A stretch of 64,000 nucleotides of DNA, taken from assembly GCA_946407375.1 (NCBI GenBank), contig CAMJNS010000001.1, positions 5,159-69,158 of the forward strand. The letters run 5' to 3'. Below, piece after piece: positions 1 to 64,000 of this stretch. Position 1 is the first letter of the stretch; each line of letters starts with the position of its first letter. The DNA comes from an uncultured bacterium. Lineage in GTDB: Bacteria; Muiribacteriota; Ozemobacteria; Ozemobacterales; Ozemobacteraceae. Below the pieces are notes generated by a model, which was given only the letters and a program-made list of their open reading frames with translations, had not been told where the DNA came from and did not search any database. The position numbers and the translations under genes were made by a program.

Positions 1-999
1 AGTACCAAGCATTTCTGTAGGTGCGCCAATCTTAAAAGGCATTTGAACACTACCAAAAGAGTGATGTATATAAGCACCCGTAAGCAAAAAGGATACTGCT
101 CCCTTTTTAAGAAAAGAATGAGATAAACCTAGTATTCTATTACCATCTCTGTGGGTTAAAGTACCTATAGTTGTAACATTAATATCGCCTCTGGCAAGCT
201 GTATACCTATCGACGAACCTGGTTCATAATAATCAGGTGAAATAATAGCAAAATAACCATTCAAATCATTCTGAGAATCATTGCTTTGAGAATCTGTTAC
301 AATTACATTCTTACGATTTAATCTAGCTTTTATACTTTCTGAAATTCTGCTCTTATTAACATCATCAATTTTTATTTCTGTAGCTGCCTGTGAAAATACC
401 ATTTCATTAGAATTAGGCACTACGGAAGAAGCCAATGAATAAGGTGCTTCTATTATTGTATCTATTGTTTTTAAACCTATTCTGACAGGTTCTTTAAGAT
501 AATGCTTTTGTAAACAACCTGTTTTTAAACCTGTTTTTGCCTTATTGCTCAAGCTCGGATAATTCCAGATTTCAATCATTTCTTCAATTGGTGTAACCAA
601 ACCAACAGTATGGTCTGTCATAAGCCAACCAGAACTAATTCCGCCAACAAGCTTATTATCAATATAAACAGGACTCCCACTCATACCTGCAGCAATACCA
701 CCAGCACGCTTAATAACATCACCACTAACCTTAACAAGTATGGATTTACCATCTATTAAAGTATTTTCATTAATTTTGTTATTAGAGCAAATGCCTAAAA
801 CTTCAACATCAAATTTTTCTATTTTTCTTCCTGAAATAACGGTTTTGCCATAACCCTTCATTCCAATTTGAAGTTCTTTTAAAGGAAAAAGAGCTACTTC
901 TGCAGAATTTGCAGGAATAGCACTCCATATTATTAATATGGCACAGAAAATACCGATAAGCCTAACGGCTATTTTATCTTTTTGTAACAAGAATTCCAT
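1..999 (-). CDS. Partial (window-truncated) exported serine peptidase: signal peptide, PDZ-like segment and S55/SpoIVB-like protease domain. Not in the ORF track because it runs off the window.
   Basis: Manual reverse-strand translation is open from position 1 to the ATG at 999-997. N-terminus is MEFLLQKDKIAVRLIGIFCAILIIWSAIPANSA (signal peptide). A PDZ-like stretch is followed by ...GGIAAGMSGSPVYIDNKLVGGISSGW..., resembling the SpoIVB catalytic Ser motif. The start overlaps the stop of the upstream gene (974) by 26 nt. Confidence 0.5.
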   Translation of the reverse strand, partial: MEFLLQKDKIAVRLIGIFCAILIIWSAIPANSAEVALFPLKELQIGMKGYGKTVISGRKIEKFDVEVLGICSNNKINENTLIDGKSILVKVSGDVIKRAGGIAAGMSGSPVYIDNKLVGGISSGWLMTDHTVGLVTPIEEMIEIWNYPSLSNKAKTGLKTGCLQKHYLKEPVRIGLKTIDTIIEAPYSLASSVVPNSNEMVFSQAATEIKIDDVNKSRISESIKARLNRKNVIVTDSQSNDSQNDLNGYFAIISPDYYEPGSSIGIQLARGDINVTTIGTLTHRDGNRILGLSHSFLKKGAVSFLLTGAYIHHSFGSVQMPFKIGAPTEMLGT

Positions 1000-2608
1000 T
1001 AGAAATTCTTCGCTCCGATCCATCTGAAGGTCTGTTAATTATTTTACCATTTAGATACATCGCTGTCGAACCACCGCCATCAAGATTGATTGCGTGCATA
1101 CAACCAAGTCTTTGTAGATATTCCGCCAACTCTATAAGCTTCATACCAACACTGTCTTTTTTTCTACCATCAACTACAATTAAAAGCAAGTCACCATCAA
1201 AAGTCATAGCAACAGCCGTTCTCGGATGTCTTCCATTGATAATTGAATTATCAAATTTTTCTTCTACGCCATTAATGCTTACTTTTCCATTTGCCAAAAG
1301 TCTAGGTCCGCCACAAAGAGCATGTTTTATGCTATTCCATGGTTTATCAATCGAATAATCAAGTTCAACAGACTGACCCAAATTCAAAGAACTAAGTAAA
1401 GAAGCCTTAACTCCGCCAGCAGAAACAACAACACCATCTGGTGGAATCAACGCATCTTTTGTATGAATACCTACAATTTTGCCTTTTACTATAACAAATT
1501 CTTTGCCAATTTCGCTAGTCAATGTACTTCTTGCGTATTCTGGAGTAAATACTACTAAAGAACTGCCTCGGCGAGGTTGGTTGACAGCATCAATTTTTAC
1601 GGATATTTTACCAGACCTTAAGGTTCCTGAAAAGTCTGGATTTCCAAAAATTAATGTATCATCTTCTGTTATACCAAAAACTGACCTTTTGTACAAAGGG
1701 GAACTTATTAATTTTCTATTAATTATTAAAGTGCCGATTGGATCGCCTCTCCAGGTAAAATAACTTCCATTTATACCTGCTACTGCATTATATCTTTTAG
1801 CCATAGAAGAAAGATTTTCTCTTTGTGCGATACCTTCATTGGCTAAAATTGGCAAAACTTGTATTTTATTAGATAAGGCTTCGATTCTTAAAATATGAAC
1901 ATCAGAAAAACCAGAGCCTGATTTGCCTCTATCATGATAATAAGTTAAGCCTTCTGCTATTTCTTCACCTTTTCTTAAAGAAAAACGACTCTTTCTATTC
2001 TGATATGGAATACAAAGTTTAAATATTCCAGCAGTGTCTGAAGCAGTATAAGGATTGCCAATCTTTCCCTTTGAACTAAAAAGAAATTCAGTATAATACT
2101 CCGTTTCATAAACTACTGCTTTTTCAAAATTATCTGTAAGTTTAGTCTTAAGCTTTTTATCTGCAAGTACAACTGGCGGTGTAAGTCTAACCTTAAGCAA
2201 ATCATTTCCCTGATTTTTTTTCATTACCTTAACTTGCTTAGAAAAAGTAAGTTCAGCAACATCAAAACTAGCTTCGTGCCTTATTTTAATATCGGTAATA
2301 GTAATTTTTTCAGAGCTTTCTTTTTTATTTTTACTTTTATCTTTACTCTTATTTTTTACAGAATCCTTTTTTTCAAGAATAGGTTTACTATTTAATTCCT
2401 TCTTATCTGTCTTTTTTAAATCATAAGATACCTGATTAGATGTGTTTTCATCTTCTTCAATTTTTTCAGGAATAGGCATCTGATCTTCTGTCATCTGATC
2501 ATATTCTGTTGTTTCATTGCTATCAGAAGTTTTCATATCATAAAAAACCTCTTCTGAACTACCGCTATAGTCCGGAAGATTTTGATAAGTATTTTCTTCT
2601 GTTTGCAT
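974..2608 (-). CDS. Phosphodiester glycosidase family protein (NAGPA-like / DUF2233) with a long acidic/Lys-rich low-complexity N-terminal region.
   Basis: The C-terminal ~250 aa contain ...AINLDGGGSTAMY... and surrounding conservation typical of the bacterial phosphodiester glycosidase domain. The N-terminal ~130 aa are D/E/K/S-rich and disordered-looking. There is no signal peptide after the annotated ATG, but see the finding on the upstream hydrophobic segment. Confidence 0.6.
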   Translation of the reverse strand: MQTEENTYQNLPDYSGSSEEVFYDMKTSDSNETTEYDQMTEDQMPIPEKIEEDENTSNQVSYDLKKTDKKELNSKPILEKKDSVKNKSKDKSKNKKESSEKITITDIKIRHEASFDVAELTFSKQVKVMKKNQGNDLLKVRLTPPVVLADKKLKTKLTDNFEKAVVYETEYYTEFLFSSKGKIGNPYTASDTAGIFKLCIPYQNRKSRFSLRKGEEIAEGLTYYHDRGKSGSGFSDVHILRIEALSNKIQVLPILANEGIAQRENLSSMAKRYNAVAGINGSYFTWRGDPIGTLIINRKLISSPLYKRSVFGITEDDTLIFGNPDFSGTLRSGKISVKIDAVNQPRRGSSLVVFTPEYARSTLTSEIGKEFVIVKGKIVGIHTKDALIPPDGVVVSAGGVKASLLSSLNLGQSVELDYSIDKPWNSIKHALCGGPRLLANGKVSINGVEEKFDNSIINGRHPRTAVAMTFDGDLLLIVVDGRKKDSVGMKLIELAEYLQRLGCMHAINLDGGGSTAMYLNGKIINRPSDGSERRISNGILVTKR

Positions 2609-2845
2609 ATACGCACCAATTAAGAATAATTGGCCAACAACAAGAAGAGATATTAATATTTTTATGAAACTTTTTATTTGTTTGCCTCTGTTTATGTTTA
2701 TTTAAATCTATCGACATTCTTAATCATAATTTTTATGCCCTAGGTTTTCAATGGCAAAAATGAAAATAAACTTGTTTTTGCATTTATTATTTACAATAAA
2801 GTATAATCTGAAAAATAATAATTATTCGATTAAAAGGGAAAAAAC

Positions 2846-4381
2846 ATGTCTGATACTATCTCTAATGAAAAAGAGAATTATGACATCTGGGAAAAAATAG
2901 AAAAAATAATTAAAAATAAAGAATCGATAATTCTTCTTTTATTAATCTTATTAGCTTTGGTATTTATTCCATTAAAGATACTAAGTTACGGCTGGACCCC
3001 TGAAGATGATGCAAAACGTCACGTAGCATTTGCTATGACAGATTCAAAATGGTCAGATATTTTGATTATAGACGAAAAATATGACACAGACCACAACTCT
3101 GGTTGGCACCAAATATTAAGATTTCTTCGTAAATATTGTGGTTTCGACGAGCAAGATTTAATGTTTTTCTCTGTGGCTGGTTTATTTTTGTTATTAAATA
3201 TATGTGGAATAATATCATCACCTTCTCCAATAAGCTGGTGTATAGCCCTTCTAATAATGCTTAATTTTGATTCTCGCATATATTACAGATTTATTTTGGG
3301 AAGACCTTATATTGCTTCTTGTGCAGCAACTTTAATCGTATTGCGGTTATGGGGTTTTAAAAATCTAAAAAATGAAAATTTCACAATCTTAAATAAAGCT
3401 TGGTTTAAATATCTATTAACAATAATCTCTTTATCTCTCGGAATTTGGATACATGGAAGCTGGTATATATTTTTACTAATTCCGATTTCTTTCTTTATTG
3501 CAGGCGAAATGAAAAATTCCTTAAAACTTACTGCCTGTATTATTTTTTCAACCATTATAGGAGCTCTTTTAACAGGACAATTTACTCATTTTCTTTACTA
3601 TCATTTTACAGCAACATATTCCATTTATTCAGAACCAACCCATAATTGGCTGTTAGTTCCAGAAAACGCTTCAGGTCATCATACTATTATTTGGGCTGTT
3701 GCTGTAGCTTTGATTTTATTGCTAAGCATAAAAAAATGTAATTATAAACTTAGAGACCTAGCATATGACCCTGTTTTTTTAATGGTTCTATTATGTTGGA
3801 TGGGAAGCATTTGGGTTATTAGATTTTGGCTAGATTGGGGAAGAATTGCTTTAACATTATGGCTAGCATATAGAGTTAAAGATCTTATAGATAAGTCAGA
3901 TTCTTTAAAAATACCAAGAATCAGATACTGTCTTTCTTCTTTTATAATTGTTTGTTTTGTCTTATGTTTTATTGTTGATACAGATGGAAGATTTACCAAA
4001 TCAGCTTTAATTCATCAACCAATTGATTTTTACAACGAATCTACACTAGACAAATTAAAAGGTTGGGAACCACAAGATGGTGGTGTGGTTTATTCCAATA
4101 GCATGTACTGCTTTTATCAACATTTTTATCAATATCCAACAGCTAAATGGAAATACATTTGGGGATTTGAATCAGCAATAATGAAACAGGAAGATAAAGA
4201 AACTTTAAGAAATATAGGTCTAAATAGACTAGACGCAGATTATGCTCCATGGATAAATAAAATGACAGAAAAAGATAGATTAATTCTGCCTTCAAAAATA
4301 AATGGTTATCCACAATTAGAGTGGACAAGAGGCAATCGTAACTGGGTAATCGGCAGACTAAAAAGAAAATCTGAAAACTAA
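2846..4381 (+). CDS. Polytopic integral membrane protein (>=10 predicted TM helices); possibly a GT-C-fold glycosyltransferase or polymerase-like protein.
   Basis: 511 aa with many long hydrophobic segments and an early periplasmic-loop acidic motif (PEDDAKRH). No recognisable soluble catalytic domain. The function call is weak. Confidence 0.55.
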   Translation: MSDTISNEKENYDIWEKIEKIIKNKESIILLLLILLALVFIPLKILSYGWTPEDDAKRHVAFAMTDSKWSDILIIDEKYDTDHNSGWHQILRFLRKYCGFDEQDLMFFSVAGLFLLLNICGIISSPSPISWCIALLIMLNFDSRIYYRFILGRPYIASCAATLIVLRLWGFKNLKNENFTILNKAWFKYLLTIISLSLGIWIHGSWYIFLLIPISFFIAGEMKNSLKLTACIIFSTIIGALLTGQFTHFLYYHFTATYSIYSEPTHNWLLVPENASGHHTIIWAVAVALILLLSIKKCNYKLRDLAYDPVFLMVLLCWMGSIWVIRFWLDWGRIALTLWLAYRVKDLIDKSDSLKIPRIRYCLSSFIIVCFVLCFIVDTDGRFTKSALIHQPIDFYNESTLDKLKGWEPQDGGVVYSNSMYCFYQHFYQYPTAKWKYIWGFESAIMKQEDKETLRNIGLNRLDADYAPWINKMTEKDRLILPSKINGYPQLEWTRGNRNWVIGRLKRKSEN

Positions 4382-4510
4382 AAATATATTCTCTTAAAAT
4401 ACTTATTATTTCTTTACACTCATAAAGGTTGCTAAAAAATCAATAGATTGCTATCATTATAGTATGTACGTCTGTTTATACTTTTATTTAAAGTATATAG
4501 GAGCAAAGTT

Positions 4511-6250
4511 ATGAAATTAAAAAACAACAAAAGACGTGGTTTAGCACTCTTTTTTACAATTTGTACTATTGGCGTTGTATGCCTTATTGTTTTCGCGATG
4601 ATGCACTTTATGAGAGGAGAAGTTCACCTCTCTGAAAACTATGTTGATGGTACTGTAGCCTTGCTTCTTGCAGAATCTGGGGTAGAAGAATCAATTTTTA
4701 CAATAAAAAGCCAGATGACTTCTAGAGATAATGTTATCTATAATTTAATTACAACCCAAGATTCTGGTGATATTGACGTAGATCTTACCAGACTATCAAA
4801 TGGAGAAACCAAAGTCGAACCACTAGTAAAAGGTGGCGAAGTTAAAGCCAAAATTACTTGGCAACTTAATACTGCAACAACTCAAGAGTTAGCAGATAAA
4901 GGTGTTCCTCGAGACCTAGCTCGCGAAGGAACTTTAACTATTAACTCTATGGGAACATATAACAAAACAAAAAAACAAGTAGAAGTAAAAAAGAAAATAA
5001 AAGCCATTTTACTTAAAGGTGGTCTTAATAGTAATTCTATTGGTATGATTGCTCCTGGTCATGGTTTTTACTTAAATAAAGCAACTAGAGACTCTTTCAA
5101 AATTGATACCTTTGACTTTTGGGATCCATGGGAATTCATAGTTAAAGGTGGAAAGACCTATATGAAAGACGGTGTTGTAGTAGATGTTCCAAAATGGCTT
5201 ATGTTAACTACTCCAATGAAAAACGAATTAGAACATCCTTGGCTTGATATGGGTATGGGTTGGACTGGTTGGACTGGTGGAGCAAATTTCACCGAAACAA
5301 ACATAGAATATTCTGATGATCCAGTAACTAGAGAATACTATAAGTGGCAAGGAGTTCTTACTTATCCTTGGTGGGAAAAATCTAGTAGCGAACTTTATAA
5401 CTCAAATACTAAAAAAGTTGAAGAATACCAAGAAAAAGAAGTTAATGCTTATCCTGCATCTGTATATAAGGCGATTGCTAATCGTGTAGTAGACCCAGAA
5501 GAAGATCCAACTTCAGGAAAGTATTTTAAAGACGTAACCTTTGTTGAAGCTTTCGAAAGAAATCAAGTTACCTATAATAAAGTATTACCTCTTTATGGTT
5601 GGGGTGACTGGAGAAATGTTTCCAACAAATATAATAAATATTTTGGAAATCCAAACAAAGCTCACGACACAAGCCACGCTGTAGAAATTAATGGCGTTAC
5701 TTATGTTAAAGGAGATGTTTTCCTTGAAGGTTGGGTAAAAGGTCAAGGTTTGCTTGTTGTCGAAGGCAATGTTTATATAGGTGGCGATGTTCTTACATTA
5801 CAAGATGACCAAGGCAAAGATTCTTGTCTTGGCGTTATAGCTCTTCGTTCAGAAACAGATACTTCTGATGACGAACCTCGAACAGGCAAAATAATATATG
5901 AACCACATCATGACAGTGACTGGTCTCGTTTTGGTCTGACAACTCCATTCAGAAATCTTAGTCCAAGACTTGAAGGAAGCTTCCATGCCCAAGGCGGTAT
6001 GGAATTAAAAACAGATTCATCTATGAAGAAGCTTTGCAACATGGATATAGTTGGAAACCTATCTGTAGACCGTTTCGATAGACGCAAAATGCCTAATGAT
6101 GTAAGAATAACCTATTATGATTGGCAAAGCGTTCTTGAAAAAAGCAGCTATGATTATACCGTAGATAAAACCGTTACCTATTCTACAGTCTATGATTTGG
6201 CTATGACAAAAGACATTCTAAGTTGGAGAGAAGTTCCTGCTTCCCTATAA
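4511..6250 (+). CDS. Large PilX/GspK-like minor pseudopilin-family protein (PilX_N-type N-terminus plus a ~500-aa extension).
   Basis: N-terminus KRRGLALFFTICTIGVVCLIVFAMM...LLLAESGVEE matches the PilX_N/GspK pattern (basic residues, TM helix, then the AEaG(L/V)E motif). The same N-terminal pattern recurs at 52019..54559 and 61564..61971. Confidence 0.55.
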   Translation: MKLKNNKRRGLALFFTICTIGVVCLIVFAMMHFMRGEVHLSENYVDGTVALLLAESGVEESIFTIKSQMTSRDNVIYNLITTQDSGDIDVDLTRLSNGETKVEPLVKGGEVKAKITWQLNTATTQELADKGVPRDLAREGTLTINSMGTYNKTKKQVEVKKKIKAILLKGGLNSNSIGMIAPGHGFYLNKATRDSFKIDTFDFWDPWEFIVKGGKTYMKDGVVVDVPKWLMLTTPMKNELEHPWLDMGMGWTGWTGGANFTETNIEYSDDPVTREYYKWQGVLTYPWWEKSSSELYNSNTKKVEEYQEKEVNAYPASVYKAIANRVVDPEEDPTSGKYFKDVTFVEAFERNQVTYNKVLPLYGWGDWRNVSNKYNKYFGNPNKAHDTSHAVEINGVTYVKGDVFLEGWVKGQGLLVVEGNVYIGGDVLTLQDDQGKDSCLGVIALRSETDTSDDEPRTGKIIYEPHHDSDWSRFGLTTPFRNLSPRLEGSFHAQGGMELKTDSSMKKLCNMDIVGNLSVDRFDRRKMPNDVRITYYDWQSVLEKSSYDYTVDKTVTYSTVYDLAMTKDILSWREVPASL

Positions 6251-6265
6251 AACGAAATAAAAAAA

Positions 6266-7231
6266 ATGATTAGTCCTTTAGATTCTGCAAAGAAAGCATT
6301 AAATTACGAAATAGAAGCATTAAAAGAAGCTGTTAACAACCTAGATGACAATTTTACTAAAGCGGTTAATCTAATTCTTAATAGTTCTGGTCGCTTAATT
6401 GTCAGTGGAATGGGCAAATCTGGACTTATAGGAAATAAAATATCTGCTACTCTTTCTAGTACAGGTACTCCTTCCTTGTTTCTTCATCCGGCTGAAGCTT
6501 TACACGGTGACTTAGGTATGGTCACAGAAGATGATATAGTTTTATTACTATCTAACTCTGGCGAAACAGATGAAATAATAAGAATAGTTCCCTTTATAAG
6601 AAGAATTGGTGCAAAAATTATTGCCATGGTTGGCAATCTAGATTCTTCTTTGGCCAAAAACTCAGATATAGTAATAAATTCATTTGTATCTAGAGAAGCT
6701 TGCCCGTTAAATCTTGCTCCAACAAGTTCTACCACAGTAAGTTTAGCATTAGGAGACGCTCTTGCCTGTGCTCTTATTGAAGCTAGAGGCTTCAAGGAAA
6801 AAGATTTTGCCAGATTTCATCCTTCAGGCAGCCTTGGTAGAAAATTCATAGCTGTTAAAGATTTAATGCATTCTGGAGATTCTATACCTTTGGTTTCTCC
6901 AGATGAAATTTTACGTGAAGCTGTTGTCAAGATGTCTCACGGTGGCTTTGGTGCTCTTGTTATCACAGGAAAAGATAAAAAGCTTCTCGGTGTTTTCACA
7001 GATGGCGATTTACGCCGTTTCTTTGAAAAAAGTAAGGAAGTCGATCTTGATATTCCAATCAGTAATGTAATGACAGCAAATCCCAAGAGAGTTACTGCAA
7101 CTCGTTTAGCTATGGAAGCTCTTAAAATAATGGAAGATAAAGCTATAACCTCGTTACCTGTTGTTGATAATCAAGATGTAGTGGTAGGTTTCTTACATCT
7201 ACATGATATTTTAAAAGCTCGTTTAATATAA
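6266..7231 (+). CDS. kdsD: Arabinose-5-phosphate isomerase (KdsD/KpsF; SIS domain plus tandem CBS domains).
   Basis: GMGKSGLIGNKISATLSSTGTPSLFLHPAEALHGDLGM is the SIS-domain signature of KdsD/KpsF/GutQ. C-terminal CBS pair. Size 321 aa. Confidence 0.85.
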   Translation: MISPLDSAKKALNYEIEALKEAVNNLDDNFTKAVNLILNSSGRLIVSGMGKSGLIGNKISATLSSTGTPSLFLHPAEALHGDLGMVTEDDIVLLLSNSGETDEIIRIVPFIRRIGAKIIAMVGNLDSSLAKNSDIVINSFVSREACPLNLAPTSSTTVSLALGDALACALIEARGFKEKDFARFHPSGSLGRKFIAVKDLMHSGDSIPLVSPDEILREAVVKMSHGGFGALVITGKDKKLLGVFTDGDLRRFFEKSKEVDLDIPISNVMTANPKRVTATRLAMEALKIMEDKAITSLPVVDNQDVVVGFLHLHDILKARLI

Positions 7232-7246
7232 TAAAAAGAGATTTGA

Positions 7247-7310
7247 AAATAAAAAAAGTATTTCATATTCGTTACTTTTTATTTTAACGATTATGAAATA
7301 CTTTTTTGTT
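7247..7310. terminator. Bidirectional rho-independent terminator between the convergent kdsD gene and the lipoprotein gene.
   Basis: Perfect 15-bp inverted repeat aaaaagtatttcata ... tatgaaatacttttt, with A-run and T-run flanks on both strands. Confidence 0.65.
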
Positions 7311-7328
7311 AGCTAATTTAACTTTTAA

Positions 7329-8030
7329 TTAATTATTGAAGGTTAACCCCATAGCAACCAAAGAATTATAAATCTGATTTACTGCGCTATCTGCAGTTCC
7401 ATCTGCCGCTCTAGCAAAAGTTATCTGAGTTCTTGCTCCATCTTCATTACCAATAATAAAATAACACCAAGCAAGCATTGCATGTGCACCAGCATTAGTT
7501 ATTCCTATAGGATGAACAGCATTAAACACAGTTGAGGTTTCTTTTAAACCAAGCGATTCCAACAAAGTTACAGCCTGTTGACAAGCTGGTTTTGTTCCTC
7601 TTTGCATTAAAGCAGCAGCCAAGCCAAGTTTTGCTTCATCATTTAAGCTAGATGCTTGAGTAAAAGCAGAATAAGCAGATTCTGCACCAGAAGACTTAAG
7701 TAATGACCAACCTAAACCATTATATGCACTAGCTTTTTGGGCATCAGATATTTTTGAATTTAATAATGCTTCATTAAATTTACTAATAGCACTACTATAA
7801 GCAGCGTATTTAAAATCTTCCCAAGCACTAGCTATTAGAGAATCTACATCTGTTTCTACTATTCCACCGCCACCACCGCTGGAACCTCCACTGTCACCAG
7901 ATCTTCCACCAGGTCCTACAATATCTGATGGAACAGAATATCTTCCTGTTCCGCTACTCGAACCACAGCCAATGGATAGCGTAAGTGCTACAGCCATAAT
8001 AGCAAAAACTATGATTATATGTTTTTTCAT
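7329..8030 (-). CDS. Lipoprotein (paralog A) with a Gly/Ser-rich linker and a conserved C-terminal helical domain. Partner of the upstream giant adhesin gene.
   Basis: Signal peptide with lipobox (..LSIGC), then a GSSSG...GGSSGGGGG linker. The C-terminal ~170 aa align with 18309..19118 (LGW..., AHAMLAWCYF, ARTQITFARAADGT). Confidence 0.7.
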   Translation of the reverse strand: MKKHIIIVFAIMAVALTLSIGCGSSSGTGRYSVPSDIVGPGGRSGDSGGSSGGGGGIVETDVDSLIASAWEDFKYAAYSSAISKFNEALLNSKISDAQKASAYNGLGWSLLKSSGAESAYSAFTQASSLNDEAKLGLAAALMQRGTKPACQQAVTLLESLGLKETSTVFNAVHPIGITNAGAHAMLAWCYFIIGNEDGARTQITFARAADGTADSAVNQIYNSLVAMGLTFNN

Positions 8031-8092
8031 TGGTCACTCTCCGAATAAAATCCTGCTCATAACAGTTTATTCGGAGAATTCCTCTGAATAAA

Positions 8093-11000
8093 CTATTTAA
8101 GAACAGCTATTTTCAAAGTATACTTAGCTTTTTTGCCCCAATTATTAGGATCTCTTACTTCAATTCTAGCAATATATGCACCATTAGCTACTTTTTTGCC
8201 TTTTCTGTTGCAAAGATCCCAACGAGCTTCGTAAACAAATGAATTCCCTTCGACTCTTGTAGCTTGCCTCATATCAATATTTCTAGCATCTGCTACAAGG
8301 TGTCCGGCAACATCATATATTTTCACACTTACTTCATCGGCATTTATCTGACTTCCTCTTACCTTAAATCTAATTTTTGAATAATTTTTTGCAGGATTTG
8401 GATAGCTAGATACATCTTCAATAACAAGAGGAACTATTGCCTGGAATCTACCTGCAACTATTGCGGCTCTATTACCAGCTAAGTCTGATATATTCAAGCT
8501 CAATTCGTGTTCACCAGAATGTAGAACAGGAGGTGTAAATTTAGCAACAGTTCCATCTTTGCTAATAATTACATCATATTCTTTGCCATCCATAACAGCT
8601 TTTACGCTGTCTCTATCTAATCCGGAAGCAAATTCTGATATATTCCAAGTAAATACAGGCTTAGTAGTCCTGATTGTCTTGGTAAGATCATTTTCTATCG
8701 AAGCTCTAGGAGCCATTTTGTCTTGCATCAAAGCAAATAGACTACCATCTTTTGTTGAGAATCTAGCAGTTCCACTAGCAAGAGTTGTCTTTAACAATTT
8801 CCAAGAATTATTAGAATATTCATAAAGACCAACAGTCTTATTTGATAGTTGTTCATTAGTCATTTTAAATCCTATATTAACAGATTTGGTCAATCTGTTA
8901 CTTGGAATGACCAGCTTGTAACCATCACTATATGGAACTAATTCTTGAACGGCTTTATCTGATTCACTGCTTATATCAATGCTAGCTCTGAGAGAAGTCT
9001 TAACTTCATTATTCATTCCATCCATTACTTCTGGCATAATAGAAGCTTTTGTTGTATCAGAAGCATTTTCAACTTTAATAAGCTTTTCTGTAAGCAACAT
9101 AATGGTTGAATTTGATTTTAATGAACCCTTTTCAAAGACAACAGTTGCAACTTTATCGGCAGAAACAATAGAAGCTCTTGAAGAAGCACTTACATAAGCT
9201 GTAGTAAAGCTGTAATTTGCAGTTCCTTCATTATTAGAAAGGTCACTTGCCACAACTTTAATTGTTGCTACACCTGCATAATTTGGATCAAGATGATAAC
9301 CACCTGTAAATATTCTGTTATTACCTGTAGCAGATAATTGAATACTATTTGCAACGGTTCCTGTTTGACTAATTATTGCTGTTGGTAAACCAGAAATATC
9401 TTCATTTGACTTAACAGCAACAACAATATCTCTTTCGTTACCAGGAGTACTAAATGCTGTAACTGTTAAAACAGGAGGTGTAATATCACGACCTTCAAAA
9501 GTAACAGAAGTATCACTCTTATTACCCGATAAGTCTTTAACGCCCTTAATCGTAAGAGTATAATTTGTTCCTTCTCCAATATCACTAGAAGAAGTTATTG
9601 TAACAGACTTGTTATCTGTTCTCAGTATTACTGAAGTTATAGGAATTTCTGAAGAACCTACAGCAAGTTTATAATTAGCAACACTAATGGCCGTAGTTGG
9701 ATCTACTTGTTCGTCAAAAACAACATTAAATTGTTTTTGTGAAGACAAACCATCATATGTAATTGCTTCAATTACAGGTCCTCTTGTGTCGGCTGTAAAT
9801 TTTGCACTGTTATTTCCAGCAGTAATAGAATCACCATCTATACTCTTAACAGTATCAGCAGGAACTGTTACTGTATATACAACATTATGTTGAGTTACTG
9901 TTAATGCTGGTGTAATAGATGCCATTACAACAGATGGATCACTTGGGCTTAATGAAGCATTGGATATTTGTAATCCTGCCGGATTCACTGGTGTTATAGT
10001 ATAAGCAGCACCAATGGTAGTTGATTCAACAGCTTGACTAAATACCATTTTTATAGAATCAAGTCCGACTTGTTCAACTCCAGTTAAAGCAAATACGGAA
10101 CGAATCAAAGTTATATCCTTTGTTAATGAACCTTCATTGCCTGCTAAGTCTGTTATTTTAATAGTATAAGTACCGTCAGGAACTGGAGAACCATTATCAT
10201 CATTACCATCCCAAATAGCATACAAATCGCTACCTGTTTTTACGGTAAAGATTTCTCTGATAATAGTAGATCCTGACATAATTTTAACAACACCAGTTCC
10301 ATCATCTAAAGGATTATCAGCTACAGTAGCATCTGTAATCATAATCTTTATGTTATGTAATCTAGCATTAAATCTATCTATTCCAGGATCTCCAACAGGA
10401 GTATTGTCTGCAGTTACTTTTTGTATGGTTATGTTAGTAATAGTTGGTGCAGTTCTATCTATTACTAATGTAGCACTTGCCTTGCTTGAAGAATTCAACG
10501 GAACCCCAAGGTTACCTGCTGTATCTACCAAGTCAACTGTCCAACTACCATTCAAAGCTTCAGAAGTAATTACTGAACCATTACCGTCAAAAGCAATAGT
10601 ATATCCTGAATTACCAAATGAATTCATAACATAAGTATTTACAATATCATGTTGATCAGGATCTGGATTTTTTCTAGACAAACGCATTTTCATTGTCTGT
10701 CCTAAATCACCGGTAATTACATTAATTCTTGCAGAAGTCTGAGCTAATGGGCTAAAGTAAGCAACATTATTAATAGTTTTTAGATTCTGGAACTGCCATT
10801 CCACAACTTTTGGAGCAGCATTATCATATATTATTTGTCCATCTCTGCTTCCAGCATTTCCAGCTTCATCAAAGAATTTTACAAGATAAGTAATATTGTA
10901 ATTAGATGTTATTAAAGTGCCATCATCACGTCTACCATCCCATTCTGCATACCATTCGGTTGCACTAGAAGCCTGATAAGCAGTAAGTCTTCTTACCAAG

Positions 11001-14000
11001 GTTGAACCATCAACAGTATAAATTCGAACTTCACCAGTATCACCATCTGGAGGAGAGTCAAAGGTAAATGTTATTGTTGCAATACCTAAACCTTCACCAA
11101 TACCATTTGGATAAGTTATTGTATCTTCATTGTAATTTGAACTGACTGAAGGGCTGAATGGAACATTGCTTTGATAATCATCAGCAGAATTAGCTGTAGT
11201 ATACTGCAAAGTTTTCAGAGTAACAGTATTAATTGTCGGACCCTTTGAACGAACATCAACATAATCTGCTAAAGTGATTGAAGACAAAGCATTACCTGCT
11301 TCATCGTAACCGCCAGTAACGTTAAAGAATGCTCTTCCTTGAGTTGTATTACCGTCAAAAGCAGCAGCATTTAAAAATTCAGCTTCTGTTGCACTGACCC
11401 ATCTACTGAAGTTATAGGTCATTACAATTGATCCAGCCGAAGTAACAAGTTTTAAGCTAGGCAAAGAAGAAGGATTTGTGCTTTGGAGCATATTTTCATT
11501 GAAAGTTACAACTACTTTCATATTGTTCTTGGCAGTAACTCCAACAACATCATTTACAAGTGGATTACCTGAAATTGTTGAAGTTGCAGTAAGAACAAGA
11601 GGAGCACAGTTATCAAATTCCATTGGATAGCTTGCTACTTGATTAAATCCTGATGGATACGAAGTTCCTTCCATTTTTTTGCTTAAATCAAAAGCATAAG
11701 AAGCATTATCGCTATAACTCATTGTTGGTCTAAATATATCTGTAAAACCTTCTACATGAACGTATACTGGTTCTCGTTGGAAAGTTCCAGATTCAGACAA
11801 ACCACTATTAGCAAATCTAATATAAGTTCTATTAATACCACCCTGGTTATGTTCTCCCCATTCAATAAAAGTACCAGTGTCGAGAAGAGTATCACCATTC
11901 TGAGTAAATAATCTTAAAGTAGGTGTTATACTTCTTGAAATAGGAACTCTTATATTACTTGAGAGAGTTGCTGTTTCAAAGCTAACTTCATAAATAAATG
12001 AACTAGCATTATATCCTTTAAACAAAGTTCTTCCGGAAAGACCTTCAGTTACTGGAGTTAAAGCTACAGAACAAATCTTAGGTTCTGAGTAAGCTCCACC
12101 GTCTGGCATTGTAGTAATTAAAGGAGCTCCATTATTGTTAGAATCAGCAAAAGGTTCACTTAAATTACCCCAAAGATCAGTGAAAGCTCCGTTTTCACAT
12201 CTAAGATAAAATTTACCTGTTCCCCAAGTTAAAATGGTATTAAGTGCCGTATCTGTCAATGGAATACGAACTGTTGTTGATGCATAATCATTTAATACAG
12301 TATAACTGTTAGCACCAGAATTCCAATTAACCATTGCAGGAATACTTCCTGAAGTTCCCAAACAAATGTTTTCACCGGAACTAACACTTTCATTTGAACA
12401 AATATATATTCTAGACAAGTCAGCAGGCATTGTTTTGCCTATAACCAAACTAGTTGCTGAATAATTATCTAAGAATAATCTTGCTCTTCTATTATTGAAG
12501 TGAATAGTCAATATAGGTGTTGAACTACTCAAATCAAGACTTACATCTGATGTAATAGAGAAAGGAGTTGTTAATGGAGTTAAGTCACCTATTATTGCAT
12601 AGCCTGGCAATATTGTATTAACTCTATTACCATTTGTATCTCTAATAAATGGAGGAGGATCAAATTCTGAATCGCTTATTTGCAAACGTATCTGATTAGC
12701 TCTGTTTCCATAAGTCAAAGCTATCCAATCTTTAGCTTCTTGAGATAATTTAATACCCAAAGAATAAGCATTACAACTTGAAGTATTATAAGTGTCACCC
12801 AAATCAAAAGTATCAGTACCTGGTTGCATTCTATAACGAGCATTCCACAATTCTGACTGAGTTGAAGTGTTATACCATATAGCTAGTTTGCTTATAGATT
12901 CTTCTGTTAATGTGCTCTTATCCATTGGCTTATCAAAGGTCAAATGTAGATAATCGCCATCAATATTAGTAGAAGCTGCATTATAACGACCACTGATAAG
13001 ATTTGGTCTTTCATAATAACTTGTAGTAGAGGTGATTTCCATTGGAGAACCTCTCAATACTGGAACTATCCAGTTATTAGCAACATCTACTCCAAGTCCA
13101 TTAGGATTATAATTAGCATCTGTAGTTTCTATAATCTGTCCTGGTTCATCATCTTTGCTAGCAATAGAGAAGTAAAGTGTTGTTTCACCCCAGTCTGCTA
13201 TTTTACCCTTTGAGGTAGTGCTTAACATGATGTAAACAGTATCAGTATTATAAGTAGTCGGAGAAATCTTGTCATAATCCTCTGGATCTGCAGAAAGAGG
13301 TGTTGAAGAAAGACTAATTGCAGTGCCCTGAGCCACATCTACATTTTTATGTAGACTCTTAACTCCAGAAACATTTGCTCTACCTATTCTTATATTGTCA
13401 AGATCAATTGTGGTAGGTTGAACTTCTTCTGAAAACTTTATGGTAAGCATTGCACCATCATAAGCCAAACTTTCAACAGTAGGTCTCTTTGTGTCTACAC
13501 CTAATGGAAAAGCAACGTCTTCAACGAAATTTTTATTACCAGCACCATCAACAACCCAGATTTTAAAGCTATAACTACCTAAATCAACTTCTGAAGTTGG
13601 AACAAAGTGATTATATCTATCTGTATAAGTTGTTCCAGCAACCGTTTCAAAAATAGTACAATTCACTCCTGTAGCAGGTCTAATCAAATATGTTGAAGTT
13701 GCATCTATTGGAGATAAATCAATATAAGCATAACCTTTACCAACAGAAGCATTAATACCTTCTGTTAAAGTAACCCTAACATGGATAGAGTCTGTAGCGA
13801 CACCATTCCATACGTTTACTCCAGACCAGCCATCTGAATTTACATCTACTCTATCTATATAGGTATCGATGTGAGAAGTGCTGATTTGCGGAGGTTTATT
13901 ATCCATTTTTATTTGAGGTGCAGGAGTTACTAAAGTTGAAGTAGCTGTATTATCTGCATCATCTGTTGCATAAACTCTTATTTTAACAATCTCTTCATTG

Positions 14001-17000
14001 ATAAAACGCCATTCATTTTCACCAACATCTTCTCCTGTTTTTCTTGTTCCTGTTGCAACATTAAATTGTCCAGTCCATATATCGGTTCCTGTTGAGCGAA
14101 CTAATGGAACAAAACCTAACACTTCACCACTATTTGGCATATAAAGAATTGCTGTAGCAGAAGCAAAATCATCAAAATTCTTTATTTCAGCTTGAACTTC
14201 CATTAAATCGCCAATATTAGCAGTATAAGAAGATATATTATCTCCATTTTCTTCAAGAATATTGAATTTAATGGTTGAACTAACTACTAATGGAACTTTT
14301 GTATCTACAGGAAATTCACCAGTTACAGTAGTTGTAAACATGGTTTCTGTATTTGAATCAGGGTGCAAGACTCTTATCATAAAGTCGATACTATCCGCAT
14401 CAGTTCCACGATTTGCTTTTGTTGTTGCAGAGGCAACAAATTCGCTAGTATATAGATATGGGTTATTGGTATCACCATCCCAAGTCATTTCAACCCAACA
14501 ACGTCTTTCAGGATGTTCAACTTCTCCTGTGTAAAACAAATTACTGTCGGAATCAGTAATACCGCCAATATCAATTACAACTTTTGTCGGAGGAGTATTA
14601 TGATCTTCAAAAGCTCCATCTAGATTACAACTAATTCTGACAGTATCGCCAGGATTAAGGATACCATTTGAATTTAAATCATCAATTATTGTAACAGAAG
14701 GGAAATTAACAGTTGGAATCTTAGAAATAAAACGAATTTCTGTCGTTTCGCCAACAGTCATATTTCCTGAAGAATCTTTTGCAATAATAGCTAGTTTATT
14801 CTTAGACAATAAACCTTCTGGAACAGTAAAAACAGCAGAATACTTGTTGCTTCCTGTTACGTTTTCCATAACAACTCCACCAGGAGGTTCCATATTGTTA
14901 TCAGAATATAATTTAGTAAAATCTAATAATGGAGATAATCCATCATTACCTGTTACATTTGCTTCTATCTTTAAAACATCATTTTTATTAGCTTCACCTT
15001 TGCGTCCTGTATCATAATTAAAAGTTACAGGTGATACAATGATTTCAGGTGGCTTATTATCTACGTTTATACTATTGGAAGTAGTTTCAATGGTCTGATT
15101 ACCATTAGCATCAGTTACTGTTACAGTAAGAGCTACTGGTTCATTGTTTGTTGAACCTTTCTTTGGCTGAATAATAGCTTCTGCCTTATAACCGCTTACA
15201 GAACTAATAACTGGCACTGATGATGCAGTATTATTATAGCCATATTTTGTCAAATCAACAGTAACACTAGCATTATCAGATAATTCTACTGTCAATGTTA
15301 CTGAATCTGTAGCATAAACAGGTGCAACAACAAATGAACCATCTAAATCTACTATTGAATTGCCATTTGTATCAGTAGTTTGAGTATAAGTCAGACTATT
15401 AATTTTTACAGGGCAATTATCTACAAAGTATGTTCTAGGAGCATTCTTTTCTACGAAGTTCCCTGCGTCATCTGTTATTTTAACTTTGAAAAGAACATCT
15501 TCACCATCTGTAGTTCCTTCTTCTACAGTATATGTATAAGACCATTGATTGTCACCCATATCTTCTAACTTTTGAGCAACAGGTCCGCCTAATTTATTTA
15601 AATTAACCGTCACAGATGCATTATCAAAGGTTGAAGGGTCTACATCTACAGTAAATTTAACCTGGTCACCAACATTTATAACATTCGATTTACCTTTTTT
15701 GCTAATATGGTTTACGCTGAAATCATTACAAATAGGTCTTACACAGTCAACAACGAATGGAGAAGAAATACCACTCATTTTGTTTCCTGCTTTATCATAA
15801 ACATTTGCAGTAAAGACATAGCTTGGGTTTTCAACAGCAGCATCAGCACAGTCTACTACTAAATAATATCTATTTAATGCAGTATCAAAGCGATCATAAG
15901 GGATAATACAATTACTTGAACTACCGATAATGGAAAGATCCATATAACAATAGCCTTCATCGGCATCATCTACAGGAACAATAATTTCGATTCTATCCCC
16001 TATATTGATTACACCGGATTTTGGATTATCTGTAAGAAAATTAATACCTATAGGCCCTACAACTGGTTTTGAGTTGTCTATCTTAACCTGTATTGCCCTT
16101 GAAACAGTATTTCCTGCATTATCTTTTGCTACAGCACTAAAATTAGTTTCATAATTTAAAGTACCTGCAGGAACTTCAAAAGTATATGTATACCAACCAC
16201 CACTATAAACGAGCTCGGTATTATCACTCTGTCCACTAAACACAGACAAATCCATTGTAACTGTTTCTCTATCGTGAATTGTTGAAGTGGAACTAGCTAA
16301 CTGAACTTTGAAAGTAAGTATGTCACCAGCCTTAACATATTTATGAGTTGACGAAAGAGCTGGTGAAACAGTAAATGTCGCATTTAATATTAAAGGAGGT
16401 TCTGTATCTACCAACATATTACCTGTGGTAGTATTCGCAATATTTCCAGCATTATCTTGAGCATAAACAACAAAACTGAGAGATTGGTCTATACCACCTG
16501 GTAATAATGGGTTAATAGATTCACTAACAATATGGTCTAATCTGTATACTCCGCCAGAATATAAACTCAATTCTGCTTTTTCAGAGCCACCTATTTTACT
16601 AATATCTGCATAAACAGTACCATTATCATAATTGCTTACTGTTGCTTGAATAGCAATTTGATCTCCTAATTTTACAGGTTGTCCAGGGTTGGTAACATTT
16701 ATGAATTGTCCTGAAGTAACTGTTGGAGGAAAGTTATCAACATATATTACAGGCATTGTAACTTGAGTAATAATATTTCCAGCAACGTCTTTAGCAGTTA
16801 CAGTAAATGCTCTCGGAATATTATCTTCAGAAGTATATTGCCCTACGGTGTAATTTAATTTAAAAGTTGTAGTTCCAACAGTTGGAGATGTAGAACCATC
16901 ATTAAATGGAATAATTTGATTGGAAACCCCACCTATAGCAGAAAAATCAACAAACAGAGTAACATCCGACATAAGAGATGACATGTCACCATATATTTCA

Positions 17001-18118
17001 ATATTATCATCTATAATAGCTACATTAGATAATATACCTTTGACAGGTTCAGTAATTCTGATTGATAAAGTTCTAAATTCAGGTGGAAGAGTATCTAATC
17101 TTATAAAATTAGTAGTTTTTATAGTTTCATTTTCAGCATTGTCTTTTGCAATTATTTGAAAACTAGTAGAAACATGTGAAATATTTTCTTCTGTAACGTA
17201 ATGTGTGTATTCATAAACAGCACTATTTCCAATAGTATCACCAGCAACCTTTTCCATAGTTACGGGTCCACCAGGGAAAAGAAGAGAATTAGAGGCCAGA
17301 ACAGTATCGTCATCCCATTTACTTATTACTGCCTGAATTTTAATAGAATCGCCAACAGTAACATATTGTTTATTGGAAGTTAAATTAACTGCTGTTGCAG
17401 ACTGGATAACAGGAGGTATAGTATCATAATTAATGGCCGAAGACTGCCAAGTTACAGCATTTCCTGCATTATTTGATGCAGTTACAGGGAAACTTAAACT
17501 GGTTCCTTCTTTGTTGGCTGGCATAGGTACGGAACATTTAAAGGTATCACCTGTAACCCCCATATCAACATAACCTAATCCTAATGCTGTTAAATCGGCA
17601 TACATTATTTCGCCATTATTAGAACTATTCAATTTAAATGAAATTTCTAAGACATCATTTTTTCTAAAAGTTCCATCAGAGCAAGAACCTCTATTAGTAG
17701 CAGGTCGTCCATTGGCAGAAGGTCGTTTATTATTTAGAACAAAACCAGAGACAGCAGATTTAGTACGGTCTGAATCATCATCAAATACGAAAGTAACTCT
17801 ACTATCTACATTACCAGCACTAACAGTATATATGGCAGAAAACATATTAGGTCCAATACGCATTAAAGGAAGCTGGGTAAAACCTAAAGGTTGCAAAGTA
17901 GTTACGTAAACCGTATCTGTTGCGTGATCTGATTTACAAGTTAATGTGATAGTATCACCTATTCCAGCAATACCATCACCATTTGCATCAGAAGTTAACG
18001 CAACCGACTGATTGGTTACTTCAGCATAACCCGATGATGTAATCATTAATAGGAGAATTAGCAATAAAATGCTAAAACCCGAATAGAAAAATCTGTTTGT
18101 TACCTTAATGTTTGCCAT
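8093..18118 (-). CDS. Giant surface protein (3341 aa): signal peptide, ~25-30 tandem Ig/cadherin-like domains, T9SS-type C-terminal sorting domain.
   Basis: N-terminal signal peptide (FSILLLILLLMITSSGYA). Domain-boundary motifs recur about every 110 aa (VDNFPPTV, VDTEPPLI, IDNSKPVV, VDNKPPEI, MDNKPPQI, VDTKRPTV, IDRTAPTI, ADTRGPVI, RDITPPVL). C-terminus YPNPAKNYSKIRF...VKIYDVAGHLV...GAYIARIEV...YTLKIAVLK matches the Por/T9SS CTD. The last ~600 aa are paralogous to the next giant gene. Confidence 0.85.
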   Translation of the reverse strand: MANIKVTNRFFYSGFSILLLILLLMITSSGYAEVTNQSVALTSDANGDGIAGIGDTITLTCKSDHATDTVYVTTLQPLGFTQLPLMRIGPNMFSAIYTVSAGNVDSRVTFVFDDDSDRTKSAVSGFVLNNKRPSANGRPATNRGSCSDGTFRKNDVLEISFKLNSSNNGEIMYADLTALGLGYVDMGVTGDTFKCSVPMPANKEGTSLSFPVTASNNAGNAVTWQSSAINYDTIPPVIQSATAVNLTSNKQYVTVGDSIKIQAVISKWDDDTVLASNSLLFPGGPVTMEKVAGDTIGNSAVYEYTHYVTEENISHVSTSFQIIAKDNAENETIKTTNFIRLDTLPPEFRTLSIRITEPVKGILSNVAIIDDNIEIYGDMSSLMSDVTLFVDFSAIGGVSNQIIPFNDGSTSPTVGTTTFKLNYTVGQYTSEDNIPRAFTVTAKDVAGNIITQVTMPVIYVDNFPPTVTSGQFINVTNPGQPVKLGDQIAIQATVSNYDNGTVYADISKIGGSEKAELSLYSGGVYRLDHIVSESINPLLPGGIDQSLSFVVYAQDNAGNIANTTTGNMLVDTEPPLILNATFTVSPALSSTHKYVKAGDILTFKVQLASSTSTIHDRETVTMDLSVFSGQSDNTELVYSGGWYTYTFEVPAGTLNYETNFSAVAKDNAGNTVSRAIQVKIDNSKPVVGPIGINFLTDNPKSGVINIGDRIEIIVPVDDADEGYCYMDLSIIGSSSNCIIPYDRFDTALNRYYLVVDCADAAVENPSYVFTANVYDKAGNKMSGISSPFVVDCVRPICNDFSVNHISKKGKSNVINVGDQVKFTVDVDPSTFDNASVTVNLNKLGGPVAQKLEDMGDNQWSYTYTVEEGTTDGEDVLFKVKITDDAGNFVEKNAPRTYFVDNCPVKINSLTYTQTTDTNGNSIVDLDGSFVVAPVYATDSVTLTVELSDNASVTVDLTKYGYNNTASSVPVISSVSGYKAEAIIQPKKGSTNNEPVALTVTVTDANGNQTIETTSNSINVDNKPPEIIVSPVTFNYDTGRKGEANKNDVLKIEANVTGNDGLSPLLDFTKLYSDNNMEPPGGVVMENVTGSNKYSAVFTVPEGLLSKNKLAIIAKDSSGNMTVGETTEIRFISKIPTVNFPSVTIIDDLNSNGILNPGDTVRISCNLDGAFEDHNTPPTKVVIDIGGITDSDSNLFYTGEVEHPERRCWVEMTWDGDTNNPYLYTSEFVASATTKANRGTDADSIDFMIRVLHPDSNTETMFTTTVTGEFPVDTKVPLVVSSTIKFNILEENGDNISSYTANIGDLMEVQAEIKNFDDFASATAILYMPNSGEVLGFVPLVRSTGTDIWTGQFNVATGTRKTGEDVGENEWRFINEEIVKIRVYATDDADNTATSTLVTPAPQIKMDNKPPQISTSHIDTYIDRVDVNSDGWSGVNVWNGVATDSIHVRVTLTEGINASVGKGYAYIDLSPIDATSTYLIRPATGVNCTIFETVAGTTYTDRYNHFVPTSEVDLGSYSFKIWVVDGAGNKNFVEDVAFPLGVDTKRPTVESLAYDGAMLTIKFSEEVQPTTIDLDNIRIGRANVSGVKSLHKNVDVAQGTAISLSSTPLSADPEDYDKISPTTYNTDTVYIMLSTTSKGKIADWGETTLYFSIASKDDEPGQIIETTDANYNPNGLGVDVANNWIVPVLRGSPMEITSTTSYYERPNLISGRYNAASTNIDGDYLHLTFDKPMDKSTLTEESISKLAIWYNTSTQSELWNARYRMQPGTDTFDLGDTYNTSSCNAYSLGIKLSQEAKDWIALTYGNRANQIRLQISDSEFDPPPFIRDTNGNRVNTILPGYAIIGDLTPLTTPFSITSDVSLDLSSSTPILTIHFNNRRARLFLDNYSATSLVIGKTMPADLSRIYICSNESVSSGENICLGTSGSIPAMVNWNSGANSYTVLNDYASTTVRIPLTDTALNTILTWGTGKFYLRCENGAFTDLWGNLSEPFADSNNNGAPLITTMPDGGAYSEPKICSVALTPVTEGLSGRTLFKGYNASSFIYEVSFETATLSSNIRVPISRSITPTLRLFTQNGDTLLDTGTFIEWGEHNQGGINRTYIRFANSGLSESGTFQREPVYVHVEGFTDIFRPTMSYSDNASYAFDLSKKMEGTSYPSGFNQVASYPMEFDNCAPLVLTATSTISGNPLVNDVVGVTAKNNMKVVVTFNENMLQSTNPSSLPSLKLVTSAGSIVMTYNFSRWVSATEAEFLNAAAFDGNTTQGRAFFNVTGGYDEAGNALSSITLADYVDVRSKGPTINTVTLKTLQYTTANSADDYQSNVPFSPSVSSNYNEDTITYPNGIGEGLGIATITFTFDSPPDGDTGEVRIYTVDGSTLVRRLTAYQASSATEWYAEWDGRRDDGTLITSNYNITYLVKFFDEAGNAGSRDGQIIYDNAAPKVVEWQFQNLKTINNVAYFSPLAQTSARINVITGDLGQTMKMRLSRKNPDPDQHDIVNTYVMNSFGNSGYTIAFDGNGSVITSEALNGSWTVDLVDTAGNLGVPLNSSSKASATLVIDRTAPTITNITIQKVTADNTPVGDPGIDRFNARLHNIKIMITDATVADNPLDDGTGVVKIMSGSTIIREIFTVKTGSDLYAIWDGNDDNGSPVPDGTYTIKITDLAGNEGSLTKDITLIRSVFALTGVEQVGLDSIKMVFSQAVESTTIGAAYTITPVNPAGLQISNASLSPSDPSVVMASITPALTVTQHNVVYTVTVPADTVKSIDGDSITAGNNSAKFTADTRGPVIEAITYDGLSSQKQFNVVFDEQVDPTTAISVANYKLAVGSSEIPITSVILRTDNKSVTITSSSDIGEGTNYTLTIKGVKDLSGNKSDTSVTFEGRDITPPVLTVTAFSTPGNERDIVVAVKSNEDISGLPTAIISQTGTVANSIQLSATGNNRIFTGGYHLDPNYAGVATIKVVASDLSNNEGTANYSFTTAYVSASSRASIVSADKVATVVFEKGSLKSNSTIMLLTEKLIKVENASDTTKASIMPEVMDGMNNEVKTSLRASIDISSESDKAVQELVPYSDGYKLVIPSNRLTKSVNIGFKMTNEQLSNKTVGLYEYSNNSWKLLKTTLASGTARFSTKDGSLFALMQDKMAPRASIENDLTKTIRTTKPVFTWNISEFASGLDRDSVKAVMDGKEYDVIISKDGTVAKFTPPVLHSGEHELSLNISDLAGNRAAIVAGRFQAIVPLVIEDVSSYPNPAKNYSKIRFKVRGSQINADEVSVKIYDVAGHLVADARNIDMRQATRVEGNSFVYEARWDLCNRKGKKVANGAYIARIEVRDPNNWGKKAKYTLKIAVLK

Positions 18119-18240
18119 ACTTATCTATTTCTCCTGTGGAGCCTTTATAGTTCCAAGTTTTTATTTACAAGACAAAAGCGTGCACAACAATATATAATGT
18201 GCACAGTATATTTTACTATAACATTAAATGTTTATAAAAA

Positions 18241-18300
18241 AAATACCTCGTGCATAATTTTTTATATTTTTTTATGCACGAGGTATTTTTTTTCTTTTTT
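18241..18300. terminator. Rho-independent terminator (bidirectional hairpin) downstream of lipoprotein gene 18309..19118.
   Basis: Perfect 13-bp inverted repeat atacctcgtgcat ... atgcacgaggtat, flanked by A-run and T-run. Confidence 0.65.
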
Positions 18301-18308
18301 TCTTTTTT

Positions 18309-19118
18309 TTAGAGTCCTGCTGCTATAAGAGTTGTATAAATTTGATAAACAGTTCCTGTTGTGGAAGTATCATCTGCTCGAGCTTGATAAATCTGAGTTC
18401 TAGCTAATTCTACTTGATTTCTCCAAAAATAAGCATAAGCAAGCATAGCATGAGCTTCTGGAGAGCTAACACCTATGCACGTATGTTCTATTCCTAATAC
18501 TAAAGTTGGATTAGACAAAGCTAATACGTCCGCCAGTAAATATATCGCTCTATCCAAATTAGAATCACCTGTAGCCTGAATCAAAGCCAAAGCATAACCA
18601 AGAACAGATTCTCTATAAGCTTTAGAATTTTTTTCACCCATCTGATAAGAGGCTTTAAAATCTTCTATACCTTCAAGAGTGTTGTAATATTTGACTTTTG
18701 CCCATCCTCTACCATTAAGAGCTTGTTGTCGCTGATCATCTGTAGCGGTAGGATCATTTATAACATTGCCAAAATAACTAATGCTTCCGCCATAATTACC
18801 TTCATCCATCAAAGACCAGCCTTTAACTATTAATTCAGCAGGTGTTCTTACATCTGTGCCGGTACCTGTCCCTGTTCCAGTATATGTTCCTGTCCCAGTG
18901 CCTGTGCTGGTACCAGTTCTTGTTCCTGTGCTAGTTCCAGTTCCAGTAGATGTTCCGGTTCCAGTAATTATAATCGGTCCTGTTGGGTTTTCTCCGGGTA
19001 AAGTTTGTCTACCACTACCATCACCAGAACTGCCACCACAACCAATTAACATGACAGTTGTTGCAAACAAAAATGAAAGCAACAGTTTATAAAACTCTAT
19101 CATGTTAACTTTTTTCAT
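18309..19118 (-). CDS. Lipoprotein (paralog B) with a (Gly-Thr)n repeat linker and a conserved C-terminal helical domain. Partner of the upstream giant adhesin gene.
   Basis: Lipobox (..LIGC), then GSSGDGSG and ~36 aa of GTGTSTGTGTSTGTRTGTSTGTGTGTYTGTGTGTGT. The C-terminal domain is homologous to 7329..8030 (AHAMLAYAYF, ARTQIYQARADDT). Confidence 0.7.
   Translation of the reverse strand: MKKVNMIEFYKLLLSFLFATTVMLIGCGGSSGDGSGRQTLPGENPTGPIIITGTGTSTGTGTSTGTRTGTSTGTGTGTYTGTGTGTGTDVRTPAELIVKGWSLMDEGNYGGSISYFGNVINDPTATDDQRQQALNGRGWAKVKYYNTLEGIEDFKASYQMGEKNSKAYRESVLGYALALIQATGDSNLDRAIYLLADVLALSNPTLVLGIEHTCIGVSSPEAHAMLAYAYFWRNQVELARTQIYQARADDTSTTGTVYQIYTTLIAAGL
18854..18962 (-). repeat. Imperfect hexanucleotide (GGNACN)n coding repeat that encodes the Gly-Thr dipeptide linker of the lipoprotein.
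   Basis: The + strand reads cctgtccctgttccagt...ggtaccagttcttgttcctgtgctagttccagttccagt. Its antisense frame gives the spurious PVPVPV ORF at 18856..19092. Confidence 0.6.
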
Positions 19119-19250
19119 TTATAATAATTCCATAAAAAATGATTTTGTATGTTATCGGAATATTTCTTGATAAAATTTAGATAAAATAATTAATTCTATT
19201 TTATTTATGATAGGTAGTTTGTATTTATTCTAAAGCTTCTATTTCTAAAA

Positions 19251-19283
19251 TAAAAAAATCGCTGGCTAAAGCCAGCGATTTTT
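19251..19283 (-). terminator. Rho-independent terminator immediately after the stop of the 4038-aa gene.
   Basis: The + strand is aaaaaaatcgctggctaaagccagcgattttttt: a 9-bp stem (atcgctggc/gccagcgat), 4-nt loop, and T-run on the minus strand. Confidence 0.6.
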
Positions 19284-22200
19284 TTATTTTAGAACAGCAA
19301 TCTTCAAAGTCGACTTAACTTTTTTCCCAGTTTCTGGATTAATAGCTTCCAGTCTAGCTATATAAACTCCATTAGCAACTTTCTTACCTTTTTTGTTACA
19401 CAAATCCCATCTAAGTTCGTAATTTCCATCACCTTTATCGTTAACATCATTTTCATCAAAATCTGCAACTTTATGACCAGCAACATCATATATCTTAACT
19501 CTGATATGACAATTAACTTCAGTGCTATTTGTTCTGATTCTTATTGTGACATTATTACGTGCAGGATTTGGATACTGAATAATCTGCTTAAATTCAAACG
19601 GTAATACAAGAGCAAATCTCATACTTCCAGTAGACGCCGTGTTACCAGTACGGTCTTTGGCAGTGATTGTTAAATCATGTTTACCATTAATAAGTTCGGA
19701 TAATGATTTAAACTTGAAGTTACCATTAGCATCAACTGATAAATTCTGTAATTTTGAATCTATTTTAGCTTCTAAGCTATTAGTATCTAAACCTGAACCA
19801 TAGTCTTTAATATTTCCAACAAATTCTGGTCTAGCAGTTTCAAAAGCTTTAGAAAGATCAATCGATTCGTCCAATTTTATAGTTGGTCCAACACTATCTT
19901 GCATTATTGCAAAAACTTGATTAGAAGTTATTTTTGCTTTAATTTCTTTATCAGAAGTAATATTTGCAGAAATAAACTTCCATGAACCATTCTTTTGATA
20001 GAATAATCCTAAACCTGGAGTCTGACTAGCTGTTTCTGGAACTTTTAATGCCGCTACAACTCCCTTATTTACTTTTGAAGATAATATAGAAGCTTCGTAA
20101 GCATCTGTTATAGGAGTAAGTTCGGAATTTGCAGCTTCTTCATCTGCAGATGCAACAGAAGCTCTGAGTCCTCTCATCTTCGTATACTCATTCTGCAAAG
20201 CTGTTTGTATTGTTCCTGTAGCTGTTTCATCTTTAATAATAGATCTCTTAAGAATTTTTACTGTAGCTTTTGATTTCAAACTATCTTCATTAAAGATTAA
20301 ACTGAATTGCTTATCATCATAAGTCAGTCTTGCACTAGTATTAGGAGCAACCGTAGCTATAGCAAAAGAATTTGAACTACCGCCTTTATTACCATTTAAA
20401 TCTTCACCTTCAACCTTTAATGTTCCTGATTGACCATTAGAAGATTTAAGAGAAGCTGCAGCCATAAACGCCAAATTATTGGATGAATTTTTCTGCATTG
20501 TCATAGTAATAGGTGAAGCTGTTCCATGAATAATTGTAAGTTTAGGTTCTCTTAACAATTCTTCATTACTTAAAGCAACAACAATTATATCGTTTTCATT
20601 TGCAGCATTAGAAAATGCAGCTATTGTAAATTCTGGTGGAGTAACATCACGACCTCTAAAAGAGAAACCTGTCAAAGATGTTTCACAAGCATTATTTCCT
20701 AATTCATCTTTTACGCCAGGAGCTTGAATTGTATAAATAGCATTTTCAATAAAAGTTCCTGATGCACAAATCATAACACTCTGATTATCTGGTTGCATTA
20801 TTACATATGAAATAGGAATTGTGTTCCCAGAAGCATCTTTGATTACATATGATGATGGTGATTCACCAGATTCTTTATCCAATATTTGGTCGAATATGAT
20901 TACTATATCGCTTTGAGTGTTTACATTTTCAAAACTAGTATTGACTATTGATGGACCTTTAACATCGGCAAAGAAAACCGCAGAGCTTGCTGTTGGACTT
21001 ATACTATCACCGTAAATATTACGTAAATCATTTCCAACAGTAAGAGTATAAGAAGCACCATGAGTCATTCCATTTGCAATAAATGTCAAAGCACGTTCAT
21101 CTTCAATTTGTATATTGCTAATTGTTATTGAAGGTTTGATACTAAAAGGAGTTGCCCCTAGAGAACCTGGATCAATACTGTGATTAAACCAAAGTTTAAC
21201 AGTATTCGAACCAGTTTGAACAGCAGGATTCATTGCTTTGAAAGGAGCTGTTATTGCATTGGTACTTGTAGCATTAACAGAAGTATTTCCACAAATATCA
21301 GATACTTTAAATGTATATACACCATCAGTAACGGTCTTGCCAGAACTATCCTTTGCATCCCAAGAAGCTTCTAAGTTTCCTGCATTATCTACAATATTTA
21401 TTCTGTTAATTCTGACTCCACCTGAATTATATACATCAACATAGTAAGCCCCTGTAGCTGTTGCAGGTTCTTCTGTTTCCAATGAAATAATTAAGGGTCT
21501 GGTTTCACTTGGAGCACAGTTTTGTCCCACCGTTATTCCATTTATCTTAAGTGTAATTGTTCCTATTTCAGGAGCTTTTGTATCTATAATCATTTGATAT
21601 AGATCTTCAGTATCTGAAGCAGCAACATTACCAGCTTGATCAACAAGACCTATGTCGTATACTCCATCAGGCATTAAATCATCTGGATTACCAGTATCTC
21701 GGCTATATTTAGCTCTAAATGCAGTTTTCCAAGAATTATTTGATGTAGAATTTAACGCATATGTATCTGTAGATATGCTACTTCTTACACGTAATTTAGG
21801 TGTATTTTCTACAACATCTCTAAATATTACTTCAAAATTAGTATGTCTATAAGGATTCAAATAAACTACTCCAGAAGCAGGAAAATCAACACCACCATTA
21901 AAAGCTAAGGTTGAAAAAGTTGGTGCTTCACTATCAACACTCCAATTATGAGCATAATAAGAAAGGTCACCATTTACATCTGCAAGCCTTATAATAAATG
22001 AAGCTGACGTAGCAACTATTGGTTCAGTTACAGCATTCCAAGTAAAGGTTGCCATGTAATTAGCATCAACAGCAACTGCATAAGATGCTACAAATACTTC
22101 TTGAGTTATTTGATTTATTATTTCTTTCTTTAAGAATGTTACATATATAGTTGAAGGATCACCGTCTGGTTCATCAGAAAGAACAATCGACATTGTTGCT

Positions 22201-25200
22201 GCATTTGGATATACATTAAAGCTGAATACATCGTCATAATGATATTCTTCTCCACTTTCTAATGTAGCACTAGCCGTTGTTTCCTGATAAGAGATTGTCT
22301 TAACAGAACTAACTATAGGACCACCTGACTTAATAGAGATTTCCCCGAAATCAACTTCAACTCTGTTACCAGTTAAGTCTGTTCCAAAAATATGATAAAC
22401 ATAAGTTCCCTGAGGAATCATATTCTGAACAGCTACAGCAGTTTCAAATATTGCGGTATCACTAGCAATAGCTGTTGTTTCTATTCTCACTAGTCTACAA
22501 GGAATAGAATAAGAAGTTGTTGCTATTTCAAGATATTGATATGCTTCATCAAAAAGTGATTCATTAAATTGAACACTGAATGTTGCCATACCAGCTTCGC
22601 CAGAATTCAGATAAAGTTGTTCTGTAATTGTCGCAACTAATACTTCTGGTGCTGTTTTATCAATTAAAACAGTTCTGCTTGCTCCAATAGAATCATCTGT
22701 AGCAAGAACAGCAAAATTACCAGCCATGTCTACTGCAGTAATTGTGTAAGTTCCTTCAGGAATATCAGCATTAGTAGTATCAGTTAATTTGCCATTATAA
22801 ATATAAGTCGTATCAGAAATACTCATATTATATGTTCTTGTTGCAACAATATCAGAAGTTGGACTAGACACACCAAATACAACAAGTCTTAAAGCATCGC
22901 TTGCATTTAGATTAATATTAGCAGTTAAACTACCCAATATATCTGGATTATAATAATAAACTAAATCGCTAGAAGCAGATGAAACTCCAGTCAAAGTGAG
23001 ACTAGTTACTTTTGGTAAAATACTGTCATAATTCAGAACAAAATTATTAGAATCAGTAGCTATATTTCCTACAGAATCTATTAATTTTATTGTGAAAGTT
23101 CCTGCATATTCTATTGGTGCAGCAATACTTGGAGTGAAATCGCCGAAGAAATCTTCATTAACAGTTATTTCTGTCATTCCATCAACCAAAGTATGTGTTG
23201 CAATTTGAACTCCAGTATTATCAAACAATAACAAAGTATGGTCTAATGCATAAGGACCTTTACCAGTTGCATATTCTATTGTTAATGTTGCAATATTAGG
23301 TTCTACTCTAAAGCTAAAAGCTGTATTTGTGAAACTATCATCAGTTAACAGTATTTGTTTTGTTGTAAGAGTTGAAGAGAAATCTGGACTTTCAGAAATA
23401 ACTTCTACTTCACCATAAGTAGCTGTTGCCACAATATTACCAGCAAGATCTTTTGCTCCACTAACAATAATAGATGCTGTTCCAACAGGGAAACTAATAG
23501 TATCAAATATGTTATCTGTTACAAAAGTACATCTTTGATCGTCTAACCAAGCGTCAAAAGTTAATGTTGCTACATCTCCGGTATCTGTTGCTAGCAATAG
23601 TGTAGGATTAACATTAGTATTCATAGCTTCATCAAAAGTAACCAAAAACATAGCTGTTTTTCCTATAACAGTTAATGGATTATAAGTTTCATCAGAAGCA
23701 TAAGCTCCCATAACTTGAGGAGGAATACTATCCACAATTATTGCAATAGAAGCAGTATCATTAATATTACCTGCTAAATCAGATACCGTTAAAGTATATT
23801 TTCCATCAGGTAAAGCACTACCAAAACTAATTGTATAGCTATCTGACGCAGATATGATATATGTCGTTGTAGCAGTAGAAGATGCAATCAATAGCAAATC
23901 TTCTGTTTCTGTAGTGGTAACAGTAAAAGTAGCTGGATTTGCAGAGCTATAATACTTTATACCACCAGTGTTTTCTCCAACATCTCCATCATCAAATGCA
24001 ATATCAGTAACATCAGGAACAGTTATATCTGTTTTGAAAGTCCATTTCAAGTAACCACCTGTATCTGGACTACAATTTTCTAAAACATCTACTATTTTGA
24101 AAGTATAAGTTGCATTAGCTTCTGGTATACCATCAGCAACCCTCCAAGTTGCGTAACCAGGATTTGCTTCACTAACAGTCAAAGTAGCAATATTTTCATT
24201 TGACTCATTGAAAATAAGTAACCTATGAGGAGTATTAAACGGACCACTGACATAATCGAGTTTAAAGGTTACAGAAGCAGAATTCCCTGTATTATATTTA
24301 ACAGGATTAAAGGGTCTATTTTCTAATACTTCATCACTTATATCTGGTTGTAAAGTAAGAACAGTCATTTCTCTAACGCCAGGACCTATAGGTTGAACAT
24401 CTGTAGTACAAGTTGCTGGTGTAGAATCTATCCAGTTTCCAGCTAAATCTCTAGCTTCATAAACCTGATAATTATAAACACCAACAGGTAAAGAAGTTCC
24501 TATAGGCATAGCATTAGTGAATGAGGCAGTCATCATGTCATCGCCCCATCCAACAAAATTCATTTCTATATAAGTGCTATAAGTAGTTGTTGCTAATACC
24601 AGATGAGGAGTACTGCTAGTATCCATCAATTCGGCAAACTTAACAGTAAACGTTGCCATTCCTGTAGCAGTATTTGCGATTCTATCATCTGGACCAGGTA
24701 AAATACTTTCTACGCTAGGTGGAACATTATCTACTATAAACATTAGAGGCGCTGCATTGGTATGTAAATTACCTGCTTCATCTGCCAACATCACCGTATA
24801 TAGGTTGTCACTAAAACCCCAACCGAAACTATCTGTGTATATTGAGCTACTTGGAGTTGTTGTGCTCAAAGTCATAGTTGCAACTGGAGACATAGGAATA
24901 GAATATGAAGCTACAAGCAAGTTCAAAGGCTTATTATAATTTCCATTCAATCTTGCTTTGAATGTCATATTATCTAATGTAGAACTATAATAATATATTC
25001 CTTGACTATATGTTGCAGCACCGCTAAGCGACATTGTTGCCACATCAGGAGCAGTAGCATAGTAATCGATGCTTCCCACAACATCAGTTATATTATTAGC
25101 AATATCAATTATCTTTATTGAAATAGTACTATTGGTTGTTGGAATGGAAGTAAAATCTCCAGCAGTAATTGTAGCTGTAGCATTAACTCCATCCTGCGTA

Positions 25201-28200
25201 ATAGTAGCACTACCTATCTGAACATCTGACGAATTATACAAACAAAGAGTATGTGGAAGATTTTCCGTGTCTTCTGACTGGTATTTAAAGCTTATTTTCG
25301 TATAATCAGGTGATGCATCAAAATTTAAAGGCTTGCCTGCAACTACAGTATTTATATCAATAGTATTTCTTATACTATTGAGCTGAATACTATTGGCAAC
25401 TATTTTTGGTACTTCTGATCTTATAAGCATATAAGTTGTAGAACTAACAAAAGCATTACCAGCTAAATCTTGTCCGCCAGAAAGCTCATAAGACCAGGTT
25501 CCGTTAATAGTAGTAGCTGTTATTGGCTCATCAATTGTAAATACAGCTCTGGTATCAGAATTTTCCCAACGACTAAATGTGAAACTTATAGTCGCTGCAC
25601 TTGTAGCCAACACTAAGCTAGGATTATAAGCAGTATCCATTGTTTCTGAATAATCAACATAGAAATCATCTCGCCCTGCTTCTAACGTACCTAAAAGAAC
25701 AGGTCCAACATCTGTTGCTGTAGGAGCCACATTATCTATTATAAACGCAGCAGATGCAGTGCTAAAACCTGTTACGCTAGTTTCACTCTGCTTGGTTCTA
25801 TCATATACATATGACGCTATGAGAACAGGAGATTCATCTCCAAATACATCCTTTAAACCGTATAGTCTTAATTCAGCTTCAACACCATCAACTTCTTTGG
25901 TAAAATCTTCAGAAGTTTTGAATGTAACTATGGTTCTTTCAGTATTTCTTACGGTTCTAGTGCTCCAACCTTCAAAAGATGCTGAAGCAATTCTATCTCC
26001 TGTTGAAGTTTCAAATATTGCTGCAGTTGGATTATTCGATTCAGTAGTAGAGAATGGTATAGGATTTGCACCAGCTTTAAATTTAGTAACTTCAAAATCA
26101 ATAGTAAAGTTTCCAACGTCTTCTTTTGTTGGAGGCATATCTGTTACAGAAACAGCTATTAAAGAAGGCGTTTCATCTGGAACAGTTTCTACAACATCAA
26201 CAGCTCCCGGAGATGAAGGCTTATATCTAGTATTACCCATACCCCACATATTAATGAAAGAATCTTCATTAACTTGAAGTCCCCAATTTGTTGGACTACT
26301 AATATTATAATAATCCATTATTTTAACTATATCGTTTTCTGTTAAACTAACATTTACCGTGGTGCTAGCATAGTCATTTAATGTTGTGGTAATAGAACCA
26401 CAGCTAAGTTGTATACTTTTGCTTTCATCGTCAAGATCAAATAATGTAATTTTATTTAAATGTAAGTTAGAACCTTTTTGATTAGTTATAGAGGGTAATC
26501 CCATTTCTGGTTTTAATTCATTTTCTGTTCTATAACTATCGCTAAACAACCAAACTCTGTCGCTAAATGTAAGTTTTAGATTAGCACCAGTCAGATTTAT
26601 AGTTGGAACAGGATCAGACAATATATTTAAAGCTGGAATTGGAGTCGTTTGACGATTATCTGCTATAATATAAGGTGATTCTATCGTATATAGCTTCAAA
26701 TCTTTATCTAGAATACTTTTTACCATCTTGTTGGCAGATGATTTTTGTGCAAATTTTAAAGTACTATCTGGATTCTGAGTTAACCTATTAGCAATCCAGT
26801 CTCTACCACTATCACATAATATAATTCGTAAATTCTTATTATCAGTCCACACACAAGTATCTGCTTGTTGAATTACATACCATGAATCATAAGCTACATC
26901 ATGAAACTCTGTCCTTCCATCGCTAGGCTCATTTACATAAATTACAGCATCTGAAGCGACAAAAGTTGCTTTATTCATTTCTTGAGAAAATTCAATATTA
27001 AATGAAATTTTAGTTGGCCAATTATGAGTCATGGAGAAATTAACTATGCTTGGTGCTTCTCTCCAAGTATAATCTGTTATTGTTATTGGGAAAGCAGAAT
27101 ATGAAGCAATCCAGTTACCATAATTGTCTGTAGCTGCTGCAACATCTTCATCTCTTCTTACTTCTAAATAAAGAGGAGAAGAAGCCCAGTTAGCAACTTC
27201 CTTTTGTCCGTCTAAACCTAAAGTTACAACAACTTCATAAAAGTTATCTGTCCAAGAAGCTAATGAAGTATCGGAAAGATCCAGTTTTGAAGTTGCTCCA
27301 ATCGGAATAGTCGCACTTCCTACGAGGAACCATTTACTTTCATTTATATTATAGATATCTTCTGAAAAACTTATGGTTAAATTTTTACCATCAAAAGTTA
27401 CACTTGTTACTTCGGGCGCTTTTGTATCTAGTGATAATTCATGAATTGCCCCGCAAGGATAACCTGCTTCATCATAAATACTAATAGGAATGTATACACT
27501 TCTGTAATCTGTTTGTATGAAAGAGGCTATATCTAATCCGTTACCAGTATTATTCACCAAAGAATTTGTTATTGAGGCAAGAATATAATTTGAATCTCCA
27601 CCTAAACTGCTTAAATCTAATGCTGCTGTTCCTATTATTGCTCCATCAGAAAGAGTGGCGCTTGCTACAAGCAAATCTCTTGTTAATCTATTTGTTCCTG
27701 AACCTATATTTAATATTCCTGTTTTTTCGTGATCAGGATCAATAACCAATGAATAACTGGCTATACTTGGATAAACATTTTTAGCAACAAAAGTAGTTAT
27801 GCCTGATGTTGGGGTAGCTACATTTGCTGCATCATCAACTACTGAAATAATATAAGCAAATTCATCTAGATTTAGACTTCCCCAGGTTCCACCGCCTTCT
27901 ACAGCACCAGGAGCTTTAATAACAAAAGACATTTCATGTCTATTCATGTCACTATTATATTCCATTTGCTTAGTAATAGTTGCAACACCTGGATCAATAG
28001 AGAAACTTACAGAAGCTACTGCATCTAATCCTGAAGTCATGCTAGCATAAAAAGTTATAGTATCACCTATTCTTGCAATATTTGAATTTTTAGGAGGTAA
28101 TAGGCCATCGTTTCTAGCACTTATTTCCGCTCCGCAAAGTGAAGAATTTATTATAGGAACCAAACAGTCTACTGTTTTAATTTTCTGTGATTTAACAGTT

Positions 28201-31200
28201 GTTGTGTTGCCGTGATTATCTTTTATGGTTGCTGTAAATTCATAATCTTCATATTCTTCTGCCGTTAGCGTAGTAGTTGCAACGAAAGTATAAACATAAT
28301 CTCCGCCTGATATTGTTTCACTAACACTTTGTGTCGGAGAACCTCCAATTGCAGATAAATCATATGTTACTGTTATAGATTCAGAAGCAATAAGTTCTAA
28401 TGTAATAGGATTAGTTCTATTATCTGTATAGTTTATTCTCTGGTGTTCGGTAATGCTATCGCCTGTTATTAAAAATGATTTGGCTTCAGGAGGCTTATTG
28501 TCTATTAATAATTCTCTAGTATAGCTTGTTACCGAGTTGTCACAGCCATCACTAACAGTAATTGCCCAAGATGCAACAAGATTATCTATATCTCCTGACG
28601 CTATAGTCGCATTATATGAATAGACACCTACCGAGTCTTGATTCATTATTTCTTCAGACAATTCAGGATTTAAGCTAGATAAATTTATTACAGGTGGCAT
28701 TCCATCGTTGCCGTATACGTAAACCTTTATAGTAAAGGTATCACCTATTTTTAAAACAGAACCTCCACCTGGTGTTCCAACCAATATCGAAGTAATTACT
28801 GGCGGATTCAAATCTACTCTCTTTATTACATCGCTTTCAACAGCAACTTTATTACCAGAAATATCATACATTACTAAATTGAATATATAGTCAGACTGTT
28901 CCTCTAAACCAACCGAATCTGTAGCTACTATCCGTGAATGGTAATAACCAGCACTTTTTTCCATGCTTATAAAATTAGTAGGCCCTGTAACAGAAGCAAG
29001 ATTAGTATTATCAATATAATTCATTGTTCCATCTGTTAACTTACACAAATACGTTACATCTAACGTACAAGTGGCGCTGTCGTCGTTAGTTGCTTCCCTG
29101 ATAAATGGCAATACAAAATCAATTGTCTTTTTAGTATTTATTGATGTTGGAAATTTATCTTCAGTATTTGAATGATTTGTTAAAGTAATTATTACTTCTT
29201 GAGGGTCAGGAGGATTCTGGTCTAATGTTGGGAATGGGAAAGAGGCTACCATAGGTTCGCCTGTTGCTTTGTTTATAACGGTATTACCAGCATTATCCAA
29301 AATTGTCATTGGGAAAACTATACCATTATTAATTGTTCCTGTAGCAACATCAAATGTAAAAGTATAATCTTTCCCTATTTTAGTCATGGTTTCTTGAGAA
29401 TAATTACCCAAAGAAGAAAGATCAATAACTACCGATATTCCATCATCTACCTCATTGTCTAAAGTGACTTTTAGATTTACTACATCTCCAATAATAACAA
29501 ATGGGTCACTAGAATCATTGTTTATCAGTGTTCCATTTAATCTGCTTTCTTGACTTACCCATATTGGTGGCTCATTATCAACTTTCATAGTCAAAGTTGT
29601 TCTAGAATGGTTACCATGATTATCATGAGCTTCTAATACAAAATCATAATCTCTGTCTATTGTACCTGTCGCGACCGTACAAACGCATCGCCATTGATTA
29701 CCAGAACTATTCGTAAAATCGTGAATACCAGAATTATCTAAGCTTGTAAAATCAACAAAAACTGGGTGTAGATAATCATTTGCTCCACTTACTGTAGCAA
29801 GCATAGTTAATATATCTTTGTTAATTATGCTTCCGTCAGTTCCTGTTGCTCCAGTTATGGTAAAAGCATCAATCTGAGGTGCAACGTTGTCTATCATTAA
29901 AGACGGAGTTGTCATTCTTTGTAATACTGCTCCATTTCTGTCTGTTGCAGTAATTACAAAAATAACATATTGCCCGTCTAACGAAATGTTATTCAAGCCT
30001 CCACTATATGTTGCAATAAAACGATTCAAATCTTCGTTAAACAATAACGGCATAGAAGCGTTTACCCCAATAGGAGTCAAGTCTACTACAACTGTAGTTG
30101 ACTCCGTGGCTGTAGTAGAAACAAAAGAAGAGAAATATAATTGTGAAGTGGCGGTTGCTACAGGTATTTTTACATTATTTTCTGAATAAGCCTGAACCAT
30201 TGCGTCACTGTGTAAAAATTCGCCTAAATCAACTATACCTGCAAAAGTAACTTCTCGCGTTATTTTGTTCCCAGCATCGTCTGTTGCAGTAAATTGGAAA
30301 GCTAGAGTGTTATCATAATAACAGGTTGGGTCTGTTGGTAATTGTAAGGTTCCTCTGAATGTAGCCTGAGCACCCTGAGCAGGCGTTGCATTAACCACAA
30401 GATTTGTTGGTAATTTGCTGTCATCAAATGTTGTTCCATGATTGTTTTTCAATTCACTACTAGTTACTGTAACACTATCATTGTCGTAGTTTTCTATAAC
30501 TGCGGTGAAAGTTAAAGTGTCTCCTGGCTTTGCTAAGTTTGGATTTGCATTAGAAGAAGTAATTGTTGTTTGAGCTATAACAAAATCTGGTGCACGGCTA
30601 TCTATCATTAATCTTAATGTATCTACACCTGTGTAGACCGTTGTGTTTCCCGCATCATCTGTTAGAGTTACAACACAAGTGCAAACTGTATTGTCTATAT
30701 TGTCTGGAACGATAAATGTCGTAACATAGGTTTTTTCGCCCTTTAAATTCATTGTAAAAGTACCTAAACCTATGTCTTCAAGACATACTTGTACAGATTC
30801 TATATCATTGCTTGTAACTTTTTGAGTTATAGTAGCAACTTGACCGCTTGTTAAAGCCATCCCTGATGTGTATTGTCTGCCATTAACAGTACAAGAAGCC
30901 ACCCCATTTCTTAACGGAGGCTCATTATCAACATTTATTGACACAGATGTATATTCTTCAGTTCCATCTGAATTGGTTAAAACAAATTTTCCTGTCACTG
31001 CTCCATCAATATTTCCTGGAACAACAGTTAAAGCATTATTTCCTGCAGCGTTAGTTATACCAAGATACAAATTACTACCATTTATCTGGGTAAGAGCTAA
31101 TTGATCTTCTCCTGGATTTGTGACACCATTAAAATCTACAGCACCTGCGGTATTCTGTCCATCGCTTGTGAAAATTATAGATGCCTGTATTTGACTACCT

Positions 31201-31358
31201 ATTATTGCCCATCCATTTTTACCTGGGTTTGCTATGACAGTTACTGAATTTTCTCTCTCTTCTGGTTTAACCGCAAAAAGGTTACAGCAAACAAAAATAT
31301 ATAAAATTACAAATAATAAAATGTATTTATTCTTATAGCAGGATTTGAAAAGCATCTT
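19284..31358 (-). CDS. Giant surface protein (~4024-4038 aa): signal peptide, tandem Ig/cadherin-like domains, T9SS-type C-terminal sorting domain.
   Basis: The ORF track starts at 31400 (MELIFSQ...), but M15 (MLFKSCYKNKYILLFVILYIFVCCNLFA, a signal peptide) is preceded by GGGAGAcaagATG and is the likelier start, at 31358. Boundary motifs recur (IDSRAPDF, IDNVAPQI, VDNEPPIW, LDQNPPDP, IDNKPPEA, LDTKAPEV, IDNVAPTA, IDKTAPEV, IDTKAPEI, RDVTPPEF). C-terminus YPNPARNNVTIRI...VKIYDVAGHKV...GVYIARLEA...STLKIAVLK. Confidence 0.85.
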   Translation of the reverse strand, partial: KMLFKSCYKNKYILLFVILYIFVCCNLFAVKPEERENSVTVIANPGKNGWAIIGSQIQASIIFTSDGQNTAGAVDFNGVTNPGEDQLALTQINGSNLYLGITNAAGNNALTVVPGNIDGAVTGKFVLTNSDGTEEYTSVSINVDNEPPLRNGVASCTVNGRQYTSGMALTSGQVATITQKVTSNDIESVQVCLEDIGLGTFTMNLKGEKTYVTTFIVPDNIDNTVCTCVVTLTDDAGNTTVYTGVDTLRLMIDSRAPDFVIAQTTITSSNANPNLAKPGDTLTFTAVIENYDNDSVTVTSSELKNNHGTTFDDSKLPTNLVVNATPAQGAQATFRGTLQLPTDPTCYYDNTLAFQFTATDDAGNKITREVTFAGIVDLGEFLHSDAMVQAYSENNVKIPVATATSQLYFSSFVSTTATESTTVVVDLTPIGVNASMPLLFNEDLNRFIATYSGGLNNISLDGQYVIFVITATDRNGAVLQRMTTPSLMIDNVAPQIDAFTITGATGTDGSIINKDILTMLATVSGANDYLHPVFVDFTSLDNSGIHDFTNSSGNQWRCVCTVATGTIDRDYDFVLEAHDNHGNHSRTTLTMKVDNEPPIWVSQESRLNGTLINNDSSDPFVIIGDVVNLKVTLDNEVDDGISVVIDLSSLGNYSQETMTKIGKDYTFTFDVATGTINNGIVFPMTILDNAGNTVINKATGEPMVASFPFPTLDQNPPDPQEVIITLTNHSNTEDKFPTSINTKKTIDFVLPFIREATNDDSATCTLDVTYLCKLTDGTMNYIDNTNLASVTGPTNFISMEKSAGYYHSRIVATDSVGLEEQSDYIFNLVMYDISGNKVAVESDVIKRVDLNPPVITSILVGTPGGGSVLKIGDTFTIKVYVYGNDGMPPVINLSSLNPELSEEIMNQDSVGVYSYNATIASGDIDNLVASWAITVSDGCDNSVTSYTRELLIDNKPPEAKSFLITGDSITEHQRINYTDNRTNPITLELIASESITVTYDLSAIGGSPTQSVSETISGGDYVYTFVATTTLTAEEYEDYEFTATIKDNHGNTTTVKSQKIKTVDCLVPIINSSLCGAEISARNDGLLPPKNSNIARIGDTITFYASMTSGLDAVASVSFSIDPGVATITKQMEYNSDMNRHEMSFVIKAPGAVEGGGTWGSLNLDEFAYIISVVDDAANVATPTSGITTFVAKNVYPSIASYSLVIDPDHEKTGILNIGSGTNRLTRDLLVASATLSDGAIIGTAALDLSSLGGDSNYILASITNSLVNNTGNGLDIASFIQTDYRSVYIPISIYDEAGYPCGAIHELSLDTKAPEVTSVTFDGKNLTISFSEDIYNINESKWFLVGSATIPIGATSKLDLSDTSLASWTDNFYEVVVTLGLDGQKEVANWASSPLYLEVRRDEDVAAATDNYGNWIASYSAFPITITDYTWREAPSIVNFSMTHNWPTKISFNIEFSQEMNKATFVASDAVIYVNEPSDGRTEFHDVAYDSWYVIQQADTCVWTDNKNLRIILCDSGRDWIANRLTQNPDSTLKFAQKSSANKMVKSILDKDLKLYTIESPYIIADNRQTTPIPALNILSDPVPTINLTGANLKLTFSDRVWLFSDSYRTENELKPEMGLPSITNQKGSNLHLNKITLFDLDDESKSIQLSCGSITTTLNDYASTTVNVSLTENDIVKIMDYYNISSPTNWGLQVNEDSFINMWGMGNTRYKPSSPGAVDVVETVPDETPSLIAVSVTDMPPTKEDVGNFTIDFEVTKFKAGANPIPFSTTESNNPTAAIFETSTGDRIASASFEGWSTRTVRNTERTIVTFKTSEDFTKEVDGVEAELRLYGLKDVFGDESPVLIASYVYDRTKQSETSVTGFSTASAAFIIDNVAPTATDVGPVLLGTLEAGRDDFYVDYSETMDTAYNPSLVLATSAATISFTFSRWENSDTRAVFTIDEPITATTINGTWSYELSGGQDLAGNAFVSSTTYMLIRSEVPKIVANSIQLNSIRNTIDINTVVAGKPLNFDASPDYTKISFKYQSEDTENLPHTLCLYNSSDVQIGSATITQDGVNATATITAGDFTSIPTTNSTISIKIIDIANNITDVVGSIDYYATAPDVATMSLSGAATYSQGIYYYSSTLDNMTFKARLNGNYNKPLNLLVASYSIPMSPVATMTLSTTTPSSSIYTDSFGWGFSDNLYTVMLADEAGNLHTNAAPLMFIVDNVPPSVESILPGPDDRIANTATGMATFTVKFAELMDTSSTPHLVLATTTYSTYIEMNFVGWGDDMMTASFTNAMPIGTSLPVGVYNYQVYEARDLAGNWIDSTPATCTTDVQPIGPGVREMTVLTLQPDISDEVLENRPFNPVKYNTGNSASVTFKLDYVSGPFNTPHRLLIFNESNENIATLTVSEANPGYATWRVADGIPEANATYTFKIVDVLENCSPDTGGYLKWTFKTDITVPDVTDIAFDDGDVGENTGGIKYYSSANPATFTVTTTETEDLLLIASSTATTTYIISASDSYTISFGSALPDGKYTLTVSDLAGNINDTASIAIIVDSIPPQVMGAYASDETYNPLTVIGKTAMFLVTFDEAMNTNVNPTLLLATDTGDVATLTFDAWLDDQRCTFVTDNIFDTISFPVGTASIIVSGAKDLAGNIVATATYGEVEVISESPDFSSTLTTKQILLTDDSFTNTAFSFRVEPNIATLTIEYATGKGPYALDHTLLLFDNTGVQIATHTLVDGMTEITVNEDFFGDFTPSIAAPIEYAGTFTIKLIDSVGNIATDSNNFVLNYDSILPKVTSLTLTGVSSASSDLVYYYNPDILGSLTANINLNASDALRLVVFGVSSPTSDIVATRTYNMSISDTTYIYNGKLTDTTNADIPEGTYTITAVDMAGNFAVLATDDSIGASRTVLIDKTAPEVLVATITEQLYLNSGEAGMATFSVQFNESLFDEAYQYLEIATTSYSIPCRLVRIETTAIASDTAIFETAVAVQNMIPQGTYVYHIFGTDLTGNRVEVDFGEISIKSGGPIVSSVKTISYQETTASATLESGEEYHYDDVFSFNVYPNAATMSIVLSDEPDGDPSTIYVTFLKKEIINQITQEVFVASYAVAVDANYMATFTWNAVTEPIVATSASFIIRLADVNGDLSYYAHNWSVDSEAPTFSTLAFNGGVDFPASGVVYLNPYRHTNFEVIFRDVVENTPKLRVRSSISTDTYALNSTSNNSWKTAFRAKYSRDTGNPDDLMPDGVYDIGLVDQAGNVAASDTEDLYQMIIDTKAPEIGTITLKINGITVGQNCAPSETRPLIISLETEEPATATGAYYVDVYNSGGVRINRINIVDNAGNLEASWDAKDSSGKTVTDGVYTFKVSDICGNTSVNATSTNAITAPFKAMNPAVQTGSNTVKLWFNHSIDPGSLGATPFSIKPSITISNIQIEDERALTFIANGMTHGASYTLTVGNDLRNIYGDSISPTASSAVFFADVKGPSIVNTSFENVNTQSDIVIIFDQILDKESGESPSSYVIKDASGNTIPISYVIMQPDNQSVMICASGTFIENAIYTIQAPGVKDELGNNACETSLTGFSFRGRDVTPPEFTIAAFSNAANENDIIVVALSNEELLREPKLTIIHGTASPITMTMQKNSSNNLAFMAAASLKSSNGQSGTLKVEGEDLNGNKGGSSNSFAIATVAPNTSARLTYDDKQFSLIFNEDSLKSKATVKILKRSIIKDETATGTIQTALQNEYTKMRGLRASVASADEEAANSELTPITDAYEASILSSKVNKGVVAALKVPETASQTPGLGLFYQKNGSWKFISANITSDKEIKAKITSNQVFAIMQDSVGPTIKLDESIDLSKAFETARPEFVGNIKDYGSGLDTNSLEAKIDSKLQNLSVDANGNFKFKSLSELINGKHDLTITAKDRTGNTASTGSMRFALVLPFEFKQIIQYPNPARNNVTIRIRTNSTEVNCHIRVKIYDVAGHKVADFDENDVNDKGDGNYELRWDLCNKKGKKVANGVYIARLEAINPETGKKVKSTLKIAVLK

Positions 31359-31517
31359 GTCTCCCAGAATGAAGCCAATTTGGGAGAATATTAGCTCCAT
31401 TCAAATTTTATCTAATATATTAGTTCCTGCCTAACAGATTAATTTATTTTTGAAAAAAGTACAAGCCCTTTTAGAAAAAAACACTGGGCAAAGTATAAAA
31501 AAATAAAAATATACGAA

Positions 31518-32330
31518 TCAATCAGGAAAACTTGTTATACGAATTTGTCCATTTGTTATTTTAATTTGTTCGACATTAACATCAAAAGAAAACTTTTTAA
31601 AATTCATTAGAGGATTAATCTTTTTTATAATAGTTCCAATAAAATTTCTTGGCATTGAAATACGGTTAACTTTCATTTTACTGGCATGAAACCAAATTTC
31701 TTTATCATCTTTTATTGAAAAATTACCTCTTGCCCAAAATTCAACTTTTACAAAACCATATTTTGTTGAACCTGAGAGTTCTAAATTGTTGTTTGTCATT
31801 TTAACTTTTGGATGATCAACTTTAATCTTTTTCGCTTTATATGTTAGAAAATCGTTTAAATCACTCTCTTTTACTATTATATCCATATTTATTGTACATT
31901 TGTTTACTGGTCTGATTTTTTCCTGTTCAATGAGTTTTTTCGTGTTAAGTTGTACATCTAAAAAAACAATTTTTGCACTTTCAACAATAACGTGCTCAAC
32001 AGTACTTCTATATGCATAAACCTGAATTTTTTTAAATTTTCCTAAGGCTGTATCTTGAGGGGAAATATGAATTATATCTATTGTAATGGAAGCAGGATTT
32101 TCTACTTCCTTAAGCATTGCAGATTTTAGTTTGTTATCTATAATTTGAGGATTAGAAGCTATCATTGCTGTTATAGCAGGATCAGGAACATAATTTTCTT
32201 CGACTTCAACACCTTTGGCAAAGGTCAATGAAGATGAAAAGATAATAAAAAAAGCAACAAAAAAGAATATTACATCGTTTTTTTTCATAGATGTCTTCCT
32301 AATCATTCTATTTTTAATCACATTCCTCAA
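31518..32330 (-). CDS. Exported hypothetical protein (N-terminal signal peptide). It lies beside the LptF/G-family permease gene.
   Basis: 270-aa ORF. The internal M15 (MKKNDVIFFFVAFFIIFSSSLTFA) looks like the real signal peptide, so the true start may be 32288. No recognisable domain. Confidence 0.5.
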   Translation of the reverse strand: MRNVIKNRMIRKTSMKKNDVIFFFVAFFIIFSSSLTFAKGVEVEENYVPDPAITAMIASNPQIIDNKLKSAMLKEVENPASITIDIIHISPQDTALGKFKKIQVYAYRSTVEHVIVESAKIVFLDVQLNTKKLIEQEKIRPVNKCTINMDIIVKESDLNDFLTYKAKKIKVDHPKVKMTNNNLELSGSTKYGFVKVEFWARGNFSIKDDKEIWFHASKMKVNRISMPRNFIGTIIKKINPLMNFKKFSFDVNVEQIKITNGQIRITSFPD

Positions 32331-32422
32331 AGCTTAAACAATATTAATAATATATTTATTTACTCCGCAAACGCAAGTATCTATTCACAGAGTAATTTTC
32401 CTAGAACTAAGAAAATTTCAAT

Positions 32423-32471
32423 TCCTAATTCCTAACTCCTAATTCCTAATTCCTAACTCCTAACTCCTAAT
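32423..32471. repeat. Seven tandem copies of the heptanucleotide TCCTAA(T/C) in the intergenic region between two minus-strand genes.
   Basis: Read directly: tcctaat tcctaac tcctaat tcctaat tcctaac tcctaac tcctaat. On the minus strand it is (A/G)TTAGGA x7, about 93 nt upstream of the start of gene 31518..32330. Confidence 0.8.
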
Positions 32472-32477
32472 TTTCAT

Positions 32478-33560
32478 TTACCCATTCACTTTTCTGACTA
32501 TATGTGCACCCACAAAAGCAAATATAATATTTTGCATCCAAGCAGATAGCATTGGTGACATATAACCAGATTTTCCTAAAGCAGAGAAGAAACTCATAAG
32601 TACATAATATAAAAATATAATACCTATAGATACCCCAAAACCAATAAAAGCTCCACTTCTACTATTTGTAAGACCAAAACTTGCTCCAATAATAGCAAAG
32701 AATATACTTGCAAAAGGTAGAGAAGTCTTCATTGCAAGACCCACACGCATTTCTGTGGTATCCATAAATTGACTTCTTTCATATGCTTCTATCCTAGATT
32801 TTAACTCAGAATAACTCATTTCCGTAGGTCGTTTTGTTTCTCTAGCAAAATCAGAAGGTTTTTCTGTTATTGGCAATATCATTTCTGGAACACTGACAGG
32901 GTCTGCTAAGCCATCTTTTACAGAGTATTCCTGCTCGATAACATTTTTTAACAGCCAATGCGTATCTTTATATTCTGCATCAGAAGCCGATATTCTTTTT
33001 GTTAATACCCCGTTATTATCATAATACTCAAAAAGTACTCTTTCCATTTTGCCCTTTTTCTCATAAACTTTTCTAGCATAGGCAAAAGCACCATCAGAAG
33101 TTCTTAATATTGAGTTTTCTGTGGTTTCAGGGTCGATAAGCTTCATAATTTCCTGTCGTTTTATTCTTTTAGCTTCTCTATTACTACCAGGAACAACTGT
33201 TTCGTTAAATATAAAACTTACTATAGTAACAATAGTAGCAAAAACAAGAACAGGTACAAGAATTCTATAGAAATTAATTCCACCAGCTCTCATAGCTGTT
33301 GTTTCAGAGCCTCGAGACATTTGCCCAAAAACAAGAAGATTAGCCAAAAGAACAGACATAGGAAAAGTAAATATCATATCCTGAGGTAATCTATTAAAAA
33401 ACCATCTTATCATTACAGTAAAAGAAGTATTTTCATTCACAACATACTGTAGAGCGTTAATCATAGGGTCTATAGCAATAATTGTTACAAATAAGAAAAA
33501 CCCGAAAAAAAACGGACCTATAAGCGATTTAAAAATATATTTATCAAGAACTTTTATCAT
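32478..33560 (-). CDS. LptF/LptG-family (YjgP/YjgQ) LPS export permease.
   Basis: N-terminus [31 protein letters not shown] is typical of LptF/LptG. Six TM segments with a large periplasmic loop between TM3 and TM4. 360 aa. Confidence 0.7.
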
Positions 33561-33654
33561 ATTTTTTTACAAAGGTTTAATTTTTATCAAAGCAATGTTA
33601 TTATACCTACAAGTTTATATAATTAGCTACCACAAAATTATAAGGAAGAACAAA

Positions 33655-34980
33655 ATGAAAATAGCTATGATAGGAACTGGTTACGTAGGTTTAGTAACTG
33701 GTACTTGTTTTGCCGAATCAGGCAATGATGTATGTTGTGTCGACACTAACGAAAAGAAAATTAACGATTTACTTGAAGGAAATATTCCTATATACGAACC
33801 AGGTCTTGACGTTTTAGTTAAAAGAAATTTCAACAACGAACGTTTAACTTTCACAACCAATATAGAAACAGCGGTTGATAAGTCTCTACTTCTTTTCATA
33901 GCAGTAGGAACTCCACCTGATGAAGATGGTTCTGCCGATCTTAGTCATGTATTAGCTGTTGCTAAAAGCATTGGTCAATGTATGAAGGAATATAAAATCA
34001 TCGTAGATAAATCTACTGTTCCTGTTGGCACAGCACAACTTGTTAAGAAAACCATTCAGGAAGAACTTGATAAACGTGGTGTAAAAATAGAATTTGACGT
34101 TGTTAGTAACCCAGAATTTCTAAAAGAAGGTAATGCTATCGACGACTTTATGAAACCAGACCGCGTAGTTGTCGGCTGCGACAATGTTAGAACTGGTGAA
34201 ATAATGAAAGAACTTTATTCTCCATTTGTAAGAACTGGTAAACCAATTCTAGTAATGGATGTTGCTTCTGCTGAAATGACTAAGTATGCTGCTAATGCAA
34301 TGCTTGCTACTAAGATTTCATTTATGAACGACATAGCTAACCTTTGTGAACGTTTGGGCGTAGATGTTGCTCAAGTTCGTCAGGGTATCGGCTCTGACAG
34401 TAGAATTGGTTACTCTTTCATATTCCCAGGACCAGGCTATGGTGGAAGCTGTTTTCCTAAAGACGTTCAAGCCATTGTTAAAACAGGTGAAAAGCATGGT
34501 TACAAGCTTGAAATACTTTCCGCTGTTGAATCAGTAAATAATCGCCAGAAAAAAGTTCTTTTTGATAAACTAAAAAGACGCTTTGGCGATGAACTTAAGA
34601 ATAAGACTATTGCTGTATGGGGGTTAGCATTCAAACCTAATACAGATGATATGCGAGAAGCTCCTTCTATAGTTCTCATTAAAAATTTATTAGCTGAAGG
34701 TTGTAAAGTAAAAGCTTATGACCCAGAAGCTTCAAAAGAAGCATATAAGATTTTTGGAGATAAAATCGAATATGTTAACAAACAGTATTCTGCTCTAGAA
34801 AATGCAGATGCTTTAGTTATTGTTACAGAATGGAACGAATTCAGAAGACCTGATTTTGACAAAATTAAATCTTTGCTCAAACAACCAATTATAATGGATG
34901 GAAGAAACCTCTTTGATCCTAAAAAAATGGCTGAAATAGGCTTTGAATATGAAGGAATAGGTAGACGTCTCTATAAATAA
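33655..34980 (+). CDS. ugd: UDP-glucose 6-dehydrogenase.
   Basis: [16 protein letters not shown] is the Rossmann GxGxxG fold, preceded by [14 protein letters not shown] is the catalytic Cys motif. The track ORF starts 60 nt upstream at 33595, but 33655 fits the family N-terminus and RBS. Confidence 0.85.
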
Positions 34981-34999
34981 TTGAGGGGGAATAATAAAA

Positions 35000-36001
35000 A
35001 TGAAAGTAATATTACCTGTTGCTGGTAAGGGAACCAGACTTAGACCACATACTTTTACAAAGCCAAAATCTCTAGTAAGAGTTGCTGGCAAAACAGTTTT
35101 GCAGCACGTTATAGATGGTTTGGCTAAAGTAGATGTTGAAGAATATATTATCATTACGGATAAAAACGGTAATATTATAAAACAGTTTGTAGATGAGCAC
35201 TATCCGAATATTAAAGTTACTTATGTAACTCAAACAGAGTTATTAGGACCAGCTCATGCTGTATCACTAGCTTCACCAAGAATTCAAGACGGAGATGATG
35301 TTCTTGTAGTGTTTAACGATACTCTTTTTGTAACAGATTTAACACGTATCCATATCCTTTGCAGAGATTTAGATGGTCTAATCTATTCAAAAGAAGTTGA
35401 AGACTATAAACGTTTTGGCGTTAATGTCATGAAAGATGGCGTAATAGTTGATATGGTTGAAAAACCAGATCAGCCCGTCAGCAAACTAGCTCAAGTCGGC
35501 TTATATTATTTAAAAAATGGTCGACAATTTATGGACTACATAAATAAAGCTATTCAAAGTGACCTTAGAACAAAAGGGGAATTTTACCTTCCAGAAGTAT
35601 TCAAGCTCATGATTAAAGATGGCTTGAAACTTGGTGCTCCAGAAATAGAAGAATGGTTAGATTGTGGTAAACCTGAAACTCTGCTAGAAACAAACCGTTA
35701 TTTGTTAGAACGTGCTACAGGAAACCACATATTTATCGAAGGCTGTGTAATAATTCCACCTGTCTCTATTCACCCATCTGCCGAAGTTAAACATTCTGTA
35801 ATTGGTCCTTATGTATCAATAGCAGAAAATTGCAAAATAAACGAATCTATTATCAGAAATTCTGTTATCAACCCTAATTCTATACTGCATAATGTAATGC
35901 TTGATGAATCTTTGATTGGTGATGCGGTAGAATTAGCCGGACAATCGCAGCGTATGAACATAGGTGATAATTCTGTTATAGACCTTAGTGGTCGCAATTA
36001 A
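35000..36001 (+). CDS. Sugar-1-phosphate nucleotidyltransferase (G1P thymidylyl/uridylyltransferase-like N-domain plus a C-terminal left-handed beta-helix).
   Basis: MKVILPVAGKGTRLRP...KPKSLVRVAGKTVLQHVID is the NTP-transferase signature. C-terminal hexapeptide repeats. Confidence 0.75.
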   Translation: MKVILPVAGKGTRLRPHTFTKPKSLVRVAGKTVLQHVIDGLAKVDVEEYIIITDKNGNIIKQFVDEHYPNIKVTYVTQTELLGPAHAVSLASPRIQDGDDVLVVFNDTLFVTDLTRIHILCRDLDGLIYSKEVEDYKRFGVNVMKDGVIVDMVEKPDQPVSKLAQVGLYYLKNGRQFMDYINKAIQSDLRTKGEFYLPEVFKLMIKDGLKLGAPEIEEWLDCGKPETLLETNRYLLERATGNHIFIEGCVIIPPVSIHPSAEVKHSVIGPYVSIAENCKINESIIRNSVINPNSILHNVMLDESLIGDAVELAGQSQRMNIGDNSVIDLSGRN

Positions 36002-36010
36002 GAACTTTAA

Positions 36011-36040
36011 AAAGGCTTGATTTTTTCAAGCCTTTTTTTA
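36011..36040 (+). terminator. Rho-independent terminator after the nucleotidyltransferase gene.
   Basis: aaaggcttga-ttttt-tcaagccttt (10-bp perfect stem), followed by a T-run. Confidence 0.65.
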
Positions 36041-36103
36041 TTAGTTTGATTTATATTTATTATAATAAAAATCGTGAATGTTAAATTAGAGAAAGGCAGA
36101 AAA

Positions 36104-37321
36104 ATGGATACTTTCATTCCTTACGGACACCAAAATATAACTGAAGAAGATATAGAAGCTGTAGCAAAAGTTTTAAAAGCTAACTATATTACTCAAGGAC
36201 CTGTTGTAGAAGAATTTGAAAAAGCTGTTTGCAAAAAAACAGGCTCTAATTACGGTGTTTGCTGTACAAATGGAACTTCTGCCCTTCATTTAGCTATGAT
36301 ATCTGCTGGTGTCAATAAAGATGACAGAATAATTGCACCAGCAATAACCTTTTGTGCCAGTGCCAACTGTGCAAGATTTCTTGGTGCTGAAGTTTTATTT
36401 GCAGATATAGACGACAAAACCACTATTACAATGTCTGTAGAAAGTTGCCGCTCCCTTTTAGAAAAATCAAAAGCCGAGGGGAAACCTGTAAAAGCTGTTG
36501 TCACCGTTGATATGGCTGGTTATATATGCGATATGGAAGCTTTTGCAAAACTGAAAGAAGAATATGGCTTTGTGTGGGTTGAAGACTCATGCCATGCTAT
36601 AGGTGGCTCATGGACTGATTCTAACGGGAAAGTATATAAAGTTGGCGAATACCCAGAAGTAGATATGACAGTATTCAGTTTTCACCCAGTAAAGCATATT
36701 ACAACAGGTGAAGGCGGTATGATTGTAACTCATTCTGAAAAATATGCGAAATCTTTAAGATTTTATAGAAGTCACGGAATGACCAAAGTTCCAGAACTAT
36801 TTAAATGTAAAGAAGAAGCCTTCGACAAAAATGGTCTTGTTAACCCCTGGTATTACGAAATGCAAGATTTAGGCTTCAATTACCGAATGACAGAAATTCA
36901 AGCAGCTTTGGGATTGAGCCAGCTTAATCGCTTAGAAAGCGGAATAGCAAGACGTAGAGAAATTGCAGACTATTATAGAAAGGAATTTGCTGATTGTCCG
37001 TTAATCTCTTTCCCTGTTGTTGATAAAGAAAAAATAGGTCACGCTTATCACCTAGCTATTGTTTTAATAGACTTTGAAAAAGCAGGTATGACTCGTGCTG
37101 CTTTTATGAATGAATTAAACAAACTAGGAATTGGCACCCAAGTTCATTATATTCCTGTGCCAATGTTACCTTATTATACAGATAAACTCCACGGAGAAAA
37201 ATTTCCAAATGCTGTATCTTATTACAGAAAATGTTTGTCTCTGCCTTGTTTTCCAACATTAACAGATGCTGACCTTGAAAGAATTTGCCAAGGTATAAAG
37301 CAAGTTTTAAAAGGACAATAA
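36104..37321 (+). CDS. DegT/DnrJ/EryC1/StrS-family PLP-dependent sugar aminotransferase.
   Basis: MDTFIPYGHQNITEEDIEAV..., ...FSFHPVKHITTGEGGMIV (PLP-binding Lys region) and ...NYRMTEIQAALGLSQL... are typical of the family. Start 36104 is preferred over the track start at 36074. Confidence 0.8.
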   Translation: MDTFIPYGHQNITEEDIEAVAKVLKANYITQGPVVEEFEKAVCKKTGSNYGVCCTNGTSALHLAMISAGVNKDDRIIAPAITFCASANCARFLGAEVLFADIDDKTTITMSVESCRSLLEKSKAEGKPVKAVVTVDMAGYICDMEAFAKLKEEYGFVWVEDSCHAIGGSWTDSNGKVYKVGEYPEVDMTVFSFHPVKHITTGEGGMIVTHSEKYAKSLRFYRSHGMTKVPELFKCKEEAFDKNGLVNPWYYEMQDLGFNYRMTEIQAALGLSQLNRLESGIARRREIADYYRKEFADCPLISFPVVDKEKIGHAYHLAIVLIDFEKAGMTRAAFMNELNKLGIGTQVHYIPVPMLPYYTDKLHGEKFPNAVSYYRKCLSLPCFPTLTDADLERICQGIKQVLKGQ

Positions 37322-37327
37322 AAGCAA

Positions 37328-37361
37328 AAAATGCAACAGAATAGAAATCTGTTGCATTTGG
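37328..37361. terminator. Bidirectional hairpin terminator between the convergent aminotransferase and flgN genes.
   Basis: aaatgcaacaga-atagaaat-tctgttgcattt (12-bp perfect stem), flanked by A-run and T-run. Confidence 0.6.
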
Positions 37362-37393
37362 TTTCAATATTAAAAGAAGTTAGTTGATAATGA

Positions 37394-37882
37394 TCAAGCC
37401 TTATGATCAAACAATGAGCGACCTCTCAGTTGATTATTAGACTTAGAACCGCCAGGTCCATAAGTAACAGGTTTTGGTGCTCTTGTCATAATTTTTATAG
37501 TATGTTGAGCCACTTCTAACCCTGTTTGTGCAAGTCGCTGATTGCCTTCGTTTATGACTTTGATTTCTTCAACCACTTCACGAAGCTTTGAACCAATGTC
37601 AATCAATTCATTTTTTAAACTTTCATCAGAAAGCTTTTCGACAAGAACATCAAGCTTAATAATAGGTTCACCTACTATCGCATTGACTTGTTCTTGTCTT
37701 AGTGGTTCAAGCTCAATTAATCGCTGAACTAGATTCTCCTCTTGCTCCACGGTAGCCTGAAGCTCTGTTAATTTTCTGTCAACCAAAAGCTTCGTTTTAT
37801 CCTTCGCAAGCTCAAGAAGTCTCTGATAAACACTTAGCTCTTCAGCTAAAATGTTTTTTAGTTCAACTACATTCTCGTTCAA
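37394..37882 (-). CDS. flgN: FlgN-family flagellar export chaperone-like protein.
   Basis: 162-aa helical protein, MNENVVELKNILAEELSVYQRLLELAKDKTKLL... It sits immediately downstream of flgM in the canonical flgM-flgN order. Confidence 0.5.
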   Translation of the reverse strand: MNENVVELKNILAEELSVYQRLLELAKDKTKLLVDRKLTELQATVEQEENLVQRLIELEPLRQEQVNAIVGEPIIKLDVLVEKLSDESLKNELIDIGSKLREVVEEIKVINEGNQRLAQTGLEVAQHTIKIMTRAPKPVTYGPGGSKSNNQLRGRSLFDHKA

Positions 37883-37901
37883 ATATGCTTTCCTTACGCC
37901 G

Positions 37902-38288
37902 TTAGCCTTCCCAAGAAGCTGTCATAACTCCTGAAGCCCATAACTTTTCTGCTACTGCTTCAGCAGATATATTATATTGACCCGCATCAAATAAAGCCTT
38001 TATACGAGCAACTTTTTCTTCTCTAACTTCTGGAGAATTTGCAACTGCTCCGGCAGCAAATTCAAACACTTCTACTGGATCAACTCTTTCAGCCTGTGCA
38101 TTGCTAATAGCAATGTTTAAATTAGCCTTTGCAGCATGCTTTAAAGCTGGTGCATTACTAATATTAGAAGACTCACCATTGACATTACCAAGCATTTTGC
38201 TGAAACTGTCATTAGTAGTCTTGTTCTGAGCTTTTTTGAGCTGTTCCTGATAAATACGAGTTACATTAATTCCATTAGAAACCTTCAT
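37902..38288 (-). CDS. flgM: Anti-sigma-28 factor FlgM.
   Basis: 128 aa. C-terminus ...VREEKVARIKALFDAGQYNISAEAVAEKLWASG matches the conserved FlgM sigma-28-binding helices. Upstream RBS AGGAGGAA. Confidence 0.6.
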   Translation of the reverse strand: MKVSNGINVTRIYQEQLKKAQNKTTNDSFSKMLGNVNGESSNISNAPALKHAAKANLNIAISNAQAERVDPVEVFEFAAGAVANSPEVREEKVARIKALFDAGQYNISAEAVAEKLWASGVMTASWEG

Positions 38289-38361
38289 GGTTCCTCCTGA
38301 CTCCCTGAACGTCTTCCCCCTATTATCTAGTCTACATTAGCGGAGGACGCCTCCACAATGC

Positions 38362-38389
38362 TTATCGGACGAACAGGTAAGTTCTTTTA
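38362..38389 (-). promoter_or_regulatory. Candidate sigma-28 (FliA)-type promoter upstream of flgM.
   Basis: The minus strand reads TAAA-(16 nt)-tCCGATAA, close to the class-3 consensus TAAA-N15-GCCGATAA. It lies about 75 nt upstream of the flgM start. Confidence 0.35.
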
Positions 38390-38501
38390 GCTTAATTATA
38401 TTTTATCAATTAAATTATTTTAAAGTCAATAGCCTAATATTTATTGTTGTTGGTTGATAATTATTAGGTGTTATTGTTGTTGGTTTTTGTTGTTTTTGTG
38501 G

Positions 38502-39188
38502 TTATTTATATTTCTTATAAGAGTGACTAACTACCAAAGCTATTATTTCTTTGGCTTCTAATTCCTTCAAAGGCTCGACAGACTTTAGCAAAGTAGTTCC
38601 AGTAGTTGCCACATCATCAACTACAATAAGACGTTTTCCCCTAAAAGCAGATTTTATTATATCTGAAGATAGAGCAAAAGCATTATCTAGATTATTATTT
38701 CTTTCAGACTCATTACAGCTAGCCTGAGGCTTAGTATACCTTTTTCTAATTATCGCTGGACTAAAATGGCAACCAACCTTTTTGGCATAAGACTCTGCTA
38801 AAACCCAAGCTTGATTAAAACCTCTTTCCTCAAGACGTTTCTCATGCATTGGAACAGGAATAATAACATCTTCTTCTTTAATGAAACTTTTTAAATCAGC
38901 TTGCTCTGCACAATTTTCTCCAAGAATCTCAGCTAATTTTTTGGAAGGTTTGTATTTTATAATTTTAATTAAATCTGAAGTAAAATCATCATAACTACTC
39001 ATTGTATATATAGGAAAATCGCAAGTAGTGTCTTTTACTTCTTGAGGTTTATGAATAGATTTTTTTAGTTTTTCTTTGCAGTCTTCGCATAAAACTATCC
39101 CATAATCACAACTATTTTTACAGACAAGACACCGAAAAGGGAAAAAAATAGATAAAAAATGGTTTAACAGTTTTTTTAATCTAAACAT
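38502..39188 (-). CDS. comFC: ComF-family protein (ComFC/phosphoribosyltransferase domain) with an N-terminal Cys-rich zinc-finger.
   Basis: N-terminal CxxC...CxxC. C-terminal ...RLIVVDDVATTGTTL... is the PRTase motif. 228 aa. Confidence 0.7.
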   Translation of the reverse strand: MFRLKKLLNHFLSIFFPFRCLVCKNSCDYGIVLCEDCKEKLKKSIHKPQEVKDTTCDFPIYTMSSYDDFTSDLIKIIKYKPSKKLAEILGENCAEQADLKSFIKEEDVIIPVPMHEKRLEERGFNQAWVLAESYAKKVGCHFSPAIIRKRYTKPQASCNESERNNNLDNAFALSSDIIKSAFRGKRLIVVDDVATTGTTLLKSVEPLKELEAKEIIALVVSHSYKKYK

Positions 39189-39262
39189 ATAAAAAGTCTA
39201 GAAGAAAGAAAGTTCAGAGTCAAGAGCTTATATTTTTGTTTGTCTGTCTAAATATCTTGCAA

Positions 39263-39295
39263 CAAAAAAACGCCCTTCGAAGGCGTTCTTTTATT
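39263..39295. terminator. Hairpin terminator downstream of lpxA, at the end of the bamA-lpx operon.
   Basis: aaaaaaa-cgcccttcgaaggcg-ttcttttatttg: a GC-rich stem with A-run and T-run flanks. Confidence 0.55.
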
Positions 39296-39314
39296 TGTTA
39301 TTTTTTGTAATTAT

Positions 39315-40127
39315 TTAATCTTCGCTAGAGTCTAAGGTAATTCCCATATGAATTTTCTTACAAACACCTCTATTAGAATTCTTAATAAATTCATAGAATT
39401 TCTGAACATATGGATCATCAGCAGCTACAAGTTCATTCCATCTTTCAAGAACTTGAGAAACATTCATTCCTGATCTGAAGAAGATTTTATAAAGATTTTT
39501 TAAGTTTGCAATAGATTCACGTGGCACATTGTTACGTCTTAAACCTACAGCATTTAAACCTATTACATATACAGGATTTCCATCTATTTTGGTATAAGGA
39601 GGAACATCTTTAGTAACTTTTGACATTCCACCAACCATGCACATATCTCCAACATGTGTGAATTGATGAAAAGCAGAAAAACCGCCAAGAACAGCTCTAT
39701 CACCTACTTGAGAATGACCTGCAAAGGTAACATTATTAGACATGATATTATTGTTTCCTATTTTGCAGTTATGAGCTATATGAACATATGCCATAAATAG
39801 GTTATTACTTCCTATTTCTGTAATATTATCTTCTCCCTCGGCTAGATGGACAGTAGAAAATTCTCTAAAATGGTTATTATCACCAATTTTTACAAAAGTA
39901 CGTTCACCTTTATATTTTAAATCCTGAGGAGGGGCACCTATTACTGCCATACAATGAATTACATTATTTTTACCGATAGTTGTCCAACCATCAATATTTG
40001 CACCATGCCCTACAATAGTATTTTCGCCTATTTCTACATTAGGACCTATATATGCATAAGGACCTATTTCTACAGAAGGATGAATCTTAGCACTTGAAGC
40101 AACAATAGCGGTAGGATGAATAGACAT
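39315..40127 (-). CDS. lpxA: Acyl-ACP:UDP-GlcNAc O-acyltransferase LpxA.
   Basis: [45 protein letters not shown]... shows hexapeptide repeats and the LpxA C-terminal helical domain. 270 aa. Confidence 0.9.
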
Positions 40128-40151
40128 ATAAAGACTCCTTAATTTAAAACA

Positions 40152-41441
40152 TCAAGCCAACTGGAATAAGAGCTCGGCACTAGTAACAAGCTCACCATCT
40201 ACGGTAATCTGAGTTTCCATCTTACCTGTAAGACCTCTAGTTTTTAAAACCTTAGCAGAAATATCTAATCTATCGCCAGGAACTACTTGTTTTCTGAATC
40301 TTACTCGATCAATACCTAAAAACATAGGAATTTTATCTTTATATTCTGGTTGGGATAAAAACAATATACCAGAAAGCTGCCCCATAGCTTCAATTAACAA
40401 TACACCTGGCATAATTGATTTATCAGGGAAATGTCCATTAAAAAATTCTTCGTTTGCAGTAACATTTTTGTAACCAGTAATTGACTCACCTGGAACAATC
40501 GAAGTTACTCTATCAACTAATAACATAGGGTAACGGTGAGGCAAACATTTCTTTATTTCATCAATGTTCATCATTTTATCTTCTTTACTCCTAAGAGCAT
40601 CATTAAATTTTTCATTAAAAAGACGAGCAAATTTAGCGTTAAATCCATGACCTGTTCTTACTGCAATAACAGTGCCCTTAATATCTCCACCAAGTAAAGC
40701 ATAATCACCAATTAAATCAAGGATTTTATGTTTTATAAGCTCATTTTCATCACGCAACCCTTCTGGATTGCGAATACTACCATCATTATTAATAACAATA
40801 GCATTTTCTAAACTACCACCACAAGCAAGATTATTAGCTTTTAGAAACTCAAATTCATGCTCGAAACCAAATGTTCTTGATGGAGCAATAAGTTTTCTGT
40901 AATTATCTTCATTTATTTCAATACCAATAGTCTTTGGCGGTACAATATTATTATCATAAGAAAGAGTAAATACTACTTCAAATTTGTCTGAAGGGAAGTA
41001 AATCATACTTTTTCCTTCTGAATGAAGAGAAATCTTTTCTTTGAGATAAAAAAGTTTCCGATCAGCTTCTTGAGGAACTTTACCAGCCTCATCTATCATT
41101 TCAACAAATTTCTTGGCACTGCCATCACATATGGGCGGTTCAACATTTGAAAGTTTTACAAAAAGATTATCTACACCACAACCTCTAAGAGCAGATAAAA
41201 CATGCTCTACAGTATTTACAGATACTTCATTTTCCGTAAGAACCGTTCCTCTTACTGTAGAGGTGACATTATTGAAAGAAGCTTTGATACGTGGCTCTCC
41301 AGCTAAATCAGTTCTAATAAATATGATACCAGTATTTTCTGGTGCTGGAACGAATTCCATCTTTACTGCTTTTCCTGTGTGAAGACCTATACCTTCAACA
41401 GAAACAGCTTTAGCAAGAGTATGTTGTTTATTTTTGGTCAT
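40152..41441 (-). CDS. lpxC-fabZ: Bifunctional LpxC (UDP-3-O-acyl-GlcNAc deacetylase) / FabZ (3-hydroxyacyl-ACP dehydratase) fusion protein.
   Basis: N-terminal LpxC (QHTLAKAVSVEGIGLHTGK...HVLSAL...). C-terminal hot-dog fold FabZ (RYPMLLVDRV...GHFPDKSIMPGVLLIEAMGQ). 429 aa. Confidence 0.9.
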   Translation of the reverse strand: MTKNKQHTLAKAVSVEGIGLHTGKAVKMEFVPAPENTGIIFIRTDLAGEPRIKASFNNVTSTVRGTVLTENEVSVNTVEHVLSALRGCGVDNLFVKLSNVEPPICDGSAKKFVEMIDEAGKVPQEADRKLFYLKEKISLHSEGKSMIYFPSDKFEVVFTLSYDNNIVPPKTIGIEINEDNYRKLIAPSRTFGFEHEFEFLKANNLACGGSLENAIVINNDGSIRNPEGLRDENELIKHKILDLIGDYALLGGDIKGTVIAVRTGHGFNAKFARLFNEKFNDALRSKEDKMMNIDEIKKCLPHRYPMLLVDRVTSIVPGESITGYKNVTANEEFFNGHFPDKSIMPGVLLIEAMGQLSGILFLSQPEYKDKIPMFLGIDRVRFRKQVVPGDRLDISAKVLKTRGLTGKMETQITVDGELVTSAELLFQLA

Positions 41442-41446
41442 AATAA

Positions 41447-42088
41447 TTAGTATTTTCTTGAATAAACAAGATTAAACATTTCTTCTTTACCATCTCTTTG
41501 AGCAATATCCAAACTTACACCAGGATAAGGCGATAATTTGATACCATAAGTATTTACATCATCGTATCGTTCTGCAGCAACAGTAAGAAGTGGAAAAATA
41601 ACTTTTTCTACTCCAAAAAAAGTTTTCTTTTCTTTATTAATTGGATCTCTACAGACACCAGCGTGTATGCTGAAACCAAAATCTTCAAAATTTTTAGAAG
41701 CAGCCGCAAAATAAATACGGTCTCCAAGTTGAGTATTAACATCAGCTGCACCAATGCTAATAGCGGGCATTAACCGACCTTCACAAATTAAAGCCAGTTT
41801 GCCATTTATAGTATTAACATTCTTCTTTTCCCCACTTAGTCTTCTTAAAACAGAAACTTCTATTAAGTTTCCTAAACTCTGGGAAACAAAACAATGAGAA
41901 TTACCATCGTCATTAATATAGGATACAGAAGAAGTACAATTGCCTGTTGGCATTGAAAAAACAGAAGAACCAGAATATCTAAAACGAAAATCAGTAGGCG
42001 CATCTTCTGCTTTCAAAATTTGAGCTGAACTTATAAAAAGCCCAATTAAAGCGACAGAAAACGTAGCAAAAAATTTATTTTTGTTCAT
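41447..42088 (-). CDS. Exported hypothetical protein (signal peptide; C-terminal aromatic residue), possibly an outer-membrane protein, embedded in the lpx operon.
   Basis: MNKNKFFATFSVALIGLFISSAQILKA is a signal peptide. The protein ends ...VYSRKY. It overlaps the lpxD stop by 14 nt and lies 5 nt upstream of lpxC-fabZ. Confidence 0.5.
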   Translation of the reverse strand: MNKNKFFATFSVALIGLFISSAQILKAEDAPTDFRFRYSGSSVFSMPTGNCTSSVSYINDDGNSHCFVSQSLGNLIEVSVLRRLSGEKKNVNTINGKLALICEGRLMPAISIGAADVNTQLGDRIYFAAASKNFEDFGFSIHAGVCRDPINKEKKTFFGVEKVIFPLLTVAAERYDDVNTYGIKLSPYPGVSLDIAQRDGKEEMFNLVYSRKY

Positions 42089-43121
42089 TAAGTTTATTCT
42101 CTAAGTCTCTTACTCTTTTTAATAAATCAGGTAATTTACGTAAAGCACCTTTTATACGAAGCTCTTCCTGATGTGGTTTGGCAGGATACCCTGAAACATA
42201 GCTCTTTTCAGGAACATTATTGGTAACGATACCACAAGCCAATATTGTAGAGCCATCACCAATCTTAACATGACCTATACAACCGGTCTTGCCAGCCATT
42301 ACAACATAATTACCCAATTTAGCACCGCCAGATATACCGGATTGTGCTACTATCAGACACTTTTTACCAATTTGAACATTATGAGCAATATGAATTTGGT
42401 TATCGGTCTTAGTACCCTCACCAATTATAGTTGACTCCATAGTAGCACGGTCTACGGTCACACAAGCACCTAATTCAACATTGTCTTCAATTACTACATT
42501 ACCTAATTGAGGAACTTTTATATGCTGACCCTGGTCTTGAGCGAAACCATAACCGTCACTACCAATAACTGTATTTGAATGAATAATACAATTAGAACCG
42601 ACAACACAATAATCTAAAATTCTTACACCTGGATGAAGATGGGTATTTTCTCCAATAGAAGCAAACCGGCCAACATAAGCACAACCTTCTATATGACTTT
42701 TTGCTCCTACAATAGCACCATCTTCTACTACAGCATTAGGTCCAATGATTGCATCTGGAGCAACAGTAGCTGTTTCACTAACATATGCTGTAGGATGAAT
42801 GTGATAAGAAATCTTCACTTCTTTACGGAAATAGTTTAAAGCAGCTATTAGTCCTAAATGTGGATTTTTTAGACGAATTGAAGGAATAGGCAATTCAGGA
42901 AGATTTTCTGCGGTAATAACTGCTGCTATTTTTGCTTCTTTTAAATGCAAAGCATTTTCTGAAAAGTTCTTGCTACCAGTAAGAAAAGTTAATTCGCCCT
43001 CTTTTGCAACATCTAATGAAGCAATTGAAGAAACGATAACATTTTCATCTCCAACAACACGACCACCACATAAAGCAGCTAATTCCTTTAAACTAATACT
43101 TTTTCCGTTTGATATGCTCAT
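42075..43121 (-). CDS. lpxD: UDP-3-O-acylglucosamine N-acyltransferase LpxD.
   Basis: N-terminal LpxD domain (SLKELAALCGG..VVGDENV), then a long hexapeptide-repeat beta-helix. 348 aa. Confidence 0.9.
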   Translation of the reverse strand: MSISNGKSISLKELAALCGGRVVGDENVIVSSIASLDVAKEGELTFLTGSKNFSENALHLKEAKIAAVITAENLPELPIPSIRLKNPHLGLIAALNYFRKEVKISYHIHPTAYVSETATVAPDAIIGPNAVVEDGAIVGAKSHIEGCAYVGRFASIGENTHLHPGVRILDYCVVGSNCIIHSNTVIGSDGYGFAQDQGQHIKVPQLGNVVIEDNVELGACVTVDRATMESTIIGEGTKTDNQIHIAHNVQIGKKCLIVAQSGISGGAKLGNYVVMAGKTGCIGHVKIGDGSTILACGIVTNNVPEKSYVSGYPAKPHQEELRIKGALRKLPDLLKRVRDLENKLNEQK

Positions 43122-43150
43122 TTTTTTAGTTTTTATAACTATTTATTAAG

Positions 43151-43711
43151 TTATTTACCACTATTCAAAGCTTTAATAACTTCATCGGTTATATCTTTAA
43201 AAGCAGTTTTGTCTTGCCAATAAATACTTCTTTTTTCAAATACGCCTTTTAATTTGTAATTCTTAGCAATCTTTCCAATAACAGTATCAACTTTAGAATC
43301 TAAGTTCTTAGAAAGAGCACCCATTTCTTTTTCTTCTAAAGCATAAAGTCCCTTTTGAGATTCTTCAAAAAACTTCTGTAATTCGCCTTCTTTAGTTGCC
43401 AACTGCTTTCGAAGTTCTGCAATCTGTTTTTCATTAGCTGTTACATCTTTTTTAGCATCTCTTTTTTTCTGGGTATCTTTAGCTAATTCAACATATTTAT
43501 CATTAAGGTCTTTAACTTCTTTTTTTCTTTTTTCTAATTCTGTTTGAAGAGAAGCTTTTTTGCTTTCAAGCATATTCTTGGTTTTCTGTGTTTCATTATA
43601 CTTATTGAAAATCTGAGCAGCATCTATAATACCAAATTCAGCTGCAGAAACCATTAAAGGGCAAGCAACAAGCCCTACAATCAATAAAAATTTAACAATA
43701 CTTTTTCTCAT
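43151..43711 (-). CDS. skp: OmpH/Skp-family periplasmic chaperone.
   Basis: Signal peptide, then a K/E-rich coiled-coil of 186 aa. It sits between bamA and lpxD as in the canonical operon. Confidence 0.75.
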   Translation of the reverse strand: MRKSIVKFLLIVGLVACPLMVSAAEFGIIDAAQIFNKYNETQKTKNMLESKKASLQTELEKRKKEVKDLNDKYVELAKDTQKKRDAKKDVTANEKQIAELRKQLATKEGELQKFFEESQKGLYALEEKEMGALSKNLDSKVDTVIGKIAKNYKLKGVFEKRSIYWQDKTAFKDITDEVIKALNSGK

Positions 43712-43725
43712 TTTCTGTCTCCTTA

Positions 43726-45438
43726 TTAGAATGAAGAACCGAAGTTCACATATGTTTCTCCGTCATGGCGGTCTTCAGCTTTACCATAGTCAAGAGCAAC
43801 AGGACCCAATGGTGTTTGAAGCCTTATTCCTATACCATATCCAGATTTTCTATCTCGATTGATTGTTGTTCTATCATAGCTGGTTCCCCAAGCACTACCA
43901 GTATCATAGAAACCTACTATATCAAAATTTTTGGCTAGATTCTGACGTATTTCAAAGTTAGCATAAGCAATCTTAGTTCCTAAGAATTCTCTTTCTTCGT
44001 AACCTCTAATACTACTGCTACCGCCAACAGAGAACATATCATATATAGGCATAAAGCCTTCACCTATAGATGTATCGGCAAATACCCCCTGAATTGCGAA
44101 GACTGTTTTTTTGCTTGAATTTAAAGGAATATATCTTCTCAATGAAAGCATATATTTGGTGTATTGATTAGCACCTTTTAAAGCACCACCAGTAGTTTCA
44201 ACCCAGAAAGTATCATGAACACCGCCAGTAGGTCTGAAACGATTATCTCTAGTATCTTTATCAAGAATCATAGCAAAAGTCTGAAGTCTACCATTTACAG
44301 CACCTACAGGCAATGCAACACCAGATGTAGTAGGAGTTAATCTTACCTTTTCATCTCTGAATCTGAAAGACAAATCAACGTCTCTGCTAAGACGCTTACC
44401 AAGAGTAATAGCTCCACCTTTTCTTCTTTCATCATACTCGTTCCATTCATGACCACCGTCTCTATACAAGTTACGAGTATATTCAGTATTATAAAGGTCT
44501 AAGCCAAAACTCTGAGGTCTATCTCTAAACCAAGAGTCAAAATAACCAACTTCGTAGCTTTCTACTCCACCAAATTCAGTCTTCAAGTAAACACGTTTAC
44601 CGCTTCCTTGGAAGTTATTTTGAGAAAGATTTACAAAACCAACAAGACCGTTAAGAGAAGAGTAACCGGCACCAACACCAGCACGTCCTGTTTTTTGTTC
44701 TACAAGATGAATTACCAGAACAATTTCATCTGGAGTCTTGCCTGGTAAATGGTCACGACGAACTTCTTCAAAAAATCCTAGATTATACAGACGTTGCAAG
44801 TCACGAACAATCTTTTTATTATCATATATTTCGCCAGGTTTAACAGTTAATTCACGTCTAACAACTTTTTCTTTAGTCTTTTTCAAACCTTCAATTTTTA
44901 CATCAGCTAAAATGCCTTCTGTAATTTCAATATTAATCTTACTGCCCTGGTCTTGAACATATGCATCAGAAACTTTAGAAAACAGATAACCTTCTCTGCC
45001 TAATGCATCGTTTATGTGTTGAATATCTTGTGTAAGAAGTTTGCTATTAAATACTGTTCCGATTTTTGATTCCATAGCATCAAGAAGAATTTCTTCTTTT
45101 ACTTTTGTACAACCTTTTAACGAAATTTCTCCAACAATAGCATTTTCTTCAACATTAAAGACAACCTTTTTACCAGTGCCTTCAGTCTTTACTTCTGCTC
45201 CAACATAAGAGAAATAACCCATTTCTCCTATTCGGGCAATATCATCTTGAACAGCCTGAGCAGACAGAGTATCACCTATTTTTTCAGCAATATTGAGAAG
45301 AATAATCTTTTCTTCTATTAACTGATTGCCGTCTACTTCAAAGCCAACAATTACATTGCTTTCATAAGCAAAAGTAACATTACATGTAAACAAAAGAAAA
45401 ATAATAGCTATCAAGCTTTTAAGGGCGAATTTGTTCAT
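43726..45438 (-). CDS. bamA: Outer membrane protein assembly factor BamA (short form, 570 aa, reduced POTRA complement).
   Basis: Signal peptide, POTRA-like N-terminal region, C-terminal Omp85 barrel ending ...YVNFGSSF. Operon context bamA-skp-lpxD. Confidence 0.8.
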   Translation of the reverse strand: MNKFALKSLIAIIFLLFTCNVTFAYESNVIVGFEVDGNQLIEEKIILLNIAEKIGDTLSAQAVQDDIARIGEMGYFSYVGAEVKTEGTGKKVVFNVEENAIVGEISLKGCTKVKEEILLDAMESKIGTVFNSKLLTQDIQHINDALGREGYLFSKVSDAYVQDQGSKINIEITEGILADVKIEGLKKTKEKVVRRELTVKPGEIYDNKKIVRDLQRLYNLGFFEEVRRDHLPGKTPDEIVLVIHLVEQKTGRAGVGAGYSSLNGLVGFVNLSQNNFQGSGKRVYLKTEFGGVESYEVGYFDSWFRDRPQSFGLDLYNTEYTRNLYRDGGHEWNEYDERRKGGAITLGKRLSRDVDLSFRFRDEKVRLTPTTSGVALPVGAVNGRLQTFAMILDKDTRDNRFRPTGGVHDTFWVETTGGALKGANQYTKYMLSLRRYIPLNSSKKTVFAIQGVFADTSIGEGFMPIYDMFSVGGSSSIRGYEEREFLGTKIAYANFEIRQNLAKNFDIVGFYDTGSAWGTSYDRTTINRDRKSGYGIGIRLQTPLGPVALDYGKAEDRHDGETYVNFGSSF

Positions 45439-45627
45439 AAGCTCCTACTTATTTTCATTATCAATATAATTATAGATTGTAAGATGGTACATTGTTTTTC
45501 TATGATTGTCAATAATTACCGATAACTTTGCCTATTAATGAATAAAAACTAAATTACTATTTTACTAGCAACACTAAAACATAGTACAATAGTTAAAAAA
45601 TATCATATGTTGGAGTAACTTAATAAA

Positions 45628-47727
45628 ATGCCTAACTGCCAATATTGCAACAAACCTGTTATTTCTGGAAACATTTGTCCTGAATGTGCTCAACTTCGCC
45701 AAAGCAATAATCAGCAACAGCAACGTCCTACAGGTGGTTTTTCCTTAAATAGTCTACTACGCAATTCTTTTCCCACACCACCTTCAAGGCAGCAAAACAA
45801 TCAACCCAACATAGCCCCTGTTACTCCTTCAACTCCAGTTCAACAACAAGCTGTTCCACAGATTCCAACCCCTAGACCAAACATAAATCAACAAAATCCT
45901 CAACAAGGATTTAATTTAAATCGTCCGCAGGTTCAACCACAAGTTCAGCCACAAATTCAACCTGCAACTCAATTTCAAAACCAGCAACCAGCTTACCCTA
46001 GGCCGCAACAGCAAGCAAACTACGCCCCAGATCCATCAGTCAGTGCTGCTTCTCTAGATAATATTAGCGGTCCTAGCAATAGCGATAGAAAAGATAAAGA
46101 TATTTCCCAAGAAGAAAAAGCACTTAGAGAAAGAGTGTTTAATTCTCCTGCAACTGGTTTTGGCGATGAAGAATTAGAAATTACAGTTTTATCAGGAATT
46201 ATGAAAGATCAATATGTTCTTGAATCTCTAAAAGGGAAAGGATTAACTGTTGGTTTGTTTTCTAACCACCATACAAGAAGTATTTATCAAGCTATTCTTT
46301 CTTTAAGAGACGAAAGTTCTTCTGCTTCCAAAGTAGATAAAATAATTCTGAAAAATAAACTGCGCCAAATGAACATTTTTGATGACACAGCAACAAGATT
46401 GCTTGATAAAATATCTGATGCTGTTCCACCAAGTGTTGAACAAGCAACAAAGTATCTGGAACTTCTAAAAGAACAGGCTCTCAAACGAAAACTTAAAGAA
46501 GTTGCTCAGAATATTAGTGGATATATAGAAACCCCTCCAACAGATAACAGTATTACAATAGAAACATTCACAAATAGAGTTATCCAAGACGTTAGAGATA
46601 TTCAAAAATCAAAAACAACAAAACGCATTAATCTTGTAAAAGAAGAAATGCGAGACATTATCAACGATATAGACCAACGTGAAGTTACAGGTGAAATAGA
46701 CATTATCGGCTATTCCTTTGAACCAATGCATTATCTATGTCAAGCAGTATCTGGCTTCAGAAAAGGCTTTATGTATGCTATAGCAGGAGCTCCTAGACGT
46801 GGTAAAACAACTTTCACTCTAGAATTAGCCACTAGAGTAGCTACTTTAAATAAAATTCCAGTTTTGTTTTTTACATATGAACAAACTAAGAAGAACTTAA
46901 CTTATCGTTTGCTTGCAAAAGAAAGCCGTTTAAACCCTGACATGCTTCAACGAAAGAAAATTCGTTCAGACATGATAAATGATGCAAAATTTTCCGGTGG
47001 CTGGAAAAAAATGCAAGAATATATGAATTACTTCTATATTATAGAGGCCACAAAAGAAGATACAATCGACAGGATTCGTTCTTATGCATATAACGTTATG
47101 CAAGACTTTAACACAAACGATATTATGATTTTCGTTGATTATATTCAAAAAATGCCTCTTTCCAGAAATTACATGGATGAAAAATTCAAAGTTGAAGAAA
47201 TATCAACAGAATTAAAGGGCTTAAGTATCGAACTAAATAATCCTATTATGACAATTAGTTCTCTTTCCAAGGAAGGTTGTTTAATAGATGCCTCAAACGA
47301 TGCTGAAAGACCAACAATGTATCACTGTAAAGGGTCTGGCGATCTTGAATACGATTTGGACTGTGCAATGATTCAAGCCAAAGATTGGGGCGATACAAAA
47401 GAACTTTATCAACAGCTTCAACAAAAAGCAGAACAATTGGGTAAAGACACTACACGTATACCTAAAGTTGACGTTGTTAACCTTTATCTGGACAAAAATC
47501 GTGACGCTCCAGAAGGAATTTTCTCTGTAATTCAATACTTGTTCTTTATTGAAGATAATAAATTCATAGAATTAGGTCCAAAATATGAAGATGACCGCTA
47601 TAGATTTAGTAAAATTGAAGAATTAGTAAACAGACTGATCGAACAGAACTTCATTATTTTCTTCGACAAACCGGCAAATAGCGGTTATAACAAAGGCAGA
47701 GTATCTATTAAACTTAAAAATTTCTAA
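45628..47727 (+). CDS. DnaB-family helicase-like ATPase with an N-terminal Zn-ribbon and a Q/P-rich low-complexity linker; the helicase motifs are divergent.
   Basis: N-terminus CQYCNKPV..CPEC is a zinc ribbon, followed by ~130 aa of Q/P-rich sequence. A DnaB N-domain-like region follows. Walker A is GAPRRGKTT and Walker B is IMIFVDYIQKM. H3/H4 are substituted: ISSLSKEG replaces SQLNR, and MYHCKGSGDLEYDLD replaces SDLRESGSIEQDADL. Confidence 0.7.
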   Translation: MPNCQYCNKPVISGNICPECAQLRQSNNQQQQRPTGGFSLNSLLRNSFPTPPSRQQNNQPNIAPVTPSTPVQQQAVPQIPTPRPNINQQNPQQGFNLNRPQVQPQVQPQIQPATQFQNQQPAYPRPQQQANYAPDPSVSAASLDNISGPSNSDRKDKDISQEEKALRERVFNSPATGFGDEELEITVLSGIMKDQYVLESLKGKGLTVGLFSNHHTRSIYQAILSLRDESSSASKVDKIILKNKLRQMNIFDDTATRLLDKISDAVPPSVEQATKYLELLKEQALKRKLKEVAQNISGYIETPPTDNSITIETFTNRVIQDVRDIQKSKTTKRINLVKEEMRDIINDIDQREVTGEIDIIGYSFEPMHYLCQAVSGFRKGFMYAIAGAPRRGKTTFTLELATRVATLNKIPVLFFTYEQTKKNLTYRLLAKESRLNPDMLQRKKIRSDMINDAKFSGGWKKMQEYMNYFYIIEATKEDTIDRIRSYAYNVMQDFNTNDIMIFVDYIQKMPLSRNYMDEKFKVEEISTELKGLSIELNNPIMTISSLSKEGCLIDASNDAERPTMYHCKGSGDLEYDLDCAMIQAKDWGDTKELYQQLQQKAEQLGKDTTRIPKVDVVNLYLDKNRDAPEGIFSVIQYLFFIEDNKFIELGPKYEDDRYRFSKIEELVNRLIEQNFIIFFDKPANSGYNKGRVSIKLKNF

Positions 47728-47779
47728 TCATAATAATAACAATAATATAGTAAAGAAAAAGAAACAAAGGGACAAACAA

Positions 47780-49549
47780 ATGATTACTATTAAAAGCATT
47801 TTAAAAACAGGAATATATTTTATTATAGCCTGCTATTTAGCTATAACTCTGTCTGGTTGTCAAGGAGGAGCTACAGGACTTATAAGCATAACTCCGGAAC
47901 AATATCTAGCTTCTGCCAAAGAACAATTTGAAACAATGGATGAACGTGACTATGAAATAAGAGATTTAGATGAAATCATAAGAGTTTTAGAAAATGCTGA
48001 AAAAGGAGCTAAAAAATCTGAAACTATTGATAGATCGAGAATGTATTTGACTCTCTTATATACCATGAAAGCAAGAAAGCAATATCAAAATGCTTTAATG
48101 AAAGGCGAATATATAGCAAACAGACCAGAACCCTTTTACACTATAAATACAAAAGATGTCAAAGAAACTCTCAGAACAGCAAAGAAATGGCTAAGACAGA
48201 CTAATTCTACATTTAAAACCAAGGCAATATTAGCTGATTTTAATTATGTAAAAGGCATTTATTATACACAAAAGATGCTTACACAGCAAAGTAGAGAAAG
48301 ACAAGAAAGCTTAGATGAAGCCATAATAAGTTTTAGAAGATGCTTAGGAATTGCTCCTAGTTATATAGGAGAATTTAAACTTTTTGGAATGCCCCAAACA
48401 GACCGTGAAGTAAAACTAAAATTAATTGAATGCTTAGCTGAAGGTGGTATGGCCGCAGATGCATATGGAATACTTTCTGAATTCAGTTTTGCTCCAATAA
48501 TACCAATATCTGGAGCAAATGAAAGCTATGATTATCAATGGATACATATGAAAGCCTTAGTTCTTGGCTGTATGGGAATGTATGAAGAAGCTGCAAAGAC
48601 ATTAAACAGATTTAAAGTAGTTTCACCCGTAGATTATCCTATGGTAGATGAATCAATATGGCTTTTAGAAGGAATATACAAAAAGCTTTACGAAATAACA
48701 AAAGAAGAAAAATACGATATGGAAGCCAAAATAGCAGCTTCGATATTAAAAAAGCTAGGCGGTCCTTATTCAACAGAAACCTATTCTGACGCTTCTTTAA
48801 TATTTCCAAAACAAATGCCTGGCGATTTAGAATACAACAAATCTGTAATAGATTTTTATAATGGCAAGTTTTCAAAATCTTTAGAAATACTAAATAAAAT
48901 TAATAATAGAAGTGTTATGACAAATAGCAACAGAGTATCAGCAAAGCTATTAAGAATTGAAGCAATGCTTTATTCAGGGAAAAAGCTTAGTGATGATTGT
49001 ATTGAAGACTTAATTTCACTATCTGGCAACAAATATTTAAATCAACTTCAAAAAAGTAAACTTGGATATTTAATTGCCAGATATATTATGGATGAAGATT
49101 CAACTTTCAATACAAGTAGAGTTAATCATGAAGGACAAAGCTTTGTAAGAAGTTTTTTAGGGAAACCCTGGACAATAGATTTAAAATACAAAAAAGGAAG
49201 TATTAAGCGTATAAAAAATACTAAAAAAGATACTCGAAGCATAAGAAAAGATGATAAGACCAAAAATAAAGAAGATGAGATAGAAATAGAACCAGGAGAA
49301 TTGATTGCAGAAATATATGCAAACAAAGCAGAAGATTGGGTAGTAAGTTCTAATATTTATTTAGTAGCTTTACCAGAAATGAATATGCTTACAACTACAA
49401 GAATTGTTGGACGTGAAGAAGATGGAAAATGGATATTTAAAGATAATCAACTTGATAGCATAAAAAATAGAAACTTCTATTTGGTTATTTTTGAATATGA
49501 TAATTCTGATAGTGACAAATCTATTCAAGGCTACATTTATAATAATTAG
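47780..49549 (+). CDS. Large lipoprotein (589 aa), predicted helical/TPR-like, unknown function.
   Basis: Lipobox LSGC after a hydrophobic N-terminal segment. No recognisable catalytic motifs. Confidence 0.55.
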   Translation: MITIKSILKTGIYFIIACYLAITLSGCQGGATGLISITPEQYLASAKEQFETMDERDYEIRDLDEIIRVLENAEKGAKKSETIDRSRMYLTLLYTMKARKQYQNALMKGEYIANRPEPFYTINTKDVKETLRTAKKWLRQTNSTFKTKAILADFNYVKGIYYTQKMLTQQSRERQESLDEAIISFRRCLGIAPSYIGEFKLFGMPQTDREVKLKLIECLAEGGMAADAYGILSEFSFAPIIPISGANESYDYQWIHMKALVLGCMGMYEEAAKTLNRFKVVSPVDYPMVDESIWLLEGIYKKLYEITKEEKYDMEAKIAASILKKLGGPYSTETYSDASLIFPKQMPGDLEYNKSVIDFYNGKFSKSLEILNKINNRSVMTNSNRVSAKLLRIEAMLYSGKKLSDDCIEDLISLSGNKYLNQLQKSKLGYLIARYIMDEDSTFNTSRVNHEGQSFVRSFLGKPWTIDLKYKKGSIKRIKNTKKDTRSIRKDDKTKNKEDEIEIEPGELIAEIYANKAEDWVVSSNIYLVALPEMNMLTTTRIVGREEDGKWIFKDNQLDSIKNRNFYLVIFEYDNSDSDKSIQGYIYNN

Positions 49550-49553
49550 ATAA

Positions 49554-49581
49554 AAGATATAAGATATAAGATAGAAGATAG
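49554..49581. repeat. Four tandem copies of the heptanucleotide AAGATA(T/G) just downstream of the lipoprotein gene.
   Basis: aagatat aagatat aagatag aagatag, read directly. Confidence 0.7.
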
Positions 49582-49737
49582 AAGTTCTAAATGGAATTTT
49601 TAATCATATCTTTCTCTATCATTTTCATCTTACAGCTTATAGCTTAAATTTTTAATAAAGTGTACACAATTATAAAATACCCCCTTGCGGTTTCTTAATA
49701 TATTCGTTATAATTAGAACATAAGTTTACAAGAAAAA

Positions 49738-50490
49738 GTGGAGGTCGCTATGATCCATAAATTATCCCGCAATAAAAGTATTGCTTACGTTTTGATTCTT
49801 TCTTTCGTTTTCGCTCTATATTCTCCTATTGCCGCAAGAGCAGGAGTTCTTGGTAGCGTCCTTAACTTCGTTAAACCATATGCAAAAATATTAGGAAACA
49901 TTGGTGGTGCTATCGCTGGTGCTTCAATGGGTTCAGCTTTTTGTCCACCTCTTGGCACAATCGCTGGTGGTATATTAGGTTATGTAGTTGGTGGAGTTTT
50001 AGCTAATTATGCAGCTGGTGGACTTTCTAACGTTGCCACATTAGGTGGAGCTGCTGTTGGTTATGCTGCACTCGCTGGTTCTGGTCCTGTTGGAATGGTA
50101 GCTGGCGTATTCTTAGGTGGTTTATTAGGTAAAGTAGCATATAAATTAGTTAAGAAACTTGATAATTCTATCACAGGTGGCGTAGTATTCGCTCCAGTAG
50201 TTGAAAAAGAAGCTAATGATTCTACTACAGTTTCTGTTGGTGAAGATAAAGTAGTTCTTTCTGATAGTATTCCATTATCAAATGATAAAGCTCAGAGTCC
50301 TGTTGTTGAAAAAACAAATGTAACTCCAGTAGATATGTCTATACAAGAAGCTACTCAGAAGTATCAGGAAGCTTATCAGAGATATGTTACTGCAGCTCGT
50401 GATGGTGCTAACAGTACTGAAATAAATCAAGCTCATAAAGAATATCTTGAAGCTTATGAAAACTACAAAAAGGTAACTGCCTCTAAGTAA
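49738..50490 (+). CDS. Glycine-zipper membrane protein (GxxxG-rich region), C-terminal helical domain.
   Basis: Signal-like N-terminus (likely start at MIHKL..., 49750). The region GGAIAGASMGSAFCPPLGTIAGGILGYVVGGVLANYAAGG...GMVAGVFLGGLLG carries glycine-zipper motifs. Confidence 0.6.
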   Translation: MEVAMIHKLSRNKSIAYVLILSFVFALYSPIAARAGVLGSVLNFVKPYAKILGNIGGAIAGASMGSAFCPPLGTIAGGILGYVVGGVLANYAAGGLSNVATLGGAAVGYAALAGSGPVGMVAGVFLGGLLGKVAYKLVKKLDNSITGGVVFAPVVEKEANDSTTVSVGEDKVVLSDSIPLSNDKAQSPVVEKTNVTPVDMSIQEATQKYQEAYQRYVTAARDGANSTEINQAHKEYLEAYENYKKVTASK

Positions 50491-50504
50491 TATTAAGTAA
50501 ACTT

Positions 50505-50546
50505 AAAAAGCCTCAATTATATATATAATTGAGGCTTTTTTATTTC
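50505..50546 (+). terminator. Strong rho-independent terminator ending the 45.6-50.5 kb gene set.
   Basis: aaaaa-gcctcaattatat/atataattgaggc-tttttt: a perfect 13-bp inverted repeat with a T-run. Confidence 0.75.
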
Positions 50547-50938
50547 TCTATAATTGCTATAGTATGGCACATATAAAAAACCTCTCCTCCTCTTAAGAAC
50601 TTTTGTCTGAAAACTTGGGTAAAAGCAAATTATGTAAAGTTAAAACTTGGAAAGAATCATATTCTACTCTCTCTTTTTAAAGGGGAGTATTTTATTGGCT
50701 TATTTCATCTTAAAAAAATTGTAACTAATTGGATTAACAATTTACAATTACGAGCAATACTAAGCAATCTAAAGGCAAAAATCATAAAATTTGTTATAAA
50801 AGAGGAAGTCTGAAAAGCGTGCTGGGTAATTTTACTTATAATTTTTTTCTCGTCTTAAAAACAACGGATCAATTATAAACCTAGACAGAGAGAAATAAAA
50901 GGCTTTGAAGCTTTCAAATATATAAAAAATAGTATTTC

Positions 50939-51574
50939 TTATTGTGTAGCCTGTAAAACCCAGTTAACCTTACGAGGAGTAATAACCATAAAAATAGTTT
51001 TTACTCTAGGATCATCATCTGGATTTTCTAATATCTTTGCTTTATCTTCTTCTGAAAGTTTATTAAACTTTTCTGAATAAAGAATTTTCATTGAAACTTT
51101 AACCCAAACCTGAGCATTAAGTGTTAATTCAGATTCAACAAATGCATTTGCATCCCTATAACTGAAGTCATATTCGAAAGATAAAATCTGACCATCGTCA
51201 AATAAAAATTGTTTCATTTCTGAAACATCAGGGTCAGGTTCGTCTATTGCTCCTTTTTCACCACGATACATTCTTCTTGTTTCTTCATCGTAAAAATATA
51301 CCATTGTCTTCGTAGCAGACATAGGAATATTCAACATTCCATTACGCAATTCTGGCTTTGCTGCAGCATTTCTTAATTCATTTCTCAAACCAGACATTAT
51401 AATACGTGTAGTTTGTAAAATATCTAACTTATTCTGAGAATGTAAAAAAGATTGATTAAAAGACTTAAATATCTGATAAACAGAACCAGAAAGCAATACA
51501 AATATACCCATAGTGAAAATAACTTCTACCATAGTAAAAGCTTTTCGTTTTTTGTTTAAATAATTACTCATCAT
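50939..51574 (-). CDS. Type IV pilin-like / pseudopilin protein (prepilin-type N-terminal methylation domain).
   Basis: ...KKRKAFTMVEVIFTMGIFVLLSG is a prepilin leader plus hydrophobic helix. Confidence 0.6.
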   Translation of the reverse strand: MMSNYLNKKRKAFTMVEVIFTMGIFVLLSGSVYQIFKSFNQSFLHSQNKLDILQTTRIIMSGLRNELRNAAAKPELRNGMLNIPMSATKTMVYFYDEETRRMYRGEKGAIDEPDPDVSEMKQFLFDDGQILSFEYDFSYRDANAFVESELTLNAQVWVKVSMKILYSEKFNKLSEEDKAKILENPDDDPRVKTIFMVITPRKVNWVLQATQ

Positions 51575-51575
51575 A

Positions 51576-52022
51576 TTAATAATAATTATACCTTGGATCT
51601 GTTAAAACAGTAACAAAAGTTAAATCAGGAATTTCATTTCCTTTAACCTGTTGATGTTTTGCTCTAACAACAACTTCGACTTTAAGCAAATATTGAGCCT
51701 TTGAACCTTCTGGAGCGGGTTCAATTAATGTTAAAGAACAATTTGGCTCAGATATTTCATAACCATTTTTATCAGCTATAATTTTTAAGTCAACAAAATC
51801 ATCGTCTTTAGCTATTTTCTGAGCTTTATCATAACCTAAAGTTCTCGCAAGTTCTAAAACTGAAGCACCCATCAATGTTGAAATAATTCTATTATCAGCT
51901 CTACTTATTCTTTGTTGCCCAGATTTTAATAAAGAATAAACGGGCAATAATCCACAAGAAATTAAAACAAGCACAACAAGTATTTCAACCATTGTAAATG
52001 CTTTTCGGTTTTTGCTAATCAT
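51576..52022 (-). CDS. Type IV pilin-like / pseudopilin protein.
   Basis: MISKNRKAFTMVEILVVLVLISCGLL is a prepilin N-terminus. It overlaps the upstream gene by 4 nt. Confidence 0.65.
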   Translation of the reverse strand: MISKNRKAFTMVEILVVLVLISCGLLPVYSLLKSGQQRISRADNRIISTLMGASVLELARTLGYDKAQKIAKDDDFVDLKIIADKNGYEISEPNCSLTLIEPAPEGSKAQYLLKVEVVVRAKHQQVKGNEIPDLTFVTVLTDPRYNYY

Positions 52023-54559
52023 CTTTCATACTTCCAATCGAATTTTCCAACTCCGCCTGTTACTATTTTAGCAACATACATGCTATCCATCAATTCAGGT
52101 CTTTGATTACGCCAAATACCATTTAATGGATTATATATTATTACATTTTCTTGATCTACTTCTGGGAGATGTTGTTTTAAATCCAAATAAGGTGTGACCA
52201 CAGTACCTTTTATGGTAATAGGTTTTGGTCCTTTTATAATTAAAGGTCGACAAACAGATATTAAATTTGCTTCTACCAAACACCTATTTCCTTGTGCCTG
52301 TTCAGTATTAATAGCAATCTGAGGTGCTATAATCGTTATTAAATGATTACCTAGCGAAGATTCTAACGCTGCTTCATCTGGAGTATCTACTGATAGGAAA
52401 TCTCCTTTAATCGCAATGTCTCCACCCATCATACCTGGGCTAGAGTATATAATTCCATGACCTCTATACCTTAAATTTCTTAAAGCTAAATCATCGGAAT
52501 CATTAAGAGCAAGAATTCCGTTAAGTTCTAACGTCTGGTTATTTGCACCACTCATATAAGACTGAACATTATCTACATATTTATAAAAGAATCTGTCGTA
52601 AGCAACTCCACCAATAGCAACAGTTTTTCTTCCTCTAAAGAAATCTTCTGTACTTCGAGGAATAAAATAAAAATCCATTAAAAAGGCTTGGGCCAAATCT
52701 CCTGGTAAAGCATAGCTTAATGCACCTTCATAAAATTCTCTCATAGGAGATTGTCCTATTACAGTACCCATATCAGAAGGAACGGAACCATAAGGATAAG
52801 GAGCACTTTCTAGATAACCACCCATATAATCCTTTAACTTACCTTTATATTCTTCTTGTTTATCCTGAATTCTATTAAGGAAATGGGCAAGACCCTTATT
52901 ATAGAGTTCCATACCAGAATCGCTCATAAAGTTCTTGTATTTTTTATATTCATGTAAGCCTTCTGGAAAATCATTCCAATTTTTAATTAATTTATTAACA
53001 TGGTCAATAGGAACACCTGCATTTAGGAAAAGCATCTTTGCTTGAGTTGCATTCATTTCTTTATCATCTTCTATCCCAAGCATATTAAATATACTATCGT
53101 TTACATATGGCAACTCAATTTCTTCACCTGTTTTATCTATCTTAAGCTGAACAGCTCTAAAATACTGTCTCACAGCTGGTCCATAAATCAAAGTAGGAGA
53201 TACTTTTGAAAAATCAGCACCTGATTTTGGCATGTAATTGGTTGCCGAAGTTGGCAGAGCAACCCCAAAAGGATGGAATCCACTAAGCTCCAAATTTGGA
53301 GTCATACGTTCCATGAACAACCTTTCAGCAGTACCTTGTTCGTATTGTCCTACCATAGTCCCAGTATAAGCTTCATAGCTCTTAAAACAATTAATAAAAG
53401 ATGGGGGACCATTAGGCACACTTTCTAATAATTCTTTGCCTGAACCAACATTAAATATTCTAACTTGATTTTTATTACCCCATCCTGTAAACCATAAAAT
53501 ACCATCTTTGGTTTTTTCTTGCCCCTGCAATACCATATACTTTTTAACATAATTTTTCATTCCAGTCCAAGGAACGTCAAAAAGCAAAAAGGCATTATCT
53601 TGCCCATTCATCATATATTTTACATTTTCATTAGGGTCATAATCATCATTACTGCCAAATAACAACTTAGCCCCATTTGTAGAACGAATGTAAACAGAAG
53701 TACCAGTATTTGAAAAAGTATTAAGATCTTGCCCTAAGAAAACTCTACCTGGAGGAGTAACAGCCTTTTCACCAGTTCTTGAAAGCATATCTTCCCAACC
53801 ATCACTACCGCTGTAGTCTCGAACAGGATCAAAATTAGCCTTAACAAAATTCCAACCATTATCTAATCTAAGACGTTGATTCTGCAAAATAGAAGATGGG
53901 TAAGTATTAAAATTAGAATTACCACCAACACTAGCATCTCTTACAAATAAAGTAAAATAGTTATAAGGTGGCACAAAAGTTTTAACACATCTAATCAAAA
54001 AATTTAAAGATACTTTAGCTTCGTGACCTTTAAATTTAACAATAGCAGTAACAATCAAGTCGCCCTGCTTTTCTTTCAAATCCTGTTTAATCTTGTAAAG
54101 AACATTATCACCACTAGAGGCTTCTACAGGATTTATATGTTGCAATCTCAATGTTGCATTTATAATAAAATCATTTGAACTTGTTAATCCTCTTTCAAAT
54201 CTTAACCCATAGGTTTGTCTAGCGATTTCTCTAGTAAAAACAGTAAGGTTAGCAACCTGATTAGCATCAAGAGTTATGTCTTTAGATACATCTAAATCAT
54301 GAGCCCTTAAAACCTTATATAGTTGGTTATTACTATCATCATGATTCAATGAATTTTTTAGTCTGGCAACAAATTCTTCTATAGCTGATTCGGCAAGACT
54401 AAAAGCGACTTCTGATTCATAAGACATTGAAGAAGAATAGTCTTCGGAACCTGTGAAAAATGTAAAAGCGAACCCCATAATAAATATTACTGTAAGTAAC
54501 GTAAGGGTTAACAAAAACACAGATCCACGTTTACTCGAAGTCATATTTTTTATCTCCAA
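52019..54559 (-). CDS. Very large PilX/GspK-like protein (846 aa).
   Basis: SKRGSVFLLTLTLLTVIFIMGFAFTFF...SLAESAIEEF is a PilX_N/GspK-type N-terminus. It heads a minor-pilin operon. Confidence 0.55.
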   Translation of the reverse strand: MEIKNMTSSKRGSVFLLTLTLLTVIFIMGFAFTFFTGSEDYSSSMSYESEVAFSLAESAIEEFVARLKNSLNHDDSNNQLYKVLRAHDLDVSKDITLDANQVANLTVFTREIARQTYGLRFERGLTSSNDFIINATLRLQHINPVEASSGDNVLYKIKQDLKEKQGDLIVTAIVKFKGHEAKVSLNFLIRCVKTFVPPYNYFTLFVRDASVGGNSNFNTYPSSILQNQRLRLDNGWNFVKANFDPVRDYSGSDGWEDMLSRTGEKAVTPPGRVFLGQDLNTFSNTGTSVYIRSTNGAKLLFGSNDDYDPNENVKYMMNGQDNAFLLFDVPWTGMKNYVKKYMVLQGQEKTKDGILWFTGWGNKNQVRIFNVGSGKELLESVPNGPPSFINCFKSYEAYTGTMVGQYEQGTAERLFMERMTPNLELSGFHPFGVALPTSATNYMPKSGADFSKVSPTLIYGPAVRQYFRAVQLKIDKTGEEIELPYVNDSIFNMLGIEDDKEMNATQAKMLFLNAGVPIDHVNKLIKNWNDFPEGLHEYKKYKNFMSDSGMELYNKGLAHFLNRIQDKQEEYKGKLKDYMGGYLESAPYPYGSVPSDMGTVIGQSPMREFYEGALSYALPGDLAQAFLMDFYFIPRSTEDFFRGRKTVAIGGVAYDRFFYKYVDNVQSYMSGANNQTLELNGILALNDSDDLALRNLRYRGHGIIYSSPGMMGGDIAIKGDFLSVDTPDEAALESSLGNHLITIIAPQIAINTEQAQGNRCLVEANLISVCRPLIIKGPKPITIKGTVVTPYLDLKQHLPEVDQENVIIYNPLNGIWRNQRPELMDSMYVAKIVTGGVGKFDWKYER

Positions 54560-55124
54560 TTTTTGTAGCAGAAGCTATAAAATCTTGACAAATCATCCCA
54601 TCTAAATAGGCCTTTTTGTATCTTTTATCCTTTTGAACTTCTGTCATAGCTTCCATCATCTTCTTATATGAATGTTTGCGTCGCCCTGGCTGTTCTTTCT
54701 TACCATATACCATTGCTTCAAAAGCATAAATCTGCATCATAAGATAAGGATCATTATTTACACCTTGTTTGATTCGTTCTATTTCTCTAAGGGCACTATC
54801 GTAATTGCGGTCCTTATACATCTTATTTGCATATTCAAACTTTTCATACAATTCGTTAGTTCGTTCGTCACTAGGTCTTAACGGTAACTCACCGTATAAA
54901 TCTATGTCTATATCACCAAATTCATTCTCGCTTACAGATAGAGCTTTATTTTTTTTATCAAGTTTTTTATTTGATTTTTTTTTAATATTCTCTACTAAAG
55001 TGGAATTACCATTTTTTTTATCAGTCAACTTTTTACGCCCACAACAACCTTCTAGCCAAACAGCCATTAGGAGTACAGTCATAAAACATACCCAACGATA
55101 TAAATAGCTTATTTTACAGGTCAT
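54531..55124 (-). CDS. Small lipoprotein, helical (TPR-like), first gene of the minor-pilin operon.
   Basis: The internal start MTVLLMAVWLEGCCG (55082) gives a signal peptide plus lipobox. K-rich linker. It overlaps the PilX-like gene by 29 nt. Confidence 0.45.
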   Translation of the reverse strand: MTCKISYLYRWVCFMTVLLMAVWLEGCCGRKKLTDKKNGNSTLVENIKKKSNKKLDKKNKALSVSENEFGDIDIDLYGELPLRPSDERTNELYEKFEYANKMYKDRNYDSALREIERIKQGVNNDPYLMMQIYAFEAMVYGKKEQPGRRKHSYKKMMEAMTEVQKDKRYKKAYLDGMICQDFIASATKIGDKKYDFE

Positions 55125-55262
55125 AGTAGTAATAAAAAATTTAGAGATATTATTATTTTATTCTATTAATATAAATTAGTCAACTTACATAAATGTAAAA
55201 TTTAATTAATTAATTCTCTATATTTCTTGACAACAACAAGTAATAAAGCTAAACTTCCCATT

Positions 55263-55964
55263 ATGAAAAGTACATTGATTAAAAACATTAATTATATTCT
55301 TATAACCTCCTTATTGCTGTCTTCTCCTTTGTTTGCCAAAAACAATAATAAGCAAACAGCAGAAGAACCCAAGTCGCATAATTTCATCGCCTTTGATGAT
55401 GCAGTTTACAACACTTCTCCAGATAAACGTATTGGGGCGAAGATACTAGTCGACACTAATCGAGTCGGTCCTTCAATAGCCGCAATGACTCATCTAACAT
55501 ATTTGCCTGGTGCACATGTAACTAGCCATAGACACGTATATGTTACGGAAATCATTTATGTACTTGAAGGAAACCTTACCGTAAGAATAGGCACAGAAAC
55601 TAAAATTTTAGGGAAAGACAGTACTGCCTTCGTTCCTCCCAAAACCTTTCATGAACTAATGAATGATTCAGCAGATGTTGTAAAATTCTTGCAGTATTAT
55701 TCTCCCTCTGGAGCAGAAGAAGAATATCGCAACTGGGAAAACCCCAAAACAGCTGAAGCCAAAGCTCAAGCAGAAGAAATAGAAAAACAAATTGAGCAAA
55801 AAAATAAAGGACCAGAAGAAATACAAGGACCAGCTCCTTTAACAGTACCTGGCAGTCCCACATCTGTAAAACTTGGCGATGTAAAAATGGAATCTGAAGA
55901 TGAAAGTTCTAAGAAAAAAGAATTACTTTTGAATTTAAAACCAACTTCAGAAAAAAAAGAGTAA
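55263..55964 (+). CDS. Exported cupin-domain protein.
   Basis: Signal peptide MKSTLIKNINYILITSLLLSSPLFA. ...HRHVYVTEIIYVLEGNLTVRIG...FHELMN is a cupin beta-barrel motif. The track start at 55227 overlaps a TTGACA -35-like hexamer, so 55263 is preferred. Confidence 0.55.
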   Translation: MKSTLIKNINYILITSLLLSSPLFAKNNNKQTAEEPKSHNFIAFDDAVYNTSPDKRIGAKILVDTNRVGPSIAAMTHLTYLPGAHVTSHRHVYVTEIIYVLEGNLTVRIGTETKILGKDSTAFVPPKTFHELMNDSADVVKFLQYYSPSGAEEEYRNWENPKTAEAKAQAEEIEKQIEQKNKGPEEIQGPAPLTVPGSPTSVKLGDVKMESEDESSKKKELLLNLKPTSEKKE

Positions 55965-55974
55965 TGGTGATTCA

Positions 55975-56727
55975 ATGACTGAAAATTACGCAAAATCCTA
56001 TTATAGCGAAGGTTTACTTGAAGAAGCAATCCAAGAAAACAAAAGAAAGTTAGAAGCTGATCCTAGCAATCATATGCTTAGATGCAGTCTTGCTAATTCA
56101 CTTTTTAGAATCGGAAAAATAGAAGAAGCAATATCTGAATATCGTAAATGCATTGAAACATCACCTTCTAGTGAATATTGGAATAATTTAGGCAAAGCAT
56201 TATTAAATGCAGGTAAATACGAAGAAGCGCAAAAAGCTTTTATCAATGTATTAGAAAAAAACAATTGGCCTGATGCTCATTTTCATTTGGCTTTAGCCTT
56301 AAGAAGCTCTGGAAAATTAGAAGAAGCCCTAAAAGAATTAGATGAATCTCTCAAGATTAATCCCAAATATCGTGAAGCAATCAATGAAAGAGCACAAATT
56401 CTTGAAACCTTAAACAGAAAAGATGAAGCTTTAACCGAATATAAAAAAGTTATAGCACTTTTCTTTGCTGAATACCAAGCTAGAGATACAGAAGACTATT
56501 GTTATGAAACAGCAGTACTGCTAGACAATAACGATTTAATTGACGAACTAATCAGACAATTACGTCAACATATTCAAAAGTATCCAGGTTTTGCAGACGG
56601 TTATTATAAATTAGGTCAAGCTCTTGAAGCAAAAGGGCTTCGCAACGAAGCAATGATGGCTTTTAGACGTGCATTAGAAATTAATCCTAGCTATGAAATA
56701 GCTAGAAAAAGTTTTTGGAAAAGATAA
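55975..56727 (+). CDS. Cytoplasmic TPR-repeat protein.
   Basis: Repeated A..Y/N..G..EEA..F...L...P TPR pattern throughout. No signal peptide. Confidence 0.7.
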   Translation: MTENYAKSYYSEGLLEEAIQENKRKLEADPSNHMLRCSLANSLFRIGKIEEAISEYRKCIETSPSSEYWNNLGKALLNAGKYEEAQKAFINVLEKNNWPDAHFHLALALRSSGKLEEALKELDESLKINPKYREAINERAQILETLNRKDEALTEYKKVIALFFAEYQARDTEDYCYETAVLLDNNDLIDELIRQLRQHIQKYPGFADGYYKLGQALEAKGLRNEAMMAFRRALEINPSYEIARKSFWKR

Positions 56728-56740
56728 AAGGGTTATATAA

Positions 56741-58477
56741 ATGGTTCCACAATCTGGGAAACCACAAAGAAAGAGGCTAGGGGACATTCTTGTTGAAGCT
56801 GGCGTAATTTCTTTGCAGCAACTGCAAGAAGCTCTTTCTAAACAAAAAACATTAGGGAAAAGACTAGGCAAAGTACTTGTAGATACTGGTCTAACGACAG
56901 AAGACAGTATAGCTACTACTCTTGCCACCCAAATGAATATACCTTATATAAATTTAAATGAAACAACTATAACCCCAGAAGTTCTTACCACGATACCTGA
57001 TGGCATTGTAAGAAGCCATAATCTCCTTCCAGTTAAACTAGAAGGAAATAGACTTCAAATTACAATGGCCGACCCTCTAGATGTCTTCATTATAGATGAA
57101 ATAACATTCCAAACAGGTTATGAACTTGAAATAGGTATTAGCCCAGAGTCTCAAATTGAAGCTGCCATTAAGCATTATTACGGCAACACAGAAAGTTTAC
57201 AGAATGCTGTCGACAACCTTGCTGCTGAACGAAAAACAGAAGTTACCTTAGACGAAAGCTTTTTTACAACATTTGACTTAAACGAAGACGAACAAAAAGT
57301 TCCGATTATCAATTTAGTCAATACTATTATACAACAAGCAATTAACGATAAAGCAAGTGATATTCATATTGAGCCAGACGAAGAAGTTGTCAGAGTTCGT
57401 TATAGAATTGATGGTATTTTAAATGAACTAATGAAAGCTCCAAAATCAATTCAAAGTGAATTGATTTCTCGTTTAAAAATTATGGCTCAAATGGATATTT
57501 CCGAAAAACGTCTTCCTCAAGATGGTCGTATAAAAGTTAAGGTTCAAAATAAAAGTATAGATTTACGTGTTTCATCTCTTCCTACAGTTTTTGGGGAAAA
57601 AATAGTTATTCGTATTCTCGACAAAAGCCGTTTATCATTAACTCTAGACCAAGTTGGTTTCGACGAAAAATTGCTTAGACTTTTTAAAACATTGTCTTCC
57701 GCCCCAAACGGAATTGTTCTTATGACTGGACCTACAGGCTCAGGGAAAACATCCACACTATATGCGGCAATTAACTTCGTAAAAAGCCCTGAAATCAACA
57801 TAACAACAGTTGAAGATCCTGTAGAATATTTAATTCCCAGCATAAATCAAGTTCAAGTTAGATCAGAAATAGGTCTAACTTTTGCAAGAACTCTACGTTC
57901 AATTTTAAGACAAGACCCCAACGTAATCCTAATTGGTGAAATAAGAGATTTCGAAACAGCACAAATAGCAATAGAATCAGCATTAACCGGGCATTTAGTT
58001 TTCTCAACACTTCACACAAATGATGCTGCTTCTGCGGTAACAAGATTAATAGAAATGGGAGTTGAACCTTATTTAGTTGCTTCTGCTGTGATAGGAGTCG
58101 GAGGACAACGTTTAGTAAGAAAGATATGCCCATCTTGTCGTGTTTCTTATGATGTGGAAGACGAAGAACATATTGAAGTTTTAAAAGAATCAGGATTTAA
58201 TAATGTAAAACTTTACAGAGGCAAAGGCTGTCTAACCTGCAGAAAATCTGGTTATACAGGAAGAACAGCTATACATGAAATTATGACAATAAATGACGAA
58301 ATTCATGGATTGATACTCAATTCTGCCTCTGCTCGTGATATTAGACAAGCAGCCGTAAAATCTGGTATGAGAACAATGCGTGTCGACGGCTTACAAAAAG
58401 CTGTTAAAGGCGTAACAACTATTAAAGAAGTTCTAAGATTGACACGTGGCGAAGAAGTAAGAAGAGTTACCGCTTAG
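56741..58477 (+). CDS. pilB: Type IV pilus assembly ATPase PilB (GspE family).
   Basis: N-terminal GSPII_E_N domain (LGDILVEAGVISLQQLQEAL). Walker A LMTGPTGSGKTST. Asp/His boxes. Tetracysteine motif CPSC...CLTC. 578 aa. Confidence 0.9.
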   Translation: MVPQSGKPQRKRLGDILVEAGVISLQQLQEALSKQKTLGKRLGKVLVDTGLTTEDSIATTLATQMNIPYINLNETTITPEVLTTIPDGIVRSHNLLPVKLEGNRLQITMADPLDVFIIDEITFQTGYELEIGISPESQIEAAIKHYYGNTESLQNAVDNLAAERKTEVTLDESFFTTFDLNEDEQKVPIINLVNTIIQQAINDKASDIHIEPDEEVVRVRYRIDGILNELMKAPKSIQSELISRLKIMAQMDISEKRLPQDGRIKVKVQNKSIDLRVSSLPTVFGEKIVIRILDKSRLSLTLDQVGFDEKLLRLFKTLSSAPNGIVLMTGPTGSGKTSTLYAAINFVKSPEINITTVEDPVEYLIPSINQVQVRSEIGLTFARTLRSILRQDPNVILIGEIRDFETAQIAIESALTGHLVFSTLHTNDAASAVTRLIEMGVEPYLVASAVIGVGGQRLVRKICPSCRVSYDVEDEEHIEVLKESGFNNVKLYRGKGCLTCRKSGYTGRTAIHEIMTINDEIHGLILNSASARDIRQAAVKSGMRTMRVDGLQKAVKGVTTIKEVLRLTRGEEVRRVTA

Positions 58478-58492
58478 GAGTAAAACCTTTAT

Positions 58493-59701
58493 ATGAGATA
58501 TTCTTATAAAGCCATAGACATAAGTGGTAATGAAATAACAGGCGAATTAGAAGCTGAAAAAAAAGAAGACGTTGGCGTTTGGCTTTCTGATAGAAATTAT
58601 ATCGTAGTTGAAGTTACCCAAGCAACTCTCCAAACCATAGTTAATACTCCCCAAAAGTATTTGAGAATTCCTCATAAAGACATGAATTTTTTTCTTATCC
58701 AGCTTTCTAACTTAATAACTGCTGGCTGTCCTTTGTTAATGAGTTTAAACGCTCTTCAAAGACAGGTTTCAAACCCTTCTTTAAGATTGCTATTAAAAGA
58801 AGTAAAAGAAAAAATTGAATCAGGCAAATCTTTTTCTGAAGCATTAAAAAGTCATAAAGAAGTCTTTCCATCTCTATTCATTACTATGGTTGAAGTAGGT
58901 GAAGTAGGAGGTATGCTTGGAGAAGTTCTAGAAAGATATTCTTATATATATGACACTATGTATAAACTAGGGAAAAAAGTAATTCAAGCTATGATTTATC
59001 CTTTTTTCCTTTTAATAAGTTCATTAATAGTTGTTGTCAGCTTATTAGTATTCGTTTTTCCAAAGTTTATAGAAGGAACCAGACGTACCGGACATGATCT
59101 TCCTGGAATAACCCAATTTGTTCTAAATGTTTCAAACTTTCTTTCCAATCACTATTTAATAATAATTTTAGCAATAGCTTTGATGATTATGATATGGAAA
59201 ATTATAATGAGTACTACTAAAGGCAGAAAAGTAGTTACAGAAATTTTTACTGAAATGCCTGTTCTGGGAAATGTTTTAAAACATATACAAATAGCTTTGT
59301 TTGCCCGTATACTTGGTACATTGCTTCGATGCGGAGTACCTATATTAACGTCTTTGCAAGCAGTAGAAAAAGCTTTAAGCAACATAATGTACAAAGAAGC
59401 AATGAATGACGTAAGAGAATCTGTCAGCCGAGGAGAATCGCTTTCACAATCGATAGGAAGACATAGAAACCTATTTCCTGAAAGCATTATTTTGATGACA
59501 GATGTTGGAGAACGTAGTGGTAATATGGGTGATATGCTTGAAAAAGCAGGAAATATATTTGAAAGAGATATGGAAATGGCTCTTGAAACAGCTGTTTCAT
59601 TGATACAACCAGCTCTAGTTCTGTTTCTGGCAATATTCATTGTAATTATTGCATTATCAATGTACTTACCATTATTTGACATTGTTAAAGTTGTAGGATA
59701 A
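58493..59701 (+). CDS. pilC: Type IV pilus inner-membrane platform protein PilC (GspF family).
   Basis: 402 aa. Two GspF repeats, three TM segments, PilC-like N-terminus. Confidence 0.9.
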   Translation: MRYSYKAIDISGNEITGELEAEKKEDVGVWLSDRNYIVVEVTQATLQTIVNTPQKYLRIPHKDMNFFLIQLSNLITAGCPLLMSLNALQRQVSNPSLRLLLKEVKEKIESGKSFSEALKSHKEVFPSLFITMVEVGEVGGMLGEVLERYSYIYDTMYKLGKKVIQAMIYPFFLLISSLIVVVSLLVFVFPKFIEGTRRTGHDLPGITQFVLNVSNFLSNHYLIIILAIALMIMIWKIIMSTTKGRKVVTEIFTEMPVLGNVLKHIQIALFARILGTLLRCGVPILTSLQAVEKALSNIMYKEAMNDVRESVSRGESLSQSIGRHRNLFPESIILMTDVGERSGNMGDMLEKAGNIFERDMEMALETAVSLIQPALVLFLAIFIVIIALSMYLPLFDIVKVVG

Positions 59702-59754
59702 ATTATTATTCTATAATATAATATGAAACCTATAGCCAAAAATGTGGAGGCGAT

Positions 59755-60267
59755 ATGAGAAAAGGTTTTTCACTTGTTGAACTGTTAATTGTAGTCCTAG
59801 TAATAGGTATTCTAGTGTCTATTGCAATACCTCGTTATCAGAGTATTGCGTCTATGGCACGTGCAAAATCCTGTCTTTCTAATCAGAAAGGGATAGAAAG
59901 CTTGATTTCTCTTTGGGAAGCTAAAAACTTCGAGTTAGATACAGGCAAAAACAGATGGACGTGGATTGATCGCTCTGGTAATATGCGTTGGAAATATTCA
60001 AATGCACTTTTGCAACTTAACGATACAGCAAAGGACGTTAAACTTTTTATTTGTCCAGAAGCAGCAAATCGTTGGGGTTATACCTGGAACGGTTCCAGTT
60101 ATAGATTCTACAACACAGACAATACCTCTCTATGGATAATAGGCTCTGATGGAAAAATGGGCGGACGCGGAGTTGTTTGTGGTATAAGACTAGGAACCAG
60201 ATGGATTGGTATGAATGGACAAATGGGGGCAGATGGTCAAAAAGACAGTGCTCACCATTATTGGTAA
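59755..60267 (+). CDS. pilA: Type IV pilin (candidate major pilin), prepilin-type N-terminus.
   Basis: MRKGFSLVELLIVVLVIGILVSIAIPRY is a class III signal peptide. Good RBS GGAGG. 170 aa. Confidence 0.8.
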   Translation: MRKGFSLVELLIVVLVIGILVSIAIPRYQSIASMARAKSCLSNQKGIESLISLWEAKNFELDTGKNRWTWIDRSGNMRWKYSNALLQLNDTAKDVKLFICPEAANRWGYTWNGSSYRFYNTDNTSLWIIGSDGKMGGRGVVCGIRLGTRWIGMNGQMGADGQKDSAHHYW

Positions 60268-60277
60268 ATAAAGAATT

Positions 60278-60775
60278 ATGCTGATATGCTGCAGCTCAAA
60301 AATCAGCTTTGTAAAGCCAAATTCTGAAAGTCATTTACGTCTCCACAGACCGAAAACAAAAAATGGCAAATTAAATAATTCTGGCTTTACAATTATAGAG
60401 ATTCTAATAGTAATTATCCTTATTGGAATTTTATCTGGAGCTGCAGTTGGCACTTATTCTGGTGTTATAAAAGACACGAATGAAAGATTGATACATGACA
60501 AATTGCAAACTTTTTTTCAAAGTTGCAAAAATAGAGCTAAGCTGCGAAATCTAAATATAAGAATTACTTATAACGAACAACAAAAGAGTTTTATAAATCA
60601 AGACTCTACAAATTCCTTTATAAGAATTCCTGAAATATACCAAAATAGCATTCCAAAACTCATTGAAATAGATAAAACAGGTAATTTCAAAATTGATGGT
60701 AAAGATATTAATAGCTTGAATATGTTATTAATCAATCCAAATGGAAGTCTAGCGACAATAACGATAAGATTATGA
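60278..60775 (+). CDS. Pseudopilin/minor pilin with an unusually long leader (or mis-set start).
   Basis: ...NNSGFTIIEILIVIILIGILSGAAVGTY is a prepilin motif, but it lies ~40 aa after the only upstream ATG. Confidence 0.55.
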   Translation: MLICCSSKISFVKPNSESHLRLHRPKTKNGKLNNSGFTIIEILIVIILIGILSGAAVGTYSGVIKDTNERLIHDKLQTFFQSCKNRAKLRNLNIRITYNEQQKSFINQDSTNSFIRIPEIYQNSIPKLIEIDKTGNFKIDGKDINSLNMLLINPNGSLATITIRL

Positions 60776-61179
60776 TTAAATTTCATTTACAAAATATAAA
60801 AAAAGGTTTTAGCTTAATTGAAGCTATCTTATCGTTATTAATTTTATCTGGCTCCTTAGCAATAATCTTTTCAGGTTTTGAAATTTCCTCACAACTAAAT
60901 AATTATGCAAATTTTGAATCTGAAGCCGCTTTTTTAGCAGAAAGAGAAATAGAACTCGCCAAATCAGAGTTATTATGTGGAAATCTTAAAGCTGATAAAA
61001 ACAAAAAGTTAAATAGCAGATTCAGACTAAAACCAGGCTGGAAGCTATTTACCATAGTAACAGTTCCAGACGCAGAAAAAGTAGTAAGACTACAAGTCAG
61101 GGTAACTAACTCTGACAGAGAACTACAATTAGAATCCTTTTTATTTTTACCTGAGCAAGGAGAAAATAAAAATGGATAA
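60772..61179 (+). CDS. Pseudopilin/minor pilin.
   Basis: ...KKGFSLIEAILSLLILSGSLAIIFSG is a prepilin N-terminus. 4-nt overlap with the previous gene. Confidence 0.7.
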   Translation: MIKFHLQNIKKGFSLIEAILSLLILSGSLAIIFSGFEISSQLNNYANFESEAAFLAEREIELAKSELLCGNLKADKNKKLNSRFRLKPGWKLFTIVTVPDAEKVVRLQVRVTNSDRELQLESFLFLPEQGENKNG

Positions 61180-61567
61180 AAAAGGATTTTCTTTGCTAGA
61201 AGTTACAATTTCTATGTTTATTATGGGTTTAACCATTACAGCTCTATTAAACTTACTAGATTGGAGTAACTTAAAATATAAAGTTTATGCTAATTCCTGG
61301 AAAGAAAGAAACTGTCTTACAGAAGCTAGAATCTGGATAAGAAATCAAATACTAAAAAACAATAATCTAGACATTAGCATAAAGAGTCTTAAAGAAAACG
61401 TAAAATGTCCTTATGGTTTTGGTTTTTGTGGCTTAGATATAACACAAAAAGATAAAGAAACCTATTTTATCAAAGTAAGTATTTATGAAGATAAAAACCG
61501 TAATGGAATCGCAGAAAGAGATGAAACAACAGCCCGCCTTTTCTGTTTTAGAAGGAGGTCTGTATGA
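61172..61567 (+). CDS. Pseudopilin/minor pilin.
   Basis: MDKKGFSLLEVTISMFIMGLTITALL. 8-nt overlap with the previous gene. Confidence 0.7.
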   Translation: MDKKGFSLLEVTISMFIMGLTITALLNLLDWSNLKYKVYANSWKERNCLTEARIWIRNQILKNNNLDISIKSLKENVKCPYGFGFCGLDITQKDKETYFIKVSIYEDKNRNGIAERDETTARLFCFRRRSV

Positions 61568-61971
61568 ATCGAAGAGGTTTTAGCATTTATCTAACTTTTC
61601 TTGTATCAACAGTAGTTTTTCTTTTGGTTACTGGTAGTCAAGAAATAAGCACTATTACTCTTGATTTAAGCAGATCTGAAGCTATTGATGTTATTGTTTT
61701 CCATGCTGCTGATGGTGGCCTTGAAAAAGGCTTAGCTAAACTTCGAAAAAATTTTAAACAGTTTAACCATTCTTATACATCAGAACTAAAACCAAATAGA
61801 ACAATAAAAGTTTCGGTTAAAGCAACCCAAAATAAAAATCTTATAAATCTTTATTCAGAAGCCATTTTATTGGAAGGGAATAAAGAAGTATCTCGTCGAA
61901 CAATTTCAAGACTAGGCATCACCCGATCTAAAGGAAGACATGGCTGTGGTCAGTTTACGGAGGAAATATGA
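61564..61971 (+). CDS. Small PilX/GspK-like minor pseudopilin.
   Basis: MNRRGFSIYLTFLVSTVVFLL...HAADGGLEKGLAKL is a PilX_N pattern. 4-nt overlap. Confidence 0.6.
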   Translation: MNRRGFSIYLTFLVSTVVFLLVTGSQEISTITLDLSRSEAIDVIVFHAADGGLEKGLAKLRKNFKQFNHSYTSELKPNRTIKVSVKATQNKNLINLYSEAILLEGNKEVSRRTISRLGITRSKGRHGCGQFTEEI

Positions 61972-63818
61972 ATAAAAAGCTAACTCCTGGTCTTTATGGA
62001 ACTATAGATATAGGAACAAAATCTGTTAAAGCTATAGTTATTGAAATCAATAGCAAAGGCAAAAGATTATTAAAAACAGAAAGCGTTGATTTAACTCCCT
62101 TTGATACCTTCGTAAAAGAAGAAGAATACAATAAACAAATAACTGAAGCTATATCTAATCTAGCAAATAGTTTAGATTTGCAAAAATGCAAAAAGATTAT
62201 TTCTTTATTTTACAACAGGGACCTACAAGTAAAATTACTTGATCTTCCAAGTTCTGTTAAGGCCGATCAATTAGACCAAGTATTGCCATGGGAAGCCAAA
62301 AAACTTCTCTCACCACATTATAAAGAAGGACCTTTTACTTATTCATATTGTATAACTAGAGGAAATCCACTATCTATCGCATTAGCAGTAGTTCCATTAC
62401 CACTATTGAATGCACATCTTAAACTATTTGAAAATACAGGAATAAAACCTGATTCAGTATATACAGATGTATTTTCTTCTTTATCTTTACAACCTATCGT
62501 AGACATAGCTGGTTTGCCTGCTCTTTCCATAGTAAATTTTGGTCATTCAGGCACCCATTTAAACATCTTTTCTGCAGGAAAACTTAAGTTTTATCGTTAT
62601 ATTCCTACAGGAACCTCAGAATTGACAAATCCTCCTAGAGAAAATGAACTAGAAATGTTTTCTCAAAAAATACGTTTCAGCTTCGACTATTTTAGAGCTG
62701 TGAGCAAGTTAAACCAAGTTGATGCACTATTTTTTATGGGTGGAGGAAGTGCTATACCTGAAGTTCTTAATTATGAACAAAATTATTTTTCACCAACAAA
62801 GATTAATTCCGTAGATGTTTCTTCAGAAATAGACATTAGCCCTATTCTTTCAGTAAATATTGGCGACAATATGAATTCAGAAAATAATTTAAGTCTTTTA
62901 CCCTATGTTCCAGCAATCGGAGGTTGTTTAGCAGACTTTAGAGAAGACTCTGAAAATTTGGATTTATTAACCTTAATAAAAAAAGAAGAAAAGGAAAAAA
63001 ATCTAGAAAAAATAGCAGATACAGTTCCCGTAATACTAGGCATAATAGCCTTCTTAATAGTGTCTGCATTTTTGTATTATTCTTATACAGAAAAAGAAGC
63101 AGAACTTGGAAATTTAATAATAGAAGCTGAAGATTTAGATAAAAAATTAAATGAAGCTAACGAGATATTTGGGGAAAAAAATGCTACAGAAAAAGCTAAT
63201 CCAATAAAACTATCAAAGAATTCTTTAGAATTAGTAAAACCTATAATATCAAGTAAGGATTCTTTAAACTATCTTATAAAAATAATAAATAAAATCAAAC
63301 CTAAATCCTTAGAAATAGCAGAAATTCTTGTAAGAAATCAGCAAGAAGCAGAACAAATATATCTAAAAACCAAAGAAGAAATGGAAAATGATATTATGGG
63401 TTCTGATTTCAGTGAAGAAACCAATACTGACGATGATTATTCTGAACCCTCAAAATCAGAAAGCATCGATAGTTATGATATTTTTTCTGAACCGGAAGAA
63501 GAAACAAAACCCAAGCCCAAAACAATCAAAAAGAAATCTAAACAAATAAAGACTAAACCCGCTATATACGAAAGTAAGCTTTCAACTCCAATTTCAGAAC
63601 AACAAATAAAAGAAGATTTTAGCGGTAAATTTGTCATTATTCATGGATTTGCCGATAATTCTATTGATGTTAGTGATTTTTCTGACGGTCTTACTACTAA
63701 TCCAGTAGACACACAAGGGAAGGTTTTACCTAGTGCACTTCTTAGATACATTGGTATCAATTTAAGAAAAACCGACAACAACAAAGTCGAATTTCTTTTA
63801 AAAGGAGAGTTGAAATGA
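61968..63818 (+). CDS. pilMN: Fused PilM-PilN protein: N-terminal actin-like ATPase fold (PilM), then a TM helix plus coiled-coil (PilN-like), an acidic low-complexity insert and a C-terminal domain.
   Basis: N-terminus GLYGTIDIGTKSVKAIVIEINSKGKRLL is a PilM signature. At ~aa 345 the TM segment VPVILGIIAFLIVSAFLYY is followed by a coiled-coil. D/E-rich region ~aa 470-520. 616 aa. Confidence 0.65.
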   Translation: MNKKLTPGLYGTIDIGTKSVKAIVIEINSKGKRLLKTESVDLTPFDTFVKEEEYNKQITEAISNLANSLDLQKCKKIISLFYNRDLQVKLLDLPSSVKADQLDQVLPWEAKKLLSPHYKEGPFTYSYCITRGNPLSIALAVVPLPLLNAHLKLFENTGIKPDSVYTDVFSSLSLQPIVDIAGLPALSIVNFGHSGTHLNIFSAGKLKFYRYIPTGTSELTNPPRENELEMFSQKIRFSFDYFRAVSKLNQVDALFFMGGGSAIPEVLNYEQNYFSPTKINSVDVSSEIDISPILSVNIGDNMNSENNLSLLPYVPAIGGCLADFREDSENLDLLTLIKKEEKEKNLEKIADTVPVILGIIAFLIVSAFLYYSYTEKEAELGNLIIEAEDLDKKLNEANEIFGEKNATEKANPIKLSKNSLELVKPIISSKDSLNYLIKIINKIKPKSLEIAEILVRNQQEAEQIYLKTKEEMENDIMGSDFSEETNTDDDYSEPSKSESIDSYDIFSEPEEETKPKPKTIKKKSKQIKTKPAIYESKLSTPISEQQIKEDFSGKFVIIHGFADNSIDVSDFSDGLTTNPVDTQGKVLPSALLRYIGINLRKTDNNKVEFLLKGELK

Positions 63819-64000
63819 ATAAGGTAATAACAAATATAGCCTTTGTGATTATTTCTGTAATAGTTTTTATAATACTAGGAAATCTCTTCTTCATATCAAA
63901 TTTAAAAATAGAAATCGCAAACAAAAAAACAGAAATAGAGAAAAAACAAAAAAATTTAGCTAATATAGAAAAAAGTTTGAATTCTGTTGCTAGCGATAGT
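63816..64000 (+). CDS. Partial (window-truncated) PilO-like protein.
   Basis: MNKVITNIAFVIISVIVFIILGNLFFISNLKIEIANKKTEIEKKQKNL... is a TM helix plus coiled-coil, overlapping the pilMN stop by 3 nt. The ORF is open to the window end. Confidence 0.4.

Follow-up and report, generated by a model that had tools for sequence, protein, structure and literature searches.

Two exceptionally large genes of an uncultured gut bacterium, each followed by a gene for a small lipoprotein, raise the question of whether the lipoprotein serves its giant neighbor as a dedicated partner and, if so, on which export route the pair might act. The 64-kb window (the whole stretch of DNA analyzed) belongs to a member of the candidate phylum Riflebacteria, not of Bacteroidota. 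Both giants end in a T9SS-like C-terminal sorting domain (CTD). We examined the locus together with its relatives.

Architecture of the four-gene locus

The four genes are arranged on the minus strand in the order giantB–lipoB–giantA–lipoA. Their coordinates and strand, as first given by a sequence-only reading of the window, agree exactly with the ORF list, and all peptide motifs quoted there were found in the translations. The features are as follows.

19284..31400, minus strand: giantB, 4038 aa (ORF, translation, Pfam and NCBIfam matches)
19287..19616, minus strand: giantB CTD, last 110 aa, YPNPA...WDL.N..GK.VANGVY...KIAVLK (TIGR04183 at 31 bits, alignment)
19247..19283, minus strand: hairpin plus T-run resembling an intrinsic terminator, between giantB stop and lipoB start (dG -26.3 kcal/mol, z -8.5)
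18309..19118, minus strand: lipoB, 269 aa (translation, alignment, 45 homologues)
18236..18293, minus strand: terminator-like hairpin plus T-run 3′ of lipoB (dG -28.2 kcal/mol, z -12)
8093..18118, minus strand: giantA, 3341 aa (ORF, translation, Pfam, domain HMM)
8096..10045, minus strand: giantA C-terminal cassette, last 650 aa, with β-sandwich stalk, Big_13 and CTD (AF2, tblastn)
8096..8425, minus strand: giantA CTD, last 110 aa (Por_Secre_tail at 30.6 bits, TIGR04183 at 23.7)
8031..8092, minus strand: giantA–lipoA spacer, 62 nt, hairpin without T-run (fold dG -22.7 kcal/mol)
7329..8030, minus strand: lipoA, 233 aa
7255..7304, minus strand: terminator-like hairpin plus T-run 3′ of lipoA (dG -18.1 kcal/mol, z -7.8)

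Given that the hairpin in the giantA–lipoA spacer lacks a T-run, giantA and lipoA are probably co-transcribed. Downstream, a convergent SIS/CBS gene faces the terminator-like hairpin 3′ of lipoA. Each unit had been proposed to possess its own terminator. Hairpins with T-runs are indeed present at the two places concerned, but the one at 19251–19283 sits inside unit B, parting giantB from lipoB instead of closing the unit; the hairpin at 19247..19283 is absent from the list of a consensus terminator scanner. The surroundings of the locus in the window comprise genes of LPS and outer-membrane biogenesis, namely LptF/G, LpxA/C/D, BamA and Skp.

Inspection of the translations by eye assigned a Sec signal peptide to the N-terminus of both giantA (...RFFYSGFSILLLILLLMITSSGYA/EV) and giantB (...KYILLFVILYIFVCCNLFA/VK). 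Aligned over their C-terminal ~1220 residues, the two giants are 30% identical (E 2e-115); on the N-terminal side, an alignment of ~1100 residues has 24% identity (E 2e-34). The paralogy suspected for their last ~600 aa is far beyond chance. A single iterated HMM detected 12 Ig-like domains of ~110 aa in giantA and 9 in giantB. The ~12 tandem domains of giantA fall within its first ~1500 aa and are followed by further β-sandwich domains and Big_13; giantB is a chain of diverged Ig-like β-sandwich domains with Big_5, Big_13 and an internal FlgD_ig (aa 3315–3367). Pfam matches in the giants are Big_13, Big_5, Big_3_4 and FlgD_ig, and the domain signature D-x-[A/S]-G-N occurs 17 times in giantA and 22 times in giantB. 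AF2 modelled the C-terminal 650 aa of giantA as all-β, with about six sandwich domains (pLDDT 73). The HMM, signature, Pfam and AF2 results verify in part the Ig-like content ascribed to the giants earlier, the total of ~25–35 repeats per giant being plausible from protein length only. No DNA-level tandem repeats were found in the giants, indicating that the domains are old and fixed.

As anticipated, the neighbor of each giant is a lipoprotein with a G/S/T linker. Its signal peptide ends in a lipobox (LSIGC with Cys22 in lipoA; MLIGC with Cys27 in lipoB), which recurs in almost all lipoprotein ORFs having an intact N-terminus. The two C-domains are paralogous, as had also been noticed, with 33% identity over 175 aa (E 3e-22). 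A conserved motif reads GRQTLPGENP in lipoB and, as a variant, GRYSVPSDIV in lipoA. The linker is (G-T)n-rich and ~65 aa long in lipoB, and G/S-rich in lipoA; the C-domain of lipoB is TPR-like, and aa ~60–228 of lipoA make up a TPR-like domain of nine helices. The G/S/T linker is disordered and the TPR domain is predicted with confidence, and the conserved motif GRxxxPxExP hardly varies within classes A and B. LipoB has 45 homologues, the named ones of which are nearly all labelled Riflebacteria. The lipoproteins matched no curated family; NCBIfam, pilus TPR models included, gave no hit at E ≤ 0.01.

Pairing of giants and lipoproteins in relatives

We surveyed co-occurrence starting from the lipoprotein alone, taking those lipoprotein genes that had 900 nt or more of DNA upstream. 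Sixty of the 63 homologous lipoprotein genes lie directly 3′ of an ORF ending in the giants' CTD, and the spacers from giant stop to lipoprotein ORF are mostly shorter than 170 nt. The other three, all lipoB genes of the rumen clade, have a cassette of seven genes upstream; at L065, the sole one of these loci showing giantB, the cassette separates giantB from lipoB, and tight adjacency is therefore not obligatory. In the reverse direction, which is biased by the ascertainment of the loci via the lipoprotein, 59 of 60 terminal CTDs have a lipoprotein after them. Moreover, an unbiased profile search yielded three much more remote relatives of the lipoprotein, and the ORF preceding each of them ends in a CTD. 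This neighborhood survey, which the sequence-only reading had proposed, supports its view of the lipoprotein as a dedicated partner of a CTD giant. Given that the TPR-like lipoprotein belongs to no curated family and that the co-occurrence holds, the generic family without such a signal, named there as the counter-case, was not seen.

The two-gene unit is conserved across the candidate phylum Riflebacteria and reaches related uncultured lineages. Distant Riflebacteria show the order giantB–lipoB–giantA–lipoA again, with genes of similar length: giantA orthologues measure ~3245–3330 aa and giantB orthologues 4009–4020 aa. For instance, L003 and L005 encode a giant of ~3250–3330 aa with a lipoprotein of ~230 aa, and L007 and L008 show a succession of 4009–4020, 250 and 3303–3321 aa. 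The pairs are paralogous, in line with the tandem duplication suggested before, but the duplication is ancient and conserved phylum-wide, not a recent event. The pairing is kept at 26–35% identity, with partners ranging in size from at least 1264 to 4038 aa; single genomes keep it in three or more paralogous classes, and it persists with different flanking genes and module relocation. Where the modules are separated, the lipoprotein remains beside its own giant. The class-C module, consisting of a 1670–1800-aa CTD protein and a 211–222-aa lipoprotein, lies amid unrelated housekeeping genes, and the pair thus behaves as a self-contained unit. A tblastn search of the C-terminal 600 aa against the loci revealed that the C-terminal cassette also stays with the lipoprotein in relatives that are much shorter; the distant relatives L072 and L074 retain just this cassette and the lipoprotein. 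Across 56 pairs, the pairwise identity of the TPR domain correlates with that of the CTD (r 0.78) and of the stalk (r 0.79), values reached by 0 of 2000 permutations and to which shared phylogeny contributes.

The CTD and its relation to known systems

T9SS type-A CTDs are β-sandwich domains of ~75–100 aa at the C-terminus. Taken by itself, the CTD of giantA reaches 30.6 bits on Pfam PF18962 Por_Secre_tail (cut-off 27); on TIGR04183 (cut-off 23), the isolated CTDs of giantA and giantB reach 23.7 and 31 bits, respectively. In the full-length giants, the CTD scores lie just under cut-off, at 23.7 and 26.4. The isolated domains hence pass the curated type-A cut-offs, in keeping with the T9SS-type CTD first recognized on both giants, and each giant combines, as T9SS type-A cargo does, such a C-terminal CTD with an N-terminal Sec signal peptide. 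Within the family, Por_Secre_tail matches 40 of 42 CTDs at E ≤ 0.01 (best E 2.1e-09). A type-B CTD (CHU_C/TIGR04131) was rejected as the best model, since CHU_C matches fewer CTDs (25 of 42) and more weakly (best E 2.3e-06). The PorU model is matched at its C-terminal end by the giantB CTD (59 bits), and the best PDB matches of the CTD profile are PorU (E 8.7e-15) and PorZ (E 0.004), the CTDs of which are retained. T9SS type-A cargo has its CTD cleaved by PorU and is attached to anionic LPS. The giants terminate in an invariant peptide, ...K[I/L]AVL[K/R].

In most relatives, a PorV/PorQ-family barrel gene, one of an ORF family with 27 members across the loci surveyed, is located directly 3′ of lipoA. 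Two of these barrels score 129.5 bits (L003:10780-11736) and 125.2 bits (L005:10772-11842) on NF033709 (cut-off 90); they do not reach the cut-offs of the equivalog models PorV, PorQ and PorV2. The barrel's sole PDB sequence match is PorV (6h3i_F, E 0.027). The CTD match to PorU/PorZ and the linked barrel suggest anchoring via a retained, barrel-bound CTD. The attachment complex of the T9SS is named in PMC12365241. PorU–PorV and PorZ–PorQ of the T9SS are such pairs of a protein and its partner, and this already contradicts the earlier statement that no such pairing is known for T9SS cargo. The giants resemble these pairs in both their CTD and the linked barrel, but differ in that the cargo is a 3300–4000-aa Ig-domain fibre, not a sortase or LPS-delivery protein, and in having an additional, putatively cargo-specific lipoprotein. 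Unlike PorV/PorQ proper, the relatives' barrel passes the broad subfamily model only, and no PorV/PorQ-like gene was found in the 64-kb window; the T9SS core components SprA/Sov (translocon), PorK/L/M/N or GldK/L/M/N, and PorU (sortase) were likewise absent from its scanned ORFs.

Type-B CTD cargo with cognate PorP/SprF-like proteins is also known in the T9SS, for example SprB–SprF of Flavobacterium johnsoniae and PG1035–PorP–PorE of Porphyromonas gingivalis, again at variance with that statement (PMC9143113, PMC12618676). Both the PorP/SprF systems and the present locus link a very large CTD surface protein genetically to a dedicated outer-membrane partner, with several cargo/partner pairs per genome; in the former, the partner is needed for secretion or anchoring of the cargo. 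However, the giants' CTD is best described as type A (Por_Secre_tail, TIGR04183), with CHU_C weaker, the partner is a TPR lipoprotein of ~230–270 aa without a β-barrel, and the host belongs to Riflebacteria. A PorP/SprF barrel was ruled out as the adjacent partner, which is an all-α TPR lipoprotein, the barrel linked in relatives being of the PorV/PorQ family. As small outer-membrane lipoproteins built of TPR repeats, lipoA and lipoB also resemble PilF/PilW (PDB 2fi7, 2vq2), the pilotins of type IV pilus secretin assembly, but they show no sequence-family match to them, are linked to CTD giants (60/63) instead of secretin or pilus genes, and carry a long disordered tether with the GRxxxPxExP motif. 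SprE/PorW (PDB 8gl8 chain I), a TPR lipoprotein of the T9SS extended translocon, shares the generic TPR structure without a sequence-level match; its solved chain has 624 residues versus 233–269 aa for lipoA/lipoB, and it is a single general component, whereas lipoA and lipoB would be cargo-specific. What is new here is a TPR lipoprotein partnering a type-A-like CTD, the theme of cargo and cognate partner being already known. According to published accounts, the T9SS is restricted to Bacteroidota or the FCB group (PMC7463736, PMC12398890), and our literature search retrieved no paper tying it to Riflebacteria.

A putative model and its alternatives

On balance, we lean toward the lipoprotein being a cargo-specific TPR partner, either an anchor or pilotin-like, of a giant on a T9SS-type sorting route. 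Starting from the directly observed paralogy, CTD family membership, predicted TPR fold, lipobox and near-universal adjacency, we infer secretion of the giants by the T9SS, retention of their CTDs, a direct lipoprotein–giant interaction and the membrane face that the lipoprotein occupies. In this putative model, Sec would export the giant to the periplasm, where the CTD, most like the retained CTDs of PorU/PorZ, might direct it to the T9SS-type route. The PorV/PorQ-family barrel, encoded 3′ of lipoA in most relatives, would then hold the giant on the cell surface via its CTD. The small outer-membrane lipoprotein would present its TPR domain on the disordered G/S/T tether bearing GRxxxPxExP. 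As a cargo-specific receptor, the cognate TPR domain may bind the C-terminal cassette or the invariant terminal peptide, and thereby act at the outer membrane as a pilot or tether for its own giant. Such a role would be analogous to those of the TPR pilotins PilF/PilW and the cognate PorP/SprF shuttles.

Alternatively, the giants may constitute a phylum-conserved surface layer or sheath, with the lipoproteins as surface membrane anchors and the CTD as a structural anchor rather than a T9SS signal. Their length and domain order are conserved in the phylum (~3250–3340 and 4009–4038 aa), unlike those of typical fast-evolving adhesins, and the absence of DNA-level repeats and the setting among LptF/G, LpxA/C/D, BamA and Skp genes point the same way; the strong terminator 3′ of giantB could permit the giant to be expressed far more strongly than the lipoprotein. 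Foldseek matched the C-terminal model best to the S-layer proteins SbsC, SbsB and Sap, but the TM-scores of 0.13–0.18 only reflect strings of Ig-like domains. Moreover, the Pfam scan found no S-layer-specific domain in the giants, and the CTD passes T9SS type-A thresholds with a PorV/PorQ-family gene linked in relatives. We regard this reading as rather unlikely; it overlaps the cargo-specific partner model and does not exclude it.

The adjacency itself could be inherited operon structure around a general envelope TPR protein, engaged in outer-membrane biogenesis or linked to peptidoglycan. The TPR fold is generic, many envelope biogenesis genes lie nearby, and nearly all named loci fall in one candidate phylum, so that phylogenetic inertia could partly explain the conservation. 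Yet the pairing outlasts the sequence divergence, the range of partner sizes, the paralogous classes, the changed flanks and the relocation described above, and each lipoprotein keeps its own giant when modules part, which renders this explanation improbable. Because the locus runs on into pilB–pilT–pilin genes in many Riflebacteria, the lipoproteins might instead serve type IV pili, as pilotins or assembly factors of the PilF/PilW/Tgl kind, and lie near the giants by chance. We consider this highly improbable: a CTD protein precedes each paralogue, with lipoB placed between the two giants, the class-C lipoproteins are far from any pilus gene, and no NCBIfam model, those for pilus TPR proteins included, was matched. 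In the window, lipoA is ~48 kb from the pilus genes, which possess their own canonical TPR protein (55975–56727) directly upstream of pilB.

Extending the cargo-specific partner model, it is conceivable, though doubtful in its full form, that Riflebacteria use a T9SS-type route in which a per-fibre TPR lipoprotein recognizes the retained PorU/PorZ-like CTD or stalk together with a PorV/PorQ-like barrel, and that the giants form a phylum-wide, length-conserved coat. If true, T9SS-type sorting would operate in a phylum outside the group where the T9SS has been described, and the TPR lipoproteins would represent a new, cargo-specific class of pilotins or anchors. The maintenance of the pairing almost wherever the lipoprotein occurs suggests that the lipoprotein is a new accessory part of an export system that has to date been studied solely in another group of bacteria.

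Two paralogous giant–lipoprotein gene pairs

Four minus-strand ORFs occupy 7329–31400, organized as two units that each comprise a giant, putatively surface-located Ig-repeat protein and a lipoprotein with a predicted TPR domain:

7329–8030, minus strand: lipoA, lipoprotein of unit A, ORF of 233 aa
8093–18118, minus strand: giantA, giant protein of unit A, ORF of 3341 aa
18309–19118, minus strand: lipoB, lipoprotein of unit B, ORF of 269 aa
19284–31400, minus strand: giantB, giant protein of unit B, ORF of 4038 aa

The coordinates in the sequence-only reading are exact, and every peptide motif quoted there was found in the translations. The paralogy it described was also borne out, with lipoA and lipoB sharing 33% identity over 175 aa (E 3e-22), and giantA and giantB 30% over the last ~1220 aa (E 2e-115). 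The giants further share 24% identity over ~1100 N-terminal residues, so that their paralogy spans most of their length. An iterated HMM recovered one ~110-aa domain type in 12 copies in giantA and 9 in giantB; the two proteins contain 17 and 22 instances, respectively, of a D-x-[A/S]-G-N signature. Besides a T-run, no DNA-level tandem repeats were found inside 7300–31500; the Ig-like domains are thus old and diverged, rather than recently amplified. Given this absence, the 30%–33% identities and the phylum-wide arrangement of the units, a recent tandem duplication is ruled out.

Folding of the sequences around these genes revealed three strong hairpins followed by T-runs:

19247–19283, minus strand: hairpin and T-run, dG -26.3, between giantB and lipoB
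18236–18293, minus strand: hairpin and T-run, dG -28.2
7255–7304, minus strand: hairpin and T-run, dG -18.1

Each unit had been credited with its own terminator, on the basis of the first two hairpins. A consensus terminator scan did not list them; both are real upon reading and folding of the spacers, but the one at 19247–19283 lies inside unit B rather than at its end. With a terminator at this position, expression of giantB could far exceed that of lipoB. The 62-nt spacer between giantA and lipoA holds a hairpin without a T-run, and the corresponding spacer in other genomes is often only a few nucleotides long.

The neighboring genes mostly concern outer-membrane and LPS biogenesis, including LptF/G, LpxA, an LpxC-FabZ fusion, LpxD, Skp/OmpH, and BamA (32478–45438); a UDP-glucose dehydrogenase, a nucleotidyltransferase, and a DegT aminotransferase are encoded in the same interval. 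Other features of the window are as follows:

6266–7231: KdsD-like SIS+CBS gene
31518–32330, minus strand: LmeA-like protein (PF11209, phospholipid-binding), 270 aa, directly upstream of giantB
45628–47727, plus strand: DnaB-type replicative helicase, 699 aa
55975–63818, plus strand: type IV pilus/T2SS-like cluster

The LmeA-like protein has a signal-anchor-like N-terminus. In the helicase, the DnaB N-domain match starts at about residue 181, indicating an N-terminal extension of ~180 aa. The pilus cluster encodes a canonical 250-aa TPR protein, a PilB-like ATPase, PilC/T2SSF, several prepilin-type N-methyl proteins, and a PilM-like protein. ORFs of 544, 511, 579, 589, and 846 aa (974–6250, 47780–49549, and 52019–54559) gave no significant Pfam or NCBIfam match; the 579-aa ORF showed a faint prepilin-like N-terminal match to 'Verru_Chthon cassette protein A' (E 0.036). 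Neither an Rfam scan nor a tRNA scan gave any match in the window.

C-terminal sorting domains and lipoprotein motifs

Pfam searches with the full-length giants returned Big_13, Big_5, Big_3_4, and an internal FlgD_ig, with Por_Secre_tail slightly below threshold. The last 110 aa of giantA alone score 30.6 against a cut-off of 27 on PF18962, and the isolated C-terminal T9SS sorting domains (CTDs) of giantA and giantB score 23.7 and 31 on TIGR04183 (cut-off 23). Por_Secre_tail matches 40 of 42 CTDs from related loci, and the alignment displays the classic YPNP...IYD..G..V...WD...G..V.NGVY...K.AVL[K/R] pattern. The best solved relative of the CTD profile is the CTD of PorU (E 8.7e-15); that of PorZ was also matched (E 0.004). 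PorU and PorZ are known as the two T9SS proteins that retain their CTD and remain attached to PorV and PorQ. As modelled by AF2, the C-terminal 650 aa of giantA consist of beta structure throughout and form about six sandwich domains (pLDDT 73); the underlying alignment was shallow (5 sequences), since a word-prefiltered homology search with this segment returned only 3 proteins. Foldseek matched the model to the S-layer proteins SbsC, SbsB, and Sap, to PorU and to SiiE, all with TM-scores <0.2, a level of similarity that reflects no more than a chain of Ig-like domains.

Both lipoproteins carry a lipobox, and its Cys is invariant across the family alignments (23 and 92 members). Located 7–16 residues past the lipidated Cys, a G-R-[Q/Y]-x-x-P-x-E-x-P motif is near-invariant in lipoproteins of classes A and B, the module classes named after the two units:

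7965–7938, minus strand: GRxxxPxExP-type motif of lipoA, from the lipoprotein alignments
19019–18990, minus strand: GRxxxPxExP-type motif of lipoB, from the lipoprotein alignments

Lying within a predicted disordered segment, the motif might act as a sorting or docking peptide; class-C lipoproteins and distant relatives, which are shorter, lack it. A G/S/T-rich linker follows, leading into a domain of ~165 aa in which GLGW, [A/E]..GLA.AL, and AHAMLA..YF motifs are conserved. Against PDB sequences, the family profile found only generic TPR proteins with E above 1e-4, and no curated family was found for the TPR lipoprotein.

Adjacency of lipoprotein and CTD genes across Riflebacteria

We scanned one genome per species with patterns from the lipoprotein alignment, which yielded 63 loci, and ran HMMs of the CTD and the lipoprotein on six-frame translations of all 76 loci (1.18 Mb). 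A CTD was counted if it terminated an ORF whose end lay <900 nt ahead of the TPR domain. After removal of redundancy, 63 lipoprotein genes had 900 nt or more of DNA upstream, and 60 of them are preceded by such a terminal CTD. In the other direction, a lipoprotein gene follows 59 of the 60 terminal CTDs with room downstream, a figure biased by the ascertainment of the loci, whereas the 60/63 figure is free of that bias. The CTD HMM detected no CTD in any other ORF of the 76 loci. All three exceptions are rumen-clade lipoB orthologues with a seven-gene cassette upstream:

L065:4281–9632: seven-gene cassette, upstream of lipoB, rumen clade
L064:3666–8993: seven-gene cassette, upstream of lipoB, rumen clade
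L067:79–4191: seven-gene cassette, upstream of lipoB, rumen clade

In L065, the cassette sits between giantB and lipoB; in L067, a 1681-aa ORF without family match precedes a frameshifted lipoB. The cassette encodes two OmpH/Skp-like coiled-coil proteins of ~320–330 aa, one pseudopilin-like protein and four proteins without assignment; scans returned nothing T9SS-specific, the matches being to OmpH for two proteins and, weakly, to pseudopilins for one.

A profile search of the full library gave 28 cluster representatives at E <= 1e-30, together with a tail of 200–230-aa lipoproteins without the N-terminal motif. Three of the latter were examined, and each lies directly after an ORF ending in the same stalk-plus-CTD cassette (3/3). 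Furthermore, over 56 pairs, the identity between TPR domains correlates with that between CTDs (r 0.78) and that between the preceding stalks (r 0.79), values reached in 0 of 2000 permutations; this is consistent with co-divergence of the TPR domain with CTD and stalk, to which shared phylogeny contributes.

Where a source is named, almost all homologues of lipoA and lipoB come from Candidatus Riflebacteria/Ozemobacteraceae MAGs, the closest being rumen, goat, and reindeer MAGs; the few labelled otherwise are probably mis-binned. The Bacteroidota origin implied by the term T9SS is thus ruled out. The usual gene order is giantB (~4000 aa), lipoB, giantA (~3250–3330 aa), and lipoA, then a PorV/PorQ-family barrel, a STAS protein, shikimate dehydrogenase, PilB, PilT, and a pilin. 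Directly 3' of lipoA in most Riflebacteria, the barrel belongs to an ORF family with 27 members across the surveyed loci. Two of them (L003:10780–11736 and L005:10772–11842) score 129.5 and 125.2 bits on NF033709 against a cut-off of 90; the cut-offs of the PorV, PorQ, and PorV2 equivalog models were not reached, and the only PDB sequence match is PorV. The barrel is missing from the post-lipoA position in the window and in rumen-clade loci L009–L014, and the 64-kb window contains no homologue of either the barrel or the seven-gene cassette.

Tandem arrays of three or more giants are present in some genomes (L044/L048), showing that the copy number of the module varies. In this case (contig CAZADH010000049.1, one Ozemobacteraceae-like MAG), a lipoprotein follows each of the first two giants. 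A third module class (class C), a 1670–1800-aa CTD protein plus a 211–222-aa lipoprotein, occurs in some genomes among unrelated housekeeping genes; neither a barrel nor a T9SS gene was found next to it. Together with the tandem arrays, these unrelated contexts indicate that the two-gene pair is a mobile, self-contained unit.

A putative TPR lipoprotein partner for giant CTD proteins

The 60/63 adjacency and the three distant relatives support the earlier proposal of a dedicated partner, in which a giant with a type-A T9SS CTD and its TPR lipoprotein would form a functional couple. Operon inheritance alone would hardly explain a pairing that persists down to 26%–35% identity, in several paralogous classes and different genomic contexts. 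That the lipoproteins serve as pilus pilotins is unlikely, as every lipoprotein paralogue comes after a CTD protein and the pilus cluster of the window has its own TPR protein beside pilB. A further reading, in which the giants form an S-layer or sheath anchored by the lipoprotein, is compatible with the conserved giant length and with the hairpins as expression signals; it overlaps with the functional couple.

For this couple, we propose the following as the most likely model. Initially, Sec would carry the giant into the periplasm, where the CTD would send it into a T9SS-type sorting pathway. Surface retention may then occur via the PorU/PorZ-like CTD, gripped by a PorV/PorQ-family barrel. 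The lipoprotein would act as a cargo-specific, membrane-tethered TPR receptor that recognizes the C-terminal cassette (stalk, Big_13, and CTD) or the invariant C-terminal peptide, and pilots or anchors the giant. The GRxxxPxExP motif could provide a further site of interaction, perhaps with the barrel or with a sorting factor.

That no such pairing was known for T9SS cargo does not hold in general, because proteins with type-B (CHU_C) CTDs and PorP/SprF-like barrels are an established case of cargo with a cognate outer-membrane partner (PMC9143113, PMC12618676); it does hold for a TPR-lipoprotein partner outside any curated family. In contrast to those pairs, the giants here have a type-A-like CTD and a small TPR lipoprotein as partner, and their hosts are Riflebacteria, uncultured organisms in which the pair is known from sequence computation. 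According to reviews, T9SS is restricted to Bacteroidota or the FCB group (PMC7463736, PMC12398890), and our literature searches found no published link between Riflebacteria and T9SS, including T9SS components in this phylum.

In summary, the pairing provides a compact, testable hypothesis involving one TPR domain and one C-terminal cassette. Knowledge of T9SS has so far comprised general components, plus cognate PorP/SprF barrels for type-B cargo; if true, a TPR lipoprotein dedicated to one cargo with a type-A-like CTD would be a new kind of accessory factor, bearing on the recognition and surface retention of very large cargo. The co-existence of T9SS-type CTDs and a PorV/PorQ-family barrel in Riflebacteria is relevant to the evolutionary range of T9SS. 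Given that their length and order are conserved across the phylum, the giants likely represent major structures of the cell envelope that had so far escaped notice in these uncultured bacteria of the gut and the subsurface.

Follow-up and report, generated by a model that had tools for sequence, protein, structure and literature searches.

A family of tethered TPR lipoproteins in Riflebacteria is encoded next to giant Ig-repeat proteins with T9SS-type-A-like C-terminal domains

We find that a family of TPR lipoproteins essentially confined to Riflebacteria is, nearly always, the conserved downstream partner of Ig-repeat proteins of 1,700–4,000 aa that bear a T9SS-type-A-like C-terminal domain (CTD). 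In the window, i.e. the whole stretch of 64,000 nucleotides analyzed, the genes lie on the minus strand in the order giant A, lipo1, giant B, and lipo2. Our working hypothesis, to which we give an even chance, is that lipo1 is a Riflebacteria-restricted, lipid-anchored TPR adaptor dedicated to the neighboring giant and carried on a flexible spacer that drifts in length unit by unit. TPR lipoproteins with disordered tethers are an already known kind of protein; what is new here is a phylum-restricted partner of giants with a linear motif and an X-Thr stalk. Riflebacteria are uncultured and are reported to be among the phyla in which unknown gene families are densest (PMC10849945), and in the Riflebacteria literature we found no mention of the TPR lipoprotein family or the giants. 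The three-fold paralogous, phylum-wide pairing of a TPR lipoprotein with a CTD-bearing giant offers a testable handle on the export or anchoring of the largest envelope proteins in Riflebacteria and bears on whether CTD-dependent secretion outside Bacteroidota employs different accessories. We see the main value in this giant-plus-lipoprotein module and not in the repeat within the tether, for which an earlier note had proposed hypervariability, an idea that is weakly supported.

In lipo1, a Sec/lipobox signal is followed by a Gly-rich stretch, a linear motif, a disordered (X-Thr)n spacer, and a four-repeat TPR domain (Table 1). The N-terminus reads MKKVNMIEFYKLLLSFLFATTVMLIGC, with the lipobox L-I-G-C and Cys27 read from the sequence, and the bacterial lipoprotein pattern [LVI][ASTVI][GAS]C is found as ...TTVMLIGC27 in lipo1 and as ...TLSIGC22 in lipo2. 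A protein search returned 45 lipo1 homologs at E≤1e-3, and in an alignment of the two window lipoproteins with the best 40 of these 45 (alignment A1), G26 and C27 are each at least 90% conserved. We conclude from the sequence that lipo1 is a lipoprotein with predicted acylation at Cys27. The disordered tether spans aa 28–91, such that ~64 residues separate the lipid from the TPR domain; in an AF2 model generated with the family alignment as input, pLDDT is <50 at aa 26–41 and 48–70 and mostly <50 throughout aa 26–88. Within this tether, and with the family form GRQxLPGENPxGP, lies the linear motif, in which G36, R37, Q38, L40, P41, G42, E43, P45, and G47 are each at least 90% conserved in A1 and which AF2 models with low confidence (the 10-residue blocks spanning aa 31–50 average a pLDDT of 47–48).

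Table 1 Features of the lipoprotein and giant genes in the window
Feature	Position	Strand	Basis
lipo1, 269-aa TPR lipoprotein (ORF under study)	18309..19118	-	ORF and homologs
lipo1 signal peptide and lipobox, aa 1-27 (L-I-G-C, Cys27)	19038..19118	-	Sequence; near-invariant G26/C27 in alignment A1; AF2 helix 6-24
Conserved linear motif GRQTLPGENPTGP, aa 36-48, within the disordered lipo1 tether	18975..19013	-	A1 conservation
(X-T)n spacer, aa 52-88, imperfect ACN-GGN hexanucleotide repeat	18855..18965	-	Sequence, TRF; disordered in AF2
lipo1 TPR domain, aa 92-269, four TPR hairpins and capping helix, conserved loop aa 199-218	18312..18845	-	AF2, Foldseek, profile
lipo2, 233-aa paralog, short G/S tether aa 23-60 (nt 7851..7964)	7329..8030	-	Sequence comparison
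Giant A, 4038 aa, Sec signal, Ig-like repeats, T9SS type-A-like CTD	19284..31400	-	Pfam Big_13, FlgD_ig, Por_Secre_tail
Giant B, 3341 aa, collinear paralog of giant A, Sec signal, Ig-like repeats (Big_13, FlgD_ig), T9SS type-A-like CTD	8093..18118	-	
Terminator-like hairpin between giant A and lipo1	19247..19290	-	-26.3 kcal/mol, z -7.6, then U-run
Terminator-like hairpin after lipo1	18236..18293	-	-28.2 kcal/mol, z -11.6, then U-run

The C-terminal domain of lipo1 is, as modeled, TPR-like, which answers the question left in the earlier note of whether it is TPR-like or SusD-like. AF2 predicts nine helices between aa 93 and 266, with per-block pLDDT of 90–98 across aa 91–269, and almost all of the top 50 Foldseek matches in the PDB are TPR or TPR-like helical-repeat proteins (probability ~1.0, E ~1e-3 to 1e-2); the leading matches (a kinesin-light-chain-like TPR protein, MamA, consensus TPR designs, PilF, and NlpI) do not point to any single family. 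A SusD-like fold was rejected, with no SusD model in a Pfam scan at E≤10 and no SusD structure among the Foldseek top 50. Likewise, the family profile matches hundreds of multi-TPR proteins. A HMMER search over 1.84 billion cluster representatives returned 19 clusters at E<1e-30 and 149 at E<1e-10; the weaker matches are mostly long multi-TPR proteins aligned in several stretches. The individual Pfam TPR models remain below the gathering score on lipo1, no Pfam or NCBIfam model reaches its cut-off on the family, and members are annotated at source only as "hypothetical" or "TPR repeat protein", in agreement with the suggestion of the earlier note that the lipoprotein family looked new. We conclude that the family is a distinct, undescribed branch of the TPR superfamily. 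Of note, NCBIfam also returned "invert_tail", fusolisin, SslE, ClfB, and serine-rich matches; those inspected lie on the signal peptide, the G-rich stretch, or the XT tract far under cut-off and were set aside as low-complexity noise.

In the protein search, Candidatus Riflebacteria account for every named member of the family proper. Our scans located about 135 loci (species-representative genomes, 64; metagenomes, 71), nearly all of them labeled Riflebacteria or Ozemobacteraceae; the few with other labels (e.g. Methylomirabilis, Erysipelotrichia, and Actinomycetota) are probably mis-binned MAGs. The closest relatives of the window lipo1 come from rumen and gut samples.

Each genome contains two to three family paralogs. 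lipo1 and lipo2 are 32% identical over their whole length (E 1e-22), and the exact sequence of lipo2 is present in other assemblies. While the two lipoproteins had been thought to share only the C-terminal domain, which is indeed common to both, they also share the signal peptide, the lipobox, and a motif after the Cys, which reads GRQTLPGENP in lipo1 and GRYSVPSDIV in lipo2 and is recognizable across lipo2 orthologs as GRYxxPxEIP. Their linkers do differ as initially described, i.e. (GT)n in lipo1 vs the G/S-rich GSSSGTGRYSVPSDIVGPGGRSGDSGGSSGGGGGIVET in lipo2, where ~38 residues separate the lipid from the TPR domain. The median Cys-to-TPR distance is 56 aa in the lipo1 group vs 35 aa in the lipo2 group, and the lipo1 tether is longer than the lipo2 tether in every genome carrying both. 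A long XT tether in the lipo1 group vs a short G-rich tether in the lipo2 group is a stable property of the ortholog groups. Members of a third paralog group are shorter (~211–221 aa) and, like lipo2, have Gly/Ser or acidic linkers with few Thr residues. The earlier note had missed these ortholog-group-stable tether types, the post-Cys motif, and the coupling to giant genes.

The two giants are 30% identical across their last 1,200 aa, and their CTDs are 48% identical. Against the TIGR04183 cut-off of 23 bits, the score of giant A is 27.1 bits, and giant B, at 21 bits, falls just short; both also match the C-terminus of PorU (E 3e-21 and 2e-16, respectively). Within the 64-kb window, we recognized none of the T9SS core machinery (SprA/Sov, PorV, PorU, and PorK-N). 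Because giants A and B are collinear paralogs and lipo1 and lipo2 are paralogs at a similar level of identity, we conclude that the giant-plus-lipoprotein module was duplicated as a unit.

The arrangement in the window recurs among the relatives. Upstream sequence of 6 kb or more is available for 51 loci; at 42 of these, an ORF ≥1,500 aa long on the same strand terminates no more than 400 nt away, and four of the nine loci without such an ORF are start-trimming artefacts. The distance from the giant stop to the lipoprotein start is typically 3–5 nt in these relatives, and at least 70 of the 85 distinct upstream-ORF tails end with ...WDLxNxxGKxVANGVYxAxI...KxxxKIAVL[KR]. The third paralog group adjoins upstream proteins of ~1,700–1,800 aa with C-terminal regions homologous to those of the giants and the same end motif, and lipo1 and lipo2 are spaced by ~11 kb on seven of the eight contigs that hold both. 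The exceptions form a sub-clade from gut and rumen (L001–L005 and L067–L069) in which the upstream neighbor is OmpH-like or an unrelated 1,690-aa protein; specifically, in L001 there is no adjoining giant and the ortholog lies after pseudopilin-like and OmpH-like genes. These exceptions indicate that the lipoprotein can persist without an adjacent giant A. In the window itself, giant A and lipo1 are 165 nt apart, and because of this gap and the two strong flanking hairpins (Table 1), lipo1 is probably its own transcription unit there. Both hairpins were found by folding; a consensus promoter/terminator scan had missed them.

How might the lipoprotein act on the giant? In our adaptor model, the cognate giant, or a form of it on the way to export or anchoring, would be bound in the groove of the TPR domain, and the lipoprotein would be dedicated to it as a membrane-located chaperone, receptor, or anchor; the GRQxLPGENPxGP motif may dock, as a docking or sorting peptide, to a second partner, and the tether would be a flexible hydrophilic spacer that sets the reach and is loosely constrained in length. 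The terminator-like hairpins that bracket lipo1 in the window, the 165-nt gap to giant A, and the sub-clade without an adjacent giant A count against this model. The CTDs of the giants are also more similar (48%) than the lipoproteins (32%), and if binding is paralog-specific, the CTD alone may not be the determinant.

Accessory proteins dedicated to a single large cargo have a precedent in Bacteroidota, where PorP was found to form a complex with PG1035, and SprF to bind SprB, and it was suggested that cargoes with type B CTDs may anchor via their own PorP-like proteins (Gorasia et al. 2022, PMC9143113). As in our loci, the accessory gene lies beside that for a very large adhesin with a T9SS signal (e.g. 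SprB), with one partner per cargo. However, the SprF/PorP-like proteins are outer-membrane beta-barrels for type B CTDs, whereas the protein described here is a TPR lipoprotein beside a type-A-like CTD in Riflebacteria and has no homology to them; binding of the giants by the TPR lipoproteins would, therefore, be analogous to cargo binding by SprF/PorP-like proteins. PorW/SprE is a TPR lipoprotein of the T9SS and acts in export of CTD-bearing cargo. Unlike members of the lipo1 family, it is ~four times larger, single-copy, a core component of the machine, and not linked to a cargo gene, and no sequence match to it was found in NCBIfam scans of the family. A further-reaching proposal, which we put forward tentatively and consider doubtful as a whole, is that the TPR lipoproteins represent a novel type of receptor or anchor dedicated to giants with T9SS-type CTDs as cargo in a phylum outside Bacteroidota, in which one paralog would serve each giant, GRQxLPGENPxGP would dock to the export or anchoring machinery, and the (X-Thr)n stalk, possibly glycosylated, would set the distance between fiber and membrane.

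The tether is highly regular at the peptide level. In aa 52–88 of lipo1, all 19 alternate positions are Thr, and the 18 x positions are occupied by G (13), S (3), R (1), and Y (1). This periodicity is far beyond chance, and the nucleotide repeat is its shadow. An (X-Thr)n linker characterizes the lipo1 ortholog group, in which it is often a pure (GT)10–24, and across the family the x positions are filled by G, S, N, D, R, Y, W, Q, K, or A. In some lineages, GT is replaced by T/P-, T/S-, or P/G/D-rich linkers of similar length. Because GT is replaceable by other linkers of similar length, we suggest that the tract acts as a spacer rather than as a specific structure. Disordered linkers are common among lipoproteins; about half of the outer-membrane lipoproteins of E. 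coli have one, and these linkers are important for sorting (El Rayes et al., bioRxiv 10.1101/2021.01.05.425367). The lipo1 tether resembles in particular those of E. coli LpoB and RcsF, which likewise combine a lipid anchor and a long disordered linker with a folded domain that reaches a distant partner, but the linkers of LpoB and RcsF are not dipeptide repeats and have no conserved internal motif, and function and partners are unrelated. LpoB spans the periplasm. A literature search for bacterial Gly-Thr linkers gave nothing relevant.

An alternative that is compatible with the adaptor model and differs from it on the role of the tether is that the X-Thr tract is an O-glycosylated, mucin-like, rigid stalk that holds the TPR domain, and with it the giant, off the cell surface, with selection acting on the Thr periodicity. 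Thr/Pro-rich linkers of secreted bacterial enzymes are often O-glycosylated, and, consistently, Thr is retained at alternate positions with x free despite saturated synonymous change, every indel preserves the register, and some lineages that lack GT use T/P- or T/S-rich linkers (L026, L030, and L087). The linkers of L061 and L128, however, are Pro/Gly/Asp-rich, those of lipo2 and the third paralog group are low in Thr, and the tract contains no known sequon. The genes for a UDP-glucose dehydrogenase, a DegT aminotransferase, and a nucleotidyl transferase nearby could supply nucleotide sugars to such a stalk but are equally easily explained by LPS synthesis. We consider a glycosylated stalk unlikely.

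It is also unlikely that lipo1 is a divergent housekeeping TPR lipoprotein, i.e. BamD, a secretin pilotin of the PilF/PilW/Tgl type, or NlpI, and that its adjacency to the giants reflects general clustering of envelope genes. The surroundings in the window are indeed rich in genes for envelope biogenesis, including lptFG, a LmeA-like gene, lpxA/C/D, bamA, an OmpH/Skp-like gene, and a type IV pilus/T2SS-like cluster, in keeping with the pseudopilin-like and OmpH-like genes before the L001 ortholog. BamD (YfiO) and PilF/PilW/Tgl are, moreover, all-TPR outer-membrane lipoproteins of ~250 aa with a lipobox; PilF (2ho1) has the highest query TM-score among the Foldseek matches, at 0.50, and TIGR03302 matches 14 of the 42 members (best E 1.5e-4). 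Yet these matches miss the cut-offs widely: the best listed match to BamD/YfiO (TIGR03302) reaches 15.7 bits (P0013) vs a cut-off of 81.4, the PilW/PilF pilotin model (TIGR02521) 15.1 bits (lipo2) vs 154, and the Tgl pilotin model (NF033762) 11.3 bits (lipo1) vs 225, and all three assignments were rejected; in the NCBIfam scan, which included TIGR03302, lipo1 has zero matches at E≤0.1. A PDB profile search returned BamD and LapB at E 0.005–0.2 only, and in the strongest of the BamD matches (5efr, E 0.005) it is in part an artificial Gly/Ser linker that is aligned to the GT tract. The Riflebacteria family also differs in its four TPRs, ~60-aa tether, and linkage to giants, and two to three paralogs per genome, each behind its own CTD-bearing large protein with gaps of 3–5 nt, are unexpected for a single-copy factor.

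Finally, we considered the length of the tether. The earlier note had located a hexanucleotide repeat at 18854..18962, which is right to within one codon (Table 1), and had proposed that slippage in it could make the tether variable in length without a change of frame. At the DNA level, TRF reports 18913..18965 with a period of 6, 8.8 copies, 63% matches, and a score of 36 (usual threshold 50), and the longest perfect period-6 tract in the window, ACTGGAACTGGAACT, comprises 15 nt (≤2.5 units), such that the long pure tandem repeat of a contingency locus is absent. We simulated the purity to be expected by recoding each XT peptide at random according to local codon usage. In the window, the longest perfect tract (15 nt) equals the simulated value (15.0 nt), and the family means are similarly close (15.1 nt observed vs 15.6 nt simulated); L070 alone exceeds the simulation with a pure GGAACT x6.8 tract of 41 nt (P<0.002). 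We conclude that selection on composition and register maintains the tract as a repeat at the peptide level and that its synonymous sites are saturated.

The tether does nevertheless vary in length between strains. Exact-sequence look-ups of lipo1 with either candidate start codon gave no match and thus no contigs with the same allele to compare; clusters at ≥90% identity, however, contain members of different lengths (e.g. 262, 264, and 256). Among full-length members of such clusters, all length differences lie in the XT linker and are multiples of 2 aa, while the length of the C-terminal domain is constant, and some pairs with 0/180 mismatches in this domain differ by one GT unit. In close pairs, 52 of 52 linker gaps are multiples of 6 nt (6 nt in 42, 12 nt in six, 18 nt in two, and 24 and 30 nt in one each); these pairs are non-independent and, by a rough estimate, represent ~10 distinct events. 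Assembly collapse is unlikely to account for these differences, given the scrambled codons. L008 and L071 are identical over the 549 nt of the C-terminal domain and differ by 12 nt in the linker, where GGAACT units are inserted beside identical units, which is the signature of slippage. Compared with L141, its nearest relative, the window shows a single 6-nt indel, and the two diverge at 12.9% of nucleotides in the linker vs 4.1% in the domain. We also note that every indel is a multiple of 6 nt although the codons are scrambled, possibly because the X-T register is under selection, which would make the tether more than an inert spacer.

The comparison across strains thus supports one part of the proposal, in that the length polymorphism exists, is confined to the linker, stays in frame in 6-nt steps, and separates close strains, while the tract itself is no purer a hexanucleotide repeat than random codons would give. 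Hypervariability is not supported. Near-identical strains differ by only 1–3 of ~18 units, and single alleles recurred unchanged across three or four independent samples (L136–L138 and L141–L144). We therefore regard it as highly unlikely that the (GT)n tract is an adaptive, slippage-driven, contingency-like device that varies in length rather than switching on and off and thereby creates population heterogeneity in reach or antigenicity: steps of 6 nt between strains with 0–4 substitutions in the 540-nt C-terminal domain (L008/L071 and L002/L067), the unit insertions in L008 vs L071, the faster divergence of the linker, and the pure tract of L070 all agree with it, but perfect tracts at the simulated length, small changes, recurring alleles, the non-repetitive T/P or P/G/D linkers of other lineages, and a 1-codon polymorphism in the G/S linker of lipo2, as expected of any low-complexity linker, do not. 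We conclude that the tether is probably a slowly drifting, loosely constrained spacer rather than a contingency locus. Whole X-T units of 6 nt are gained or lost, probably by occasional slippage on micro-repeats of 2–3 units, and the length variants would persist as near-neutral polymorphism rather than as programmed hypervariation. More generally, caution is called for when a dipeptide repeat seems slippage-prone in translation, as the underlying DNA may be codon-scrambled and the repeat an ordinary drifting linker.

A similar mutational behavior is familiar from the period gene of Drosophila, in which a (Thr-Gly)n tract is encoded by an imperfect ACN-GGN hexanucleotide repeat and natural length alleles differ by whole units; the period product, a clock protein of eukaryotes, lacks a lipid anchor and is not homologous to lipo1, and the analogy applies to the mutational behavior only. 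In ~1.5 Mb of family loci scanned, all 73 (XT)≥6 tracts that contain four or more GT are from the TPR lipoprotein family. The same kind of tether is found in another lipoprotein family (P0041–44) and in a lipoprotein from Polyangiaceae (P0045).

Across the family of the 269-aa TPR lipoprotein lipo1, the motif GRQTLPGENPxGP in the tether is more strongly conserved than the TPR domain itself, and it is located in a region of lipo1 that is predicted to be disordered. Its probable role is that of a signal for docking or sorting. Proteins P0041-P0044, which form a second lipoprotein family of 337-352 aa, have a tether with the same layout as that of lipo1 (CGGGGG...NPxGP...(X-Thr)n). Because these proteins use the same design with a C-terminal domain unlike that of lipo1, the tether looks like a reusable cassette. 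The antisense ORF with a (PV)n sequence is very unlikely to be a real gene, as it is just what the lipo1 (GT)n tract gives when read in reverse complement.

As a slippage substrate, the tandem repeat AATTCCT (7.6 copies, 91% matches, score of 85-99 in the tandem-repeat finder TRF) is far purer than the GT linker of lipo1. It occupies the gap that separates the LptF/G gene, whose stop codon is at 32478, from an LmeA-like gene that starts at 32330, and it could change the spacing of a promoter or leader. A second heptanucleotide repeat, AGATAGA, is listed in the table.

Both of the paralogous giant proteins carry a T9SS type-A-like C-terminal domain with the sequence features YPNPA..., IYDVAGH... 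and ...KIAVLK. A T9SS is not a known trait of Riflebacteria, and no T9SS core genes were recognised within the 64,000-nt window.

The 186-aa ORF in the envelope-biogenesis block gave no significant match in the family search, and the type IV pilus/T2SS-like block that follows also holds an unannotated 846-aa ORF. Neither the 511-aa nor the 579-aa ORF matched an entry in Pfam or NCBIfam; the N-terminus of the latter is pseudopilin/GspK-like. In L001, a relative locus, the lipo1 ortholog lies directly 3' of three pseudopilin-like ORFs and one OmpH-like ORF.

Coordinates and properties of the features discussed
Feature	Position	Strand	Remarks
511-aa ORF	2846..4381	+	
579-aa ORF	4511..6250	+	N-terminus KRRGLALFFTICTIGVVCLIVF
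Giant protein, 3341 aa	8093..18118	-	
78-aa antisense ORF	18856..19092	+	Pro-Val rich, (PV)n
Motif GRQTLPGENPxGP	18975..19013		aa 36-48 of lipo1; near-invariant in family
Giant protein, 4038 aa	19284..31400	-	
Heptanucleotide tandem repeat	32420..32472		AATTCCT on plus strand, AGGAATT/AGGAGTT on coding strand; TRF
Envelope-biogenesis block	39315..45438		LpxA, LpxC-FabZ fusion, LpxD, BamA
186-aa ORF	43151..43711		Between LpxD and BamA
Heptanucleotide repeat AGATAGA	49548..49584		x5.3, 93% matches; directly after ORF 47780..49549
Type IV pilus/T2SS-like block	50939..63818		Minor pilins, T2SSE ATPase, GspF/PilC, PilM-like gene

Follow-up and report, generated by a model that had tools for sequence, protein, structure and literature searches.

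As a marker, DnaB is generally regarded as uniform and universally conserved, and members of the Acidobacteriota and Desulfobacterota normally have an ordinary DnaB. RadA/Sms, a DnaB-type motor that acts in transformation and recombination, places an N-terminal C4 zinc finger before a RecA-type motor with a KNR-type motif. Primase-helicases of the T7 gp4 type carry an N-terminal zinc-binding domain on a flexible connection to an SF4 motor. Within the motor, the usual H3 glutamine is a gamma-phosphate sensor; other SF4 helicases vary at this position, and T7 gp4 has a histidine.

The gene analyzed here lies in a 64-kb stretch of DNA (the window) from a Riflebacteria MAG. Its product is the Riflebacteria ortholog in a subfamily of hexameric DnaB (SF4) helicases that is ancient, distinct, monophyletic and previously undescribed. 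The gap between the gene and the divergently oriented bamA is 189 bp long and AT-rich, and it contains a promoter-like site and a GGAG. The features of the locus are as follows, with positions in the window.

45561-45590, + strand: promoter-like site (consensus match only)
45612-45615, + strand: ribosome-binding site GGAG, 12 nt upstream of the ATG (consensus match only)
45628..47727, + strand: helicase ORF, 699 aa, comprising zinc ribbon, disordered linker, DnaB N-domain, linker helix, RecA-like C-domain and C-terminal tail
45628..45711, + strand: N-terminal C4 zinc ribbon, residues 1-28 (Cys4, Cys7, Cys17, Cys20), then a short helix
45712..46137, + strand: Q/P/N-rich intrinsically disordered linker, residues 29 to ~170 (pLDDT 30-38)
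45733..45759, + strand: short Riflebacteria-specific motif GGFSLNSLL, residues 36-44
45931-45962, + strand: 12-bp tandem repeat (x2.7) within the region coding for the disordered linker
46168..46530, + strand: DnaB N-terminal helical domain, residues 181-301 (PF00772; core model pLDDT ~88-92)
46558..46689, + strand: linker-helix region, residues 311-354 (predicted helices 311-329 and 337-354; aligns to the DnaB linker)
46735..47580, + strand: RecA-like DnaB C-domain, residues 370-651 (PF03796)
46786-46809, + strand: Walker A GAPRRGKT, residues 387-394
46879-46881, + strand: catalytic Glu418
47125-47148, + strand: Walker B MIFVDYIQ, residues 500-507
47254-47271, + strand: H3 ISSLSK, residues 543-548
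47329-47355, + strand: H4 KGSGDLEYD, residues 568-576
47383-47463, + strand: subfamily-specific helical insertion, residues ~586-612
47491-47511, + strand: K623/R625 in DKNRDAP
47590..47727, + strand: subfamily-specific C-terminal extension, residues 655-699 (helix 659-672, then a basic tail ending in GRVSIKLKNF)
47780..49549, + strand: downstream neighbor, 589 aa, with a lipoprotein-type signal (..LSGC) and faint TPR matches

The sequence-only reading had recognized a DnaB N-domain, a linker and a RecA-like C-domain, and profile searches agreed. Pfam analysis aligned PF00772 to residues 181-282 (30.7 bits; cut-off, 23) and PF03796 to residues 370-631 (113.6 bits; cut-off, 27; E 1.3e-32), and TIGR00665 aligned end to end, with residues 181-646 on model positions 6-430 of 435; its score of 166.1 bits, however, is far under the equivalog cut-off of 385 bits. 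In the PDB, the single sequence and a family profile matched DnaB and G40P chains exclusively; a search with just the C-terminal fragment failed to match, whereas the family profile succeeded. The core was modeled confidently (pLDDT 86.3, pTM 0.69), and Foldseek aligned it to the whole DnaB protomers 9dls, 7t21 and 4esv with a target-normalised TM of 0.82-0.83 and an rmsd of 4.6-5 A; all of its top 50 matches were DnaB or G40P. With the N-domain, C-domain, catalytic residues and protomer fold all present, the protein is a member of the DnaB family (SF4).

The protein shares domain order, protomer fold, Walker A and B, catalytic Glu and K-x-R with the replicative DnaB of E. coli, Geobacillus/B. 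stearothermophilus and V. cholerae; however, identity to these proteins is only 22-28%, H3 reads SSLSK in place of SQL(S/N)R, and H4 reads KGSGDLEYD in place of RESGxIEQD. It also has additional segments: its N-terminus carries 170 aa of zinc ribbon and disordered linker, a helical insertion of ~15-25 aa precedes the arginine-finger strand, and a 45-aa tail closes the C-terminus. Based on the alignment, the C-terminal extension is kept in Riflebacteria and Wallbacteria copy A; the core model shows it as a helix at core positions 490-503 with a disordered tip. Whereas RadA has no DnaB N-domain and carries a Lon-like domain at its C-terminus, the query has PF00772, Pfam and NCBIfam matched no Lon-like domain in it, and TIGR00416 (RadA) was not among its NCBIfam matches at E ≤ 0.1. 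Unlike T7 gp4-type proteins, it has no TOPRIM/primase domain between ribbon and helicase (neither a Toprim nor a primase domain was matched by Pfam or PHROG); the intervening 130 aa are disordered, and phrog_239 matches the helicase part only (residues 350-628). The KaiC model PF06745 scored 16.7 bits, below its cut-off of 26.6, and covered only 54 residues around Walker A. Across these comparisons, DnaB was by far the best match, and KaiC, RadA and gp4 were much poorer.

SPP1 G40P and phage DnaB-like helicases (3bgw; phrog_19) have the same fold as the query and comparable sequence similarity. Given that such helicases are common in phages and plasmids, and that phrog_19 matched at E 2e-50, the gene could in principle belong to a mobile element such as an integrated phage or plasmid, yet several results make this origin highly improbable. 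The PHROG DnaB model scored 173 bits, no better than the cellular DnaB model at 166 bits, and the subfamily was absent from IMG/VR, INPHARED phages and PLSDB, where the DnaBs retrieved were all of the ordinary kind (24-26% identity). The surroundings of the gene contain neither integrase nor phage genes, GC content is uniform (~0.33-0.35), and different genera preserve its synteny with bamA and the lpx genes.

The query retains Walker A K393/T394, catalytic E418, Walker B D504 and the K-x-R arginine finger (K623/R625), as do 87-88 of 88 ordinary DnaBs, and all of these are invariant across the subfamily; R625 is present in 334/334 subfamily sequences, though these were selected on the DKNRDAP motif. 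An altered arginine-finger motif had been proposed from the change in LRESG, and here the sequence-only reading was wrong. The RESG arginine, residue 381 of Geobacillus DnaC (2vye), is a DNA-loop residue; the same protein has its arginine finger at R420 (PMC3236778), which a family profile alignment places on query R625 in DKNRDAP. This finger arginine, found in 87/88 ordinary DnaBs, is intact in the query.

The two substitutions themselves were read correctly: SQLNR is replaced by SSLSK, the LRESG Arg is Lys (HCKGSG in the query), and all lineage members carry the same changes. Among the ordinary DnaBs sampled, the H3 Arg occurs in 88/88 and the H3 Gln in 74/88; none of the 334 subfamily sequences scanned has Gln at H3, and wherever the motif was detected the Arg position is Lys, with 11 exceptions. 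The H3 and H4 DNA-binding loops carry subfamily-specific residues. Lys548 would be a conservative replacement of the H3 Arg, with Ser545 apparently standing in for the gamma-phosphate-sensing Gln. Substitution of both motifs, together with the existence of truly degenerate, CTD-only relatives of the subfamily in another lineage, might suggest a DnaB-like protein that has lost catalysis and serves as a scaffold, loader or signalling ATPase; however, those relatives have visibly lost catalytic residues and show how decay looks, whereas the ATPase residues described above are all invariant. Other DnaB-like proteins also have Ser in place of the H3 Gln (12/88) and Lys at the H4 site (15/88), and we give a dead protein very little credence. 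The loader-like, signalling or defence roles that had been suggested likewise gain no support from the intact catalytic residues, a search with PADLOC defence-protein models (0 families matched the query) or the housekeeping contexts described below.

At the N-terminus, the extension of ~170 residues described previously measures about 170-180 residues, and both of its parts hold up. The four cysteines of the C4 ribbon (Cys4, Cys7, Cys17 and Cys20) are invariant in 27/27 aligned relatives, and the ribbon is modeled at pLDDT ~88; against Pfam, it gave only sub-threshold matches to generic zinc-ribbon families. The Q/P/N-rich low-complexity tract of ~130 aa is evident from its composition (Q 19%, P 15%, N 11%) and from pLDDT <50 at residues 29-156. 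No full-length Riflebacteria, Wallbacteria or Muiribacteriota copy-A protein lacks the ribbon, and ribbon plus linker are limited to the Riflebacteria/Wallbacteria/Muiribacteriota clade. Linker length varies from 70 to 304 aa among orthologs and composition varies too, whereas the consensus GFSLxxLL occurs in all Riflebacteria and is absent from Wallbacteria; conservation of only the ribbon and this motif, while the linker drifts freely, suits a flexible tether. Apart from the arginine-finger label, all sequence features named in the earlier reading are real, and they are not due to chance, as they are conserved in >100 orthologs.

The subfamily is recognized by GAPRRGKT, SS-x-x-K, G-[SG]-GD-[IL]-EYD and DKNRDAP, along with the C-terminal tail, and we identified 242 relatives among GTDB species representatives. 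Hosts are Riflebacteria (with full-length orthologs throughout), Wallbacteria, Muiribacteriota, Mcinerneyibacteriota, Caldisericota, CSP1-3/Sysuimicrobiota, some Acidobacteriota and Desulfomonilaceae. Scores were 320-1570 bits inside the subfamily and ~114 bits for ordinary DnaBs; in the tree, a long stem leads to the subfamily, within which every host lineage is a separate clade. The patchy distribution, including sub-groups of Acidobacteriota and Desulfobacterota, implies horizontal transfer followed by displacement or addition. One Wallbacteria order keeps two intact copies. Short Riflebacteria matches (518-617 aa) were considered as a zinc-less second copy, but they retain linker remnants and the GRVSIKLKNF tail and are therefore truncated gene calls. 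No relevant paper on such a subfamily, on a DnaB paralog or on a DnaB linked to pili emerged from literature searches, and the Riflebacteria genome paper and its supplement make no mention of replication genes.

In the window, bamA, ompH, lpxD, lpxC and lpxA lie on one side of the gene and a lipoprotein-like gene on the other, and this chromosomal position is conserved across the phylum. The 589-aa lipoprotein-like neighbor is probably co-transcribed with the helicase gene, judging from the 52-bp gap and lack of a terminator; the two genes are adjacent and co-oriented in 8 Riflebacteria and Wallbacteria/Muiribacteriota loci, and profile searches gave no family match for the neighbor. Compared with the Ca. 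Rifleibacterium ortholog, the helicase core has 80.6% identity, vs 75% for bamA, 68% for lpxA, 60% for lpxC/fabZ and 58% for lpxD, and comparisons with two further genera rank these genes in the same order. In Wallbacteria, an ortholog lies ~1.7 kb downstream of gyrA in a dnaA-recF-dciA-remA-gyrB-gyrA cluster; other lineages place the gene in housekeeping operons, such as efp-accB-[gene]-accC. An apparent rplI-dnaB synteny in the Mcinerneyibacteriota-like clade was rejected, as the 143-aa upstream gene is accB and not L9, and several neighbor clusters in high-GC loci were discarded as antisense-ORF artefacts. A replication origin in the gap between bamA and the helicase gene was also rejected (21 DnaA boxes found vs 21 expected, none in the gap); GC-skew turns in the window follow gene strand.

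In CSP1-3, the gene is within a pilB-pilT-pilC operon at a minimum of 14 loci, and type IV pilus genes lie 3-9 kb from the query in the window and ~4 kb from Wallbacteria copy B. This context could fit an accessory, non-replicative DnaB-type helicase beside an ordinary dnaB elsewhere, for example one processing incoming or recombining ssDNA in parallel to RadA/Sms. The C4 ribbon that recalls RadA, the TIGR00665 score under the equivalog cut-off, the two intact Wallbacteria copies and a monophyletic subfamily, on its long stem, scattered over unrelated phyla including Acidobacteriota and Desulfomonilaceae would all be in keeping with such a role. We nevertheless consider it rather unlikely. Pilus linkage is absent from the Ozemobacter, Caldisericota, Desulfomonilaceae, Acidobacteriota and Mcinerneyibacteriota-like clade loci, and pilus/T2SS linkage was rejected as a family trait because it is conserved only in CSP1-3. 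The DnaB N-domain is kept and there is no Lon-like domain; the core is the most conserved gene product of its neighborhood, which is unusual for an accessory gene; and the Wallbacteria ortholog sits downstream of dnaA-dciA-gyrBA. A second DnaB-like gene was sought in the window and within 10 kb at 77 related loci and not found, and, as a weak argument, none of the searches brought up an ordinary DnaB from these lineages. Where the best-scoring ordinary DnaBs had names, these pointed to unrelated taxa, and the names of these proteins and of the Caldisericota relatives included no Riflebacteria or isolate entries.

A bolder proposal, which we judge unlikely, is that GAPRRGKT/DKNRDAP proteins are a second, chromosomally fixed DnaB-type motor beside ordinary DnaB in at least eight phylum-level lineages. 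A candidate job for such a motor may be the handling of ssDNA taken up via type IV pili, as suggested by the pilB-pilT-pilC operon in CSP1-3 and the RadA-like zinc finger in Riflebacteria/Wallbacteria. In a milder version, the protein may be a replicative helicase whose ribbon and tether serve as an in-built module for recruitment or self-loading, taking over part of the loader or primase-coupling function.

On balance, the protein is probably a divergent replicative helicase with a clade-specific N-terminal module, and not a defence or signalling protein. We counted in favor of this reading the architecture and fold, the invariant catalytic residues, the constraint on the core, the conserved position, the lineage-specific clades, the dnaA-dciA-gyrBA and housekeeping contexts, the lack of a mobile or defence signal and the lack of a second dnaB nearby. 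Against it we counted the TIGR00665 score (166 vs the 385-bit cut-off), the gap to ordinary DnaBs (at least 320 vs ~114 bits), the patchy distribution, the two copies in one Wallbacteria order, the CSP1-3 pilB-pilT-pilC operon and the Lys in place of an H3 Arg present in all 88 ordinary DnaBs sampled. Most likely, the protein acts as the organism's replicative 5'-3' fork helicase. Its ATPase site, made up of K393/T394, E418, D504 and the trans-acting K623/R625 arginine finger, is intact, and six subunits would assemble into a ring and move along the lagging-strand template at the expense of ATP. Six flexible zinc-binding "hands" would then project on the N-terminal face of the ring, and their most plausible role would be recruitment or regulation during loading, tethering the helicase to DNA or to a replication partner, for instance primase, DnaA or DciA.

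The analysis delimits a DnaB subfamily that is coherent, under strong constraint and spread over several poorly known phyla; two near-invariant motor-loop residues are changed in it, and one clade adds a zinc ribbon on a long disordered tether. If this protein is the sole helicase of these organisms, it would widen the sequence space for working replicative helicases and offer a natural system for studying extra N-terminal modules in helicase recruitment in DciA-using bacteria; if it is instead a second helicase, it would represent a new DnaB-type DNA-processing system. Annotation pipelines give these proteins only the label "DnaB-like C-terminal domain protein," for which the sole-helicase case would account. 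JGI and some NCBI records already name them "replicative DNA helicase."

The helicase gene lies at 45628-47727 on the + strand and encodes 699 aa, as the sequence-only reading had placed it. It is transcribed divergently from bamA, 189 bp away; no replication origin is evident in this gap. Two consensus matches lie upstream:

45561-45590, promoter-like site within the 189-bp gap between the helicase gene and the divergent bamA
12 nt upstream of the helicase ATG, GGAG

Pfam placed a DnaB N-domain above threshold at residues 181-282 and DnaB_C at residues 370-631 (E 1.3e-32), in line with the N-domain and RecA-like C-domain initially described. The NCBIfam DnaB equivalog aligned end to end (residues 181-646 to model positions 6-430 of 435), but its score, 166 bits, is well short of the 385-bit cut-off. 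Because the DnaB domain alignments start at residue 181, the first 170 to 180 residues constitute an extension, which agrees with the ~170 extra residues reported earlier: a CxxC-x9-CxxC zinc ribbon (Cys4, 7, 17 and 20; pLDDT about 88) followed by a Q/P/N-rich tract (residues 29-156) that is disordered in the model. Among orthologs, this linker spans 70-304 aa and its composition drifts; the only conserved parts of the extension are the ribbon and a GFSLxxLL motif, the latter in Riflebacteria.

An initial model of the whole protein was of middling quality (pLDDT 62), and its structural matches were already DnaB only. Modelling residues 170-699 from an alignment of 77 sequences gave a confident structure (pLDDT 86.3, pTM 0.69) that overlays entire DnaB protomers of V. 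cholerae, E. coli and B. stearothermophilus (target-normalised TM 0.82-0.83, rmsd 4.6-5 Å). The best 50 structural matches of this core model are all DnaB or G40P, and the solved relatives of the protein comprise replicative DnaB helicases and phage G40P only. The model adds a helical insertion ahead of the arginine-finger strand (about residues 586-612) and a C-terminal helix (659-672) that leads into a disordered basic tip.

We compared the motor residues, including those of loops H3 (ordinarily SQL(S/N)R) and H4 (ordinarily of RESG type), with the 88 ordinary DnaBs that scored best against the query.

Motor residues of the helicase (query numbering) in the 88 ordinary DnaBs and in the query's family
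K393/T394, Walker A: conserved in both
E418, catalytic Glu: conserved in both
D504, Walker B: conserved in both
K623-x-R625, arginine-finger motif: conserved in both
S545, H3 Gln position: Ser in 12 of 88; Ser in the family
K548, H3 Arg position: Arg in 88 of 88; Lys in the family (unusual)
K568, H4 Arg position: Lys in 15 of 88; Lys in the family

The substitutions first noticed in the sequence, SQLNR to SSLSK and the RESG Arg to Lys, are real. The RESG Arg had, however, been mistaken for the arginine finger: it is residue 381 in Geobacillus DnaC (2vye), whereas the finger of that protein is R420 (PMC3236778), which aligns to the intact R625 of the query in the family profile alignment. The H3 Gln contacts the gamma-phosphate (PMC1950529). 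Across 334 subfamily sequences, this Gln is absent throughout, and Lys in place of the H4 Arg is confined to the Riflebacteria/Wallbacteria clade. The phosphate-sensor position varies in other SF4 helicases (T7 gp4 has His), so Ser there need not mean a dead enzyme. Sequence and model together show a full DnaB protomer whose ATPase site and arginine finger are intact.

The best 120 homologs all come from Riflebacteria/Ozemobacteraceae MAGs (55-86% identity across the whole protein), which assigns the window to a Riflebacteria genome; GAPRRGKT (Walker A), DYIQ (Walker B), SSL[SN]K, KGSGD[LI]EYD and KNRDAP are essentially invariant among them, and the zinc ribbon opens every full-length protein. 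Short Riflebacteria versions were rejected as truncated gene calls. Wallbacteria homologs follow at 45-53% identity, and a middle tier (36-39%) lacks the N-terminal extension and has the same hallmark motifs and C-terminal tail. A search through all of 1.84 billion representatives identified only 29 proteins below E 1e-30; bit scores are at least 320 inside the subfamily and then drop to about 114 for ordinary DnaBs. GTDB species representatives include 242 relatives, which by record title belong to Mcinerneyibacteriota, CSP1-3/Sysuimicrobiota (including records with legacy 'Armatimonadetes' and ANGP1 labels), Caldisericota, Wallbacteria, Muiribacteriota, UBP16, Riflebacteria, some Acidobacteriota and Desulfomonilaceae. 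A neighbour-joining tree recovers a monophyletic subfamily set off by a long stem, with a separate clade per host lineage; the zinc ribbon is limited to Riflebacteria and the Wallbacteria/Muiribacteriota/UBP16 group. The nearest outgroup is a DnaB-like set on short metagenomic contigs (proteins P0155, P0157, P0160, P0164, P0170), in which Ser takes the place of the H3 Gln and the motifs read YEQS, SS..R, KESGEIEYSAD and KNRNGE. The searchable literature yielded no account of the subfamily or of any DnaB with a tethered zinc ribbon; the subfamily is of interest to those who study replication and can help annotation, and does not represent a new category of system.

A defence-associated ATPase had also been suggested, but PADLOC returned zero matches for the helicase. 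The KaiC, RadA and gp4-type families raised at the same time do not accommodate the protein either, as membership in KaiC, RadA or gp4-primase each fails on defining features. A phage origin gained no support: the PHROG DnaB family does not outscore the cellular model. IMG/VR, INPHARED phages and PLSDB plasmids yielded no subfamily members; the DnaBs present there are all ordinary ones, with 24-26% identity.

The helicase core of the window shares 80.6% identity with its Ca. Rifleibacterium counterpart, compared with 75% for bamA, 68% for lpxA, 60% for lpxC/fabZ, 58% for lpxD and 55% for the 589-aa neighbour, and the ranking is the same against Ozemobacter and a third genus. Such conservation above the neighbours is, at the level of sequence, the behavior of an essential core enzyme. 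We consider the helicase probably the replicative DnaB. It would form a hexamer that translocates 5'-3' at the fork and whose DNA- and phosphate-sensing loops are modified, and six tethered zinc ribbons on its N-terminal face may serve in recruitment or regulation, by binding either DNA or a partner protein, for which primase, DnaA and DciA are candidates.

That the protein is instead an accessory paralog seems unlikely; this reading is kept alive by a patchy distribution that takes in lineages from phyla where an ordinary DnaB is the norm, by a pilus operon in CSP1-3 and by a duplicate in Wallbacteria. One Wallbacteria order carries two intact subfamily helicases per genome (loci L050, L054, L061, L066, L071 versus L037, L030, L035, L042, L039): copy A has the ribbon and a basic tail, and copy B is a lineage-specific duplicate without either. 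The gene directly downstream of copy A encodes 298 aa, comprising an N-terminal zinc ribbon and a nucleic-acid-binding OB-fold domain (L035:10108-11004 and five other copy-A loci). In CSP1-3, pilB-pilT-pilC consistently follow the subfamily gene. The type IV pilus operon (L006:5481-13858 and at least 14 CSP1-3/Sysuimicrobiota loci) reads TPR-MshEN-T2SSE ATPase, helicase, pilB, pilT, pilC, with almost no intergenic gaps. Pilus/T2SS-type genes also lie 3-16 kb downstream of the helicase in the window:

50939-63818, type IV pilus/T2SS-like cluster, including two unannotated ORFs (846 and 197 aa)
50939-51574, minus strand, prepilin-type protein
56741-58477, T2SSE ATPase
58493-59701, T2SSF
59755-60267 and 60278-60775, prepilin-type proteins
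61968-63818, PilM-like protein

The pilus linkage was not found in Ozemobacter or four other lineages, and we therefore take it as lineage-specific synteny.

Other neighbourhoods of the replicative DnaB candidate differ by lineage. In the window (GC about 0.34), the order flgK-flgN-flgM ... lpxA-lpxC/fabZ-x-lpxD-ompH-bamA, divergent from the helicase gene, is kept in Ca. Rifleibacterium, Ca. Ozemobacter and one further genus. The Wallbacteria HGW-1 ortholog follows the gyrA of a dnaA-recF-dciA-remA-gyrB-gyrA cluster, about 1.7 kb downstream and beyond four small genes. The DciA there (L002:1794-2702, GCA_002838975.1; PF05258 at 26.8 bits, threshold 24) has its own internal C4 zinc ribbon (CRECKVLTPSTYCPAC), so that in this phylum both the helicase and its putative operator carry ribbons. 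Other lineages have the helicase gene in housekeeping operons: it is part of pepP-efp-accB-[helicase gene]-accC in a Mcinerneyibacteriota-like clade, adjoins serS or pth in Caldisericota and a Caldisericota-like locus, and adjoins hem genes in Desulfomonilaceae. Directly downstream in Riflebacteria and the Wallbacteria HGW-1/Muiribacteriota group is the 589-aa lipoprotein-like gene (47780-49549 in the window), probably co-transcribed with the helicase; its product has an LSGC lipobox and faint TPR matches, and searches including Pfam matched it to no known family.

C-domain-only proteins of about 390-400 aa (P0135, P0137, P0139, P0143, P0144, P0302, P0303) derive from the subfamily in another lineage (one MAG is labelled Cloacimonetes; loci L008, L095, L096). 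They have a decayed Walker A, have lost the K-x-R arginine finger, keep the C-terminal '...SLKL' tail and always adjoin an epimerase and a dcw cell-wall cluster; they may be pseudo-helicases. Elsewhere in the window, a ComF-like protein (38502-39188, minus strand) with a phosphoribosyltransferase domain and an N-terminal double zinc ribbon adjoins the envelope-gene block on its lpxA side, and there are two giant minus-strand ORFs (8093-18118 and 19284-31400; 3341 and 4038 aa), with a gene of about 270 aa after each.
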